Assembly: GCA_014905635.1 (NCBI GenBank) | Contig: CM026548.1 | Coordinates: 992,001-1,056,000, forward strand | Direction: 5' to 3' | DNA from: Scenedesmus sp. PABB004 | Taxonomy: Eukaryota | Length of the DNA stretch: 64,000 bases | In this document: positions 1 to 64,000 of the stretch, piece after piece | Position numbering within the stretch: position 1 is the first letter of the stretch | How the letters are laid out: the number at the start of each line of letters is the position of its first letter | Notes under the pieces: model-generated | What the model was told of the DNA's origin: nothing | Databases searched by the model: none | What the model saw: the letters and a program-made list of their open reading frames with translations, nothing else | Position numbers and translations under genes: made by a program

Positions 1-3000
1 GGCGCGCGTGTGGCTCGTCGGCGCGGCCGCGACGGGCGCGGCCGCGGCCCGGCGTCGGCGAGCGAGGCGCGGCTCACCCCAGGCCCGCCGCTGCCGCAGG
101 CGCCGAGGTGCAGGAGACGCTGCGCGTGGTCGACGCGCAGACGCGCGAGGCGGCTGCCAAGAAGGAGCTGGTCGCGGCCGAGGAGGCGGTCGCAGCCGAA
201 AAGGCGGCGGCGGCCAAGGCGATCAAGGTGCGCCGGCGCCGCCCGCGCCGCCGCCCGCGCCGCCAGCCGCGCAGCGCCCGACCGCGCCTTGCGCCGGCGC
301 CCGCGCTGGCAGGACGAGTGCGAGGCCGAGCTGGCGGTGGCGATGCCAATGCTGGACGCGGCGCTCGCCGCGCTCAACACGCTGACCAAGGCCGACATCA
401 CCGAGGCGCGCGCCGTGCCGCGCCGCGACCTGCAGCGCCCGCCCACGGCGCAAGCGCCGCGCCGGCCCTGCGCGCCGGCCCCGCGCGCGCCACGCAGACG
501 GGGCGCCGCTGCGCCCCGCAGGTGCGGTCGATGAAGAGCCCTCCCGCGGCGGTCAAGGTCACGCTGGAGGCGGTCTGCCAGCTGCTCGCCGTCAAGCCCA
601 AGAAGGCGCGGCGCGGTCGCGGCGCCGCGCTGGCCGGCCCTGCGGCGCACGCTGCCGCGCCGGCGGCGGGCCGGGCTCGCGAGCGCCGCGCGTGACGCCG
701 CGCCGCGCCGCGCACGCCGCAGGTGAACGACCCCACCGACCCTACGAAGAAGGTGGACGACTACTGGGGGCCCTCGCAGGCGCTGCTCGGCGACTCAGGC
801 TTTATGGCTCAGCTCCAGGCGCGGCGGCACGGCGGGGCTGCGGCGGCGGCGCGTGGCGCGCGGGGCGGAGCGCGCCCGCGCGACGCTGGAGGGTGGTGGC
901 CGTGACATGCTTTGCGCCGCCGGTCATTCAACCAATCCGCAGGAGTTTGACAAGGACAACGTGCCGCCCGAGCGCATCGCGGCGGTGCGGCCGTACCTGG
1001 CGCGGCCCGAGTTCCAGCCCGAGACCGTGCGCAAGGCGAGCAAGGCGGCGCACGGGCTCTGCTGCTGGGCGCGGGCGATGGAGGCGTACGACAGGTGCGC
1101 GCGGCCGCGAGCGGAGGGAGGGCAGGTCAGGCGCCCTGCGGCCGTGCCGCGCACAGGCTCCTGGCGGCGCGGCGGGCCCGGCGCGGGGGCCTCGCGCCCA
1201 GCCCCGCCCGGCGCCGCGCCCACGGCGGCTCGCCGGCGTGCCCGCAGGGTGGCCAAGGTCGTCGCGCCGAAGCGGGCGGCGCTGGCGCAGGCGGAGGCGG
1301 AGTTTGCGGCGCTCATGTCGGGCCTGGAGGCAAAGAAGGCGGAGCTCGCGGCCGTGGTCGCGGCGCTGGACGGCCTGAGCGCGCGGCTCGCGGAGATGCA
1401 GGCGCGGCGCGCCGCGCTCGCGGGCGAGGTCGGGCTGTGCGAGGCCAAGCTCGGCCGCGCGACGGCGCTCATCGGCGGCCTCGGCGGCGAGAAGGCGCGC
1501 TGGGGCGACGTTGCGGCGGGGCTGGCGGCCGACTACGCGTGCCTCACCGGCGACGTGCTGCTCGCCGCCGGCTGCATCGCGTACCTGGGACCGTTCTCCC
1601 AGCCGTACCGCGAGGCCGCGCTGGCGCAGTGGGCGGAGCGCTGCAGGTGGGTGCGCGTCGCTGGCCGAGCGGCCGGCGCAAGCGCGGCGTTGTGGCACGC
1701 GCGGTGCGGTGGCGCACCCTGACCCACCCGCGCGCCGCGCCGCCCCCGCACCACGCCGGCGCAGGTCGGCCGGCATCCCCTGCAGCGCGCGCTTCAGCCT
1801 CGCCGCGACGCTCGGCGACGCCGTGACGACGCGCGCGTGGCTGCTCGACGGCCTGCCCAACGACGCGCTGAGCATTGACAACGCCATCATCGTCAACAAT
1901 GCGCAGCGCTGGCCGCTCATGATCGACCCGCAGGTGCGTGCGTGTTGTGCACGCAGGGACCGCCGCTCTGTTCGGCGCTGCGCGGCGCGGTGGCCGGCGC
2001 GCTGTGGCCGGCGCGCTGTGGCCGGCGAGCTGTGGCGCGGGCCGACCCCGCGCTGCTGCGCCGCGCGCGGCCGCAGGGCCAGGCGGCGCGCTGGGTGCGG
2101 GGCACGGAGCGCAAGGCGCAGCTCGAGGTCGTGCGCGCCGGCACGGCGCCCGACGCGGCGGCGCGGCAGGTGGAGAACGCTGTGCAGTTTGGCACGCCGC
2201 TGCTGGTCGAGGACGTCGGGGAGGAGCTCGACCCGCTGCTGGAGCCGCTGCTGCTGCGCGCGGTCTTCAAGCAGGCGCGCGCGCTCGGCGGCGTGCGGGC
2301 CCCGCGGCGGCGGGCCCCGCGTGGCATCCGGGCGCCGCCGGCGACGCGCCGCGCCCGCGTGCGCAGGGCGGCGTCGACTGCATCCGCCTCGGCGACGCGA
2401 CGCTGGAGTATGGCGCAGGGTTCAGGCTCTACATGACCACGCAGCTGCCCAACCCGCACTTCCTGCCAGAGGTCGCGGTCAAGGTGAGGCTCGGAGCGCC
2501 GGCGTGGCAGGCCTGGGCGCGCCGAGGGGCACGGCCAGCTCAGCGGCGCGCGCAGGTCGGCGTGCTGTGTCCCGCGCGGGCGGGGCTCGCGCTGTGCGGC
2601 GCTCGACCGCGCGTCGTCCCCGCCCGCGGCCCCGTGCCGCGCAGGTGACGCTGCTGAACTTTGCCATCACGCGCGCGGGGCTGGAGGACCAGCTGCTCGC
2701 GGCGGTCGTCGCGGCGGAGCGGCCCGAGCTGGAGGAGGAGAAGGCGCGGCTCTCGCTCGCGGGCGCCGACAACGCGCGGCAGCTGAACGAAATCGAGGCG
2801 AGCGCCCCTGCGCGCAGCGCGCACGCGCTCTCTGCGCGGCCCTCACTCGCGCGCTGGCTGGCGCGCGGCGGGAGCCCTCGCTCTCGCTCCTCACACCGCT
2901 CCACTCACACTCTTGACCCACGCCTGCGTGCCCACCTCCCATACACGCGCCTGCCCGCCGCCCGCCTGCCGTCCTGGCCCGCCCACTCGCAGGACAAGAT

Positions 3001-6000
3001 CATGTCCGTCCTCTCCAGCGCGGAGGGCAACATCCTGGACGACGAGGTCGCCGTCGCGGTGGTGTCGGGCGCCAAGGCGCTCGCCGTCGACATCGGCGCG
3101 CGCCAGGTGGTCGCGGCGCGGACGGAGGCCAAGATCGACGCCGCGCGCGCGGGTGCGCGTGCTGCGTGCTGCGCGCCGCGCCCGCGAGGCGTCTGCCTGC
3201 GCGAGGGCTCTGTCGGCTGCCGCGCGCGGCGCCCGCGCGCGCTCACGCGCTGCTCCCACTGCCTCGGCCCTCCCCACAGGCTACAAGCCGGTCGCCGCGG
3301 CGGTGTCGGTGCTCTTCTTCGCGACCAGCGAGCTGTCGCGCGTGGAGTCCGTGTATCAGTACAGCCTCGCCTGGTTCGGCGCCCTCTTTGCCGCCAGCCT
3401 CGCCGCCGCCGAGCGCGCGCGCGCGCTGCCGCAGCGCATCGCCAACCTGGTCGCCCACTTCCAGCACAGCCTCTTCACCCAGGCGCGGGGGGTCGAGCGC
3501 GGGGCGGGGCGCCGCCACGCCGCACCGGGGCACCTGGCTCACCTCGCTGCAGCGGGGGCCCGCCCCTGACTCGTCGCCGCCCCCGCGCCCGCTGCGCCCG
3601 CGCCGTGCCCCTGCGCCGCCGCGCGCGTGTGCAGGTGTGCCGGGGGCTGTTTGCCAAGGACCACCTGGTCTATGCCTTCCTGCTCGCGGTGCACCTGCAG
3701 GCCCACGTGGCAGGCACACTGGACCTGGCGCACCTGCGCTTCCTGCTCACCGGTGGGTCTGTGGGCTGGGAGAGGGCGCGGGGGGCTTCGTGTGGCTGCG
3801 CAGGGGCGTCGCCAGCGACCTCTGGCGCGCCAGGCGGCGGCGCCGAGCGCGCCGCCCGCACCGCGCGCGCCGCCCGCGCCGCGCGCCGCAGGCGGCGTCA
3901 GCAGCGCGGAGCCGCCGCCCAACCCGTGCGCGTGGCTCTCGGACAAGCAGTGGGGCGAGCTCGTGCGGCTGGGCGCCGACGTGGCGGGCTTTGAGGGCCT
4001 GCGCGAGGCGTTCGAGGGCGACCAGGCGGCCTTCAAGGTGCGGCGGCGGCGGGCCCGCTGCGGGCACGGCCCGACGACGGGCACGCCGCCTGACGTCCCG
4101 CTGCGCGCGCGCTCTCCGTCCCCGGCCGCGCCTGCCTGGGGCGGCCCGGGCACAGGCCGTGTATGATGCTGCCGACCCCGCGAGCGTGCCGCTGCCGCGC
4201 CCCTGGGACGCGCGGCTGGACGCCTTCCGCCGCCTGCTGCTGCTGCGCGTGCTGCGCCCCGACGCGCTGCTCGGCGGCGTGGCGGGCTACGTGCGCGGCG
4301 CGCTGGGCCCGGCGTTCCTCGACCCGCCGCCGCTGGACATTGAGGCCTGCCTCAAGGACTCCACCCCCGCCACGCCGCTCATCTTCCTGCTGAGCCCGGG
4401 GGCCGACCCCATGGCGGCGCTGCTGCGGCTCGCGCAGGGGCTCAAGGTCCAGGTGCGCGCCCGGGGCACGCGGCGGCGCGGGAGCCGCGCCCGCGCGCGG
4501 CGTGCCCACGCCGCCCTCGTGCGCCGCAGGTCGACAGCATCAGCCTGGGCCAGGGCCAGGGGCCCAAGGCGACCAAGCTCATTGAGGCCGCGGCGGCGCG
4601 CGGCGGCTGGGTGGTGCTGCAGGCGCGCCGCACCGTGCGCGACGCACGGCCACGCGCGCGCGCGCGCGCGCGCGCGCCGCACGCTCACCGCGTGGGGCGT
4701 TGCGCCGCGCCCGCGCCCGCGCCGCAGAACCTGCACCTGGCCAAGTCCTTCATGCCGACGCTGGAGCGCCTGGTGCAGGGCCTCGCCGCCGACGGCGCCG
4801 CGACGGCGCCGAGCTTCCGCCTCTGGCTCACCACCGACCCCAGCCCAGACATCCCGGTGCGGCGGGTGGGCCGGCGCGGGCCAGCCGCCCCGCCGCGCCG
4901 TGCAACGCCTCGTTCACCAGTCCGCACGCTGCGCACAACGGGCGTCGCGCCCTCCGCCGCCGCACGCTGCAGGCGTCGGTGCTGCAGGCGGGCATCAAGA
5001 TGACCAGCGACCCGCCCAAGGGCCTGCGCGCCAACCTGCTCGCCAGCTGCGCGGCCGACCCGCTGACCGACCCCGCCTTTGTCGGCGGCGCGCCGCGGCC
5101 AGCCGAGTTCAAGTGCCTCCTCTTCGGCCTCTGCTTCTTCCACGCCGCGGTACAGGTGACGGCCGGGCCGCGCCGCCCACGCTGCCGGCGGCCGCACGCG
5201 CGGGCGCCGCGCGGCCCGCGGCGGCGCGCGGCGCGGGCGCACCTCCCTCCTGCAGCAGCTCGTGGCTGGCGGCGGCAGCAGCTCACCCGCGCGCCGCGCC
5301 CCGCGCGCCGCACGCCCCGGGCCTTGCAGGAGCGCGTCAAGTTTGGGCCGCTCGGCTGGAACGTGCCGTACACCTTCAGCGCGTCTGACTTTGCCATCAG
5401 CGCGCGCCAGCTGCGCATGCTCATGCCCGCCAGCGAGTCGCCCACGGCGGCGCTGCCCTTTGCGGTGCGCGCGCTCCGCCGTGCCGGCGCGCGCCGTGCC
5501 TGGGCGGCCGCCGCACCACCGATGCACGCCGCCGCCGCACGGGCCCACGCCGCGCCCGCCCCGCGCAGGCGCTGCAGCACCTCACCGGCGAGGTCAACTA
5601 CGGCGGCCGCGTGACCGACGCCCACGACCGCCGCACGCTGGCCTGCCTGCTCGCGGGCATCTACGGCGAGGCCATTCTCGACGAGGCGCGCGCCCGCAGG
5701 GGCCCAGCCCTCTCGCCAGCGCACGCGCTCGCAGCACAGCACGCCGAGGGGGCGCGCGGCCCGCGCCGCGCGCCGGCCGCCGCCTCACCCTCGCCGTGCC
5801 CCCCCCCCCCCGCCCGCCCGCGCGCCGACGCGCCCAGGGCTTTGCATTCAGCGCCGCGCCCGGGTGCGAGCGCTACACGGTGCCGCCCGAGGGGCCGCTG
5901 GAGAGCTGGCCGGAGTTCATCCGGGCCCTGCCCGCCGCGACGCCGCCAGAGGTGCGGCACGAGGGCTGGCACGCGCGCCCCGGCGCCCGCCGCTGGCTGG

Positions 6001-7557
6001 CCAGCGCCCCGTTGACCCCCCGCGGCGCTGGCCGCAGGTTTTTGGGCTGCACCCCAACGCTGCGATCACGCGGGACCGGCAGGAGGCCGACCAGCTGCTG
6101 GGCGGCCTGCTCGCCAGCCAGGGCGGCGTCGGCGGCGGCGGCGGCGGCGGCGGCGCCGCCGGCGCCGGCGCGGCGTCGGCGGGGCGCGACGCGCTGCTGC
6201 TCGCGCTCGCGGCGGAGCTGCGCTGCAAGCTGCGGGCGCCGTTTGACGTCGAGGCGGCGCGCTGCAGGCGCGCGCGCGGCCGCCGCGGGGCGCGCGCGGC
6301 GCAGGCCCTGGGTCCGTCCGGCGCGCGCCCAGCCGCCGTCTCCCTTCTCCATCACTCGCCCGCCCCCGCCCCCGCCCGCCGCGCCCCGGCGTCCCCGCAG
6401 GTTCCCCGTTGACTACGCGCAGTGCCTGAACAGCGTGCTGGTGCAGGAGCTGGTCCGCTTCAACCGCCTGCTCTCCACGGTCCACGCGAGCCTGTCGGAC
6501 CTGGGCGCGGCGCTGCGGGGCGAGGCGCTCATGTCGGAGCAGCTCGAGCGCGTCGCGGCGGCGATGTACGACAATCGGTGCGCCGCCGCCGCGGGGACTC
6601 GCCGCCGGCGGCTGGGGCGCGGCGGCCGCCGGCCTGGCCGCACGCGGCGCCGGCCAGCGCGCGCCCTGAGCCCGCCGCCGACCTCTCCGCCTGCCGCCTG
6701 GCCCCGCGTGCGCGCAGGGTGCCAGCGGCGTGGCTGGCGGTGAGCTACCCGAGCCTGAAGCCGCTCGGCGCGTACGTGTCCGACCTGGGGGAGCGCCTCG
6801 CGATGCTGGACGCGTGGCTGTGCGCGGGCGCGCCGCCGGCCGTGTTCTGGCTCTCCGGCTTCTTCTTCACCCACGCCTTCCTCACAGGTGGGCCTGCAGG
6901 GCAGGAGGGAGGGGAGGCCCCCCGCGCGAGGCCGCCGCCGCCGCCGGCGCGCGGTCGAGCCCGCGCGCGTGCAGCCCCGGCGGCGCCGCCTCACGCCGCG
7001 GGTTCCCTCGGGCGCCCCCCCCCCCTGCCCCGCGCCGCGGCAGGCGTGAAGCAGAACTATGCGCGCGCGCGCCGCGTGCCGATCGACACGCTCGCGTGGG
7101 AGTTTGCGCCCCTGCCGGCGGGGCCGCAGCCGCCGTCGCCGCCGCCCGACGGCGGCGCGGCCGTGAGCGGGCTGTTCCTGGAGGGCGCGCGCTGGGACGA
7201 GGCCGCGGGGCGCCTCGCGGAGAGCGAGCCCAAGGTGCGCGCAGCCGCGCCGCGGGGCGCCCGCCGCCGCGCTGCGCCGAGCCCAGCCCCGCCGCACCAC
7301 CGCCGCCGCCGCGTGCTGTGCAGGTGCTGTTCTCGCCCGCGCCGCTGCTGCTGCTGCAGCCGCGCGAGGCGGCGGCGCTCGCGCCGCCGGCGCCGGGCGT
7401 TGACATTGCCGTGTTCCGCACCGCTGAGCGCCGGGGCGTGCTGGCAACGACCGGGCACTCCACCAACTTCGTCTTCCACATCCGCCTGCCCAGCGACGCG
7501 CCGCCGGAGCACTGGGTGCGCCGCGGCGTGGCGGCGCTGCTGTCGCTCGCAGAGTGA
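1..7557 (+). CDS. Axonemal dynein heavy chain, 3' portion (stalk, AAA5, AAA6, C-terminal domain); 5' end outside window; 25 introns traced
   Basis: Spliced exons give dynein motifs: [158 protein letters not shown]. Stop TGA 7555-7557. Confidence 0.96.
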
Positions 7558-7712
7558 GACCATGCGCGCGGGCTGGCGGGGGCCCGCCGGGCGGGCGCGC
7601 GGGCGGGCACGCGCGCGGGCGGGCGGGGCGTGCACTTGTGACCAGAGAAACCGAAGCCTCGGCGCGCCGCGAGTTGCAAGGGACCCGCGCACTCGCGACG
7701 CCGCGCGCGCCG

Positions 7713-10497
7713 TCACAAGAGTGGCACCGGCGCGTCGATCGCCGAACGCTGGAAGTCGTTGCGCAGCTGCCCGCACGCCGCCGCCGCCTCGAGGCCGCGC
7801 GTCGACCGCACGCTGACGGCCAGCCCCGCCGCCTCGAGCGCCGCCTGCGCGGCGCGGCGCCACGCGGCGCGTGGCGTGTCAGGCGCCCGGCGCCGCGGCG
7901 GCCGCCGTCGCCCTGCGCGCGCGCGCGCGCACGCGTGCGCGTGCCGCCGCGCCGCCGCCGCACCTGGAAGGCCTTCACGCGGCCCGGCCCGGGGCGCTCG
8001 TAGCTGCTGTCCTTCACCGGGTTCCAGGGAATGAGGTTGACGTGGCTCGCGAGGTCGTGTGCGCGCAGGAGCTTGGCGAGCGCGCGCGCCTGCGGGGCGC
8101 CGGCGCGGCGGCGGCGCGCCGGCGCCCGCGCCGCGTCGGCGCCGGCGCGCGGCGCGGGCGGCGCGGGCGGCGGGCGCGGGCGGGCCCCGGGCGGGGGGCG
8201 GGGGCTCACGTGGTCGTCGGTGTCGTTGGTGCCGCCCATGAGCGTGTACTCAAACGTCACGCGCCGCCCTGTCGACTTGAAGTACGCCGCGCAGTCGGCC
8301 ATGAGCGCCTGGGGCCGGCGCGTGAGTGGGCGGGCGGTCGGGCGGGTGATCGGGCGGCGCCGCGGGGCCGCGGGCCGGCGGCGCGAGCGCGGCGCGCGCA
8401 GCAGAGCCCCGCGCGCCGGGGCTCGCGCGCGCGGCGGCGGCCAGCGGCGCGGCGGCGCGGCGGCTGGTTGGCTCGCCGGCAGACCTCGATCGGGTAGGTG
8501 CGGGCCGAGGGGATGAGCGCCTCGCGCAGCGCCTGGCTGGGCGCGTGGATCGACACCGCGAGCGTCGCGGTCAGCCGGGCCTCGGCGAGCCGCGGCAGCG
8601 CGTTGGGCACGCCGACGGTGGAGATGGTGATGGCGCGCCCCGACAGCCCGAGCTGGTCCTGCAGCACGCGCACCGCCGCCACGACGCCCGGGAGGTTGAG
8701 CATCGGCTCGCCCTGCCCCATGAACACTGGCGGAGCGGGGCGGGCGGGCGGCCGTGACGCGCGCGGTGCCGCGGCACGGCGCACGGCGGCCTCGGAGCGC
8801 GCACGCGCGGCGCCGCGCGCGCGCACCGACGTTGCTGACGCGCTGGCCAAAGACCTCGCCGATGGTCAGCACCTGGTCCACGATCTCGTGGGGTTTGAGG
8901 TTGCGCGCAAAGCCGCCCTTGCCGGTCGCGCAAAAGTTGCAGCGCATCGGGCAGCCGACCTGCCCCCCGCCGCCGGCGCAGCCACGAGGTGCGCGCACAC
9001 GTGAGCGCGGCCGCCGCGCCCGCCGCGCCGCGTGCAGGCCCCCCAGCCGCCGCCGCGGCGCGCGCCCGCCGGCGGCGCCACGCCCGCCGCACCTGCGACG
9101 ACACGCAGACGGTGAGCCGGCGGCGGGCGCCGTCCTCCACCGGAATGCCCACGGTCTCAATGAGCCGCCCGTCCTCCACCTGCATCGGCGGTGGGCGGCA
9201 GCAGCGGCAGCGGGGCTCAGGCGCGGCGCTGCAAGGCGGGGGGCCGGCGCGGCGCGGCAGCCACGCGCGGCGGCGCGGCGTCGACCTGCAGCAGCAGCTT
9301 GCGCGTGCCGTCGGGGCTGCTGACGCTGTGGTGCACCGCGCTGCGCCCGGTGCGCACGCCGAGCGCGGCGAGCTGGTCCCGGAAGGCCTCGGGCAGGCCG
9401 CGGATCTCGGCGACGCTGCGGCGCGCGTGATGGCGCGCGTGTGGGCGGCGGCGGGGCAGGGCCCGGCGTGAGCGGCGCCTGCCTGCGGCGCGCGGGCGCG
9501 GGCGGCGCGCCGCCGCCGCCGCGGGGCGCCGCCGTCACCTGCGCGCGCCCTTGAGCACGCCGTCCGCGAGTTGCTGCCCCCGGAACGCCGGCTGCCCGAG
9601 CTGCTGCGCGAGCGCGCCCAGCTCCGCGGGCGTCTTGCCCAGCAGCACGTAGCCGGCCGCGTCGACGCGCTGCGGCGCGGCGGCCGCGGCCGAGTCGGCC
9701 TGCGCCGCGACGACCAGCCCCGCGTCGACCGCGCTCCAGGGGCCGTCCCGCACGGCGGGGTCGCGCGGCACAAAGGTCGGGTCCGACACGCCCGCGAGCG
9801 CCAGCGGCGCCGGCGGCGCGCGCTCCGCCGGCGCGGCCGCGTCGCCGGCGGGCGCCGGCGGCGGGCGCTTGAGCAGCACGTCCCGCGCGCGTGGCGCCGC
9901 CGGCGGCGCCGGCCTGCTGCTGGCGCCGCCGCGGCTGGCGCCGCCGCGGCTGGCGCTGCCGCTGCTGCTGGCGCCGCCGCGGCTGGCGCCGCCGCGGCTG
10001 GCGCTGCCGCTGCTGCTGGCGCCGCCGCGGCCGCCGCTGCTGCCCCAGCGACCGCCGCCGCCTTCGGGGCCGCCCCCGCGCCCGCCGCTGCCGCTGCCGC
10101 CGCGCCCGCCGCTGCTGCTGCCGCCGCGGCCGCCGCTGCTGCCCCAGCGGCCGCCGCCGCGATCGTCGGGGCCGCCGCCGCGGCCGCCGCTGCTGCCGCC
10201 GCCGCCGTACCGCTGCCTGCTACCGCCACCGCTCAGCCCAGCGTCCGTCGGCGCGCCGGCCACGCGCTGCGGCCGGCCGCCAGGTGGCGGCGGCGGCCGC
10301 GCGCCGCCGCTGCTGCCGCCGCCGGGCTTGCCGGCGGCCGCCACGTGCAGCGCCGACCGGCCCAGCATGCTGCGGGCTGTGTGCAACTCCCAGGACAGCG
10401 CGGTCGGGCGCCTGCGCAGCACGACGGTCGCGGCGGTCGCTGCTGCGGTCGGCGGCTGTGCGGCGTGCAGTGCGCGCAGTAGGAGGCCACGCCACAT
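7713..10497 (-). CDS. rlmN: RlmN-like dual-specificity RNA methyltransferase (radical SAM), probably organelle-targeted, with Gly/Arg/Ser-rich N-terminal extension; multi-exon
   Basis: [37 protein letters not shown] (CxxxCxxC), [43 protein letters not shown] 10497 ([11 protein letters not shown], presequence-like). Stop TGA 7713-7715. Confidence 0.92.
9900..10220 (-). repeat. Degenerate coding repeats in the RlmN N-terminal extension ([11 protein letters not shown] / GGRGG)
   Basis: Repeated ctggcgccgccgcgg / gctgctgctg blocks on the + strand; RGG/SRGG-rich peptide on the - strand. Confidence 0.7.
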
Positions 10498-10674
10498 GCT
10501 CCAAGCAAGAACGCGGGTATTTGCGGGTCTCGGGGAGGCCAGCCACAGGGACAGCGCGCGGCAGCAGCGAGGGCTTGAGCCCTCGTTGCGCCGCCGCCGT
10601 GCCGCACGCCCGACGCGCTGGTCACTCGCGCCGAACGCTCCACCCGGCAGACCCCCGCAACTGGAGCCACCACC

Positions 10675-12086
10675 ATGGACCTGCTGGCGGGCTACGGCAG
10701 CGACGGCAGCGACGGCAGCGACGACGGCGGCAGCGGCGGCGCGCGGCCGGCCGCCGTCGTCGACGCCGGCCCCGGGAGCAGCCCGCGCCCCGCTCCCAAG
10801 CGGCCGCGCCTTGAAGCAGCGCCAGGGGGGTGAGCAGGGCGGCAGGCGGCGCGCGCAGTCCGCGCCGGCGGCAGCAGAGGCGGCGCAGCGGTGCTGAGCA
10901 CCGCGCCGCGCCGCTCGCACCATCCCTAAACGCCGCAGCCGCCGTGCCGACGGCGGCACCACCCGACCCGCCACGCTCCTCCCCGACCCAGCGGCCCTGC
11001 TGGACGACGCGGTGTCGGCGCGCGAGGTCGCGGCGCTCGCGTCGGCGCCGGCGGTGCGGCCGCCGCAGCCGCAGCTGCCGGCACGGCCCCGGCTGTTTCC
11101 CATCGTCGAGGGCAGCTTCCCGACCGTGGTCTATATCAACGGTGCGCGCGACCGCCGGACGCGGGCGCCGCGTGCGGCCCTGCCCTGCGGCGCGCCCCCG
11201 TCGGCGGCCGACCGCCCGCGCGCCGCGCCGCACGCGCCGCAGTGCCCGAGGCGCTGCACCAGCAGCTGCAGGCCCTCGCGGCGGCCCTGGTCGCGGACTG
11301 CCCCAGCAGCGGCGCCGCGGCGGCGGCGCCGGCCGCGCCGGCACGCGGCGCCGGCGCGCGGGCGCTGCGCCTGTGGCCGACGCTCCCGGGCGCGGCCGGG
11401 GCGCGGCGGCGCCGGCCCCGGGCGAGCTGGCGCCGCACGTGAGCATTTCGCGCACGCTGCCCGTCCGCGGCGACCAGGCGGACTCGCTGCGCGCCGCGCT
11501 GGCCGCGCAGCTGCGCGGCGCGGCCTGCCGCGCGTTCGGCGTGACGCTGTCGGGCCTCGAGTGCCTCGTGAACGACAACGCCAGCCGCTCGTTCGTGGGC
11601 CTGCGCGTCGCCGCTGGCCTGGAGCAGGCGCGCGCTCTGCGCGCCGCGCAGCCGCGCCGGGGCGCGGCCGACCCTGCTGCTGGTGCCGCCGCTGAGCGAC
11701 GCCCGCCTGCGGCGCCCCAGGTGGTGCGCCTGGTGGCGGCGGTGAACGCCGCCTTTGTCGCGCACGGCCTGCAGCCGTTCTACGAGGTGCGCGCCGCGTG
11801 CCGCGTGCCGCGCCCGCGCGGGCGCGTGCGGCGGCCCGGGCGCTCGCCGCCGCAGCAGGCGCGTGCCTGACGCCCGTGCCGCCAACACCCGCCCGCCGCC
11901 CGGCGGCGCGCTCCCGCGCGGCAGGAGCCGCGCCCGCACGTGTCGCTCGCGTGGGCGCCCGGCGACGAGACGGCGCGGCTGGGCCCCTGGCTGCGCGGCG
12001 TGGAGCACGCGCAGCTCGCGATGCAGGTGTGCAGCGTGGTCTGCCAGATCGGCAAGCGGAGGCACGTGGTGTGGGAGGGCTGCTGA
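10675..12086 (+). CDS. USB1: U6 snRNA phosphodiesterase USB1 (2H phosphoesterase); apparent 1-nt frameshift near 11370
   Basis: MDLLAGYGSD start, RLFPIVEGSFPTVVYI, first HxS motif HVSISRT, LVNDNASRSFVGL, FVAHGLQPFYE, second HxS motif HVSLAWAPGD, CQIG. Stop TGA 12084-12086. Divergent from rlmN. Confidence 0.88.
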
Positions 12087-12224
12087 GCGCCTGGGTGGAG
12101 CTCTGCGCCGCTGCTAGTGACGTCACGAGCGCGGCGTCCGTTCGCTCGCTACGACACCGCGCGTGCGGCCTGGGAGCCCGCCAGTCAGCCGCCCCTCGCG
12201 CTGCTTCAAAAACCCGGGGCGGTC

Positions 12225-14417
12225 GCGTCAAGGCGCTGCAGGCGCAGCTCGTGGCGGCGCGCGCGGAGCTCGCCGAGCAGCTGACGGCGGCGCGGCAGGC
12301 GGCGGCCGACGCGGCGGCGGCGGCCGACGCGGAGCGCGCGGCGCTCGCCGAGCAGCTGACGGCGGCGCGGCAGCAGGCGGCCGACGCGGCGGCGGCGGCC
12401 GACGCGGAGCGCGCGGCGCTCGCCGAGCAGCTGGAGGTGGCCCAGGTGCGCGCCGCCGCCGCCGCGCCGCCGGTTCGATGCACGGCGCGCGCCCGCGCCC
12501 GCGGCCGACGCGCGGCGGTGGCTCACGCAAGCGCCCGCGCCCGCGCCGTCCCTTTGCAGGACGCGCGCGCGCGCGCTAGCGAGCAGCTGCAGGAGCAGCA
12601 GCAGACCGCGGCGGCCGACGCGCAGCGCCAGGCGGCGGCCTCGGCGGCCGCGGCAGCGACGGCGGCGGCGCAGCTCGAGGCGGCGCGCGCGGCGCTCGCC
12701 GAGCAGCTGACGGCGGCGCGGCAGGCGGCGGCCGACGCGGCGGCGGCGGCCGACGCGGAGCGCGCGGCGCTCGCCGAGCAGCTGACGGCGGCGCGGCAGC
12801 AGGCGGCCGACGCGGCGGCGGCGGCCGACGCGGAGCGCGCGGAGCTCGCCGAGCAGCTGACGGCGGCGCGGCAGGCGGCGGCCGACGCGGCGGCGGCGGC
12901 CGACGCGGAGCGCGCGGCGCTCGCCGAGCAGCTGGAGGTGGCCCAGGTGCGCGCCGCCGCCGCCGCGCTGCCGGTTCGATGCACGGCGCGCGCCCGCGCC
13001 CGCGGCCGACGCGCGGCGGTGGCTCACGCAAGCGCCCGCGCCCGCGCCGTCCCTTTGCAGGACGCGCGCGCGCGCGCTAGCGAGCAGCTGCAGGAGCAGC
13101 AGCAGACCGCGGCGGCCGACGCGCAGCGCCAGGCGGCGGCCTCGGCGGCCGCGGCAGCGACGGCGGTGGCGCAGCTCGAGGCGGCGGCGCGCGCGGCGCT
13201 CGCCGAGCAGCTGACGGCGGCGCTGCAGGCGGCGGCCGACGCGGAGCGCGCGGCGCTCGCCGAGCAGCTGACGGCGGCGCGGCAGGCGGCGGCCGACGCG
13301 GCGGCGGCGGCCGACGCGGAGCGCGCGGCGCTCGCCGAGCAGCTGGAGGTGGCCCAGGTGCGCGCCGCCGCCGCCGCGCCGCCGGTTCGATGCACGGCGC
13401 GCGCCCGCGCCCGCGGCCGACGCGCGGCGGTGGCTCACGCAAGCGCCCGCGCCCGCGCCGTCCCTTTGCAGGACGCGCGCGCGCGCGCTAGCGAGCAGCT
13501 GCAGGAGCAGCAGCAGACCGCGGCGGCCGACGCGCAGCGCCAGGCGGCGGCCTCGGCGGCCGCGGCAGCGACGGCGGCGGCGCAGCTCGAGGCGGCGGCG
13601 CGCGCGGCGCTCGCCGAGCAGCTGACGGCGGCGCGGCAGGCGGCGGCCGACGCGGCGGCGGCGGCCGACGCGGAGCGCGCGGTCGAGTGGCATGCGGGCG
13701 CGATTGAGCTGCTGGAGCAGCACGACGCCGCGCTGGAGCAGCTGCGCGGGCAGCACGCCGCCGCGCTCGAGCAGCGCGACGCCGCGCGCGCGAGCGCGGC
13801 CACGCTGCGGCAGGAGGCGGCCGCGGCGAGCGCCGCGCACGAGGCGGAGCTGGAGGCGCTGCGCGGGCAGCACGCCGCCGCGCTCGAGCAGCTCGAGCAG
13901 CTCGAGGCCGCGCGCGCCGCGCTCGAGCAGGGCGCGGCCGCGGCGGCCGCCGCGTCGGAGCCCGAGGCGGCCGTGCCGAGCAGCGGGGCGCCCAAGCGTC
14001 CCCTCAGCCCGGCCGCGGCCACCGCCACCGCTGCCACCGCCGCCGCCGCCGCTGCCACCGCGCCAAAGCGCCAGCACTTGGCGAGCCCGGCGGCGGGCGG
14101 CGGCGAGCAGGCGGGCGTGCCCAGCGGCGGCGCGGTGGCACCGCCCGGCCGCGGCGCCGAGGGCAACGGCGAGGCGCGCGAGCGCGAGGCGGCGCAGGGC
14201 GCGGCCGCCGCGGGCGCCGCGGCCGCGGCCGAGCCGGGGAGGACGCAGCCGCGGCGAGCGCCGCGCACACGGCGGCGCTCGCTGCTGCGCAGGAGCAGGA
14301 CGGCGGGGCGCCCAAGCGCGCCCACAGCCCGGCCTCGTCCGCCGGCGGGCAGAAGCGCCGGCACGGCGCGGCGGGCGGCGAGCAGGCGGGCGCGCCCGGC
14401 GGCGGCGTGGCGGCGCT

Positions 14418-14467
<50 letters not shown>

Positions 14468-14800
14468 GCCGCCGCGCCGCTGGGCGGGCCCGTGGCCGGC
14501 GCGCCGGGCGGCGGCGAGCAGGCGGGCGCGCCCGGCGGCGGCGGCGCGGAGAGCGACGACGGCGAGGCCAGCGACGGCGACGGCGACGACGACGGCCGCC
14601 GCTGCAGCCGGCGCCGCCGCCAGTGCCGCCGCCGTGCGCGCGGTCGGCGGCAGCGCCGCCTAGAGTGCCGCCGCCTAGAGTGCCGCCTAGAGTGCCGCCG
14701 CCGTGCGCGGTCGAGCTGCTGCTCGGTGCCAAGGCCATCCTGGGCCGCGCGGAGCTTACGGCCACCCTCCGCATGCTCAAAACCAACAAGCCCAAGCTGA
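12225..14800 (+). CDS. Ala/Glu/Gln-rich coiled-coil repeat protein region; no ATG found at the 5' end; may be the upstream part of the FHA gene
   Basis: Repeated ALAEQLTAARQAAADAAAAADAER units and three near-identical GT-AG introns, then low-complexity sequence with PKR-x-x-SP motifs and poly-Pro. Frame switches near 14235 and 14460. Confidence 0.55.
12260..13682 (+). repeat. Tandem array of ~72-nt coding units plus three copies of a 114-nt intron (12446-12559, 12947-13060, 13358-13471)
   Basis: Intron gtgcgcgccgccgcc...ggctcacgc...cctttgcag occurs three times (one substitution in copy 2), each flanked by the same exon ends (gcccag| and |gacgcg). Confidence 0.95.
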
Positions 14801-14820
14801 CCATAAAGCGCAAGTCCCAG

Positions 14821-16515
14821 CAAAACCCGGCCCCGCCCCGCCAAAACTCGCGCTCCCGCGGCGCCGCCGGGCCAAAACCCGGCCCCGCCCCGCCAAAACT
14901 CGCGCTCCCGCGGCGCCGCCGGGCCAGAACCCGGCGCCGCCGGCCAAAACCCGGCCCCGCCCCGCCAAAACTCGCGCTCCCGCGGCGCCGCCGGGCCAAA
15001 ACTCGCGCTCCCGCGGCGCCGCCGGGCCAAAACCCGGCGCCGCCGGGCCAAAACCCGGCCCCGCCGGGCCAAAACTCGCGCTCCCGCGGCGCCGCCGGGC
15101 CAAAACCCGGCGCCGCCGGGCCAAAACCCGGCCCCGCCGGGCCAAAACTCGCGCTCCCCGCGGCGCCGCCGGGCCAAAACCCGGCCCCGCCGGGCCAAAA
15201 CTCGCGCTCCCGCAGCGCCGCCGGGCCAAAACCCGGCGCCGCCGGGCCAAAACCCGGCCCCGCCGGGCCAAAACTCGCGCTCCCGCGGCGCCGCCGGGCC
15301 AAAACCCGGCCCCGCCGGGCCAAAACCCGGCCCCGCCGGGCCAAAACCCGGCGCCGCCGGGCCAAAACCCGGCCCCGCCGGGCCAAAACTCGCGCTCCCG
15401 CGGCGCCGCCGGGCCAAAACCCGGCCCCGCCGGGCCAAAACTCGCGCTCCCGCAGCGCCGCCGGGCCAAAACCCGGCGCCGCCGGGCCAAAACCCGGCCC
15501 CGCCGGGCCAAAACTCGCGCTCCCGCGGCGCCGCCGGGCCAAAACCCGGCCCCGCCGGGCCAAAACCCGGCCCCGCCGGGCCAAAACCCGGCGCCGCCGG
15601 GCCAAAACCCGGCCCCGCCGGGCCAAAACTCGCGCTCCCGCGGCGCCGCCGGGCCAAAACCCGGCGCCGCCGGGCCAAAACCCGGCCCCGCCGGGCCAAA
15701 ACTCGCGCTCCCGCGGCGGCGCCGGGCCAAAACCCGGCCCCGCCGGGCCAAAACTCGCGCTCCCGCAGCGCCGCCGGGCCAAAACCCGGCGCCGCCGGGC
15801 CAAAACCCGGCCCCGCCGGGCCAAAACTCGCGCTCCCGCGGCGCCGCCGGGGCCAAAACCCGGCCCCGCCGGGCCAAAACCCGGCCCCGCCGGGCCAAAA
15901 CCCGGCGCCGCCGGGCCAAAACCCGGCCCCGCCGGGCCAAAACTCGCGCTCCCGCGGCGCCGCCGGGCCAAAACCCGGCGCCGCCGGGCCAAAACCCGGC
16001 CCCGCCGGGCCAAAACTCGCGCTCCCGCGGCGCCGCCGGGCCAAAACCCGGCCCCGCCGGGCCAAAACCCGGCCCCGCCCCGCCAAAACTCGCGCTCCCG
16101 CGGCGCCGCCGGGCCAAAACCCGGCGCCGCCGGGCCAAAACCCGGCCCCGCCGGGCCAAAACTCGCGCTCCCGCGGCGCCGCCGGGCCAAAACCCGGCCC
16201 CGCCGGGCCAAAACTCGCGCTCCCGCGGCGCCGCCGGGCCAAAACCCGGCGCCGCCGGGCCAAAACCCGGCCCCGCCCCGCCAAAACTCGCGCTCCCGCG
16301 GCGCCGCCGGGCCAAAACCCGGCCCCGCCGGGCCAAAACTCGCGCTCCCGCGGCGCCGCCGGGCCAAAACCCGGCCCCGCCGGGCCAAAACCCGGCCCCG
16401 CCGGGCCAAAATTCGCGCTCCCGCGGCGCCGCCGGGCCAAAACCCGGCCCCGCCGGGCCAAAACTCGCGCTCCCGCGGCGCCGCCGGGCCAATACCCGGC
16501 GCCGCCGGTCCAAAC
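14821..16515. repeat. Composite minisatellite of 21-nt (ccaaaacccggc[c/g]ccgccggg) and 31-nt (ccaaaactcgcgctcccgcggcgccgccggg) units, with a perfect 240-nt higher-order duplication
   Basis: 24 long units counted by hand; 44 short units follow from the remaining length. 15181-15420 is identical to 15421-15660. Confidence 0.97.
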
Positions 16516-16980
16516 GGTCGGGGCGCACGCCAAGCAGCTGGCGCTGTGCGGCGGCGGGCCCGGTGCGCGGCGTTCGCGCGACAGCAGCGGCGGCGCGCCG
16601 GGCGCCGCCCCGGCGCCGAGCGCGGCCGCCGGGCCCGGCGGGCGCGCGCCCCGGGCCGCGCGCCTGCCCCCGCCCGCCGGGACGCGCACGCTGAGCCCGC
16701 TGTGCGCGCTGCCACGCTGCGCACGCTGAGCCCGCTGCGCGCGCTGCCGGCGCGGCTGACATGCACGCACGCGCGCACACGCGTCACCGCGCGCACAGAC
16801 CTGCTGCTGTGGACGCACGCACCGGTGCTGCTGGGCCGCCTGGTGAAGGAGGGCGAGGGGTACAAGTACCCCAACAGCTGGAACAGCCTCAGCAGCAGGC
16901 ACTGCACGCTCGCGTTTGAGGGCGACGGCGCCGAGGTGCGCGCCGCGGGGGGCTGAGCGCCGCGCTGCTCCGCCGCGTCG

Positions 16981-17011
<31 letters not shown>

Positions 17012-17789
17012 GGACCCACCCACCGCGCCACGCCGCGCCGCGCCGCGCAGGCGTGCTGGGTCGTGCGCGACAGCTCCACCAACGGCACCTTCATCAACGG
17101 CGCAAAGGTCGGCAAGGGCGCCGCCGCGCCGCTGCGCCCGGGCGACCGCCTCGGCCTCTCCTCCATCCACCCGCCGCCGGGGCAGCCCGCGACGAGCTTC
17201 GTCAACACCGTCGAGTATGTGCTGGAATTCGACGCCGACACGGAGCCGCCCGCCCGCCCCGGCGCCGCGGCCGCGCCACCGCCGCCGGCCGCGGCCAAGC
17301 GCCGCCAGGAGCAGCAGGGCTCGCCCGCCGACGGCGCCGCCGGCGCGACGGGCGGCGGCGGCGCCGCCGCCGGGGGCGCGTCGGGCGGCGCCAAGCGCGC
17401 GCGCGCGTCGTCGCACGACGACGCGGGCGGCGCTGAGATGAAGCAGCTCGTGGCGGCGAACAAGGTGCGCGGTGCTGTTTGTGTGTGTGGTGGGGGGGGG
17501 GTGTGGCATGGGGGCATGGCGCAGAGCGGGGGGCGGCGACGGCGCCAGGCGCGCCTGGGCGCGCCTGGCAAGGGAGGGAGCGCGCGGCGCCGCAGTGCCG
17601 CCCCCGCCGCGGCCGTGCTCACGTGCCACGCGCGCCTCCTTGGCGCAGGAGCTGCGCGAGCGCGCCGCCAAGCACGTGGCGGACATCGAGGCCCTGGAGG
17701 CCCGTCTCGCTGCTGCGGACGCGGCGGCGCACGACGCGGCCGCTGCGGAGCGCGAGGCGGCGCTGCAGGCGAGCGTGGAGGAGCTGCAG
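16490..17789 (+). CDS. FHA-domain protein followed by coiled coil; true start and stop uncertain
   Basis: Exons 16799-16935, 17051-17464 and 17650-17789 give VLLGR...SLSSRHCTL.../WVVRDSSTNGTFING...LRPGDRL, the GR, SxxH and NGT FHA signature, then a helical Ala/Glu-rich segment. Confidence 0.82.
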
Positions 17790-18035
17790 GTGGGTGCTCG
17801 CGCGACTGTGGCGTGTGTGTGTGTGTGGGGGGGGGGGGCACACTCTGGGGCGTCAGCGGGCGCGCGGCGCGCCGCCGGACCGCCACCACTTGCAGGCCTC
17901 AGCAGCGGCACGCCGCCCACGCGCGCTCGGCCGCCACCCGCGCAGCAGCAGCGGCAGCAGCACCGCCGCGCGCCGCCGCCCGCTCCGTTGCGGCCGCTCG
18001 CCGGCATGCCGCGCTGATCGGCCTGCGGCACCGCC

Positions 18036-18728
18036 ATGCCTCGCTCGCCCAGCCCCGGCGGGCGCGAGCGGAAGCGGGGAGGCTACGAGGACGAGCGCGA
18101 GCGCGACCGCAAGCGGCCGCGCGAGGACGACGCGCGGCACCACGGTCGCGATGAGCGGGGCTTCGACCGGTACGATCGGCACGACCGCCACGTCGGGGAC
18201 GGCCGCGGCGGCCGGGAGGAGCGCTATGCGCGCGACGGCCGGGGCCCCCACCCCGACAGCAGGCCGCGGGAGCGCGACGAGCGCCGGCGGGAGCGCAGCA
18301 GGTCGCGGGATCGCGACTACAGGCGCAGGTGCGCGCGCCGGCAGGCAGCGGCGGCGCTGCGGCGCGCCGCAAAGCGCTCAGCGCTCGGCGCCGCTGCTGC
18401 TGCCGCGCGCTCGCCGGCCCACACGCGCCGCTGCGCAGGTCGCGCAGCAGGGAGCGTGAGCGGCGGCGGGACGAGAGCGCCGAGCGGCGGCGCGGCCCGC
18501 CGCCGGGCGCGCGGCGCGAGGACGAGGAGGAGGAGGAGGGTGCGCTTCCGCAGCAGCAGCTGCCGGGCCCGCCCGGCGGCGCCGCGGCCAACGGCAAGCC
18601 CAAGGCGGAGCCGCTGTCGCTGGAGGAGCTGCTGCGGCGCAAGAAGGAGCAGCAGGAGCAGGAGTCCAAGGTGCGCGCGGGTTTGGCTTTGGGGGGAGGG
18701 GGGCCAGCCGGCAGCAGCACGCACGCAT

Positions 18729-18771
<43 letters not shown>

Positions 18772-20500
18772 CGGGCGGTCAGAGAGGTGGCCCCGGTGAG
18801 GCCCGCGGCGCCGCCTGATACCTCTGCCCCACAGCAGCGGCGGGGCGGCACGTTTTCAGGCGCGGCCGCGAGCCGTCGGCCGCGCCCCCAGCACGCCGCC
18901 CCACACCCCTTCCCTCCCCCTCCCGCGCACTCCCCTCTGGCACGCACGCACGCACGCACGCGCGAGCGCGGCGCCGTCGCTGCGAAACTCCCGTCCTCAG
19001 CGCCGCGGCGTGCCCGCCCCGCCCCGCCCCGCCCCGCCCCCGCCCTGCCCCGCCCCCGCCCCGCCCGGCCCGGCGCGCAGCCCAAGTTTCTGACCAAGGC
19101 GGAGCGCGAGGCCCTCGCGCTGGAGCGGCGGCGCGCCGAGGCGGCGGGCACGCGCGCGGCGCAGGACGAGCTCCGCCAGCAGCAGCAGCAGCAGCAGCTC
19201 GCGGTGCGAATGGGCGGCGCCGCTTGCGCGTGCGGCGCCCGTGCGGCGCCGCGCCCGCCCGGCGCGCGGGCTCTCGCCTCACCCGCGTCCGCGTCCGCCG
19301 CGCCGCCGCGCGCAGGACGAGGCGCGGCGCGCCGAGGCGGCGCGGCGCGAAGCGGCGCGCATGCGGGGCAAGGACGAGCGGGAGCGCGAGAAGGAGCTGG
19401 AGCTCATCCGCAAGCAGTACCTGGTGCGACGCGGCGCTGTGGCGCTGGCTCTGTGGCTGTGCGGCTGCTCACAGCCAGCTGTGTGTGTGGCCGTGGTGTG
19501 TGTGTGGCTGTGTGTGGGTGTGTCAGCGGAGCACCGCAGGCGGCCGGCGCGCCGCCCGCGCCGCTCACGCGCCGCCGCCGCGCGCCCCCCTCAACGCCCC
19601 GCCACCGCGCGCAGGGCGACGACGCGCCGACTAAGAAGCGTGCGATGAAGGCGAGTGAGAAGTTTCGGTTCAACTTTGACTGGGACGCCAAGGAGGACAC
19701 GAGCAAGGACCTCAACCCCCTCTACAACAACCTCCACCGTGAGACGCGGCGCCGCTGCGCAACGGCGCGCGGGCGGCGGCGCCGGCGCGGGGTGGGGGGG
19801 GGGGGAGTGAGGCGGCGCGGGCCGCCCGCTGCGCGCGCCCGACGCCGCGCCCACACGTGTGCCCACGCACGGGCCGCACGCCCACGCCCACGCTTTCACG
19901 CGCGCCCATCGCAGAGGCCAACCTGCTGTACGGGCGCGGCATGCTCGCGGGCATCGACCGGCGGGAGCAGAAGAAGGCGGCGGCTGCGGTCGAGGCGGAC
20001 GCGCTGCGCAAGGCGCGCGGCGCGGCGGGCATCGCCGAGACGAGCGACATGCGCGCGGCGGCGCGCGCGCGCGCGAGGCGCGTGCGGACAAGTACGATGC
20101 CTTTGACATGAGCGTGAGTGCCGCGCGCGCTGGGCCAGCCCGGCTGGGGGGCCCAGGGCTTCGCAGAGTTCGGGTTCAACTCAGCGCTCAAATCCTGCCA
20201 CGCGCACGCCGTGGCGCGCGCGCCGCGCGGAGGGGTGGGCCGCTGGCGGGCGCCGGTCGGCGGCGCCCGCGCCGGCGCCCCTCACCCGCCGCGCCCCGCC
20301 GCCGCGCGCGCCCCGCCGCCGGCGCGTCTGCTGCTGCTGCGGCCAGGTTGAGAAGCACTGGAGCGAGAAGCCGCTGAGCAAGATGACCGAGCGCGACTGG
20401 CGCATCTTCCGCGAGGACTTCAACATCAGCTACAAGGGCAACACCTCGACGCTGCCGCTGCGCGCGTGGGACGAGGCGGACCTGCCAGACATCATACGCA

Positions 20501-20568
<68 letters not shown>

Positions 20569-21990
20569 TGCGTGTGTGGGTGGGTGCGTGGGTGCGTGTG
20601 CAGGCGAGTGAGTAAGCAAGCGTGTGCAGGCAAGTGAGTGAGTGTGCGTGTGGAGGCGTGCGTGAGTGTGTGTGTGTGTGCACACGCGCGCCCGCCGCCG
20701 GGCGACGATGACCCGAAATCGCTTGATCTTATCTTTGAATGCCGCTGCCGCCGCGCGCGCGCCGCGCCGGGCCCGCCGCCGCCCCGGCGCGCGGCGGGGC
20801 CCCGGCGCGCGCGGCGCGCGCGGCAGGCGGCGCTGCCTGTTGAGACGTGAGGTCCTGAGCCCCCTCGGCCGCGGCGCGGACGCTGCTGTTGCCGTGTCGC
20901 GCGCGCGCGCGTCCCGCCTGCGCGCGCTTCTCTCCCCGCGCCGGCCGCGTCTCGCGCTGCCGGCCCGCTGCCCCGACGCCTGCCCTCCCGCCTCCCCCCT
21001 CCCCTGCTCTCCCGTGGCCCCTCTCCGGGGCCGCCGCAGGGCATCACCGCGGTCGGCTACGCCAAGCCCAGCCCCATCCAGATGGCCAGCATCCCCCTCG
21101 GCATGCGCCAGGTGCGCGCGGCGCGCGCCCCATGCCTCGCGCCGCGGGCCGCCCCGCATCCGCTCGCCTCTCCCTGCGCAACCCCGCGGCCGGAACCTCC
21201 CCACCCTGCTGGACCCCACCTTAAGCCCTTAACCCTAAACCCCGCCCTGAACCCATCCCCAAACCCCGCGCAGCTCGACGTCATCGGCGTCGCGGAGACG
21301 GGGTCGGGCAAGACGGCCGCGTTTGTCATCCCCATGCTCTCCTACATCCTCCGCCAGCCGCCCATGACCGAGGAAAAGTACGCGGACGGGCCCTACGCCG
21401 TGGTGAGGCGGCGCCCCCGCGTGCCCCTGCGCTGTGCTCGTGCCGCCGCTCGGGCGTCCGCCGCTTCGCGCATGCTGCGCACGGCGGCGGCGGCGCGCGG
21501 GCGGGCGTTGACAGGGGCGAGCCGCCGCCGCGCCGCGGCTCTGCTGCGCAGGTGCTCGCGCCGACGCGCGAGCTGGCGCAGCAGATTGAGGAGGAGACTG
21601 AGAAGCTGGCCAAGTTCACGGGCTTCAGGTGGGTGTGTTTCTTTGGGGGGGGGGGGGGGGGCGCTGCAGGACAGGCAGGGCCAGAGGGAGGGTCGGGGGC
21701 CGGAGCGCGAGCGAGGGCCGGGGCACGAGGCAGGGAGCATCAGCACGTCGGCCGGCCGACGCGCGCGCCGCCGCGGGGCCGCGCGCGCCGCCGCGGGCCC
21801 GCGCGCCCGACCCGCGCCGCCGCCGCGGCCGCCCGCCCCGCCCGCGCAGGGTGACGTCGGTCGTGGGCGGGCAGTCGATCGAGGAGCAGGGCAGCGTGCT
21901 GCGCCGGGGGTGCGAGATCGTGATCGCCACGCCCGGGCGCCTGCTGGACTGCATCGAGCGCCACTACTGCGTGCTCAACCAGGTGAGGGT

Positions 21991-22021
<31 letters not shown>

Positions 22022-24142
22022 GGGGCACAGCGCGCGCAGCACGCACAGCACACACAGCACAGCGCGACGGGCGCGCCCTGCCTCGCGCGGCGTGCGCGAC
22101 CACGCGCCCGCCCGCCCGCCTCTGCCGACCAGCCCCTCCCCACACACACACACACACACACCCACACCCACACACACCCACCGACTGTCCATGCGCGCAG
22201 TGCAACTACGTCGTGCTGGACGAGGCGGACCGCATGATCGACCTCGGCTTCGAGCCACAGGCGCGCCCGGCCGCGCCGCCGCCGCCCGCCCGCCCGCGCC
22301 GCGCGGCATGCGCTCCTTGGGGCGCCGCCTCCCTCCCTCTCCCCCCTCTCACACCTCCCCACCCCTCCTCCCACACCGCACGCCCTCCTTCTCCCTCCCT
22401 CCCCCTCCCTCCCTCTCTCCCTCCCTCCCTCCCTCGCTCGCCCCCTCCCGCGCGCACGCCCCGCAGGTCCAGGCGGTGCTGGACGCGATGCCGAGCGCGA
22501 GCATGAAGCCGGAAGACGAGGCCACCGAGCTCGAGGCGGGGCGCACCTACCGCACCACCTACATGTTCAGCGCCACCATGCCGCCCGCGGTCGAGCGCCT
22601 CGCGCGAAAGTACCTGCGCCGGTGCGGCGCGAGGCTGCGCGGCGCGGCGCGGCCGCGGCGCGCGTGGCGCGGCCGCGGCGGCGGCGGCTGCGGCTGCGCG
22701 GCGCGAGGGGCGCGGGGGCGCGGGGGCGCGGGGGCGCGGGGCACGGCCGCCCGCGCTCTGCCGCCACGTGAGCTCCGCGCGTGCTCCGCCGCGGCCGCGC
22801 ACAGGCCGGTGGTGGTGAACATCGGCCGCGCCGGCATGGCGACCGACAACGTCACGCAGCGCGTCATCATGGTCCGGGACAACGAGAAGGCCGGCAGGCG
22901 CGCCGCGCGCGAGCGCGCCCCGCGGCCAGCCACGCGCGCCCGCGCTCGTCACTCCTCTCCCCCCCCCCCCCCCCAACACACACACACACACACGCACACA
23001 CACCCGCCCCACCCACCCGCCCAACACCCACACACCCACACATCAACACACCCACACACAATCACACGCCCACCTTAACTGCAATGCACACGCACAGGCT
23101 GAGCAGCGAGATGGGTCTGATCCACGAGAAGAAGGTCATCGTCTTTGTCAACACCAAGCGCTCCTGCGACGCCGTGTACGCGCAGCTCGAGGAGGCGGGC
23201 TACCGCTGCACCGTGCTGCACGGCGGGCGCTCGCAGGACCAGCGCGAGGTGCGGCGGCGCCGCCGCCTGGCGCGCTGCTTGCGCGCCGATGCGGGCGCCC
23301 GGATGCGCTCGCCACGACGCGCCCGTCTGCTCAGCACGCCCAACTCACACCAAACACTCACCAAGCACTCACCAAACACTCACGCCAAACGCCCACACCA
23401 AACGCCCGCCAAACACGCACCGCACAAACACACAGGTGTCGATCAAGGGCTTCAAGGACGACACGTACAACGTGCTCATCGCGACCGACGTCGCGGGGCG
23501 TGGCATCGACGTCCCCGACGTCGCGCTCGTCATCAACTACGACATGCCGCACTCGATCGAGGCCTACACACACAGGCGCGGCGGCCGGGCGGCGGGGCGG
23601 GGCGGGGCGGGCGGGGCGGGTGGCTGCGTGGCTGGGCGGGGCGGGGTGTGCGGTCGCGCGGGCGGGCAGGGACGAGGGCGTGGGGCGGGGGCGGGGGGGA
23701 CGGAGCGGCGGGGCGGGGCGCGTGCGGGGAGGGGCGGAGGCGGCCGCGACCTGTCCCGGCCGCCGCCGCGCCGCCGCGCCGCCGCCGCGCAGAATCGGGC
23801 GCACGGGGCGCGCGGGGCGCAAGGGCACGGCGATCACGTTCCTCACGGGCCACGACAGCGAGGTGCGCGCGGGCTCGGCTCGCCTGCCCGCCCGCCTGCG
23901 CCGTGCGGGCGAGCCCGCCCACGCCGCCCCCTCGCGCCCGCCCGCCCGCCCCCCAAACCCTAAACCCCGCCCGCCCGCCCGCCCCCAAAACCCTTAAACC
24001 CCAGGTCTTCTACGACCTCAAGCGCCTGCTGGAGGAGTCCAAGGCCCCCGTGCCGCCCGAGCTCGCGCGCAGCGAGGCGGCCAAGCAGAAGCCGGGCGCG
24101 ATCAGCCAGAAGCGCGAGAGCGTGCAATACGCCAAGAAGTGA
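18036..24142 (+). CDS. PRP28: Pre-mRNA splicing DEAD-box helicase PRP28/DDX23; apparent 2-nt frameshift near 20070
   Basis: RD/RS-rich N-terminus, [104 protein letters not shown]. Stop TGA 24140-24142. Confidence 0.96.
20503..20562 (+). repeat. (GT)n microsatellite starting exactly at a 5' splice site
   Basis: aag|gtgtgtgt..., about 30 units. Confidence 0.95.
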
Positions 24143-24302
24143 GCAGGCGGACGCCTGTGGCTGAGCGGACGGACGCGCGCGCGCGACGCGGGGAGGGCGC
24201 GCGGCGCTGCGCCGCGCCGGGCGGCGGGGCGGGGCCCTGTGAGCGAGGCAACCGGCCGGCCCGATGCGTGTCGCGTTACGAAAGCCAGCCCCCGCCGCGC
24301 GG

Positions 24303-26477
24303 CTAGCTCGCGGCCTCGCCGGGCGCGTCGCGCCGCCGCACGCGCGCCGCAATCGCGGGCGGCGCCGCGGGGCCCTCGTCGTCGTCGTCGTCGTCCTCGT
24401 CGTCGTCCTCGTCGTCGTCCTCGTCCCCCTCGTCGTCGTCCTCGTCGCTGCCGCCTGCGGGCTCAGCAGCTGCCGAGCGCGCCTCCTCCGCTGAGCAGGC
24501 AGCCGCCTCCGTCTCCGTCGCCTCTGCCACCTCCGCCGCCGCGGCCTCCGCCTCCGCAGCTTTCGCCGCCTCGGCCGCCTCTGCCGCCTCAGCCGCCGCC
24601 GCTTCCGCAGCCGCTCTGGCCTCCAACTCTGCCGCCGCAGCGCGCTCCGCGTCGGCCGCAGCGGCAGCCGCTCTGGCCTCCGCCTCTGCCGCCGCAGCGC
24701 GCTCCGCGTCGGCCGCACCGGCAGCCGCTCTGGCCTCCGCCTCTGCCGCCGCAGCGCGCTCCGCGTCGGCCACAGCGGCAGCCGCTCTGGCCTCCGACTC
24801 TGCCGCCGCAGCGCGCTCCGCGTCGGCCGCAGCGGCAGCCGCTCTGGCCTCCGCCTCTGCCGCCGCAGCGCGCTCCGCGTCGGCCGCAGCGGCAGCCGCT
24901 CTGGCCTCCGCCTCTGCCGCCGCAGCGCGCTCCGCGTCGGCCGCAGCGGCAGCCGCTCTGGCCTCCGCCTCTGCCGCCGCAGCGCGCTCCGCGTCGGCCG
25001 CACCGGCAGCCGCTCTGGCCTCCGACTCTGCCGCCGCAGCGCGCTCCGCGTCGGCCGCAGCGGCAGCCGCTCTGGCCTCCGCCTCTGCCGCCGCAGCGCG
25101 CTCCGCGTCGGCCGCAGCGGCAGCCGCTCTGGCCTCCGCCTCTGCCGCCGCAGCGCGCTCCGCGTCGGCCGCACCGGCAGCCGCTCTGGCCTCCGACTCT
25201 GCCGCCGCAGCGCGCTCCGCGTCGGCCGCAGCGGCAGCCGCTCTGGCCTCCGCCTCTGCCGCCGCAGCGCGCTCCGCGTCGCCCGCCGCAGCCGCCGCGG
25301 GCAGCTCGGGCGCCGGCTCGCCGCCGCCGCCAAAGCCGTCGCTGCCCTGCGCGGCCATGGTGGCCAGGAACGCCTCCCGCGCGGCAGCCATGAACTCGTC
25401 ACCCGCCTCGTCAACCGCCGCGGCCGCCTCGGGGTTGGCGCTGCGCAGCGCGTCCGGCGCGGCCACGCTCTCGGTGCCCCAGCCCTCGCCGCGGCCGCCG
25501 CAGGCGCCCGCCTCGCCCGCCCCGCCCGCCGCCTCGCACGCAGGAGCGCCGGCACCGCCCGCCGCCCAGGCGTCGCCGCCGTCGCCGCCGCCACCGTCGC
25601 CGTCGCCGCCGCCATCGTCGGCCGCCCCGCTGCTCGCCGCTAGCTCGCCGCCCGCGCGCCCGCCGCGCTCGACGTGCGCGGCGGCGAGCGCGTCCGGCAG
25701 CTGCTCCGCCACTGCCTCGCGCGCCGCGTCGGCGGCGGCGGCGTCGATCGCGCCGCGCAGCGCGCCGCTGCGCGCGAGGCGGTGCGCGAGCGGCTCCAGC
25801 AGCTCGGTGCGCTGCGCGGCGGCCAGCACCTCGGCGCCCACCCAGTCGCGCAGCGGGCCGCCGGGGTCGTTGGCGAGGGCGACCGCGAGGCGCCGCAGCG
25901 CATCGCTCTGCTCGCCCAGCTCCGCAGCGAGGCGCACGAGCGCGTCCGGGTCGGCCGCGAGCGCGCCGGGGAGGTCCTGCAGCAGCGCGCTGCGCAGCAC
26001 GGGCAGCAGGCCGCTGCCAACCTGCTGCTGCAGCAGGTTGCCGAGCTCCTCCATCAGCTCCAGGCGCAGCGCCGCCCAGCCCAGGTGCTCGGCCAAGCCA
26101 GGCGCGAGCGCGTGCTGCAGCGCCGCGGCCCCCGCGGGCGACGCCTCCAGGGCGGCGAGCAGCGCCATGAGCGTGGCCTCGCTGCCGCGCGCGCCGCGCG
26201 CCGCCGCGGCCTCGCCCGACGCCCAGGCCGTCAGCGCGCGCAGCTCCTGCTGCGCCGCCGCCAGCTCGCCCCGCAGTGCCGCCAGGTCGGACGAGCTGGG
26301 GCCCAACTGACTTGCACCGCTCAGGAAAGCCAGGGGCGAGTTCAGGGCAATGGAGGCAACCAGCACGAGGACGCCGAGCAGAATCAGCGCGCGCCCCCCT
26401 CGAGCAGCAGCGGGCTCGCCGCTGGGCGGGCCGGCGCGCTCCAGCGGCGCCTGCTCTCGTGCTGGCCGCGGCACCAT
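24303..26477 (-). CDS. Intronless 724-aa hypothetical protein: N-terminal TM helix, coiled coil, 20-aa tandem repeats, acidic tail
   Basis: Single ORF with ALILLGVLVLVASIAL hydrophobic helix, heptad segment, (AADAERAAAAEAEARAAAAA)n and a poly-Asp/Glu tail. Confidence 0.75.
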   Translation of the reverse strand: MVPRPAREQAPLERAGPPSGEPAAARGGRALILLGVLVLVASIALNSPLAFLSGASQLGPSSSDLAALRGELAAAQQELRALTAWASGEAAAARGARGSEATLMALLAALEASPAGAAALQHALAPGLAEHLGWAALRLELMEELGNLLQQQVGSGLLPVLRSALLQDLPGALAADPDALVRLAAELGEQSDALRRLAVALANDPGGPLRDWVGAEVLAAAQRTELLEPLAHRLARSGALRGAIDAAAADAAREAVAEQLPDALAAAHVERGGRAGGELAASSGAADDGGGDGDGGGGDGGDAWAAGGAGAPACEAAGGAGEAGACGGRGEGWGTESVAAPDALRSANPEAAAAVDEAGDEFMAAAREAFLATMAAQGSDGFGGGGEPAPELPAAAAAGDAERAAAAEAEARAAAAAADAERAAAAESEARAAAGAADAERAAAAEAEARAAAAAADAERAAAAEAEARAAAAAADAERAAAAESEARAAAGAADAERAAAAEAEARAAAAAADAERAAAAEAEARAAAAAADAERAAAAEAEARAAAAAADAERAAAAESEARAAAAVADAERAAAAEAEARAAAGAADAERAAAAEAEARAAAAAADAERAAAAELEARAAAEAAAAEAAEAAEAAKAAEAEAAAAEVAEATETEAAACSAEEARSAAAEPAGGSDEDDDEGDEDDDEDDDEDDDDDDEGPAAPPAIAARVRRRDAPGEAAS
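24608..25280 (-). repeat. 60-nt coding tandem repeat, about 11 copies
   Basis: Successive 60-nt blocks from 24661 to 25260 are nearly identical. Confidence 0.95.
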
Positions 26478-26962
26478 ATCGCGATCCGGCCGTGCCGCGC
26501 CGGCTGGGCCTGCCGATCGTGCGCCTGCAGCCGGGCGGCCGACGCTGCTGCCGCCGTGCCCGCGCGATCCGGCTGTCGCGTGGCTCCGCTGGTCGTGGCG
26601 CGGCGTGAGCGGCCTCTGTGCGTTTTCGGCGCGGCGCCGGGATCACGCAGACCGCCGCACGAGCTGAGGGACTCTTGACGCTCGGTTTCAGCAGCAGGGC
26701 GTGCCCCGCCTGCCGACTGCAGATGCGGCGGCAATGCGCCGCCGCGCCCCCATCTCCGTCCCACCCGCCCACAGCACCACTAGGCGGCAAAGAAGCGCCA
26801 CGCAATGCTCGCAGCCGATCGCCGCAGGTGTGCGCGCAGCCGCAAGAGATGGCGGTCGCTCCTTATTCGCGCGGACGCCGATCATGCAGGGGCCGCACCC
26901 GACGCAATGCTCCGCTGCCGCTGCTGCTGCCGCTGCTCCGAGCGCCGTTCATCGGGGCCGGC

Positions 26963-28749
26963 TCAGGGCTTGGTGAAGGGCTCCAGCAGCTGCCGCGAGC
27001 TGCACGCAGCGGCGGGCGGGGGTCGGCGCCGCGCCGCGCGGCGCCGCCGTGCCCCGCCGGCGCTCGGCCGGCGGCCGGCGCAGCTCACCGCTCGATCGCC
27101 CACCAGCAGATTGTTGTCGAGGGCACCTGCTGGACGAGGCGGGGGGCGAGGCCGATGAAGAGCGCGCCCGCGCCGCCGCGCGCGACGAGCTTGCCGCCGG
27201 TCGCCCAGAACGCCGCGAGCTGGCCCTGCGCGCCCGCGCCGGCCGCGAGCTCCGCGCCGTGCGTCTGCGCGCATGCGCGCGCGCGGGCGGCGGCAGGCGG
27301 CGGCGTCAGGCCGCGGGCTCCCTCGCGTCGCCGCTGCCGCCGCGCCGGCGATGCCGCACCTGGATGTGGACCTGCGGCGCGGGCGGGCGGGGCGGGGGCG
27401 GGGGCGGGGCGGCGGGTGGGCACGCGCGGGCGCAGGCGCGGCGCCGCGCTGTGGCCGGCCGCCGCGGGGGCGGCCGCGGGGCGGACCTTGATGACGTCAA
27501 AGGGCATGGAGACCAGCACGCTCGCGACGCCCGCCGCCGCGCCGATCGCGAGGTCCCACGCCTGCTCCGGCACCGACGCGACCCAGCGGCCGGTCGCGTC
27601 GCGCCGCGTCGCGGCCGCCGCGCGGAGGTCGTGCAGCTGCGAGTACGTGCCTGCGCCGCGGCGGGCGCGGCGGCGCCGCGCCGTCAGCCAGCGCTGCCGC
27701 CGGCCGCCGCGCCGCCGCCCGCGCCCTGCCCCGTCCGCGCGCCGCCGCACCCAGCTCTGTGATATCATAGGGAAAGCTCTCAATCAAGAAGGGTACAAAG
27801 CCCCAGTACAGCCCGCCCACGCCCTGGGCAGGCGGGGAGAGAGGGAAAGGGGCGGGTGGGCGAGGGCGGCGCGGGCCGCCGCGCGGCGTGCGCGCGGGGC
27901 GTCGCGGCAGCGGCGAGCGGCGTGCGCGCGGGCGGCGGCTGCGGCGGCGGCGGCGGCGCACCTGCGTGCGCACGGTGCTCGCCATTTCTTGCAGGAAGTT
28001 GGCGCCCACGTTGCCCGCCTGCGCCCGGTGCCTGGTGCGCGCGGGGCGGGGCGGGGCGGGGGGTGCTCGGCAGCCGCGCGCCGGCGCGGGCGGCGGCGCC
28101 CCGTGGGCGGCGGCAGCGCGCCGCACCTGAACAGCTCCACCGGGCTCTCCACGAGCGCCGTCGCGAGCGCGCCGACCGTCGCGGCCACGAGGTTGGCGCC
28201 GCCGCCGTCGCCGGCGCCGCCGGTGGCCTGCAGCGCGCTGCGCTTGGCGACGCAGAAGCTCGCATAGTGCACGCCTCCCACGAGCAGCGAGCAGAGCGCG
28301 GCCGAGGCGAATCCAGAGTAGAGCAGCCGCGCCGCGGCGGGCACGCCCTCGCGCAGCAGCGCGCGCAGCACCGCCGCCGCGCCGACGCCGTCCGCCTGGC
28401 ACTTGACCTTTACGGTCTCCAGCGGGTACAGCACGCACACGGCCGCGACCTCGCCGACGCCGCCGCATATCGCCTCCATCGCGGGCCGCGCCAGCACGAG
28501 GCTGCGCCGCGGCGCGGGGCGCGTGGGGCGCGGCGCGGGCGCGTGGCGCGCGGCGCGCGGCGCGGCGGCTCACTTTGGGCTGCTGGGGTCCTTTGGCGGG
28601 ATGCGCTCGGGGTGCCAGGTGCTGCGCACGTACGCGACGCCGCCGCACGCGGCTATCGCGCTGACCGCTGCAACTTGCCGCGCCGCGCCCGCGACGCGCA
28701 GCCCGCCCAGGCCGCCGCCCAGGCCCAGGATGAAGCGTCCCGGCTGCAT
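26963..28749 (-). CDS. Mitochondrial carrier family protein (SAM-carrier-like); multi-exon
   Basis: Three PX[DE]XX[KR] motifs: YPLETVK, SPVELFR, MPFDVIK; LY-G and LFIGLAPR segments. ATG 28749, stop 26963-26965. Confidence 0.88.
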
Positions 28750-29302
28750 GGCCGCACCCGCCTCACGGCCGGCGCGGCGCGGCACCGCCGCGGCTGCTGC
28801 CGCCGCTCGCGGCCGCGCCCGCCGGCATCCGGCGCGCTCTGCTCGTGGCGGCTCGCGGAGAGCTCGCTGACGACGACGGCACGGAGAGCTCGCTGACGAC
28901 GACGGCACCGAGCAGCAGCGAGCCTGAGAGGCGGAGAGAGAGAGAGAGAGATGGTGCTGCGGCAGGTGCTGCTGCTGCCGCCGGCGCGGTGGCCCACAGT
29001 GCGGGGAGCAAGCCCGGGAGCGAGCTCTGATGACGCGATCGAGTGCGGGCTGCGGGGTGAGGCGGCTGCGCGTGTGTGCGAGCCGCCACGCCACGCAGCG
29101 CCGCCTCGAGCCCCGCCGCCGCCGCGACGCACCGACAAAAAACCCGCTCCTCCACCGCAGGCCCCGCGGCGGGCGGGCACCGCGCCCACACCCACCGCTG
29201 CGCGCCAGCCTCCGCAGCGGCCGGTCGCCGACGGCGGCGGCGCAGCAGCGCACGCTGCGCAGGCCGCGGCCGCCTGGCGCGCCGGGCTGGCCGCTCAGCG
29301 CC

Positions 29303-30456
29303 ATGCCCGAGGAGCTCGTTGACGACGACGAGTACGCCGCGCTCGACCGGGCGCTGCGGTCGGCGGAGAAGCGCGGCGGCAAGCGGCCGCTGACCGGCGG
29401 GCGGTGCCGGGACACGCCCAAGGCGCCCTGCATCGCCAGCAGCGGCTCCCCAGCGGCGGGAGCCGGCGGGGGCCCGCAGCGGCGGCCGGCGGCGGCCGCC
29501 GGCACGGCGGCGGGCGCGCTGCAGCAGCAGCGGCGCCTCCGCTCGCCGCCGCCGCAGCAGCGCCAGCAGGCGTGGCCAGGGCAGAAGCAGGAGCAGCAGC
29601 AGGAGCAACAGCAGCGCCAACAGCAGAAGGATCAGCAGCAGCAGCAGCGGCAGTGGCCGCAGCCGCCGCACCGGGGCCAACCGCCGCCGCAGCAGCCGCC
29701 GTGGCCGGGGCTTCAGCAGTCGCCTGCGCCATGGCCGCGCCCGGCGCCCACTGCCAGCGGCGGCACCGTGTCAGCCGGCGGCAGCGGCGGCTCCGGGCAG
29801 GCTCGCCAGCGCTCGGCGCCCGAGCTCGCCAGCGGCCGTTCGGCGCTGCCGCAGGACCAGCGGCGGTCGTTGGCCCCAGGCAGCGGGCCGGTGGTGCCTG
29901 CGGCCGTCAGCGGCGGCGGTGGGGCAGCGTGCGCGCCTGCCGCGCCCGCTGGCACGGCGCCCAGTGGCGGCGGCGCAAGCATACCCGCTTGCTGGAGCGG
30001 CGCCTCTGGCGGCGGGTCCGGCGGCCAGCCGCCCAGCGGCTGGGGCGGCTTCAGGCAGGGCAGCTGGAGCGGCGGGGCGGGCAGCGCCGGGAGTGGCGCC
30101 GGCGGCAGCGGCGGCAGCGGCGGCGGCGCGGCCGCCAAGCGCAGCAGCAGCTGCGAGCCTCCGTTCCTGCGCGCAGGCAGCGGGGGCGGGCCCGGCCAGC
30201 TGGAGCTCCAACGCAAGGCTGGCAGCTGCGCGCCGCTCAGCGTGGTCGGCGGCGCCGCGCCTGGGAGTGGCGGGGCGCCGCCGCGCTGCAGGAGCAGCAG
30301 CCCCCAGCTGGGCGGCGGCAGCTGGCCTGCCGGCGCTGGGGCTTCGGTCCCTGGCAGCGGCCAGGGACCGAGGGGGCAGCTGCCGGCGCAGCAGGCCGCG
30401 GATGCTGCCGGCGCGACCCCGGGCGCACGGGCGCTGCCGCAGCAGCCGCCGCCGCT

Positions 30457-30504
<48 letters not shown>

Positions 30505-32004
30505 GCCACCACCCTGGCCGCAGCCCGCCGCGCCCAAGCCCGTGCAGCAGCTCAGCAGCAGGCCCCATAGCGAGGCCGGGGGCAGCGGCAGCGTCAGCGC
30601 CACCAGCAGTGGCGGCCCCGGCAGCGGCGCCGCGCGCGCCGACAGCGGCGCCAGCAGCGGCGCCGGCGGGAGCGGGGGCGGCCTGCGGCGCTCCAGCAGC
30701 TGCGGCAGCCTGCCGCGCGGCGCGCCGCCGCCTGCCACCTTGGCCACGTCCGCGCCGCAGGCGCAGCGCGGCTCGCGCCAGCTGCCGGCCTCGCTCGGCG
30801 CCGGCGGCAAGTCCCGCGGCTCCGCGGGCAAGCCCGGCGCCCGCGGGCGTGGCGGCGCGGCGCCGGCGCTGGCGCCGGCGTGGCAGCCGGCGTACGGCGT
30901 GCCGCGCGCGAAGCCCGCGGCGCTGCTGACGTACGCGGGGCGCGCGCGCTACGCGTCTAGCGCGGCGGAGGTGGACGCGCTGTGCGACGCGCTGCTCGAC
31001 GCCGCGCCGAGGCTGCTCGGCTTTGACATTGAGTGGCGGCCGAGCTTTGTCAAGGGCGCGGTGCCCAACAAGGCCGCGCTGCTGCAGCTGGCCTACGCGG
31101 TGCGCGGCGCACGCGCGGCGCGTGCGCGCCAAGCGCCGCCGCCGCGCGGCCGCCGCGCCCGAGCGCGTGCGCGCGCCACGCCCGCTGTCTGCCACGGCAG
31201 GTCGACGAGCGCGGCCGCGACTGGCAGCCGCAGCACGACGGCCGCGGCGCGACCGTGCTGCTGCTCCACATCTTCTACAGCGGCATCACGCCCAAGCTGC
31301 AGGCGCGCGGCGGGGCCGGGGCCGGGCCAGCGCCGCCGCCGCGTGCACGCGTGCGCCGGGGCTGGGGCAGCTGGCGCAGCGCCCGCGTTGCGCGCGCCCC
31401 GCCGGCGGCGCCCGACGCCGCGCGCGCGCGCCGCCGCCGCCGCGTGCTCGCGCCCGCCGCCGGGCGCCGCAGGAGGTGCTGGCGCGGGAGGACATTGTGA
31501 AGGTCGGCGTGAACATCGGGGGCGACGTGACAAAGCTGGCCACCGACTTTGGCATCGACGTCGCGGGCGCGGACGACCTCAGCGACATGGCCCACACCCG
31601 CGAGCTGCGCCGCGTCGCGGGCGTCACGGCCAACACCGAGCACAAGCGCTGGAGCCTCGCGGGTGCGGCGCGGGGGAGGGCGGGGGCGGGCGCGCGGCGC
31701 GGCGGCGCGCGCGTGTGGCAGCTGCGCAGCGGCCGCGCCGACACGCGGCGGCACCATCACCGCAGGCCTGGTGGAGGAGGTGCTGGCGCTGGATTTGCCC
31801 AAGCCGCAGCACATCCGGCTCGGCAACTGGGAGCTGCGGCCGCTGACGGACGAGCAGCGGCGCTACGCCGCGCTCGACGCCTGGGCGAGCCTGCTGATGC
31901 ACTGGGAGCTTGCTGCGCTCGCGCCCCGGCCCACGCTGAGCCAGCAGCTGCGCGAGGCGATGCGGGAGCGCGCCGCCGCGGCGGCCGAGCTCGGCGGCGG
32001 CTGA
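29303..32004 (+). CDS. Werner-syndrome-like (WEX/WRN-exo) DEDDy 3'-5' exonuclease with long low-complexity, poly-Gln N-terminus
   Basis: LLGFDIEWRP (ExoI), ALLQLA, KVGVNIGGD (ExoII), WSLA/GLV, IRLGNWE..PLTDEQRRYAALDA (ExoIII). Confidence 0.9.
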
Positions 32005-32269
32005 CGAGCGTGTGGCGGGGTCTCGGACCAGGGCCCTGCGGCGGTCGCTGGCAACGATCGCGCTGCACAGGTGGCGCCCGAGCACCCTCGTCCGCGCCAG
32101 GGCAGATTCAGATTCACCGGCAGCAGCAGCTCGCACCTCAGCGAGCCCCCCCGTTCCGCTCAGCACCGCTTCTTTGTTGAGCCCCGCCGCTTGCTGATGG
32201 CTAGGAGGACCTCACGCCGGAGCCTGGGCGCGCCCTGAGCGCCGGGCGCGGCGCAGGGCGCGGGGCAAG

Positions 32270-35260
32270 ATGCATCTTCCCTTGGCGACGCTCCTGATCG
32301 CGCTCCTGGCCTGCTCAGCGGCGCGGGCGCAGACAGAGGAGACGTATGAGGCAGACGCGCAGCAGGCGCTGAGCGGCGGCGCGCACGGGGGCGGCGGCGG
32401 TGCGGCGCGTGCGCGACAGCAGCGCGCGGCGCAGCTGGTGCAGGAGCAGCCGCAGTGGCCGCAGCAGCAGCAACTGCTGCAGGCGCAGCAGCGGCGGCGG
32501 GAGGACCCGCACCCCGACGCGCCCGGCCTGCGCGCGCTCGCGGCGAGCGTCTGCCCCAACTCGACCGCCTGCGGCCTCGCGGCCTGGGCCGGCGCCGGCT
32601 CGCCGTGCGGCTGGCCGGGCGTGCTGTGCCGCCTCGTCGGCGGCAGCTGGCGCGCCGTCGGCGTGCACCTGCAGCTGCCGGCGGCGGCGGTGCTGCTGCG
32701 CGACGACGCGCTGGGGCCCGACATCACGCCGCTGCCCTTCCTGCATGAGCTGGAGCTGCTCTGCACCGGCAAGCACGGCCGCGGCGGCGGCAGCAGTGGC
32801 CCAGGTGCGTGCGCGGCCCTGGGCCGGCGCCGGCTCGCTGTGCGGCTGGCCGGGCGTGCTGTGCCGCCTCGTGCGTGTGCGCGCCGCGGCCCGCCGCGCG
32901 GCCGACCGCCCCCCCCCTCCCTGCCCCGGCCCCCGTGCGCGCCCCGCAGCCCCGCCGCCACCGGCGAACGTGGCAGCCGTGCTGCGGGGCGACGGCAGCA
33001 GCGGCGGCGACGCGGCGGCCGCGGCGCAGGCAGCGCCGGCGCCCGGCGGCTGCGCGCGCTGCCGCGACGACGCGGCGGCGCCGGGCGAGCTGCCGCCGCG
33101 CTGGTTTGCGGCGCTGCCGTCGCTCCGCTACCTGCGGGTCTCCGGCTGCGGCGTGCGCGGGCCGCTGCGCGGCGGCGCGGTCGCGGCGGCGCGGCAGCTC
33201 ACGTCGCTCGTGCTGGCGCGCAACGCGCTGCGCGGCCCGCTGCCGCTGGAGCTGGCGCAGCTCCCGGTGCGCGCCGCGCACGCTGCTGCGGCCGCCGCCG
33301 CGCTGCGCCCCGCCGCCGACGCCCCGCGCGCGCTCTGCTACCCGGCTGCGCCGCGCGCAGGGGCTGGCGTTGCTCGATCTCAGCAGCAACGCCTTCACTG
33401 GCGAGCTGCCGCCCGCCTGGTCCGAGTTGGCGGAGTTGAGCTATCTCTACCTCCAGAGCAACAACCTCACCATCGCTGCGCTGCCCTGCGACTGGTCGGC
33501 CGGCATGGTGCGCGTGCCGCCACCGTCGCCGCCGCCGCGCCCTGGGTCCCGCCCGCCCACCCGCATCCGCCCGCTCGCGCGCAGCTGAGCCTGAAGCTGT
33601 CAGACCTCTCGGGCAACACCTGGCTGCGGCGCACCATCGGCGGGGCGGCGCCGGCGGCGCGCTGCCCGAGCGACGGCGCCCCCGGCGCGGCGCCGGCGCG
33701 GCGCGCGCTGCCGCCGCGGAGCAGCGCCGGCGGCGCCGGCGTCGCGGGCGGCGCGGCCGCCCGCGGCTCCGCGCTGCCGGCGCCGCGCTGCTGGCTGCGC
33801 CGCTTCTGCGCCCAGGAGGGCGCATTCATCTGCCTCGCCCGCCACCCCAAGCGCGGCGGCAGCTGCACCGCCTACGTGTACGGCTCGAGCGATGTCCACA
33901 TCGACGGCGCAAACCAGTGCGACCACGGCGGGCCGCACCTCGTCGCCGTGCCCGCGCTGTGGGCGGGCCTCGGCCTGACGCTGCTGCTGACCTGGCTGCA
34001 CCACTGCCGCCAGCTGCGGCGCGGCGCGGGGCCGGCGGCGGCGCCGCAGCAGCCGCAGTTCAGCCACCAGCGGCAGTGGCTGCTCACCGGCCCGCCGCGC
34101 GACGGCGACGCGCCGCGCGGCGGCGCCAAGCCCGGCGGCGCGCGCGGCCGGCACGGCGCCGGCGGCGACGACGACGCCACGCTGCCGCTGCTGTACCACG
34201 CGCCCTCGCGGCGCGAGGACGGCGCGGGCTACGCGATGCCGGCGAGCCCCGCGCACGCGGGCGCCGCGCCGTTCCGCGGCGCGGCCGGCAGCCCGCTGCT
34301 GCCGTCCGCGCTGGAGACGCCGCCGCCGCCGCCCGACGGCGCGCGCTACATGCTGGTCACCGGTTCGGCCTCCCTCGCGGCCGGCGGCGGCGCGCCGGGC
34401 GGCGGCGGCCGCGGCGGCGGCGGCCTGCCCGCCACGGGCGCGAGCCGCCTCGGCGGCGGCAAGGCCGCGCCGCCGGGTGCCGGCGCCGGCGCCGCCGCCG
34501 CGGGCGCCGGGGCCGGCGGGGGCCGCCTGGCGGGGCGCGCCGGCCAGCGCGGCGCCGGCGGCGACGGCCTCGGCGCGGGGGCGCTGCCGCTCGCGCTGGC
34601 GGTCGCCGATGTCGTGACCGACGTGCGGCTGCTGCTGCTCTGGGGCGTGTCGCCGCGCACGGCCAAGCTGTGGCCGAGCACCGCGCTGCTCGCGCTCGTG
34701 CTCGCCCCGCACCTGCTCGTCGGCGCGGTCACGCACTTCCGCCTGCTCGCCGCGGCGTGCCTGCCGCCCGCGCTGCGCAACGCGCCGCTCGCGGTCGCGG
34801 GCGCGCCCGCGGGCGGCGTGCTGACGGGCGAGGCGCTGCCGCCGGGGTCGGCCGGCATTGTGCGGCTCTACGGCTGCATCTTCGGCGCGCCCGCGTGGCT
34901 GGCGTACCCGCTCGCGCTCGCGCTGCTCGGCCCGGCGTGCTCGCGAGCACCGCGCTCTGCGCGGCGACGCTGCCGCTCGGCGCGCTCGGCCTCGCGGCGC
35001 CGGGCGCGGTGTCGCGCCACCTGCGCCTGCTGCGCGGCGCGGTCGCGCTGTCCGAGGCGCCCGGCGTGTCGGCGCTGCTGACCGCGCTCTTCCTGCTCGG
35101 CAACACGCCGCTCGAGTGGGCCTTCCTCGACGGCTCCCTCTATTACGTCACCCTCGCGACCAGCTTCGCCGACATGGCGGTCGCGTGGGCGCGCCACCTG
35201 GCCGACGCGCGGCGCGCCGGCGCGCTCGCCGCGGGCGGCCCGCCGCCCGCGCCCTGGTGA
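32270..35260 (+). CDS. Signal peptide + plant-type LRR ectodomain + TM helix + C-terminal multipass membrane domain; apparent frameshift near 34935
   Basis: MHLPLATLLIALLACSAARA signal, W...PCGWPGVLC cap, LTSLVLARNALRGPLP, LALLDLSSNAFTGELPPAW, LSYLYLQSNNLT, TM VPALWAGLGLTLLLTWL, then several hydrophobic helices. Confidence 0.78.
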
Positions 35261-36462
35261 GCGAGGCGCGTGCTGCCTGCCGCTGTCCGCGCGCCGGCGT
35301 CGCGGCCGGCGCCGTCGCGGGGCCGCGCGCACGGCCGCCGCCGGGGTGGCCGTTGTGCGCGTGTGCGGTGTGCTCGTCCCGTGCGTCACGCGAGCGCGCG
35401 CCGGCTGGGCGGCGGCGGCGCGTCTGGGCCGCCGGTCGTTGCGCTGGCCTGCTGCTGTGTGTCTGAGACCGGGTCGGCGCTGGCGCGCGAGAGTGAACCA
35501 CCACAGTGCCAGCGACCGCCGCACTGCACAACCAGCCGCGCACCGACCGCCAGGCGCAGCGCGCTCGGCAGGGGCTGGCCCCGGCGCAGCAGCAGGGGCG
35601 AATCCTGCGCCGGTGACGGCTGCCGCGGCGGCCCGGCGTGCGGCGTCCACGGCGAGGCGCCGGCGCGGCGCCGACCTACGCACGGCGTGCTGCGCTGCGT
35701 GCGCTCGCGCGGCGGGCACGCGAGCGCCGCCGAGTGCGGAGCCGTGTGCACGGGCTCGGACCACCTGCGGCGCGCGCGGCCTGCTCGGCAGCCTGTCACG
35801 GGGTGCGGCAGGGCCCGCCAACAGCGCAGGCGCCCCCGGCCCGCCGCAGAGTGCTGGTTAGAGGACGCGCTTCTTAGGAGGCACGAGACGGCTAGGAGCG
35901 CGTTCAGCGGAGGTGGTGCGGGCGAGGAGGTGCGCGGTGCCGCCGAGGCCAGCAGCTGCAGGCGCATGGCGCGGGCGTCCTCCACGCGCTCCGTCGGCTG
36001 CTGATCGGGTGCGCCAGGGGCCGCGTGGGGCGAGCGGCGGGCCGGAGCGTTCTGGGCTGGGCGGCCTGCCGCGGCTGCGGGCCGGTCGGGGCCGCGTTTG
36101 GCCTCGGCGGTGGGATCATGGCCGCGGGGAGGGGGCGCGGCGCCGCCGGGCGCGCGCGCAACGGGCCGAGGTGGGGATGGTGATGATTGCGGCCGCTCGG
36201 GGCGGGGGCCGCCGTTGGCGCGCCTGCCGCGCCCCGCCTGACCCGCCGCGCCCGCCCCGCCACCCCCTCGCGCCCCCAGGTGCCACCCGGACTTGGCGCC
36301 CCGTTCCGTGAGGGAGGCTCGCCGGCGAAGTGAGCTCGGCCGCCCCTTTCTCCAGCGGAGCGCAGGCGCCTTGGCTTGAACGGGACGCAGCAGCGGCGGC
36401 GGCAGCAGCAGCAGCAGCAGCAGCGGCAGCAGCAGCGGCGGCCGCGCCCACTCGCAGGAGCG

Positions 36463-38588
36463 ATGGCCGCGCCCTACGCCTCGGCGGCGGGCCTCATCAA
36501 GCCGCCGCCCGAGCTCGGCGCCGGCGCCGGCGGCGGCGCGCCCGGCGGCGGCCTGCCGCGCGTGCGCAGCGCCGCGGCGCTCGCCGCGGCCGCGACGGCC
36601 GCGCCGCCGCCGGGCTCGTCGCGGCAGGGCAGCGCGAACAGCAGCTACTTTGACGCGGGCAGCGTCTACGACGCCTGCTGCAACAGCCGCGACGCGTTCC
36701 TGCTGCCGGACGAGCTCGACGAGGCGCCGTTCAGCGCCGGCGCCGGCGCGGGCGCGCTCGCGCCGTGCGGCGGCGCGCCCGGCGCCGCGTGGGCGGGCCT
36801 CACGCCCGGCGCGGCCGCGGTGGCGCGCAGCCCGCTCGTGTCGGCGAGCACCGTGGCGGCGCTCATGGAGGAGGAGGGCACGCCGAGCCTGGACCTGCTG
36901 CAGCTCGACGGCCCGCTCCCGGGGCCGGGCAGCAGCCCGTTTGGCTGCCCGGGGCTCATGGACGCGCTCCACCCGACGCACGAGGACCCCGCGGCCACGC
37001 TGCTCGCGCTGTGCGGGCCCGGCGGCCAGCCCCCGCACGGCGACGGCGGGGCGGCGCTGTTTGGCGCGGCCGCCGGCGACGCGCGCGCGCAGCGCGCCGG
37101 CGGCATGGTCAGCCTCACCGCGTCGATGGCCGCCGCGGCGGCGCTGCGGCGCGGCGGCGCGCCGCCCCCGGGCGCGATCGGCAGCAGCAACAGCAGCCCC
37201 GCGCACCACGCGGGCGCCGGCGCCGGCGGCGGCGGCGGCGGCGCGGCGGCGGCGCTGGCGCGCGCGCCGCACCCGCAGCAGCTGTACCGCCTCGTACTGC
37301 TCGACGGCTCCACGGGCGCGCCCATGGACGGCGCCGCGGCGGCGGCGGACGCGCAGCGGCTGTCAGCAATGATGGGCAGCCCGGTCAAGGCGCCCGGCGG
37401 CGCCGCGGCCGCAGCGGCGGCGGCGCGGCCGCGGCCCGGCGCGGCGCGGCCCAGCGTGCGGCCCAGCGCGCGGCCCGGCGCCGCGGCGGGCGGCGCGGCG
37501 GGCGCGGCCGGGCGCGGCGGCGTCGGCGTGCGCAAGAGCGCTGCCAACGCGGCGCTCGTGGCGGCCGCGGTCGCGGCGGTGGACGACACCTTCAGCGGCG
37601 TGACGCGCCCCAGGCCAAAGAAGGCGAGCAAGCCGGCCGGCGTGCGCAAGGTCGCCGGCGCCGGGCGGCCGGGGCGGCGGGCGGCAAGCCGGCGGCGGCC
37701 AAGGCGGGCGCGGGCGCGCGAAAGGCGGCTGGCGCAGCGGTGGCAGCGGCCCCGGGCGCGCTGGCGCCGCTGCAGGCGCTGGCGCAGCCCGCCGGCAACT
37801 CGGCGGCGGCGGTGGGCGCCGCCTCGCGGCGCGGCAGCGAGGCGGGCGAGACGGCGGGCGCCAGCGGCGACGCGGCCGCGGCGGCGGCGGCGGCCTCCGC
37901 CCCCGCCACGCCCGCGGCGGCCGACTCTGGCAGCGGCGGCGACAGCAGCAACGACAGCGCGCACACGCAGCTGGGCGACAGCGCCAAGGCCGCGACAACG
38001 CTCGCGGCGGCGACGGCGCTGGACGCGGGGCCCGCGCTGGCGGCCAAGCCGGCGCAGCGGCCCTTCCACCACAAGGGCGGCGGCCCCTGCGACCACTGCG
38101 GCGTCCTCGGTGCGCGCCGTGCTGCGCATGCCCGCGCCGGCGAGCCCGAGCCGGGCCGCGAGGCGCGTGCCGCCGCCGCTGCCGCGCCCTGCTCACCCTC
38201 GCGCTGCTGCCGCCCGCGGCCCCGCCTCGCAGAGTCGCCGCAGTGGCGGCGCGGCCCGCCTGCCAAGCCCATCCTCTGCAACGCGTGCGGCACGCGCTAC
38301 CGCCGCACTCACAACCTGGGCCCACCCATCCCTAGCTCGGGCCGCCCCGGCGGCGGCCGCCAGCCTGCCAGCAGCACTGCCAGTCAGGGCGGCGGCAGCG
38401 GCGGGCGCAAGCGCGCCGCGCCGACGGCCGCGCCCGCGGCGGCGGCCGCGCCCATGCCCGCGGCCGCGCTCGCGCCCGCGGCGGCCGTCGGCGCCGCCGG
38501 CGGCGCGGGCGGCGTGCACACGGGCACGCGCAGCTCCAGCAGCCCGGCGACTGGCAGGCGGCCGGTCCTCAAGATGGCGCGCTCCTGA
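36463..38588 (+). CDS. GATA zinc-finger transcription factor; intron 38110-38232; apparent frameshift near 37670
   Basis: CDHCGVL/ESPQWRRGPPAKPILCNACGTRYRR = C-X2-C-X18-C-X2-C. Confidence 0.88.
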
Positions 38589-40042
38589 GCGCGCTGCAGG
38601 CGCTCTTTGACCCCGGCTGGGGGCCGGCTGAGGGGCGGCTGATGGGCGGCAGGGCCAGGGGCGGGGCCGCGCGCGAGCTGCGCGCGCGGCGCGGGGCGGC
38701 GCCCGCACGGGGCGCCCGCCGCCGGCCGGCTGACCGGACACCTGACGTGACGGGGGGCCAATCGGCGCCTCGGCGGCCGTGCGCTGCGCCACGCCGCGCC
38801 GGCTGAGCAGTGCCGTGCGCGTGCTGGCGTGCGTGGTTTGGGGGGCTTTGGGGGGCCAGCAGCGGCCGCGCCCGCAGCTGCTGGCGCGCACCGCTGCTGC
38901 TGCGCGTTCGTGCGTGCGTGTGGTGTGGCAGTGAACCAGCGTCCCTGGTTGGCGCTGCGAGCGAGCCTTGGCAGCCGGGCGCCGCGCGCGCGCGCCCGCG
39001 GGCGGCGCACCCCGCCGCCCCGCTGCGCGCACCGGGCCCGGCAACTCCACTCGCGCAGGGTGCACGGCCTTTTTGGCGCTCGCCTGTGGCCCCAGGCCTG
39101 CGACGCATGGCTGGCAACGCTGCATCACTGACGGCGCGGCCTGCACAGCGCAGGCAGCGTGGCGCCGTACGCGGCTCGGGCGGACGCCCGCCCGGCCGCC
39201 ACAGCTCGCGCTGCGCGGCCGCCGCGCGGGCCGCGGGGAGGGGGGAGGGGGTGCTTTGTCGTCGTTGTCGCCGGCACCTCGGCGCGTCGTGGTGCTCAGA
39301 CCCTGGTGTCGTGGCCTCCCGCAGGCGTCGCCCGTCGCTCTCTCTGTCTCACGTGCCCCTGTTGTTGTTGATTTGTCCCGCCGGTGGTGGGTTGGGCGGG
39401 TGTGCCGGCTGGCTGGGGGGCGGGGTGCGCGCAGGAGGGTGCCGCCGCAGCGTGCTGCCGCTCGTCGCATCGCATGTGTGTGCTGTGCATGCGTCTGTGC
39501 GCGTCCCCGCACTCGCGCCGCCCGTCCAGCGCGCGCAGCCACTCTGCTCCTTCTCATCTTGATTGCTTGGCCGGGGCCGCCGGCGCGCGGGTATAGGCTG
39601 CACTGACGCTCGGGCGTGGGGGGGGGGGGGGGACGGACGGACGGACGCGCGGCGGGCGGGCGCGGCGGCGGCGGAAGCCCGCGGCCGCGCAGCAGGGCGC
39701 GCCGCCGCGCCCGCCCGCCGCGCGGCGCGCCGCGAGCGCGGCGCCGGCATTGTTTGCGTGCTACTTAGCTCGGGCGCACCAAACAGCAAGCAACGACGGG
39801 GCGCGGGGATGGGCTGCGGTGAGCGCGCGGACCTCGGACCTGCGCCGCGAACGGCGCTTTTGCGGGCTGTCGGCAGGGTTTGGTGAACACAGAGCCGTCT
39901 GCTCTGGCGCCGTCTTCGCAGCGCCCACGACCGCCCGCCCCAGCCACCGCACCGCACCGCACCGCACGCTGCACTGCTTCCCATCTCTCGTCGCCGCCGC
40001 CGCCTGCCTGCTCCGCGCCCCGGCCTGCTCCGCGCCGGCCCG

Positions 40043-40696
40043 ATGGCGCTCCTGCGCGCAGCGCGGCCGCTCAGCGTCGCTCTGGGCCGGGCGCCGGCGC
40101 TCGCGGGCTTCAGCAGCAGCAGCACCAGCGGCGGTGGCAGCAGCGGCAGCAGCCCCGACGCCCAGCAGGCAGCGGCGGCCTCGCCCAAGCCCGGGCTGCC
40201 CGCCACGCAGGTGATCCCGCTGCCACGCGCGCGCCGGAGGCCGCCCCGCCCACGGCAGCGCTCGCGCGCTCACGCGGCTGCGGGCTGCGGCCGCGCCGCG
40301 CCGCGCCGCGCGCAGGAGCCGAGCAGCAGCGGCGCGACGGAGGAGTGGACCGAGGTGGTCGACGAGGCCACGGGCGGCACATACTACTGGAACCAAAAGA
40401 CGGGTGCGCGGCGGCGCGGCCGCCGTTGCCGACGTCCGCCGCGCGCTGGCCCGTCGACGCCCGCCGCCCGCCGCCCGTTGCCCGCGCCGCGCCGCGCCGC
40501 AGGCGAGACCACGGAGCTGGGCGAGCCGCGGCCGTCGTCGCGCTTCCGCGACTCCAGCTGGGAGCAGGCGGGCGGCACGGGCCCGTTCCAGGAGGGCTGG
40601 CGCGAGCCGCCGGGCGCGGACCACACCTATTACTACAGCTTTATGGGCGTCTGCGTCGGCGTGCTCGCGGGCTGGTGCACGCAGTACATGCACTAG
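40043..40696 (+). CDS. Small protein with mitochondrial-like presequence, degenerate WW-like domain and C-terminal hydrophobic helix; 3 exons
   Basis: MALLRAARPLS...; EEWTEVVDEATGGTYYWNQKT/GETTELGEPRP; FMGVCVGVLAGW. Stop TAG 40694-40696. Confidence 0.72.
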   Translation: MALLRAARPLSVALGRAPALAGFSSSSTSGGGSSGSSPDAQQAAAASPKPGLPATQVIPLPRARRRPPRPRQRSRAHAAAGCGRAAPRRAQEPSSSGATEEWTEVVDEATGGTYYWNQKTGARRRGRRCRRPPRAGPSTPAARRPLPAPRRAAGETTELGEPRPSSRFRDSSWEQAGGTGPFQEGWREPPGADHTYYYSFMGVCVGVLAGWCTQYMH

Positions 40697-41436
40697 GAGC
40701 AGGCGCCCGGGTTGAGGCTGAAGGGGGGAGCTTGCCGGCGAAAGGGAACGAGTGCACGCTGCTCGCACGCGCCCCGCGCGACAGCCCGCGCGCGCGCGGC
40801 CGCGCCCGTCGGCGCGCACTGCGGCGGCGGCCAGCTCCTGAACAACAGTCCGTTGCCTGGCTGCCTCGGGCAGCCCGCAGGAGCGCTCCCGCTCGAGGCC
40901 GTGCGGCGGCGCCGCCGCGGGGCGCAGGCGCGGGGCGCAGCGCTTTGATGTCCCCAAGGGCCGGCGGCGCCGCCGGCGCCGCACCTTTTCAGCGCGCGAC
41001 CCGGCTGGCGAGAGGAGCGCGCTCGCGGGTGCTGAGGGGCGGCAACACCAGGCCCCGGCACACCGGCAGCGCGGCGCAGCGCGGACAGATCTGCTGCTGC
41101 CGCGACCTCCGCCCAGGCGCGTGCGGGGCGCGCATGGCGCCGCGCGGCCTTCCGGCGCGCGCAGCACGCTGGGTCGGGCGCAACCGGCGCCGCGGCGGCA
41201 GCGAGCAGGCAGCAGGGGCGGGCGGCACCAGCGACCTGCGGGCCTCTCCGGAGGCCCCCCCTGCGCGCTGCCTGGCCAGCGGGCTGCGCCCACGCCGTGG
41301 GAAACGCTGACAGAAGCACGGGGCAGCGGGGTCAGGCGCCGTGCGGGCGCGTGTGCTTCCGGGGGCGACGCCAATCATCGAGCTGCCTTCGGGTCCCGCT
41401 GTCCGCGCGGGCCGCAGGATTCCGACCCGGAGCGCC

Positions 41437-43121
41437 ATGGACGCCATCATCACCGCGACCCGGCCCGCCTTCCCGGCGGGCCTGCGGGTGCTGCTGCTCG
41501 ACGCGGGCGCGGACGAGGCGGCGGCGACGGCGCGCCTGCTCGCGGCGCACGCGTACGACGTGACCGTCGCCCAGGACCTGCGCGCGGCGCTGTCCGCGCT
41601 CCAGGCGGCGGGCGCGGCGCGGAAGCGCGCCCGCGACGGCGACGCCGCGTCGGCGCACGCGCCGCTCGACGTGGTGCTCGCCGACGTGGCCGCGCTCGGC
41701 GCGGGCGGCGCGGCCGGCGCGGGCGCGGCCCGCCTGTTCGCATGCGCGGGGCGCCAGCTGCCGGTGGTGCTCATGGGCGCGGGCCTGAGCCCCGCGCAGG
41801 TGCTCGCCGGCGTGCGCGCGGGCGCCGCCGACGCGCTCGCCAAGCCGCTCGCCCACGAGAAGCTGGTGCGCGGCGGCCGCGCGGCAGGGGCGCGGGCGGG
41901 GCCAGGGGCGCGGGGCGCCAGGGCAGGGCGGCGCCCGCGCGCGCGACGCGCCGCGCGCCTCACCCGCCGCCGCGCTCGCCGCCGCAGGCCAACCTGTGGC
42001 AGCACACCGCGCACGTGCTGCTCGGCGCCGCGCCGCCGGCGTCGCCGCGCGCGGGCGCCGCCGGGTGCGCGCGCGAGGCGAAGCGCAGCCGCGGCGGCGC
42101 CGGCGCGCCCACCGCGGCGCCCCCCCTCGCGGAGCCCTGCGCGGACGAGCGCGCTGACGCGGGCGGCGCGCTCGACCTGGGGCTGGAGCTGCCGCCGCTG
42201 ATGGCGTCGCACCTCTCGTTCGACCCCGACCTGATCCTCCTAGACCTCGGCTGCCCCATGACGCCCGACGAGCCCAGCCTGGACGACATCCTGCTGCCCT
42301 GCAGCCCCAGCGGCGGCAGCCGCCGCGGCGACGGCGGCGCGGACGCCCTGCTCGGCGGCGCCAGCGCGTTTGGCGGCGCGAGCAGCGACCAGCACGGCAG
42401 CGGCGCGACCGTGTTTGGCGTCGACGCCCTCGACGCGGACGCCGACACGAGCTCGCGCCGCGGCGCGCCACCGCCCCTGCACAGCGGTGCGCCACCGGCG
42501 GCGCACGGGCGGGCGCCGCCCGCGCCGCGCGCGAGCGCCTGGCGCTCCAGCTCACGCGCCCTGGCGCCCGCCGCGCCGCGTGCGCGTCCCGCAGGCCTGC
42601 GCAGCTGCGCGAGCATCCGGAGCGCGGCGGCGAGCACGGCGGGCGGGCGTCTGCCCGCGCCCGCGGCGGCCGGCCCCGCGCCCGCGGGCGCTGCGGCAGC
42701 GGCGGCGCCGGCCACGGCGACCGGTCCCTTCTGGGGCGCGGCTCCGGGCACGCGCGGCATGGTGTGGGGCCTGCCCATCCTCAGCGTTGCGACCGCGCCG
42801 GGCCTGGTGTGCGCCCCCGGCGCGCCGCCGCCGCTGCCGCCGTTTGGCGCGTGCGGCTGGCCGATGATGATGGCGCCGCTGCCTTGGATGGTGGCGGGCC
42901 CTCCGCCAGGCCTCGCGGCGCGCCCCGCCGCGCCGACGCCGGGCGCGCTCTGCGCAGCGCCGGCGGGCGCGTGCGCGCCCGCCGCGCCGCCGCTGCCCGC
43001 CAGCCCCCTCGGCGGCGCGGCGCCCGACGCCGGCATCTGCCGCGGCGGCAGCGCTGCCAGCTGCACCAGCCTGCTGCTGCCCTCGGACCTGCTCGTTGGT
43101 GGCTCGCCCCTCGTGTGCTGA
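41437..43121 (+). CDS. Atypical response-regulator receiver protein (plant RR/APRR2-like receiver, no recognisable output domain)
   Basis: FPAGLRVLLLD...YDVT...DVVLADV...LPVVLM...GAADALAKPL..EKL/ANLWQH; intron 41866-41987; Pro/Ala-rich C-terminus. Confidence 0.78.
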
Positions 43122-44287
43122 GCTGCTCGGGAGCTCTGATGGCGGCCGGCGGCCACGGCCCCGCGGCTCCTCTGACCGCTGCACGTTGCTGCCGGCGCGC
43201 CCGCAGTCGCGCGGGCGTGCGCAGCCCTCCAAGGCCGCGCGTGCGGCAGGCGCAGCCAGCGCGGGCCGCACGCCGGCCTGACTACTACACTCGCTCGCCA
43301 GGGTCGCGCCCAGCGCCCGCGCGCACAAATCAAACAACGAACCCTCTTTAGACGCACCGTGCTCTGCCCTGGCGGCGGCGGCGAGGGCCGGCGCCGCACC
43401 GACCGCGCGCTCAACGCAGCGGCGGCGGGTGGCCCGCGCCCTCCGGCCTGTGCCGCCTCTCGACGGCCGCACCGCGTGCACCGCGCGCACCGCGCCGCCT
43501 GCTGCGGCGCGCAGTTTTGACTGATCATTTGGTTGGTTTTGAGCGCGGCGCGCGCCGGCGGGTCCCCGACCCCCGACGCCGCCACCTCGGACCCGCATCG
43601 TGTGCGTGTGCTTCGTGCTGCAGCATTGAAAGAAAGAAACGTGGCTGGGGGCGGCAGCCCGAGGAGGAGGAGGAGGTGGCGCAGCGGGGCTGGGGCTTAG
43701 GGGCTGCGGACCAGCACTGGGCGCGCGCGTGAGGGCGTCGGCCGCCGGACGTGGCCGCGCCGCTCACGCGCCGCGCCGGGCCGAGCGAGCGTTGAGCGCG
43801 TGTGTCGCGCATGGCCGCCGGGGTGTGCGCTGCTGCTGTTTGCTGCGCGCGCGCGCGCGCGCGCGCGCCTGCCAAGAATTCAGGCCGCGCGCCGGCGGCC
43901 CGCGCAGGATGACCGACCGACTGCAGCAGCGCGCGGCAGCGTGCGCCTGTGTGTGTGAGCTCGTGGGGGCGCGTGCGCCCGGCACTGGTCGTGGGCGCCT
44001 GCATCGCGGTCAGCATAGCGTGTGGGTGCGGCCGAGGAGCCGGCCGCCGCTGCAGTGTGTGTGCTTGGAGCAGTGTGCCGTAGCGCGCTCTGTCGTTCGT
44101 TTTGTTGGCGCGTGCGTCGAGGTTGCGGGGCGCCGGCCGCGCTCGGTGGCGGCGCGCGGGGCTGCGTGCCCTGCTCGCTCTGCCTCTGCCTGGACCGACG
44201 GGCCGTGGACCGCGTGTTATGTGCTGCGCCGCGGGGGCTGGGGTCGCCCAGTAACGCCGCCGCGCGAGCCTCCAGGCGACCGACCGG

Positions 44288-46645
44288 TCACGGCGCCGCC
44301 GCGGGCGGCAGCGCGTCGAGGCCGACCAGCTGCTCCAGCCCCGCGCGCAGCCGCCCCGCCGCCTCCACGCACGCGCCCGGCGTGAGGTTGGCAAACGCGA
44401 CGCGCAGGTGCCCCGGAGCGCCGCACGCGCTGCCGGGTATCGCGCACACGCCGTGCTCGCTGATGAGCCACGCCACGGCGGCCTCGTCGGCGGCCGCAAA
44501 GCGCTCCGGTAGCGCCGCCCAGTAATAGATAGCGCCCTCGCCGCCGGCCACGCCCGCGCCGCGGCGCCCGAGCGGCACCAGCGCGTCGGCGACGGCGCAC
44601 CGGTTGCCCTCCAGCCCCGCCACCTGCGCGGCGACGTACGCCCGCGACTCGCCGCTCAGCGCCGCGAGCGCGAGGTGCTGCGAGAGCTGGCTCGCGCAGA
44701 TGGGGATGGTGTCTTGAACCTGCGCCGGCGCAGTCGCGGCGGGGCGCGGGGGCCGTCGGCGGCGCGCGGCGGGGCGCGTGTGGGCGCGGGGGCCGTCGGC
44801 GGCGCGCGCGCTCTGCTGGCAAACGCGGCGTGCCTTGAGGATTTCGTCGGCGAGCCGCCCGCCGCCGCCCGCCGCGGCGCCCGGGTATGCTATGTACCCC
44901 ACGCGCCAGCCCATCATGCCCGCGCACTTGCTGAAGCTGAAGAGGTGCAGCACGTTGGGGCCTGGCGGCGGCGCGCGGCGCGCGGCGGCGCGGCGGCGGC
45001 GGCGGTCAAGGGGCGGCGCGCGGCAGCGGCCGGCGGCCGGCGGCCGGCGGCGGCGCGCACCCGGGACGCAGTGGTGGGTGCCGCCGTCGTACAGAAAGTC
45101 CTCGTAACTGTTGAATTCAGATTTGATTCGAGCGGCGCGGGCGCGGGCGCGGGCGCGGGCGCAGGCGCGTGAGCACGCGGTGCGGCGGCGCAGGCGGGGC
45201 GGCTGGCGCCGCGTGCGCCGGCCGCGCGGCGCGCGCCGCCGCACGTGCAGTCCAGCACGAGCCACGCGCCCGCGGCCGCGCACAGCGCCGCCGCGCGCTC
45301 CAGCTCCTCGCGCGGCAGCAGCACGCCTGCGGCGGCGGGCGGCGTGACGGCGCGGCGGGCTCTCGGGCATGCCGCGGCGGGCCGCGTCCAGCCCCCACCC
45401 TCTACACCATCCCCCACGCGCCCGTGGGGTTACAGGGGTTTGTGATCACCACCATCTTGGGCGGCGCCGGCCCCGCGAGCGCGCCGGCCAGCCAGTCGAG
45501 GTCGGGGCGCAGCGACCCCGGCAGCGACGGCCCCAGCAGCACCTTGTGGGGTGCAGCGGCAGCGGCGGCGGCGGCACGGCGGCGCGTCGGCGGGGGCCGG
45601 CGGCGTGCCGAGACGCGCGCGCGCCGCGCCTGGGGCGCAGGGCGGCGGCGGCGGCGGCCGCGCGGGCTGCGCAGGCTGGCTCACGCCGGTGTCAGTCATC
45701 TGCAGGGCCATGAGATGGTTGAAGTAGTATGGAGTGAACAGGACCACCCTGTCGCTGGCGTCGCACAGCGACAGCACCAGGTTCTGCGCGGCGCCGGGCG
45801 CGCGCGGCGCGGGGCGGCGCGCGCGGGCTCGGGCGCGCCCGGCGCCGCGCGCTCGCGCGCGCGCCGCCGCGCGGCGTCCACCCGGGGCGCTGGCGGGCCG
45901 CGCGCGTCCGGCGTCGCTGGTCGCCCCCCGCGCGCGCCGCGGCCGCCGCGAGGCGCGGCGGCGGGCGCGCCGTGCGCACCACGAAGCCTTGGTTGGCGCC
46001 GGCCGTCACCATCGCCTCGTAGCCCGGCAGACCGTTGACAGATGTGAGCTTGGCGGCGAGCGCCTCGCGCAGCGCGGGCAGGCCGTCGGCCGGGCCGTAG
46101 CCGTGGACGGCCGGCCCGCCGGCCGCGAGCAGCTCCGCCGCGCGCGCGGCGGCCGCCGGCGGCGGCTGCCAGTGCACAATGCCCTGCGCCAGCGACAGAA
46201 CCTGCGCCGGGGCGCGCCAGCGCCGCACGGGCCGGCATCGCGCCGCGGCGCGAGGCGCAGCGCGAGAGAAGCAGCCCGCCGCGCCGCGCACGCGCGGCGC
46301 GCGCGGCGCGCGCGCACGGGTCGGCCGGGCGGTGCTCGCGCCATCATGGCCTTGGTCTTGACGATCACGGGCGCGTCGGTGGCCAGCACGCGGCGCGACA
46401 CCTGCCAGCGGGCGCGGGCGCGGCCGCAGCAGCGGGCGCTCGCAGCTCACCAAGCAGTGCCGTGCGCCTGTGCCCCCCTGTGTGCTCCCCGGACTCCCCG
46501 GACCCCCACAAACCTGCGGGAGTACCAGTCGGGGCGCGGCGTCGCCGCCCTGCGCCGCCAGCGGCAGCAGCGCTGCTCGCCGCTGCCGCGCGGCCGCACG
46601 GCCGCACGGCGCGGCCTGCCGCCCGCTGCGGCGTGCCAGCCGCAT
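44288..46645 (-). CDS. Class I/II PLP aminotransferase, ISS1/VAS1-like aromatic aminotransferase, with N-terminal transit-peptide-like extension
   Basis: SRRVLATDAPVI, SLAQGIVHWQPP, YGPADGLPALR, VTAGANQ, PYYFNH, NPCNPT, LVLDCT/YEDF, FSFSKCAGMMGWRVGY, K/VQDTIPIC. Confidence 0.9.
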
Positions 46646-46872
46646 CGCGCGCGAGCTGGGCGCGATCCGGCGGGCGCGGCGCTGTCAGGTGCGGCGGCAA
46701 GCGGGCGGCAGCGTGTGCGCTGCCGCTGGCTGGTGCCGGACGCGGCGACCACCGAGCGGGCGCGGGGCGGTGCAGTTGCGGGGCGGCGGCCGGCCGGCGT
46801 CGGTGCAACCTCTCGCACGTCACTGCGCGGAGCCCGCCACGCCCCGCCCCCGACGCGCTCGGCTGCCCGTCG

Positions 46873-47676
46873 TCACGCCGGGCTCGACCGGTCGGCGCCG
46901 GCGTCGTCGCCCTGCGCCGCGCCCAGGCCCTCGACGACGCCCTGGCCCGCGGCCTTGGGCGACTCGGCCTCGGCCTCGCGCACGCCCGCGAGCGCTGCCT
47001 TGGTCGCGCCGTCGACGCGCGGCCCGGCGCCGCCCGGCAGCGTCGGGTCGTTCTGCCCGCGGCGCGGGCATGGGCGCGCGTGGGCGGCGCGGTACGCGGC
47101 CGGCGCGCGGCAAGGGGCGCGCGCTGCTGCGCGCAGGGCCCCCCGGCGCGCGCCTGCACTGGATACGCTGCCGGGTCGTCCACGCCCTCCAGCTTGGCGC
47201 CCGCCGGCCCGGCCTCGTCGCGCGGGAAGCTCATCTTCTCCTGCGTGGCCTGGCTGGCGCGCGCAGCAGGCGGGCGCGGTGCAGCGCGGCGGGCGGGGCG
47301 CGGCGCGCGGCGCGCGGTGCGCGGCGCGCGGTGCGCGGTGCGCGGCGCGGCACAGCGCGCAGGCGCGCTGCGGGCGGCCGGCGGCTCCCGCGCGCGCCTG
47401 CGTGACCGAGGGGTTTGGCGAGGGCGCGGGGTCGCGGTCTTCGCGGCCGTAGAGCTCGCCGGAGCTCGGCGCTGCGCGGCGCGCGGCGCGGCGGGGCGGC
47501 ACGGCCGGGTGGCGCGGCGGCGCCGGGCGCCCGCCGAGCGCGTGCTGGCCCTGCGCCGCGCACGCACACGAGTCCGGCAGCGGCTTGTCCTTGCCCGCGG
47601 CGGCGCTGGCGTGCAGCGCGCGCCGCGCGGCCAGCGCCGACGACGCCGCCGCTCGGTGCACGAGCGAAGCGAGCAT
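46873..47676 (-). CDS. Small hydrophilic hypothetical protein with mitochondrial-like presequence; multi-exon
   Basis: MLASLVHRAAASSALAARRALHASAAA start; exons in consistent phase, two joined by GC-AG introns; stop 46873-46875. Confidence 0.62.
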   Translation of the reverse strand: MLASLVHRAAASSALAARRALHASAAAGKDKPLPDSCACAAQGQHALGGRPAPPRHPAVPPRRAARRAAPSSGELYGREDRDPAPSPNPSVTQARAGAAGRPQRACALCRAAHRAPRAAHRAPRAAPRPPRCTAPACCARQPGHAGEDELPARRGRAGGRQAGGRGRPGSVSSAGARRGALRAAARAPCRAPAAYRAAHARPCPRRGQNDPTLPGGAGPRVDGATKAALAGVREAEAESPKAAGQGVVEGLGAAQGDDAGADRSSPA

Positions 47677-47987
47677 GGCGGGGGGTTTGGGCGGTGGGCA
47701 CTCGGGTGTGCGGTGATCGCCCTGGGGCCGCGCGGTCGCCGCGCCGGACGGCGCCCGCCTGTCACGACGCGCGTGACGCTGGGGGGGTCGCTGGTGTAGC
47801 CGGTGTGCGCCTTCCCGCCAGCGCGAAGCCCCGCAGACCCGCACGACCCGGGCCACGCGCGACGAACGGCAGCAGCGGCAGCAGCGGCAGCAGCGGCAGC
47901 AGCGCTGCGCCGCGCCGCCCGCTCCCGGCGCCCCCACCGAGCGGCCCGCCACGCGCCAGCAGTTCACACACAGAGTCTTGCGCTGGC

Positions 47988-48651
47988 ATGGCCGCCGCGG
48001 CGCGGCGCGCGGCGCGCGGCCCCGCCTCGCGGAGCGCCGCGCAGCAGCGGCGCCGCGGCGCGCCGCGCCGCGCGGCCTCGGCGGCGGCGGCGGCGACGCG
48101 CGGCGAGGGCTTTGCGCTGCCGCAGCCCATCGCCTTCCACACCGAGCTGCTGCTGGATGCGCCTGCAGCCGGCGGCGCGGCCAGCCCGGACGCGCTCGGC
48201 GCCACGCTGGTCACGCAGGTCAGCCTCGACCGCTGGCCGCGCTTCGCGGAGCAGGCCGCGTCGTGGGGCGGCCCTGCGAGCGTGGCGGTGTACCTCCCCG
48301 CGCCGGCCGGCAGCGCGGCCGGCGCTGCCGCAGCCGCGCTCGCGCGGCGCTTGGGAGCGGAGCTCGCTGCGGCGCACCCCGGCCAGGCGCTGCGCGTGGT
48401 CGGGCTCTACGCGGCGGGCCACGCCCGCGAGGGCGCGGCCGCGCTCGCGGCGACGGGTGCGCTGGCGCGCGGGCGCGCAGGCAGGCGCGCGGGCGCGCAG
48501 GCAGGCGCGCGGGCGCGCAGGCAGGCGCGGCCGCGCCCCGCACCCGGCGCGGCCGCCTGACGCGCCCCCGCGCCGCGCCGCCGCCGCGCCGCCGCCGCGC
48601 CGCCGCCGCGCCGCGCGCGCAGGTGCGCCGCACCCGCTGCTGAGCCCGCCG

Positions 48652-48693
<42 letters not shown>

Positions 48694-49655
48694 CCGCCGA
48701 GCTACGACGAGCTCTATCCGATCAACGCCCTGCGCAACGCCGCGCTCGCGGCGGCGGCCAGCCCGCTCGTGGTCTTTGCCGACGCCGACTGCTTGCTGAG
48801 CGAGGGCCTCGCCGCGCGGCTCGCGGCGCCGGAGCTGCGCGGCGCGCTGCTCGCCGGCGGCGGCGCGCCGCGGCGGCGAGCGTCGGGTGGCGGGGGCGGG
48901 CCGGGCGCCCGGCCCGTGATGCTCGTGCTGCCGCCCTTTGAGCTGGCCGGCCCGCCGCCGCCGGACGGCGCCGCGCTGGCCGCCGCGCCGCGCACCAAGC
49001 GCGCGCTCGCGTCCGCGCTCGCCGCCGGGGCGGTCGCGCCCTTCCACTGCGGCGCGTTTGCGCCGCCGTCGCCGCCGGTCGACCTCGACACGTGGCTCGC
49101 GGCAGAGCGGTCGTTTGAGGTGCCCTGGACCGAGGGGTTTGAGCCGCAGGGCGTCGCGTGCCGCGCGGAGCTGCCGCGCTGGAGCGAGTCCTTCCGGTGG
49201 GGGCTGGGCGCGCTCGCGGCGGCCCGGCCGCGCGCGTGTGCGCCGGTCGTTGTCGCTGCCCCGCTCGCGCGCTGCGCTGACCTGCTGCCGCCCCACTCAC
49301 ACGCTGCCGAAGCGGCTATGGCCTCAACAAGGTGCAGCACGCGTGGCACGCGGCGCAGCTGGGCTTCCGCTTCCTGGTGCGCGCGGCGGCGCGCTCGAGC
49401 TGCCAGGAAGAAGAGCCGGGCGCCAGCGCCGGCGGCGGCTCACGCGCGGCCGCCCGCCCGCCGCCGCCGCAGGTGCTGCACGACGCGTTCACGGTCACCG
49501 CGCCGCACGCGCGCGCGCCGAGCTGGCGCCCCGCGCCCGGCGGCGCGGCCGACGCGGCGCACCTGTCGCGCATCGCGCGCGTCTATGACGCGTGGAAGGC
49601 CGACTGGCTCGCGCGCAACGGGCGCCGTGGCGACGTGCGAGCGGCGGCGGCGTAA
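47988..49655 (+). CDS. Glycosyltransferase family 49 (LARGE/B4GAT1-like)
   Basis: TLVTQVSLDR...WGGPASVAVY, YPINALRNAAL, DAD (DxD), FEP, F-GYGLNK..H, F.VL..AF...PH. Stop TAA 49653-49655. Confidence 0.86.
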
Positions 49656-49812
49656 CTGCGCTGCTCCCCCTGTCTCACCGCACCGTGCCGTGGCGGCCCG
49701 GCCGAGCGAGCAGGATCGGGCGCGGGAGCAGGGTCGGGCGCGGGAGCGGGCGCGGGAGCGCGTTACCGGCCGCGGTGCGGCGCCCACGCGGGCGCGCTGC
49801 GCGGTGTCTCGC

Positions 49813-51493
49813 TCACAGGCACGCTTTGGGCGCGCGGGCCGCGCCGTCGCCGCCCGCGAGCCGGCTGTGCTGCCGGCCCAGGCGGTGCGCGACGTAGAGC
49901 CACGCCAGGCACACCGCGCACCCCGCCGCGCCGACGCCCGCCTGCCCGAGGCTCCACCGCACGTCTGCGGCGCGCCGCGCGCGGGGTCGGCGGCGTCAGC
50001 GCCCAAACACACGGCCGCGCCGCCCGCGCCGCTGGGCCTGGCATCTCAGCAGCCGACCCCGGCCGCGGCCCCCGCCTCGGCCCCGCCGCGGCGCACCGAG
50101 CAGCTGGAATGCCGCCGCCGCGAGCGCGTCGCCGAGGCGCTGCACCACGGTGTCGATGACCAGCTTGGCCCGGTACTTTTCGTCCCGCGACACGACCGTG
50201 AACAGCACCTGCGGCGGCGCGCGCACGGCGCACGCGTGTGCGCGGCGCGCGCGCGTGTGCGCGGCGCGGCCAGCCGCGAGAGGGGCCGCGGCGGCGCCCC
50301 CAACCCCCGCCCGCAGCGCAACGCCCCCCGGAGCGGCCCGCAGCGCCCCGACCCACGGCGCACCTCGCGCGCGGGTCGGTTGACGGCGTAGCCAAACACC
50401 TTGCGCGTGACCTCAAAGCCCGCGACGACGGCGGGCAGCGGCGCGAGGCACACGGCCGCCGTGCCCGCGAGGCAGAGCACCGGGCCGAGCGAGAGCGCGG
50501 CGGGCATGCCGAGCGAGCGCAGGAGGCTGCTCGTCGCGAGGAGCTGCATGAGCAGGATGGCCAACGCGCTCCACGAGTTCTGCGCGCCGCGGCGGCGGCG
50601 GCGCGGCCGTGGCGGCGCGTGTTGGTGGAGCGGTGCTGCGGGCGCGCTCGCCGCTCGGCACGCGGCGCGCGGCGCGGGCGCACCAGCGCGGCGAAGAACG
50701 CCGTGCGATGGGTCGACGGCATCGCGCGCGACACCACGAGCGCGCGCTGGAAATACATGAGCGAACCGACGACCTGCGGCGCGGCAGAGGCGGCGGCGGC
50801 GGGCACGTCGCGCCGGCGCGTCGCCTCGCCGGCGGTGCCGCGCACGCCCGTGCGGAGCGGCGCAGCGGTGCGTGCAGCGGCGCGCGCACGTAGGTGAGCA
50901 GCAGGTTGCCGCAGAGCAGCAGCAGGTAGGGGCTGGCCAGGATGAGGCGGAAGCCGGCCAGCATGCTGCCCACCTGCGCACGGCGCATGGCGGGCGGGGG
51001 CGCGCGCGGCGGGGCGCACGCAGGGCGGGGCGCCTGAGCTTGGAGGCGCGGGGGCGAGGGAGCGGGTGTGTGCGTGTGCGCCCCGGCGGGCCGCCGCACC
51101 TGCGGGACCTGGCCACAGCTCCGCGCGCCGCCGCCGCTGACCCTCGCGCCGCCGCCGCCGCCGTCGCTCGTGAGCCGCGCGAGGCCCGGCCCCGCCGCGC
51201 CGCGCTCGGCGAGGCTCGCGCGGCGCTTGAGCGGCGCGAGGCTGTCGGCCTCGCACTCGGCACCCGCGCCGAGCAGCTCCGCCGCGCCCGCCGCCGCGGC
51301 GGGCCCCGGCCCCGCGCACGCGACAATGGCCGTGGCGCCGCCGTGCGGCAGCGGCCGCACGCGGCACACCAGCTGCGCCGCGGCCAGCTGCAGCAGCGCC
51401 GACAGGAGGATCAGCGACGACGCCGGCGCTGCTGCGGCGGCGGGGGCGTGCTGCTGCTGCTCCTGCTCCTGCTGCTGCTCGCCGGCGCCGCCG

Positions 51494-51543
<50 letters not shown>

Positions 51544-52658
51544 GCCAACCGCCTCCGCCGCCCACGCGACCAGCATCGCCAGCAGCGACCCCGCGAGCTG
51601 CCCGAGCGTGGCGCCCGCCGAGATGAGGCCAAACAGGCGCGCGCCCGCCTGCGAGCGCGCGGGCTCGGCGGCGGGCCCGGCGGCGGGCCCGGCGCCGGGC
51701 CGCGCGCGCGGCGCGCGCGGCGGCGGCGCGGGCGGGCGGGCGGGCGCGCCGCCGCCGCCGCACCTCGGGCGTGAACGCGTCGGCGCAGCGCGCCCACAGG
51801 CTGGAGATGCCCACCAAGTTCATCACGCCCACCCACACGAACAGCCCCATGCGCAGCAGCCGCTGCGGCTGGCTGAGCGCGGGGTCGCCGTAGCGGCTCG
51901 TGACGCCGCGCCGCGACGCCGCGGCGCCGGCGCTGCCGTTGCCGGCGGCGCCGCCCGGCGGCGCCGGCGCCGGCGCCGCGCCGCCGCCCTGCCAGCGCGG
52001 CAGCGCCGGCGGCGTGCCGGCCGCGGGCGCGCCCGCGCGCTGGCCGAGCTGCAGCTGCAGCGCCGGCGCGGCGCGGCCCGCGAGCGCCTCGAGCGCGGCA
52101 AGGTTGTAGGCAAAGAAGAAGGCTGCCAGCACCGCCGCCATCAGGGTGTAAAACTGGCGCAGCGCGCGCTCGCGGCTCGCGGCGCAGCGCGCGCGCGAGA
52201 GGAACGCCGCCGCGGCGGGCGTGAACGCGAGCGTCGCGAGCAGGCTCGCGACGAAGAGCAGCGGCAGCGTGGACGTGCCTGCACGCGGCGCGGTGGGCGG
52301 CGGTGGCGGCGGTGGTGGCGGGCGGCGGCGGCGCCCGCCGCGTGCGCGGCGCCCCGTGCGCGGCGCACCGAGCGCGATGCCGGCATCCTCGCGCAGCGGC
52401 AGGAGCACAAAGTAGCTCGCGAGGAGGCTGAAGAGCGACCAGAAGCTGTACAGCGTCGGCCCGACCTGCGGGAGCAGTGCAGCAGCGAGGAGCAGTGCAG
52501 CAGCTTGGAGCAGTGCAGCGGCGCGTTCGCCGCCGCCGCGGCGCGCGCCGTCGTGCCGTGCGGCACTCGCTGATCGGTTCCCGTCGCTGCCGTCCGGTTC
52601 ATCTCACCTCAGCCTGCTTTATGGACACCACAGCGCTCAGCGCGCGGTGCGCGAGCAT
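49813..52658 (-). CDS. TLC/NTT-like ATP/ADP transporter-related MFS protein
   Basis: YFVLLPLREDAG, FVWVGVMNL..IS.LWAR.AD.F, ARLFGLISAGATLG, ILASPYL, YAVNRPARE/VLFTVVSRDEKYRAKLVIDTVVQRLGD. ATG 52658. Confidence 0.88.
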
Positions 52659-52993
52659 CGGTGCTGCTCACGATGCTGCCGCGCAGGCGCGCGGCCGCGC
52701 GGGGCCCCGCGCGGGCTGTGGCAGAGCACGTGATTTGATGATGACACACAGGGAGCGGACGCCCGCCGGCGCCCCCAAGCGTGGCCGCGGGGAGCGCTCG
52801 ATGTGCGCTTCGCTCGCGGAAGCAGGCCGGGTGGCGCTGGCGGCGCGACGGGCCGCGTCCCAGAGAGTCGTGGGAGTCGTGGGGACTGCGGCCAGGGCGC
52901 ACGGACGCCGCCGCTCCGTGGCGCACGCACAGCCCCGCCGCAGAGCCCCCCGCCGCCGCTCCCGGGCGCGCGAGGAGCTCCCGCGCCACCGAC

Positions 52994-54516
52994 CTATTGC
53001 GGCCAGTGCGCAAACCCCGCCAGCCGCTCCAGAGCCACGGCCGCCCGCCGCACGCGCTCGGGCGCGCCGTCGGCCGCCAGCGCGCGCAGCAGCCCCCCGT
53101 CGCCGCCGCGTAGCGCGGCCGCAACCTCGGCCCGCGCCGCCGGCAGCTCCGCGGTGTTGGCCAGCGTTGCCAGCAGCGCGACGACCAGCTCCTCGTCGCC
53201 GCCGGCGGCCGCGCCGCCGCCGGCCGCGCCGCTCAGCGCGGAGACCAGGCCCGCGACGCCGCGCGGCACGGCGGCCACGGCCTCGCGCCCCGCCAGGCTG
53301 AGCGTCACGGCCATGAGCGCGCCGCCGGCCGCGCCCGCGAGCGCGGAGCCGCCCGGGCGGCCGGCCAGCAGTCCGAGCAGCGCCGCCACCGCGCCGGCGT
53401 CCACGGCCTGCGGGCACGCGCGCGCGGCGGCTCGCGGGTGAGCTGGCCGCCGCGGTGGCGCGCGACGGCTCGCGCTGCGGCCCAGCGCCGGCCCGCACCT
53501 GGACGCGCGCGGCCTCCTCCGTCAGCGCGAGCGCGCCGAGCAGGCGCACTGCGCCGAGCCGCACCGGCTCGGCCGCGGCGGCGTCGGCGAGCAGCGCGGC
53601 GAGGCGGGGCACCGCGCGCACGACGTGCACGAGCGCTGCCAACACCTCCTGGCTGCGCCGCACCTGCGCGGCGGACGGCCGCCTCGGCGCGCGCGCGCGG
53701 GCGGCCGCCAGGGCGGCGCGTGCGGCGCGCGCAGCGCGCAGGCGGGCGGCACGCAGCGCACCCGGGTGCAGAGCAGCAGCAGCTCCAGCGCGCACGCGGC
53801 GCGGCCCGGCGCGTCGGCCTGCGCGTGCGCGAGGAGCGCGGCCAGCGCGCCCTGCTCCGCGGCGAGCGCCGCGCGCGTGGACTGGAACGCCGCCGCGGCG
53901 CGCAGCGCGCCGTACGAGGCGTCCCGCACGCCCGCGTCCGGCCGGCTGAGCAGCGCCAGCAGGCGCGGCAGGCCGCCGTGCTGCAGCAGGTCGCGCGCGC
54001 CGAGCTCCCGGCTGGCCAGCAGCTGCAGCGTGGCCGCCGCGTCCGCCACGAGCGCGTCGTCGCTCTGCGCGCACGGAGCGCCGGCGGCGGAGCGCGCGGG
54101 CATGGGCTCGGGGGAGCCGCGGGCGAGCGCGCGCGGGGGAGCTCCCCGGCCGCGCACCTCCTCCAGGAGCGCCACGAGCGCGGGCGTGACGCCGGCGGCG
54201 ATGCACTGCACATGCTTCTGGGGCACGAGCAGCAGCTCGCTCGCAGCGACGACCGCCCGTGCCCGCAGCGCGGCGTCGCCGCCGCGCAGCTGGCCGACCT
54301 GCGGCGGCGGCGGCGGCGGCTCGGCGCGGCCCCGACGACGGCTTGGCGTGCGGCGGGACGGCAGCGGCGGCGGCGGCGGCCCACAATTTTGGGGTACGCG
54401 CCGGCGCTAAAGGCGAGCGTGACGGCGCCGGCGGGCTGCGGCGGAGGGTCCGGGCGCGCCGCGTGCCGGGCGATGTGCCGCGCGTTGGCCTCCAGGCCGG
54501 CGCTGGCGCGCTCCAT
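52994..54516 (-). CDS. RSP14: Flagellar radial spoke protein 14 (armadillo repeats)
   Basis: HIARHAARPDPP...VTLAF..AYPKIV, HVQCIAAGVTPALVALL, ARM repeats, GALMAVTL..GR, LANTAELPAAR; resembles the Chlamydomonas RSP14 pattern as I recall it. Confidence 0.8.
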
Positions 54517-54766
54517 GCCGGCAGCGTGCGTGCGCGTGGCTGCTGCGTGCCTCTAGACGGCGCAGGCGTGTGAGGAGGGGGCCGGGCTGAAGAAGCGAAG
54601 CGAGCAGCGAGCAGCGGCATGGGGGTTTGACCGTGCCCGTCGGCCTGCCCCCGTGCAGCCCGCCTGCCCACGCCGCTCTCCCCGCTACCGCGCCGACCCG
54701 TTTCGCCCGCAGGCCAGCTCCTGTGCGTCCCGCACAGCCCCCACGCCGCGGGCTGCCCACGCAGGG
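54517..54766. promoter_or_regulatory. Probable bidirectional promoter between RSP14 and RSP4/6
   Basis: 250 nt between two divergent ATGs; no specific motif identified. Confidence 0.5.
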
Positions 54767-57314
54767 ATGGCGAGCGCCGAGGTGCAGGAGGCGGTCGCCC
54801 TGCTGCAGAAGACCGGCTCCAGCGATGGAGGGAGCCTGTACGAGCAGCTCACGCACCTGATTGCCAAGGCACGGCGCGGCGCGGCGCCGGCGCGGCCTTC
54901 GCGAGCTGCGGAGCTCGCTCGCGCCGTCTTCTGGCGCTCAGCGCGCCGCCGCCGCCGCTGCCGCCTCCGCCCAGGTGCTGGAGGAGAAGCCTTCCAACCC
55001 CGTGGACCTGCGGGAGACGGCGCTGCTCAACACAAAGGCCGCCGGCGCGCCGGGCGCGGCCGCAGCAGCGCCGCCGGTGCGTGGCGGGCGCGCGCCCGCG
55101 CCAGGGGGGCCCGCCGGCCTCCAGCATGCCCCAGCAGCTGCGCAGCATGCGTGCCGGCGCACCCACGCCACCGCCCGGGCCGCCACCGCGCCGCGCGCAG
55201 AGCATCGCCGACGCCGCGCGGGCGGTCGCCGCGGCCAAGCTCTACGGGTGCGCTGGCTGGCCGGCGGGCTGGCAGCGAGGCGCGCGGCTCCATCTTGCGC
55301 TGCCCTGACCCGCGCGCTTACGCCGCCTGCGGGCGCGCCGCAGCGCGGGCGACGTGCCGATCGACTCGGAGACGGGCGAGCCGGTGGAGGTGGAGCCGCC
55401 CAACGAGGCGCGGCGCGGCGCGGCCGTGCCGGCCAACCAGCCAGCTGGCCGGGCTGCAGCCCGTCGGCGACCCCCTGAGCAGCAGCCGCCGCCGCGCCGC
55501 CGCGCCGCCGCGCAGTACGAGTGCGAGGACATCCAGGGCGACGCGGCGCTGTTCAGCGCGCTCGGCGTCGGCCTCGGCCGCGCGGAGATGACCGACGTCG
55601 CGCTCGCGGTCAAGCGCCTCGGCGAGGATCCGCGCAAGGGCGTGGCCACGGTGCGCGCGGCCGCGGCGCCGCGGCGCGGCGCGCTGCCTGCAGGCGCTGG
55701 CTGTCCTGCGAGCGCGCGGCGCACCGGCCGCCCCGCCCCGCGCGCAGGTGCGCTTCTTCGGCAAGTTCTTCGGCACCCACGCCGACTACTACGTTTTTGA
55801 GACCACGCTCCGGTCGCCGCCGGAGGAGCCCGAGCGCGGTGCGGCGGCGCGCACGCGGCGGCGCGCACGCGGCAGCGGCAAGGGCCGGCGGGGCGGAGAG
55901 GGGCGGCTGCGGGCGGCGCGCGACGTCGCGGCGCCGGCGCCGCAGGCGAGGGCGAGGCCGCGGGCGAGGCGCCGCTGGAGTGGGGCAGCGGCGCCAACGC
56001 CTACGTCTACTTTGTGGGCAACGCCCTCGGCGGCCCGCTCACGCAGCTGCCGCACGTCACGCCCGCCCAGGCGCGCGCCGCGCGCCGCGCGCCCGCGCCG
56101 CCGCCGCGCGCGGGCGGCGCCGGCCGCCGAGCGCGCGCCCGCCGCGCGCAGGTGAAGGCGGCGCGGCAGCTCAAGCGCCTGCTGACGGGGCGGCTGGACG
56201 CCCGCGTGAGCAGCTACCCGGTCTTCCCCGGGCGCGAGGCAAACTTCCTGCGCGCCCAGGTGCGACCCCGGCTCGCGCGCACGCACGCCACACGCCCCCT
56301 GCGGGCCGCACCTGGCCGGGAGCCGCGGCCGCCGCGCGCGCGCGCGCACGCCGCGCACCGCTCGACCGCACCGCGCGGCGCTTGCGCGCCAGATCGCACG
56401 CATTTCGTGCACCACCGTGGTCTGCCCCGCCGGGCTGTTCGTGGTGAACGAGGACGGCGGCCTGGAGGCGGCGGAGGAGCCGCCGCAGCTGCCCGTGCGC
56501 GAGATGGGCGCGCCCGCCAACTGGGTCCACAGGTGCCTCCGCGGCGCGGGGGCCGGCCGTCGCCGTCTGGCCCGGCTGGCCCGGGCACGGCGCGCGGCCG
56601 CGGCGCGCGCGGCGCCCCGTCACGGCCGCGCGCCGCGCGCCCTGCGTCGCTGGCTCCCCGCAGGTACCCCCACCTTAAGCGCCAGGGCCGCTGCGCGGTG
56701 CACAAGCGCGAGGCGCCGGAGGGCGAGGAGGACAGCTTTGAGTACACGTGCGCCCCGCCGGGGCGACGCGCCGCAGCGGCCCCGCGTTGTCGCTGCCGGC
56801 TGAGCGCGCGGGCTCCACCGCGGCCGCCGCCCGCGCCCGCCCGCCCGCGTTCCGCACGCGCGCAGCGAGGAGGAGCTGGAGGAGGGCCCCGAGCAGCTCG
56901 CGGCGCTGGAGGGCGACGACGAGGTCGGCGGCGGGCCGGCGTGGAGCCCGCTGTTCAGCAGCAGCGACGCGCACGTCAAGAACCAGGCGCGCACCCGGGC
57001 GGCGCCCGGGGCGCGGGCCGCAGTGGGCCGCAGCGGGTCGTGCAGCACGCGCCTCGGCCGCGGTCGCGCACGCCTTGGGGCCGCGCGCCGCGCCGCAGGT
57101 CGCGGGCCTGCGCAGCAACCTGTGGCCCGGCGCCGCGTGCGCGTGCCTCGGGCCGCGCTTCACCAACGTGTACGTCGGCTGGGGCGCCAAGGCGGGGCCG
57201 TACCTGCCGCCCCCGCCGCCGCCGGTGGCTGCCGAGTACGACGCGGCGCTTGTGGAGAGCGCGGAGCTGCCGCCCCGCGCCGCGCCCGGCGGCGACGGCG
57301 GTGCGGAGGAGTGA
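54767..57314 (+). CDS. Radial spoke head protein RSP4/RSP6 family
   Basis: SLYEQL...K/VLEEKP, VRFFGKFFGTHADYYVFE, GANAYVYFV, LP.VTPAQ/V..AR.LKRLLTG.L, FPGREANFLRAQ/IARIS, LRSNLWPGA, F.NVYVGWG.K. Confidence 0.93.
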
Positions 57315-57588
57315 CGCCCGCGGCGGCGAGCGCGGGGGCGCGGAGGGGAGGGGGCGGGGGGGGGGGGGGCAGGGCAAGTCGGTGGCCGCGGCGGCAGGCA
57401 ACCCTTGATGCCGGCCGTCGGCGGCGGAGCCGCGGACGCCCAACGCTGACGGCCGCGACGTGGCGGTCGAACCCCGCGCAGCCTGTGGGTTTTCCGCCGC
57501 GCTCGCAGCTCCCGCGAGGCTCTCCCGGCACAGCCGCGGTCTAGTAGAGCTCCTAGGCCCTCCGCGCCCACCGCCCAGCGCCGCAGCA

Positions 57589-58525
57589 ATGTGGCGGCCT
57601 TCCGCCGCCCCGCCGGCGGCCTGCGCAGCGCTGCTCCTGCTGCTCGCGGCGCTCAGGTGCGTGACTGTGGCGCAGCATCCGGATCCAACCTGTGTTGGCC
57701 GGCAGCCGTGGCCGCTCGGCACCGGCGGCACCGGCGCCGCCGCTGCTGCTGCCGCGCTCGCTGCCCGCCCGCCCTGTCGACCCCGCTCTCCCACACACCC
57801 ACCCCCGCTGACGCTCCCGCCGGTGCTCCGCAGGTGCGAGGGCCTGCCGCGCGAGCACGCCGCCGCCGCGGCGCGCCGCGCGCTCGCCATGTCCCCGCCC
57901 GAGCCGCCGACGGAGTGCGCCGACGGCTCGCCGTTCGTTGAATGCCTCGTCGACCCCTGCGCCTCGCGAACCTGCCGCACCGGCCGCGTCTGCGCGAGCG
58001 GGTGGGCGCGCGCGCGCTGCGCCGCGCCCCGCGCTCCCCCTTCCCCACCCTCCACGCTCCCACCCGCCCCGGCGCCCACCCCCGACCCCGCCCCGCACGC
58101 GCGCCTCGACCAGCTACTGCGAGAAGTGCAGCGCGCAGTGCGTGACCGCCGCGCCGTGCGCCAACGGCGCGGTGCGGCTCAACTGCCTCAACACCGCGTC
58201 TGCTTGCATTTTCGTCAAAATGGGGTTCGGCAAGAGCTGCGTTCCGGACGCGTGCAACGGTTGCAGCGCGGTGGGCGTCGGGCCCTGCAAGCCCGGGCGC
58301 TACGTCGACGCCGACGCGCTCGCGTGCGTGCGCTGCCGGCGCGGCTTTGCGTGCGCCGGCGGCAACTCGACCACGGCCACCGCCGATCCCCAGCCGTGCA
58401 ACGGGGGGTTCTACTCACCCAACCCCGGCGCGGCGGTGTGCACGCGCTGCCCCCCTGGGCACATGACCCCCAGCGTGCCGCCGGGCAAGGGCTACACGGA
58501 GTGCAAGCCCCTCGAGGGCGGCTAG
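57589..58525 (+). CDS. Small secreted cysteine-rich protein with GCC2/GCC3 (ephrin-receptor-like) repeats
   Basis: Signal-like ACAALLLLLAALRC; C.PG.Y...C..C..GF.C and PC..GFYS...G...C..CP.G patterns. Stop TAG 58523-58525. Confidence 0.72.
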
Positions 58526-58821
58526 CGCGCGCGTGCGCGCGCGCGCGCGCGTGCGTGCAGCTTCTCACGGGGAGGGAAATGGCAGGGGTCCTTGCGACGA
58601 TGCCTCATGCGAATTGCTCTGTCAGTCGGCGCGCCTGCACTGTCGCTTGCGCGGCCGCCGCGCCACCACCGCGTCTGCGCGCACCCCCACCCAGCTCACA
58701 CGCTCACGGACTCTGCTTCACTGGCGCGCTGCCATCACGGCGATCGATGATGGGGGAGGGGAGGGAGGTCTATTGACGATTGGTCGGGCGCACCCGCGCC
58801 TGGGGAGATCGGGCTCGGTTG

Positions 58822-58826
58822 TGTAA
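58822..58826 (+). promoter_or_regulatory. TGTAA chlorophyte-type polyadenylation signal (candidate)
   Basis: TGTAA about 300 nt downstream of the Cys-rich gene stop. Confidence 0.5.
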
Positions 58827-59258
58827 ACTGATGTGGCGGCTGCGAGCCTCGCGGTTGGTTCGCTTACCACCCCCAGCAGCAGCTTTGCAAGCAACGGCGC
58901 CCAGCGCCAAGGGGGAACAGATGCGTGACGGATGAGCTCCAAGAGAGTTGTCAGAACTCTCACCACCACCACCGACAAACGAGTAGCGGCGGCGGCCGGC
59001 CCGCTCGCCGCGACGACAAACACGACAAACACGCGGCGCCGGCGGCGGCGCCCCGCCCTGCAGCGCGCGCTCCCTCATCATCACATGCAATCTCTCACCG
59101 CACACAACAACGGCGCCGCGAGGCAGCGCTGCCCGCGGCGCGGCCGGCCGGGCAGGCAAGTCTTGCCGCCCGCGCCCCACACCGCTCGGGATCCCCCCGA
59201 TGCCGCCCCAAACCCGTTAACAGCTGTGGCAGCAATGGTCAAGCACGCGCGGCGGCGC

Positions 59259-60053
59259 TCAGTCGTCGGAGCGGCTGACGCACGCGAGCGCGTGCTGCAC
59301 GCTCTCCTTAAAGCTGCGCAGCTCCAGCAGCTCCGCCTGCTGCTCCGCCATGCGCACCATGAGCGCCGTGACCTGCGTGCGCAGCTCCGTCACCTGCGGG
59401 CGTGCGGGAGCGGCGGCGGCAGCAGGGGGTAAGGGCAGGCGCGCCTGCGCCCGCTTTGGGCGGCGCGCGGGCGAGCGGCGCGGCGCGGCGGCGCGCGGGC
59501 CGCGGGTGCTGAGCCCACCTCGGTCGCCGCCATGGCGCGCAGCAGCTGGACCTCCAGCTCCAGCACGTTGAACTCGGCGTGCAGCTGCGCGCCATCGCCG
59601 TGCGCAGCGGCGCGCCCGTTGGCGGCGGCGTCCGCGTCGCCGTCCGCGGCGCGCCCGTCGCTGGCGGCGCCGTCGGCGCCACCGCCGTCCGCGGCGCGCC
59701 CGTCGGCGGCGGCGCCGCGCAGGTGCGCCAGCAGCGCGCTCTCCTTGAGCGCCGCCGACGGCGCCGCGCCGTGCCCGTCGGCCGGCGGCGCGGGCCGCGG
59801 CGGCAGGCTCTGCGCCGCGCAGCGCGGCGTCGACGGCAGCGGCGGCGACGCCGCGCCGCGCTCCGACCGGCTGGCTTGCGAGTCCTTGTCCTGCAGAGTG
59901 CGGGGGGAGCAGGGCGCGCAGGGAGTGACGGGGGGCAGGGCCTGGCATCGGCGCGAGCCGCGGCGGCGGCGGCGGCAGCGGCGCCACCGCGGCGCCGCGC
60001 GTGCGCACCGTGGCGCAACAGCAGCGCTCGCGCCACCCGTCTGCCACGCCCAT
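59259..60053 (-). CDS. Hypothetical protein with C-terminal coiled coil; 3 exons
   Basis: MGVADGWRERCCCAT / DKDSQ...LHAEFNVLELEVQLLRAMAATE / VTELRTQVTALMVRMAEQQAELLELRSFK; canonical GT-AG junctions. Confidence 0.6.
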   Translation of the reverse strand: MGVADGWRERCCCATVRTRGAAVAPLPPPPPRLAPMPGPAPRHSLRALLPPHSAGQGLASQPVGARRGVAAAAVDAALRGAEPAAAARAAGRRARRGAVGGAQGERAAGAPARRRRRRARRGRRWRRRRRQRRARRGRRRGRRRQRARRCARRWRAAARRVQRAGAGGPAAARHGGDRGGLSTRGPRAAAPRRSPARRPKRAQARLPLPPAAAAAPARPQVTELRTQVTALMVRMAEQQAELLELRSFKESVQHALACVSRSDD

Positions 60054-60469
60054 GGTGGTGCACGCCGGCCGGCTGCTGCCGCCCTGTGCGAGCCCCGCGC
60101 CGGGTTGAGCGCGCCGGGTTGAGCGCGCCGGGTTGAGTTATGCTGCTCGCGCGCGTCTGCGTCTGCGCGAGGGGGCCTGAGGGCGCTTGCGGCGGTGCCT
60201 TGCGGAGAGCGCACCGTGGGCTGTGCCTCCGCGCCGGGGCGCTGGGCGGGGCGGCGGGGGCGCGCCAGCGGTTCGGGGCTTACGGCCCTTGCGTGCTCGC
60301 GCCGCGCCCGCGCACAGCGAGCGCCTGGCCGAGCCGGGAGAGGCCGCACCCGGCGCACTGAGAGTGGCCGGGCCAGCCCCACAGGCGCCCCCGGCAGCGG
60401 AGGGAGCCCGAGCAATCATCCGCACGCCGCAGCCCGCACCCCTCGCGGGCCCCGCGCCCCCCCGTCGTC

Positions 60470-62573
60470 ATGGCGGCTCACGCCGGCTCGGTGGCACAGC
60501 GTGACACCGCCTCAGACGATTTCCGCATGTGCGCGTCGCGCAGCGGCGCGGCGCCGCTGCAGCGCGCGCGCCGCCGCCCACCGCCGCCTGCCGCCGCTGC
60601 CGTGTCCGCCGCGCAGGTACAGCTACAAGATCGAGCCCTGCTCCCAGGTTTGCGTGCCCCCCAGGTCGCCCGGGCCCGACGCAGCGCGCGTCGCGCTGCC
60701 GCCCGCTCACGTCGCGGCGCTGCTCCCCGCGCCGCAGCCCGGCTCCCACGACTGGAACTGCTGCCCGTACGCGCACCCCGGCGAGCGCGCGCGGAGGCGA
60801 GACCCCCGCACGCACAGCTACAGCGCGGTGACGTGCGTCGAGTTCATGCGGGTGGGTGCGGTTGCCCGAGTCGCCGCCGCACCGCGCGGCCGCTGCGCGC
60901 GGGGCGCCCAGCCGCCGCCGCCGCCGGCGTGACCCCCCGCGCGACCCGCCGCCGCCGCCGCCGCGCCGCGCAGCTCGGGCGCTGCCCGCGCGGCGACGCG
61001 TGCCACATGGCGCACAGGTGCGCGCCGCCGCGCGCGGGGCGCTGCAGCTGCCCGCCGCAAGCCCGCCGCTCTCGCCCGCCGCTCTCTCCCGCCGTCGCCC
61101 ACCGCCCGCCGCCGCCGCGCGCAGTGTGTTTGAGTACTGGCTCCACCCAGACCGCTACCACACGCACATGTGCAAGGACGGCGACGCCTGCAAGCACCGC
61201 GTCTGCTTCTTCGCGCACTCAGCCGGCGAGCTACGCGCGCCGCCGCACCTGCGGCCGGCCGGCGCGCCGGGCGCCGGCAGCGGCGCCAGCGGCGGCGCCA
61301 GCAGCAGCAGCACTGCAGCGAGCGGCGCGCCCGCTGCGGGCGGCGCGGCAGCCGCTGCCGCCGCCGGTGCGGCCGCGCCCGCGCCGGCCGGCGGCCCGCT
61401 GCCGGGGGCGCGGCCGGCCTCGGCAGCGCCGGCAGCGCACCGCACTTGCGCCAGGCTGCTGCTGCGCTGGGCGGCGCCGGTGCGGCGGGCACGGGCACAG
61501 TCTCGGCGCAGCTGCAGGCGCAGCCGCCGGGGCTCCCGCTGGCGGTGCTGAGCGTGCCGGCGGCCTCGCCGGGCGGCAGCAGCCAGCCGGGCAGCGCGCC
61601 GTCGCCGGGGGCCGTCAGCACCAGCAGCGCCACCAGCAGCGCGCTGCAGTGGCGGCCGCCGGGCCTCGCGGTGGCGGGCAGCGCCGCGGCGGGCTGTGCC
61701 CCGCCGCCCGGCCTCGCAGGCGGCGCCGCGGCCGTCGGCCTGGCGGCTGCGCCCGGCGGGCGGCGGGGGAGCTTCTCTTCGGCCTCGCTCTCCGACGGCC
61801 TGCACACGCCGGCCGTGGCCTTGCAGCAGCAGCAGCAGTGGCAGGCCACGACGGCGCAGCAGAACGCGCAGCAGCTCGGGGAGCAGGACGCCGCGCACCA
61901 GGCGCTGCAGGCGCAGCTGCAGGCGCAGCTGCAGCAGCTGCGCCGGCAGCAGGCGACGACGCAGGCGCACCAGGCGCAGTACCAGGCGCAGCTGCAGGCG
62001 CAGCTGCAGGAGGTGCAGGCGTTGGAGCAGACGCTGCAGCACCAGGCGCTGGGGCAGCACGTCTGGCAGCAGCGCCAGCCGCCGGCGCTCGCGCTGCAGC
62101 AGGCGCAGCAGCAGCTGCTGCAGGCGCAGTACCTCACGCAGCAGGGCCTGCTGCTGCAGCCCGGCGGCGAGGGCTGGCAGCAGCAGCAGCACCAGCACCA
62201 GCACCAGCAGCTCTCCGCGTTGGCGCCGCTGCCGCAGCCGTTGCCGCTGCCGCAGCTGCTCGGGGGCGGCCCGGTGGTGCTGCAGGCGGGGGGCTTTGCG
62301 TCGCCGCAGCCCGGCGGCGCGTCCGGCCCGCTCTGCTACGCCGCGCCGCCGCCGCCCCACGGCGCCGGCGGCGGGGCGCCGCCCACGGCGGGCCTGGACG
62401 CGGCGGCTCTCCCCGGCATGCTGTCGTCGCTGGCGCTGCAGGCGGCCGAGGCGAGCGAGGAGGCCAGCGCGGCGGCGGCGCGGGCCGACGCGGCGCGGCG
62501 GCAGCTCGAGGAGTGCGTCGCCACGCTGGGCCTGGGGCAGCAGGGCGCCGCGCCCGGCAGCGACGGGCGCTGA
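60470..62573 (+). CDS. RR-TZF tandem CCCH zinc-finger protein with Gln-rich C-terminus; apparent frameshift ~61400-61500
   Basis: [37 protein letters not shown].../[25 protein letters not shown]...VCFFAH. Confidence 0.92.
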
Positions 62574-63510
62574 GGGCGCGCCGCGCCGCATCGGTCGTGT
62601 GTGTCTACATCTATCTATCGATCTGGGCAGATCAGGCCGGTCGGGATCACCGTTGATTGCCTCTGCGTGCGGGCGCTGCGCGGCTCTGTGACGCGCCGCG
62701 CGGACGCGCGCGGCGGCCGAGGACTGCCGCAGCGCGGCGGGCGGCGGCGTGCTTACGCGCGCGCATGCCTCGCGCGCCAGGTGGCACTTGTGCTTGAGCC
62801 CGTCATCATTCTGTCATCCTATTCCATCTGTGTCCCTGCCCGACGCGCTGCGGCGGCGCACGCGCGAGGGAGCACTTGCTCAGAGGGCGCGGCGGCCTGC
62901 ACAACACACCTGGGAGGCCCGCGCCGGCGCCGGCGCGGCGCGCGTCTGTGCTGCGCGCGGCCCGCCCTTGCTCTCGGAGGTGTTTGCTCTTCGGGTGTTA
63001 CCTTGTTAGTTCAACGCGCTGCGGCGACAACGGCCGGGGGGGGGGGGGTCCCGTGCGCGCGCGCGCTGCGCCTCGAGTGTGGCGGCGCAGCAGCAGGGCG
63101 CGCAGCACTTGGCGGCGTGGGAATGCGTGTCCTTCCTGCGAGCAGCAGATCACGCACGCTCTGCTCATCCGTTGCACCGCCGGACGGCCAGCTCGCTGGC
63201 CGGCGGGCCTGGCTGCTGCATGACTTGGGGCTGCCGCCTTGGCGCCCACACAGAGACGCACTTGCTTGCGCGGAGCCGCCGCGGTCACATTGGGCCGCGC
63301 CACGTGGGGAGCACTGTCATCTTGGCGGCGGCAGTGGTGGGTGCCCTTTCACGCCCGTGGGCGCTCCCTCTTGGCCAGCCGGTGCATAAGGAAACGGGAA
63401 ACGGGAGCGGGCCGGACTCGGCGCGCGCCGCTGATCGACAGCTGTGAAGCTGCGCTGGCGGCGTCTCGTGGTGGCTCGTGGTGGCTCGTGGTGGGCCCGG
63501 GTCTCGGCCG

Positions 63511-63515
63511 TTACA
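63511..63515 (-). promoter_or_regulatory. TGTAA polyadenylation signal for eIF3d (candidate)
   Basis: ttaca on the + strand, about 65 nt after the eIF3d stop. Confidence 0.6.
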
Positions 63516-63580
63516 CGCAACGCCGCCAGTGCGCGCACCCCGCCCGCCCGCCCCCCGCTCGCCCGCGCCGCCGTCGCTGT

Positions 63581-64000
63581 TCACTCGTCGGCGGCCTCGT
63601 CCGCCGCGGCCGGCGCCTCGGCGGGCACCTCGTCCGCGTCGGCGAGCGGCTCCTCAACGTAGTTGGTCTCAAACGCGTCCTGCGCGCCGCGGCAGGGCGC
63701 GGGGCGCGGGGCGGGCGGGCGAGCGGGCGGGCGGCGCGGGCCCGTCAGCCCCGCGGCGCCGCGGCAAGCGCGGCGCCGAGAGCAGCGCGGCGCCGAGAGC
63801 AGCGCGGCGCCGAGAGCAGCGCGCGGGCGGGCCAGACGCGCGCGGTGGCGAGAGCAGCGCGCGGGCGGGCCGGGCGCGTGTGGCGTCGCGGCGCGCGGCG
63901 CGGCGCCGGGGCGCGGCGCGGCGTCGGCGGTCACCTCTGGCACCGCGTAGAGTCGCAGCAGCTCCTTGTTGGGGTCCTTGACCAGCAGGTAGCGGCCCTC
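63581..64000 (-). CDS. eIF3d: Translation initiation factor eIF3 subunit D, last two exons (partial)
   Basis: EGRYLLVKDPNKELLRLYAVPE/DAFETNYVEEPL matches the plant/algal eIF3d C-terminus. Stop 63581-63583. Confidence 0.85.
   Translation of the reverse strand, partial: EGRYLLVKDPNKELLRLYAVPEVTADAAPRPGAAPRAATPHAPGPPARCSRHRARLARPRAALGAALLSAPRCSRRRACRGAAGLTGPRRPPARPPAPRPAPCRGAQDAFETNYVEEPLADADEVPAEAPAAADEAADE

Follow-up and report, generated by a model that had tools for sequence, protein, structure and literature searches.

The 64-kb window (the whole stretch of DNA analysed) raises the question of whether the GC dinucleotides found at the exon ends of its conserved genes are genuine 5′ splice sites and, if so, what could account for their number. 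The DNA is extremely GC-rich, at 75–82% GC per 4-kb bin and about 80% overall. The genes in the window are chlorophycean (Sphaeropleales-like) in appearance. A sequence-only reading had claimed that GC-AG introns are frequent here. Judged by protein homology, the GC donors are real, they are frequent and they occur in several genes that are unrelated to one another, and the GC dinucleotide sits precisely at the exon ends demanded by conserved protein sequence.

For each pair of neighbouring exons, all in-frame, stop-free combinations of GT, GC or AT donors with AG acceptors (or AT-AC) were taken as candidates and ranked by the score that the resulting junction peptide obtained with an HMM of homologous proteins. 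GC-AG was the top-scoring solution at 16 of 49 junctions (33%) in the dynein heavy chain (9/25), PRP28/DDX23 (3/13) and RSP4/6 (4/11) genes, at exactly the sites claimed for these genes. At five junctions GT and GC scored equally or almost equally (4453 versus 4459, 5465 versus 5450, 55077, 55839 and 56748). Since these sites read GTGCG, all five were counted as GT, and the figure of 16/49 is therefore conservative. Three of the 16 GC sites (819, 2798 and 22261) lack any in-frame GT solution, and at the remaining 13 the best GT adds or drops 2–19 residues within conserved sequence, which bears out the claim that GT-AG-only prediction mis-models genes in this DNA. The spliced products of all three genes are open and gap-free against homologues across the GC junctions.

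The dynein heavy chain gene, on the plus strand, was scored with an HMM built from 18 of 23 homologue matches, and 1261 candidates were evaluated across its 25 junctions. Spliced dynein is 1428 aa long and free of stops. A 318-aa alignment to P0001, a transcriptome-derived protein from a different species, contains no gap columns and spans the first three GC-AG introns: 406..521 (GAG/GCGCGC...CAG, where the slash marks the exon end; 69.7 versus 61.7 bits for the best GT, top of 69 candidates), 606..722 (AAG/GCGCGG; 70.2 versus 50.8 bits) and 819..942 (CAG/GCGCGG; 91.6 bits, with no GT candidate in frame). The intron at 2275..2366 (CAG/GCGCGC) scores 114.2 bits against 102.6 for the best GT, and its junction peptide FKQ/GG is gap-free against P0003, as is VVLQ/NLHL across the intron at 4623..4727 (CAG/GCGCGC; 86.7 versus 76.9 bits). 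At 2798..2992 (GAG/GCGAGC; 90.6 bits) no GT is in frame, and the closest lies 130 nt downstream. The remaining three are 3483..3634 (CAG/GCGCGG; 70.8 versus 63.1 bits), 5686..5837 (GAG/GCGCGC; 47.4 versus 29.7 bits), where the sole GT within the intron is at 5796, and 6268..6400 (CAG/GCGCGC; 58.2 versus 38.3 bits). Wherever a GT competes in dynein, the margin of GC-AG over it is 7.7–19.9 bits.

PRP28/DDX23 (plus strand; HMM of 24 homologues, 13 junctions) contains three GC-AG introns, and its junction peptides are gap-free against the Scenedesmus orthologue P0035. One further junction, with a GT donor at 20114, was placed by reading the sequence and not by score. The intron at 22261..22466 (CAG/GCGCGC; 127.1 bits) has no GT candidate, and its junction FEPQ/VQAV is identical in P0035. 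The intron at 22898..23097 (CAG/GCGCGC) leads the best GT by 36 bits (96.9 versus 60.8). The third, 23576..23792 (CAG/GCGCGG), had been claimed to interrupt helicase motif VI. It does so: the GC donor is best by 19 bits (128.8 versus 109.9), and YTH/RIGRTGR is the same in P0035. In the radial spoke head gene RSP4/6 (plus strand; HMM of 31 homologues, 11 junctions, gap-free against P0157), GC-AG leads by 8.6 to 25 bits at four introns: 54869..54974 (AAG/GCACGG; 44.4 versus 26.2 bits), 55408..55515 (GAG/GCGCGG; 50.7 versus 42.1 bits), 56071..56151 (CAG/GCGCGC; 134.4 versus 109.2 bits) and 56987..57098 (CAG/GCGCGC; 82.6 versus 72.7 bits). The junctions PNE/YECE at 55408 and VKNQ/VAG at 56987 agree with P0157.

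Further GC-AG introns are indicated with differing confidence in four other genes. On the minus strand, a class I/II aminotransferase contains a 114-nt intron at 44720..44833 (AAG/GCACGC); LK is followed directly by VQD both in PDB 7vrx_A and in the GC-spliced product, and the spliced model is open. The same open model includes a second, probable GC-AG intron, proposed with moderate confidence, at 45327..45421 (CGG/GCGCGT). No other candidate links NPCNPTG to VLLPREEL free of indels, and the intron fits the coordinates of 7vrx_A. Donor 45421 was absent from the sites listed in the sequence-only reading. Adding the aminotransferase brings the tally to 18 GC donors among 55. In the USB1 (HVSL family) gene, a putative intron at 11628..11720 (plus strand, CAG/GCGCGC) is supported, not proven, by continuity of the Pfam HVSL profile: read-through yields 117 aa against 87 profile positions, and the exon alone stops near profile position 149–153. 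This intron is 93 nt long, in frame and stop-free, and could therefore instead be a retained insertion.

Three more putative introns fit consensus and frame. One is at 31303..31472 (plus strand, CAG/GCGCGC) in a gene for a WRN-type 3′-5′ exonuclease, where an in-frame GT alternative exists at 31351; a PDB search with this gene gave no match, nor did its upstream exon match Pfam. The other two, at 47250..47397 and 47053..47153 (both CAG/GCGCGC), lie in a small minus-strand gene and also fit its codon-position GC pattern. Of the at least 21 GC-AG introns originally counted in the window, 16 are confirmed by HMM scoring, 44833 is supported by PDB alignment and 11628 by Pfam continuity, and 31303, 47397 and 47153 are putative sites that fit consensus and frame.

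The homology-verified donors share a narrow sequence. All 16 GC donors, chosen by protein score alone, fall within the motif AG/GC[GA][CA]G. The spans of the three genes contain 2733 GC dinucleotides, of which only 24 lie in this motif, and the donors make up 16 of the 24. Exonic AG at −2/−1 is present in 16/16 GC donors compared with 19/33 GT donors (Fisher p=0.0017), and G at +5 in 16/16 GC donors. GT and GC donors otherwise have one common consensus, G[T/C]GCG (+3 G, +4 C, +5 G), and differ at +2 only. The contention that every GC donor follows an exonic AG stands for the verified set and is broken by the probable donor 45421 (CGG/GCGCGT). The notion of a relaxed 5′ splice-site code, by contrast, fails, as GC donors are under tighter constraint than GT donors, with AG at −2/−1 and G at +5 in 16/16. 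In these genes, the rule is that an exon ending in AG admits C at +2, with the one probable exception. Depletion of decoy AG/GC inside exons was not seen (observed 4, expected 3.8 by synonymous-codon shuffling), in an underpowered comparison in which the RSP4/6 CDS was one base out of frame.

Several features place these introns with the major spliceosome. The donors read GCGCG or GCACG, with +3 to +5 as in the GT donors, and so differ from the U12 type. The acceptor is CAG in all 49 verified introns. Neither snRNAs of the minor spliceosome nor minor introns are reported to occur in Chlorophyta (PMC11347168), and on the strength of that report the GC-AG introns of the window would not be U12-type. 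No snRNA gene was found in the 64-kb window. As to the branch site, 36 of the 49 verified introns have no match to the consensus CYRAY.

The best explanation is that these are very probably genuine major-type (U2-dependent) GC-AG introns, accounting for about one in three introns of this chlorophycean nuclear DNA with its extreme GC content, a proportion that refers to 49 junctions in 64 kb of one genome, with splicing inferred from protein homology only. Dynein exons have GC contents of 0.75, 0.50 and 0.96 at the first, second and third codon positions, and introns are 85.5% GC and 8.1% T. Strong GC-biased substitution pressure could convert T at +2 to C. Such a C may survive only if the other positions of the 5′ splice site still allow good pairing with U1 and U6 (exonic AG, +1 G, +5 G); because of this, GC donors would concentrate at exons ending in AG, and other exon ends would retain GT.

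Alternatively, the GC donors could be real but weak and regulated, enriched in certain genes and inefficiently spliced, with intron retention or alternative splicing, so that they would not be uniform genome-wide. The USB1 (93 nt) and aminotransferase (114 nt) introns are consistent with this, since both are in frame and stop-free and would still be translatable if retained. There are also precedents: in animals and plants, GC donors go together with alternative splicing (PMC3488318), and in Emiliania huxleyi a majority of GC donors is described as accompanying pervasive intron retention (PMC4028052). However, the rates of GC donors are similar in all three verified genes, and some of the donors lie in the core parts of housekeeping genes, helicase motif VI among them, whose function a retained intron would abolish. 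We consider this alternative unlikely.

A second possibility is that the spliceosome itself has come to accommodate C at +2, an altered U1 5′ end or altered U6/Prp8 contacts being examples of how, such that GC donors equal GT donors. Metagenomic DDX23 genes, which supply independent DNA in support of the main reading, also bear on this one. Two 69%-GC trebouxiophyte-like metagenome contigs, L008 and L007, contain GC donors at 8/10 and 3/5 DDX23 introns, respectively, all of the form AG/GC[G/A]CG. As a control, the identical pipeline was applied to 80 metagenome DDX23 loci; the 16 callable loci besides L007 and L008 gave 40 GT, 3 GC and 6 ambiguous donors, and the 3 GC calls lacked the motif. 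The intron after FEPQ (22261 in the window) is orthologous and has a GC donor in the window, L007 and L008. In DDX23 the frequency in L008 (8/10 at 69% GC) exceeds that in the window (3/13 at 80% GC; Fisher p=0.012), which counts against GC content as the sole determinant of the frequency; a lineage-specific factor also contributes. A high frequency in two green-algal classes that does not simply track GC content, together with an orthologous GC intron conserved between them, would fit an adapted spliceosome. Against full equivalence, the exonic AG in every verified GC donor, compared with 19/33 GT donors, is the signature of weak-site compensation, and we regard this alternative as somewhat less likely again than inefficient splicing. 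An origin of the GC sites in faulty sequencing or assembly, with T read as C, or splicing at nearby GT sites instead, is highly improbable given at least 16 independent sites with the identical change at the identical position of a common motif, three sites at which in-frame GT is absent and others at which GT use breaks conserved motifs, and independent metagenome contigs with GC at the orthologous intron.

Genuine U2-dependent GC-AG introns at this frequency have practical consequences. Gene finders or spliced aligners restricted to GT-AG, or with a heavy penalty on GC-AG, would mis-model about one third of the introns here, and genes as conserved as those for dynein, PRP28 and the radial spoke proteins would be expected to come out truncated or frameshifted. 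Proteins predicted from genomes of this sort, or from metagenome contigs of GC-rich algae, are therefore suspect. With the exonic-AG rule it also becomes possible to test directly how mutation bias trades off against U1/U6 recognition. Our searches of the literature found no report of abundant GC donors in green algae. As a speculative extension, which we hold to be doubtful, GC-rich green algae of two or more classes, Chlorophyceae and Trebouxiophyceae among them, could share abundant GC-AG splicing as a trait not reported before. A change in 5′ splice-site recognition particular to the lineage, and not GC content alone, would then determine how frequent it is, as the contrast between L008 and the window in DDX23 suggests. 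If this is true, such algae would offer a natural case of a partly lifted requirement for U at +2, which is otherwise near-universal in U1/U6 recognition.

Ordinary GC-AG introns of animals and plants, at about 1% of introns, are U2-type, and a near-perfect consensus elsewhere in the donor, especially exonic AG, compensates for C at +2. The introns of the window resemble them in type and in the compensating exonic AG but are about 30-fold more frequent, and their +3 to +5 consensus is GCG where that of animals is purine-A-G. Closer parallels are found among other algae, and they qualify the description of the frequency as exceptional. In E. huxleyi, whose genome is 65% GC, ESTs, RNA-seq and RT-PCR show that GC donors make up 56–65% (about 60%); the authors ascribe them to high GC content and report that GT-only gene models were mispredicted (Feldmesser et al. 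2014, PMC4028052). Both systems combine GC-rich nuclear DNA, GC donors in the tens of percent (for the window, among the 49 junctions of three genes) and a retained AG acceptor. E. huxleyi is, however, a haptophyte, of a different supergroup and with transcript-backed donors, whereas the window is chlorophyte DNA of about 80% GC in which a share of about 33% follows from protein homology only. Among pelagophytes, GC donors are reported at 14–17% in Aureococcus and about 14% in Pelagomonas, compared with 0.32% in a low-GC relative and 0.3–2% in plants and animals (bioRxiv 10.1101/2024.10.30.620910, 10.1101/2021.10.25.465678). The high-GC DNA and the excess over the plant and animal range are shared with the window; on the other hand, pelagophytes belong to the stramenopiles, their genes have few introns, which in part are introner elements, and their share of GC donors is about half that of the window. 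Abundant GC donors are a real and already precedented kind, and the green algae would join haptophytes and pelagophytes as lineages in which compositional pressure erodes the second base of the intron.

Junction scoring against homologous proteins confirms that GC-AG introns, as predicted from the DNA, are frequent in this window, far beyond chance. For each gene, homologues were fetched, an HMM was built from them, and exon cores were placed in three frames. All GT, GC and AT donors with an AG acceptor (AC for AT) were then enumerated for each pair of neighbouring exons, with frames joined and stop-free, and each joined peptide was scored against the homologue HMM; the splice-site motif was excluded from the score. 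By this homologue-HMM scoring, GC donors occupy 16 of 49 junctions (33%) over the genes for dynein heavy chain, PRP28/DDX23 and RSP4/6, a conservative figure because all ties were assigned to GT. U12-type or AT-AC introns can be dismissed, as AT donors were allowed throughout and none was best at a resolved junction in any enumeration.

The dynein HMM was built from 18 of 23 homologue matches, and 1261 candidates were scored, with two junctions scored in a corrected frame. The nine GC sites that the sequence-only reading had claimed in this gene (406, 606, 819, 2275, 2798, 3483, 4623, 5686 and 6268) are exactly those at which GC-AG ranks top, with margins of 7.7–19.9 bits over the best GT. There is no in-frame GT candidate whatever at 819 and 2798, and at 5686 the sole GT within the intron sits 110 nt downstream. 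The remaining 16 junctions are GT. These include two less clear cases: 4453, where a GC at 4459 scores 3.1 bits more yet lacks any consensus, and 5465, which is tied with a GC at 5450. After splicing, the dynein sequence runs for 1428 aa with no stops. Against P0001, a transcriptome-derived homologue, it is 76% identical across 318 aa without a gap column, a stretch that spans 406, 606 and 819. The alignment to a second dynein homologue (P0003) covers 1426 aa and has 28 gap columns, all away from the GC junctions.

In PRP28, scored with an HMM of 24 full-length homologues among the 120 matches listed (of 847), 3 of 13 junctions are GC, and these are the three proposed: 22261, 22898 and 23576. 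The latter two outscore GT by 36 and 19 bits, and 22261 has no competing GT candidate. The three junction peptides, including the split helicase motif VI, are gapless against the Scenedesmus orthologue. The donor at 20114 is GT and was set by sequence reading, the score being indecisive for an exon with matches in two frames; the top score of an AT at 20097 is an artefact of the same frame conflict. Within this exon (19915–20113) the DDX23 profile is matched in two frames, at positions 210–268 and 245–279, which could reflect a frameshift, an assembly indel or low-complexity Ala/Arg sequence. Telomere-like motifs of the CCCTAAA or CCCTTAA type lie inside two PRP28 introns (21200–21262 and 23950–24004), and further introns of the gene carry GT/CA microsatellites, poly-G or CT-rich tracts (e.g. 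21985–22030, 22140–22185, 22330–22450 and 22960–23070).

The RSP4/6 HMM was derived from 31 homologues of 400–640 aa among the 150 matches listed (of 328, exhaustive search). Here 4 of 11 junctions are GC-best, by 8.6–25 bits, at the positions named beforehand (54869, 55408, 56071 and 56987). Three ties in variable regions were counted as GT since the sites read GTGCG. The spliced protein terminates in a stop and is 56% identical to an RSP4/6 homologue (P0157) over residues 6–436, with all four GC junctions gapless.

Outside these three genes, the GC site claimed at 44833 in the minus-strand aminotransferase is upheld by a solved structure, 7vrx_A: the GC-spliced product has LK followed by VQD, as in the structure, and a nearby GT would add three residues between them. 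The same gene contains a probable GC-AG intron missing from the initial list (45327–45421, minus strand). Its donor at 45421 is the sole candidate by which the NPxNPTG motif runs indel-free into the following exon, and is consistent with the coordinates of 7vrx_A. The six-intron model of the gene is open; a 34-aa exon had no PDB match, and the intron at 45543–45684 (minus strand) has the acceptor AAG. In USB1, the 93-nt segment at 11628 is in frame and contains no stop, and it is possible that it represents a retained in-frame insertion. Reading through it, however, gives 117 aa against 87 positions of the Pfam HVSL profile, so that the segment behaves as an intron, and profile continuity supports, but does not prove, the putative GC intron proposed there. 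This USB1 intron (11628–11720) and that of the aminotransferase (44720–44833) are both stop-free and a multiple of three in length, so retained transcripts would stay in frame; stop-to-stop ORF lists run straight through both. The site claimed at 31303 in the WRN-exo gene (plus strand) is putative, with an in-frame GT at 31351; this gene had no PDB match, and Pfam matched its downstream exons only. Two further putative sites, both CAG|GCGCGC, lie at 47397 and 47153 in a small minus-strand gene (46873–47676). With both spliced, the frame is open, codon periodicity in the exons is exon-like, and the introns are flat in composition. The gene encodes ~184 aa, has no Pfam match, and has an Ala/Arg-rich N-terminus that looks like an organelle presequence.

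The GC donors share a strict sequence context. All 16 verified sites have the exonic AG at −2/−1 that had been proposed for them and read AG|GC[G/A][C/A]G; the only exception seen is the probable donor at 45421, where the exon ends in CGG. GT donors do accept other exon ends, with exonic AG in 19 of 33 (Fisher p=0.0017 against the GC class) and A at −2 in 61%, and mostly read GTGCG or GTGGG. Apart from +2, the GC class thus departs from the GT class only in its stricter exon end, and it is constrained rather than "relaxed", as the splice-site code had been described. Acceptors are CAG in 49 of 49 verified introns (99–7554, 19739–24004 and 54869–57098). A CYRAY branch-like match is missing from the last 70 nt of 36 of the 49 introns, in similar measure for GC (13/16) and GT (23/33) donors, giving no sign of branch-point compensation. 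Within the three gene spans the AG|GC[G/A][C/A]G motif occurs at 24 of 2733 GC dinucleotides, and 16 of these 24 are donors. Decoy AG|GC motifs in exons showed no depletion under synonymous shuffling (4 observed vs 3.8 expected), in an underpowered test in which the RSP4/6 coding sequence was one base out of frame. Motif counts were rejected as a guide to GC donors elsewhere in the window, because the background (~1.3/kb, non-donor and antisense) covers the 66 motifs in the remaining 50 kb.

As a control, the identical pipeline was run on 80 DDX23 loci from metagenomes. With L007 and L008 set apart, the 16 callable loci gave 40 GT, 3 GC and 6 ambiguous junctions, and none of the three GC calls carried the motif, indicating that GC donors are not a product of the method. 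The two metagenome contigs set apart, both 69% GC, have GC at 3 of 5 (L007, 2–2102) and 8 of 10 (L008, 2913–7719) DDX23 donors, all reading AG|GC[G/A]CG. Both contigs are trebouxiophyte-like, and for L008 Coccomyxa and Myrmecia are the best named matches of the spliced protein. The intron after FEPQ has a GC donor in both contigs and in the window; at adjoining alignment columns and in the same phase, a GT in the window pairs with a GC in L008, and these may be one intron position. The GC-donor fraction in DDX23 is higher in L008 than in the more GC-rich window (8/10 vs 3/13, p=0.012), so GC content alone is not the whole story.

The window is 75–82% GC in 16 of 16 4-kb bins. GC1/2/3 of the dynein exons is 0.75/0.50/0.96, and 24 of the dynein introns, pooled, are 85.5% GC, 8.1% T and 6.4% A. 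A Pfam scan of 125 stop-free ORFs, picked by codon-position GC periodicity from those of at least 45 aa with an end beyond position 7600, bore out the gene content listed by the sequence-only reading: on the plus strand dynein heavy chain (to ~7.55 kb), USB1/HVSL (10.9–12.1 kb), FHA, DDX23/PRP28 (18.4–24.1 kb), a 3′-5′ exonuclease, a glycosyltransferase and a radial spoke head protein; on the minus strand radical SAM, a mitochondrial carrier and a class I/II aminotransferase; and LRR, GATA, WW and response regulator domains. An Rfam scan at the gathering threshold matched no RNA genes, snRNAs included, in the window. Two splicing-related genes, USB1 and PRP28, fall in the same 64 kb. USB1 acts in 3′ end processing of U6 snRNA and PRP28 frees U1 from the 5′ splice site; nothing unusual was noticed in the PRP28 sequence. 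Scenedesmus and Tetradesmus proteins share 86% identity with the spliced helicase core of DDX23, and Monoraphidium is the best named match for dynein; the DNA therefore belongs to a chlorophycean green alga, probably one close to Sphaeropleales.

The likeliest mechanism is that extreme GC pressure would erode +2 from T to C, and that C would be tolerated where exonic AG and a G at +5 leave the site recognisable. The expectation that such frequent GC donors would defeat GT-only gene prediction is borne out; at 819, 2798 and 22261 an in-frame GT is wanting.

A literature search that took in few subscription journals and no genome-paper supplements turned up no account of GC-AG introns being abundant in green algae. 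For Chlorophyta, one study (PMC11347168) reports no minor introns and no minor snRNAs. A survey of animals, fungi and plants describes GC-AG as the major non-canonical class, and the outlier stressed in its available part is unusual GA-AG rather than GC-AG use (PMC7072748). According to two preprints (bioRxiv 10.1101/2024.10.30.620910; 10.1101/2021.10.25.465678), GC donors make up 0.3–2% in plants and animals and ~14–17% of introns in Aureococcus and Pelagomonas, a level ascribed by the authors to GC content. In Emiliania huxleyi (65% GC), GC was found at 56–65% of donors and checked by ESTs, RNA-seq and RT-PCR, and GT-based gene models were wrong because of this abundance, as described in PMC4028052. 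The window adds a case of abundant GC-AG splicing, apparently the first from a green alga, to those known in haptophytes and pelagophytes.

Follow-up and report, generated by a model that had tools for sequence, protein, structure and literature searches.

The window (the whole 64,000-nt stretch of DNA that was analysed; G+C content 79.6%) holds a gene encoding a protein with an N-terminal FHA domain, and at the 5' end of this gene stands a long minisatellite composed of two kinds of unit. Its features, in order, are:

14773-14819, + strand: ATG and 16-codon Lys-rich leader (frame 1), the candidate start of the FHA gene (translation, coding score)
14820-16509, + strand: minisatellite, 1690 nt, 69 head-to-tail units
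14924-14943, + strand: irregular 20-nt short unit (-1 nt, GGG to GG; also an A-to-G change)
15142-15173, + strand: irregular 32-nt long unit (+1 C within a C run)
15195-15674, + strand: two copies of a 240-nt higher-order block, pattern LgcLccgcLc (L, long unit), three long units each
15821-15852, + strand: irregular 32-nt long unit (+1 G within a G run)
16487-16562, + strand: last degenerate unit and conserved end of exon 1 (frame 2), region of the first FHA strand (BLASTP, MAFFT alignment)
16563-16798, + strand: intron 1, 236 nt, GTGCGC...CACAG (orthologues read straight through the junction; splice-site hexamers)
16799-16935, + strand: exon 2, N-terminal half of the FHA domain, with L-L-G-R and S-S-R-H (orthologue identity)
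16936-17050, + strand: intron 2, 115 nt (splice sites)
17051-17464, + strand: exon 3, C-terminal half of the FHA domain and an Ala/Gly-rich linker with a K-R-A-R motif (Pfam, library matches)
17649-17789, + strand: putative exon 4, a short coiled-coil-like segment (splice sites, open phase-0 join)
17946-18017, + strand: putative exon 5 with the stop TGA at 18015-18017 (splice-site exon model)

Short units number 45, of which 44 measure 21 nt and the one at 14924 measures 20 nt; among the 24 long units, 22 have 31 nt, and those at 15142 and 15821 have 32 nt. The C-rich strand of the array is the + strand; the mixed units follow each other head to tail and fall within the size range of about 10-100 nt that characterises coding minisatellites. 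Allowing three mismatches or fewer, the 21-mer has 45 matches against 0.02 expected from shuffles and the 31-mer 23 against 0, all of them on the + strand and inside the array, and within the window the units are confined to it. These shuffle-tested matches bear out the repeat described in a first-pass annotation of this DNA, together with its 24 long units and its net irregularity of +1 nt, while its 44 short units become 45 when both edge units are counted. The 240-nt higher-order duplication with exactly three long units, also proposed there, is real and is evident as a 269-nt exact run at offset 240. Homogeneity is seen in both kinds of unit, since 18 of the 23 matched long units equal the consensus and 25 of the 45 short ones are exact. 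The blocks cL (52 nt), gcL (73 nt) and ccgcL (115 nt) each have a length of 1 mod 3, and among the 12 longest internal self-matches of the array the offset is 0 mod 3 in one, 1 mod 3 in six and 2 mod 3 in five; there is no bias to multiples of three in the array's duplication history. Exact scans of viral contigs for the long unit, and of prokaryotic genome contigs for the unit-plus-junction pattern, gave 0 matches each; the source organism is absent from both collections, and neither scan is informative on copy number in its genome.

The FHA gene and the 3' edge of the array

The identity of the downstream gene rests on exons 2 and 3. Exon 3 matches Pfam PF00498 with 29.1 bits (cut-off 20.7; E 1.4e-6) over profile positions 33-66 of 67, and has 49 library matches, the best being P0001 at 45% identity; P0001, P0008 and P0025 also match Pfam FHA. 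Pfam alone gave no score for exon 2 (a 54-residue piece), and a search with this exon among proteins of similar length returned no candidate, but it carries G-R and S-x-x-H, which we take to be FHA-domain motifs, and is 70-80% identical to the orthologue fragments P0050, P0051 and P0052, as expected of the N-terminal half of the domain. Against four orthologues, 28-32 of 42 residues of exon 2 are identical, compared with 30-32 of 42 among the orthologues themselves. Neither exon contains a stop or a frameshift, although stops are rare at the G+C content of the window and this is weak evidence of intactness. The one metagenome locus that matched the orthologue alignment was discarded as a false match, being a bacterial contig with an unrelated gene.

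At its 3' edge the array runs into conserved coding sequence. The frame-2 peptide of 16487-16561 is identical to residues 9-23 of P0053 at 12 of 15 positions (BLASTP, E 2e-7), exon 1 ends on the first base of a split Asp codon, and the orthologues continue unbroken over the junction between the donor at 16563 and the exon at 16799, as the first-pass annotation had proposed; the donor hexamer (ccg|GTGCGC) is common to three other nearby donors. In the orthologue fragments the FHA domain begins within about 10 residues of the N-terminus, and the Met of P0050, P0051, P0053 and the more distant P0025 lies 2-8 residues ahead of the conserved block. A MAFFT alignment sets the orthologues' initiator Met opposite a Pro codon just before the last array unit, where the window has no ATG, and the orthologue N-termini at the edge of the array read Met-Gly-x-Tyr. 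The alignment of these N-termini to the frame-2 peptide right after the last unit shows, by sequence comparison, that the array's 3' end belongs to the first exon of the FHA gene. The suggestion that the array lies within a coding exon is supported by this alignment, and the array probably grew from an exonic 21-mer.

The array as a whole has no splice signals by which it could be removed: it contains no GT and its AG dinucleotides occur only at 14926, 15214, 15454 and 15767, with none between 15767 and 16532, which leaves its last 740 nt free of AG. An intron holding the whole array was also considered and rejected, as the AGs downstream of the array all lie past the conserved V-G-A-H-A block. 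The weaker donor after 16516 that had been put forward earlier is in phase as assembled, but its use would delete the conserved block V-G-A-H-A-K-Q-L-A-L-C-G-G-G-P and with it a conserved strand, and it was likewise rejected. Partial splicing would run from a weak donor after 14813 (AA|GTCCCA) to a CGCAG acceptor after 15768, bringing ATG 14773 into frame and retaining about 265 array codons. The phases of this model fit as assembled, and the G-to-A variant of the long unit that it uses creates the local acceptor consensus CGCAG; the donor, however, has only GT in common with the local consensus GTGCGC, and one fitting site among four AG sites is the rate expected by chance, so that we regard this model as very improbable.

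Reading frame across the array and coding signal of its 5' flank

The array was first noted as free of stop codons on the + strand. This observation stands, as stop trinucleotides are absent from all six frames, yet its value as evidence of coding does not, because the window has a G+C content of 79.6% and every frame is open. Stop-to-stop frames of 640-1487 codons span the array on both strands, and open stretches of at least 556 codons hold 15-21% of all codon positions in the window. We have therefore dropped the open frame as an argument, since it amounts to no more than chance, and the same holds for genomes near 80% G+C in general, where an open frame is no evidence of coding.

A more specific signal is found in the 5' flank. 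The leader from ATG 14773 enters the first array unit directly in the phase Q-N-P-A-P-P, which is seen in the translation and agrees with the earlier claim, and 14773-14820 receives a position-specific coding score of +23.2 bits in frame 1 as opposed to -7.8 and +0.9 bits in the other frames. Over 14710-14820, frame 1 scores +29.7 bits, compared with a maximum of 10.2 in intron windows (n = 143) and a mean of 19.5 in exon windows (n = 156). The part upstream of the ATG (14710-14772) contributes a weak +6.5 bits; a coding-like signal thus precedes ATG 14773, which is a weak indication that 14773 need not be the true start, and no earlier ATG exists in the leader's frame back to 13708. Further upstream, 14599-14709 is coding-like in no frame. 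A single gene uniting the upstream coiled-coil gene with the FHA gene is disfavoured on this ground and by the orthologues, which begin with Met at the FHA N-terminus. The sequence context of ATG 14773 is unremarkable.

The two flanks of the array are related in phase but are not in register as assembled. From ATG 14773 to the codon at 16508 there are 1735 nt (1 mod 3), so that the register of the ATG is off by +1 relative to the FHA exons; if the supported donor is used, a ribosome starting there would meet a stop at codon 637 in exon 2, before yielding an FHA domain. The last unit reads G-Q-Y-P-A-P-P-V-Q-T-V in frame 2, unlike the leader, which is in frame 1. A coding minisatellite keeps its reading frame, whereas here there is a +1 offset and 31 nt is not a multiple of three; the preservation of frame claimed for the array and its duplication is thus not visible, given the register of the ATG and offsets that are mostly not 0 mod 3. 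On the other hand, ideal units would give 45 x 21 + 24 x 31 = 1689 nt, which is divisible by 3, and both flanks read the unit in the same phase, so that one unit would join them in frame (chance 1 in 3) and a collapsed array leaves them joined in frame. In frame 2, a Met codon is absent from 14807 until past the FHA domain (the first M is residue 761 of the frame-2 model). Since the array has no ATG and is not removable by splicing, ATG 14773 would be the only AUG able to serve the FHA domain.

The three irregular units are all single-base changes in runs of G or C, and changes of this type are typical long-read miscalls; the irregular units look like miscalls. As a possible further sign of indel errors in the assembly we considered a frameshift in a Prp28/DDX23 exon at 19917-20108. 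An alternative in-phase GTGCGG donor inside that exon makes this frameshift unnecessary, and the exon thus does not serve as an independent gauge of the assembly's indel error rate. A PDB search with the exon gave no Prp28 match. In genomes near 80% G+C, the gene model hinges on single-base accuracy within GC-rich arrays.

A proposed translated arm and the alternatives

We tentatively favour, at somewhat less than an even chance, the scenario that an exonic expansion is translated as a three-phase Pro/Arg-rich arm and that the sequenced copy either carries a one-base miscall or is a null allele. A young, homogenised minisatellite would have had its origin in 21 nt of coding sequence in exon 1 of a conserved gene with an N-terminal FHA domain, at the extreme N-terminus, where the orthologues have Met-Gly-x-Tyr. 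Translation would start at ATG 14773 and ribosomes would read the whole 1.69 kb, each 31-nt unit moving the frame by one and leading through the phases P-P-G-Q-N-P-A, G-P-K-P-G-P-A and R-R-A-K-T-R-P. The product would be a disordered arm of about 560 residues ahead of the FHA domain, with a predicted composition, as assembled, of 24% Pro, 19% Arg, 18% Ala, 11% Gly and 9% Lys, and the 1-nt offset would reflect either a homopolymer miscall in the assembly or a frameshifted null allele. Direct observations are the place of the array's 3' end in the exon, the splice junction, the absence of an ATG where the orthologues start, the coding-like character of the 5' flank and the +1 offset; we infer transcription from upstream of 14773, translation of the array and a true sequence that is in frame. 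The undecayed state of the FHA exons, with exon 2 diverged from its orthologues within about the same range as they are from each other, speaks for this scenario. Counter to it run the +1 offset, the weak coding-like signal ahead of the ATG and the lack of visible frame constraint, as 24 frame-shifting units would not readily accumulate in an array selected for frame; in addition, the leader peptide has no detectable homologue (a search with the 5' flank peptide of 14692-14820 among longer proteins returned 18 candidates, none at E up to 1).

The missing start codon can also be taken at face value. According to this alternative, the 31-nt units and single-base indels broke the N-terminal frame, making the gene in this genome, or this allele, a very recent pseudogene or null and the array neutral. 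Such a loss would fit the assembled sequence, in which the FHA domain has no in-frame AUG and the orthologous Met codon is missing, as well as duplication offsets that do not favour multiples of three and unit homogeneity that points to recent turnover. However, the conservation of exon 2 matches that seen between the orthologues, the Pfam FHA match is intact with exons 2-3 undisrupted (a weak point at this G+C content), and the orthologue family has been retained in several other organisms. We consider disablement of the gene unlikely, although clearly within consideration. Should the array not be translated, the locus would show, in a datable way, how satellite expansion can cost a conserved gene its start codon. 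Should it be translated, all three phases of a single DNA repeat would have supplied a conserved signalling module with an arm of ~560 residues; this would be an unusually clear instance of disordered protein sequence born de novo from a minisatellite, in a gene whose expression depends on repeat length modulo three.

The array could also lie outside the translated part of the gene, as a satellite in its promoter or untranslated leader. Transcription would then begin within the array or a little upstream of it; alternatively, the array would form a long AUG-free 5' leader. The FHA protein would have a near-cognate start just after it, such as the ACG at 16514-16516. The array has no AUG in any frame, which means that scanning ribosomes would not be trapped; this ACG lies in frame two codons before the conserved V-G, is the only near-cognate codon in frame 2 ahead of the block, and coincides in position with the orthologous start. 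However, it has C at -3, its product would start too late to include the 8 residues found ahead of V-G in the orthologues, and non-AUG starts are uncommon. The frame-specific coding signal of the 5' flank and the common unit phase of both flanks would in addition be left unexplained, and we judge this model improbable.

Comparison with known repeat systems

In bacterial contingency loci a hypermutable repeat separates the start codon from the functional part of the protein, and repeat length modulo 3 decides expression. The tract described here has a similar position between candidate start and FHA domain, and changes in its length shift the frame of the downstream FHA open reading frame, as is required of a contingency locus. 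As a selected switch, gain or loss of blocks bearing 31-nt units would turn the FHA protein on and off, with selection favouring the variability: the population would always hold 'on' alleles, encoding the ~560-residue arm and the FHA domain, and 'off' alleles, of which the sequenced copy would be one. The hypermutable tract lies between the only AUG and the domain, the 52-, 73- and 115-nt blocks each shift the frame by +1, and the assembled allele is in the 'off' register. Nevertheless, neutral decay or a miscall would account for these facts too, any one frame match arises by chance in 1 of 3 cases, and an intracellular phosphopeptide-binding module is, to our knowledge, not among the kinds of product known to benefit from on/off variation. 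Bacterial loci, moreover, have units of 1-7 nt, whereas this is a eukaryotic nuclear gene with introns and units of 21-31 nt in higher-order blocks, its predicted product is an intracellular FHA protein and it is represented by a single assembled copy. A selected switch, and with it a eukaryotic nuclear contingency locus, is in our view distinctly improbable.

Intragenic tandem repeats, known from yeast adhesin genes and from human coding sequences, resemble the array in standing head to tail within an open reading frame, with unequal exchange changing protein length. In coding repeats, unit lengths divisible by three are over-represented (O'Dushlaine et al., 2005; PMC1273636). Unlike these usual cases, the mixed 21/31-nt array runs through all three phases. 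A close parallel is the coding VNTR of human MUC1 with its frameshift alleles (ADTKD-MUC1), a very GC-rich minisatellite in a coding exon, where a single-base change in one unit shifts the rest of the array into a different repetitive peptide and where the VNTR region resists standard sequencing (PMC5843638, PMC12458345). The MUC1 unit measures 60 nt, a multiple of three, and its frameshift is a rare pathogenic event; here, 24 of the 69 units are frame-shifting in themselves, and the array comes directly after the candidate start codon and before the only folded domain.

Among proteins, the closest counterparts are green-algal proteins with an N-terminal FHA domain and a coiled coil. The domain is near the N-terminus in the orthologue fragments, and in P0001 it is followed by a basic linker and then a coiled coil; unlike the orthologues, the window gene has about 580 extra codons before the domain. 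Assignment to the SLMAP/STRIPAK type of FHA protein is not supported, as Pfam gives FHA only in P0001 and the window exons, with neither CC1_STRIPAK (PF27557) nor any other family found in them at E up to 0.01-1; SLMAP clusters of the Atlas reach scores of 0.84-0.88, which we treat as a lead only. The nearest Atlas clusters consist of FHA-only proteins, one of them mostly from Chlorophyta (score 0.90, 185 shared features).

Structure of the array and its open frames

By Tandem Repeats Finder and our own parse, the minisatellite, which probably lies in exon 1 of the FHA gene, is a single array of 1690 nt (14820-16509, plus strand) made of 69 units. Among the 45 short units, 44 have 21 nt and the one at 14924 has 20 nt; among the 24 long units, 22 have 31 nt and those at 15142 and 15821 have 32 nt. 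A long unit is a short unit with 10 additional bases. Each of the three irregular units carries a single-base change in a G or C run, and together these changes come to +1 nt. Matches to the 21-mer (45 observed, 0.02 expected) and to the 31-mer (23 observed, 0 expected) far exceed expectation for the 64-kb window, and no copy of either was found outside the array or on the minus strand within it. The first-pass annotation had described the sequence of the array correctly: its 24 long units stand, its 44 short units become 45 when both edge units are counted, and its 240-nt higher-order duplication is borne out by an exact run of 269 nt at offset 240, the block (LgcLccgcLc) holding three long units.

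The same annotation had placed the array inside the FHA coding exon partly because the frame lacks stops, an argument that proved void, whereas orthology backs both that placement and the splice (see below). No stop trinucleotide occurs in the array in any of the six frames, frames that run 640 to 1487 codons from stop to stop span it on both strands, and 15-21% of codon positions across the window fall in stretches that stay open for 556 codons or more; the stop-free frame is uninformative. The window has a G+C content of 79.6% (75-83% along its whole length) and contains no N.

The FHA gene downstream of the array

Exon 3 (17051-17464) matches the Pfam FHA profile over positions 33-66 of 67 (29.1 bits, cut-off 20.7), and phmmer with this exon against the full library gave 49 hits, the best being a 945-residue protein whose FHA domain lies close to the N-terminus. 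Exon 2 (16801-16935), when searched against longer proteins, yielded three hits in 13 candidates, at 70-80% identity, and the orthologue fragment P0053 was added by cluster look-up. The fragments read M-G-x-Y-x-L-x-A-V-G-E-H-A-K-Q-L..., then a short G/D-rich turn, and continue uninterrupted into D-L-L-L-W...L-G-R, the exon 2 sequence of the window. Frame 2, the frame of the FHA N-terminus, reads G-Q-Y-P-A-P-P-V-Q-T-V-G-A-H-A-K-Q-L-A-L-C-G-G-G-P directly after the last unit (16487-16561), and 12 of 15 residues are identical to residues 9-23 of P0053 (pairwise E 2e-7), from which we conclude that this segment is coding in frame 2. Given this match and the unbroken run of the orthologues into exon 2, the junction from donor 16563 to acceptor 16799, as first annotated, is right; the donor (ccg followed by GTGCGC) shares its hexamer with donors 16936, 17465 and 18329. 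The weaker donor after 16516, in phase as assembled and also put forward there (as 16517), was rejected because it would delete the conserved block.

In a MAFFT alignment the initiator Met common to P0050, P0051 and P0053, where the more distant orthologue P0025 also begins, lies opposite the Pro codon immediately 5' of the last array unit, and the orthologue G-x-Y lies opposite G-Q-Y of that unit. The array thus ends precisely where the protein began ancestrally. Frame 2, although open 3' of 14807, has its first Met at residue 761 of the spliced frame-2 model, behind the FHA domain, so that an AUG-initiated FHA protein would need an ATG 5' of the array and translation through the entire array. 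A leader that lacks AUG, followed by initiation at the near-cognate codon ACG 16514, close to the ancestral start, would avoid this passage and is considered improbable.

Neither ATG nor GT occurs in the array, AG is found only at 14926, 15214, 15454 and 15767, and the next AG (16532) lies past the conserved V-G-A-H-A codons; for these reasons no intron can take out the array without loss of conserved coding sequence, and at least its last 740 nt must share one exon with the FHA N-terminus unless transcription starts there. In the long units at 15214, 15454 and 15767 a G-to-A change creates CGCAG, the local splice-acceptor consensus, and the copy at 15767 would share the phase of ATG 14773 if a very weak donor, after 14813, were used. 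Partial splicing from that poor donor to the acceptor after 15768, although in phase as assembled, is highly improbable.

The 5' flank, origin and register of the array

ATG 14773 has no earlier ATG in frame back to 13708 and reads M-L-K-T-N-K-P-K-L-T-I-K-R-K-S-Q before the first unit, which it enters in the Q-N-P-A-P-P phase as first annotated. The flank looks coding-like in this frame (frame 1) by a position-specific base composition score built on 11 exon segments, one of them in the wrong frame, and tested against 13 intron segments; a homologue search with the flank peptide detected none.

Coding scores of the 5' flank and of reference windows
14710-14820, frame 1: +29.7 bits
14710-14820, each remaining frame: -19.6 and -18.6 bits
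48 nt 3' of ATG 14773: +23.2 bits
63 nt 5' of ATG 14773: +6.5 bits
14599-14709: below zero in every frame
143 intron windows of equal length: mean -11.2, maximum 10.2
156 exon windows: mean 19.5

A small repeat at 14655-14702 (GCCGCCTAGAGT x 3.5), which sets three TAG codons (14661, 14676, 14688) in a single frame 82-110 nt 5' of ATG 14773, has on its two sides a copy of a GC-rich 18-nt motif that ends in GTGCGCG, and may mark the end of the upstream gene.

Tandem duplication adds copies without loss of flanks. The unit phase is the same on both sides (Q-N-P-A-P-P 5', Q-Y-P-A-P-P 3'), a match with a chance probability of 1 in 3 when taken alone, so an array cut to one unit would give an unbroken ORF from ATG 14773 into the FHA domain. 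From this phase match, together with a 3' flank that is coding, a 5' flank that looks coding and the absence of another ATG, we judge the array to have expanded within coding exon 1. It is a minisatellite, coding or 5'-exonic, whose units rotate the frame. Coding tandem repeats are described as enriched for unit lengths divisible by three, and frameshifting repeat polymorphisms exist (PMC1273636). The nearest well-described parallel in the sources cited here is the MUC1 VNTR (60 nt, GC-rich), in which within-unit frameshift variants yield a new repetitive peptide and are missed by standard sequencing (PMC5843638, PMC12458345).

With ideal unit lengths the array would measure 1689 nt, divisible by three, and the assembled array measures 1690 nt. 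As assembled, ATG 14773 to codon 16508 is 1735 nt (1 mod 3), and translation through donor 16563 terminates at codon 637, inside exon 2 and without the FHA domain. Our leading, if tentative, reading is an exonic expansion that has to be translated into an arm of three phases (24% Pro, 19% Arg, 18% Ala, 11% Gly and 9% Lys as assembled), the +1 being a homopolymer miscall or a null allele. That the expansion has already disabled the FHA gene, as the early termination would have it, is somewhat unlikely; exon 2 bears no sign of decay, with 28-32 of 42 identities to four orthologues vs 30-32 of 42 among the orthologues. The offsets of the 12 longest internal self-matches (one 0 mod 3, six 1 mod 3 and five 2 mod 3) show no frame constraint on the duplication history. 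A selected on/off switch, the other proposal of the first-pass annotation, would be slightly less probable even than a near-cognate start. Comparison may also be made with the repeats of yeast adhesins and with bacterial contingency loci.

The neighbouring helicase gene and other features

Introns in the window are GT-AG, and a Prp28/DDX23 helicase gene, with DEAD and Helicase_C pieces, lies just downstream (E 1.8e-13 to 4.8e-13 against Prp28/DDX23 chains); on both grounds the region is eukaryotic nuclear. The predicted FHA stop (TGA 18015-18017), which depends on the exon model with its inferred FHA 3' exons, the helicase identity being tested, lies only 18 nt ahead of the helicase ATG at 18036 on the same strand (18015-18038). 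This putative spacing is reminiscent of bicistronic transcripts, which have been reported from green algae (PMC7896298, PMC11291117).

For helicase exon 19917-20110 the donor could be either GTGCGG, within the exon, or GTGAGT, further downstream, and the exon is in frame with the next only through the former, unless there is a one-base assembly error in the (GC)n run at about 20060-20075. An assembly frameshift here, considered as a sign of indel error, vanishes with the alternative in-phase donor. FHA intron 2 contains C14 followed by (CA)n (16975-17012), and a helicase intron (20503-20600) a (GT)n run roughly 100 nt long; long simple runs of this kind are where assembly errors of one base would be expected.

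Upstream, a plus-strand ORF (12254-13655) carries coding-type tandem repeats with units of 75 nt and 411 nt (the latter 2.1 copies, 97% matches), which keep the frame and encode Ala/Gln/Glu-rich coiled-coil-like sequence; a Pfam search with this ORF gave no match. A minus-strand frame at 8600-9000 has a Cys-x3-Cys-x2-Cys pattern of the kind typical of RlmN/Cfr-type radical-SAM enzymes, to which it may belong, and a plus-strand frame at 6700-7300 has a hydrophobic block that may correspond to the C-terminal region of a dynein heavy chain.
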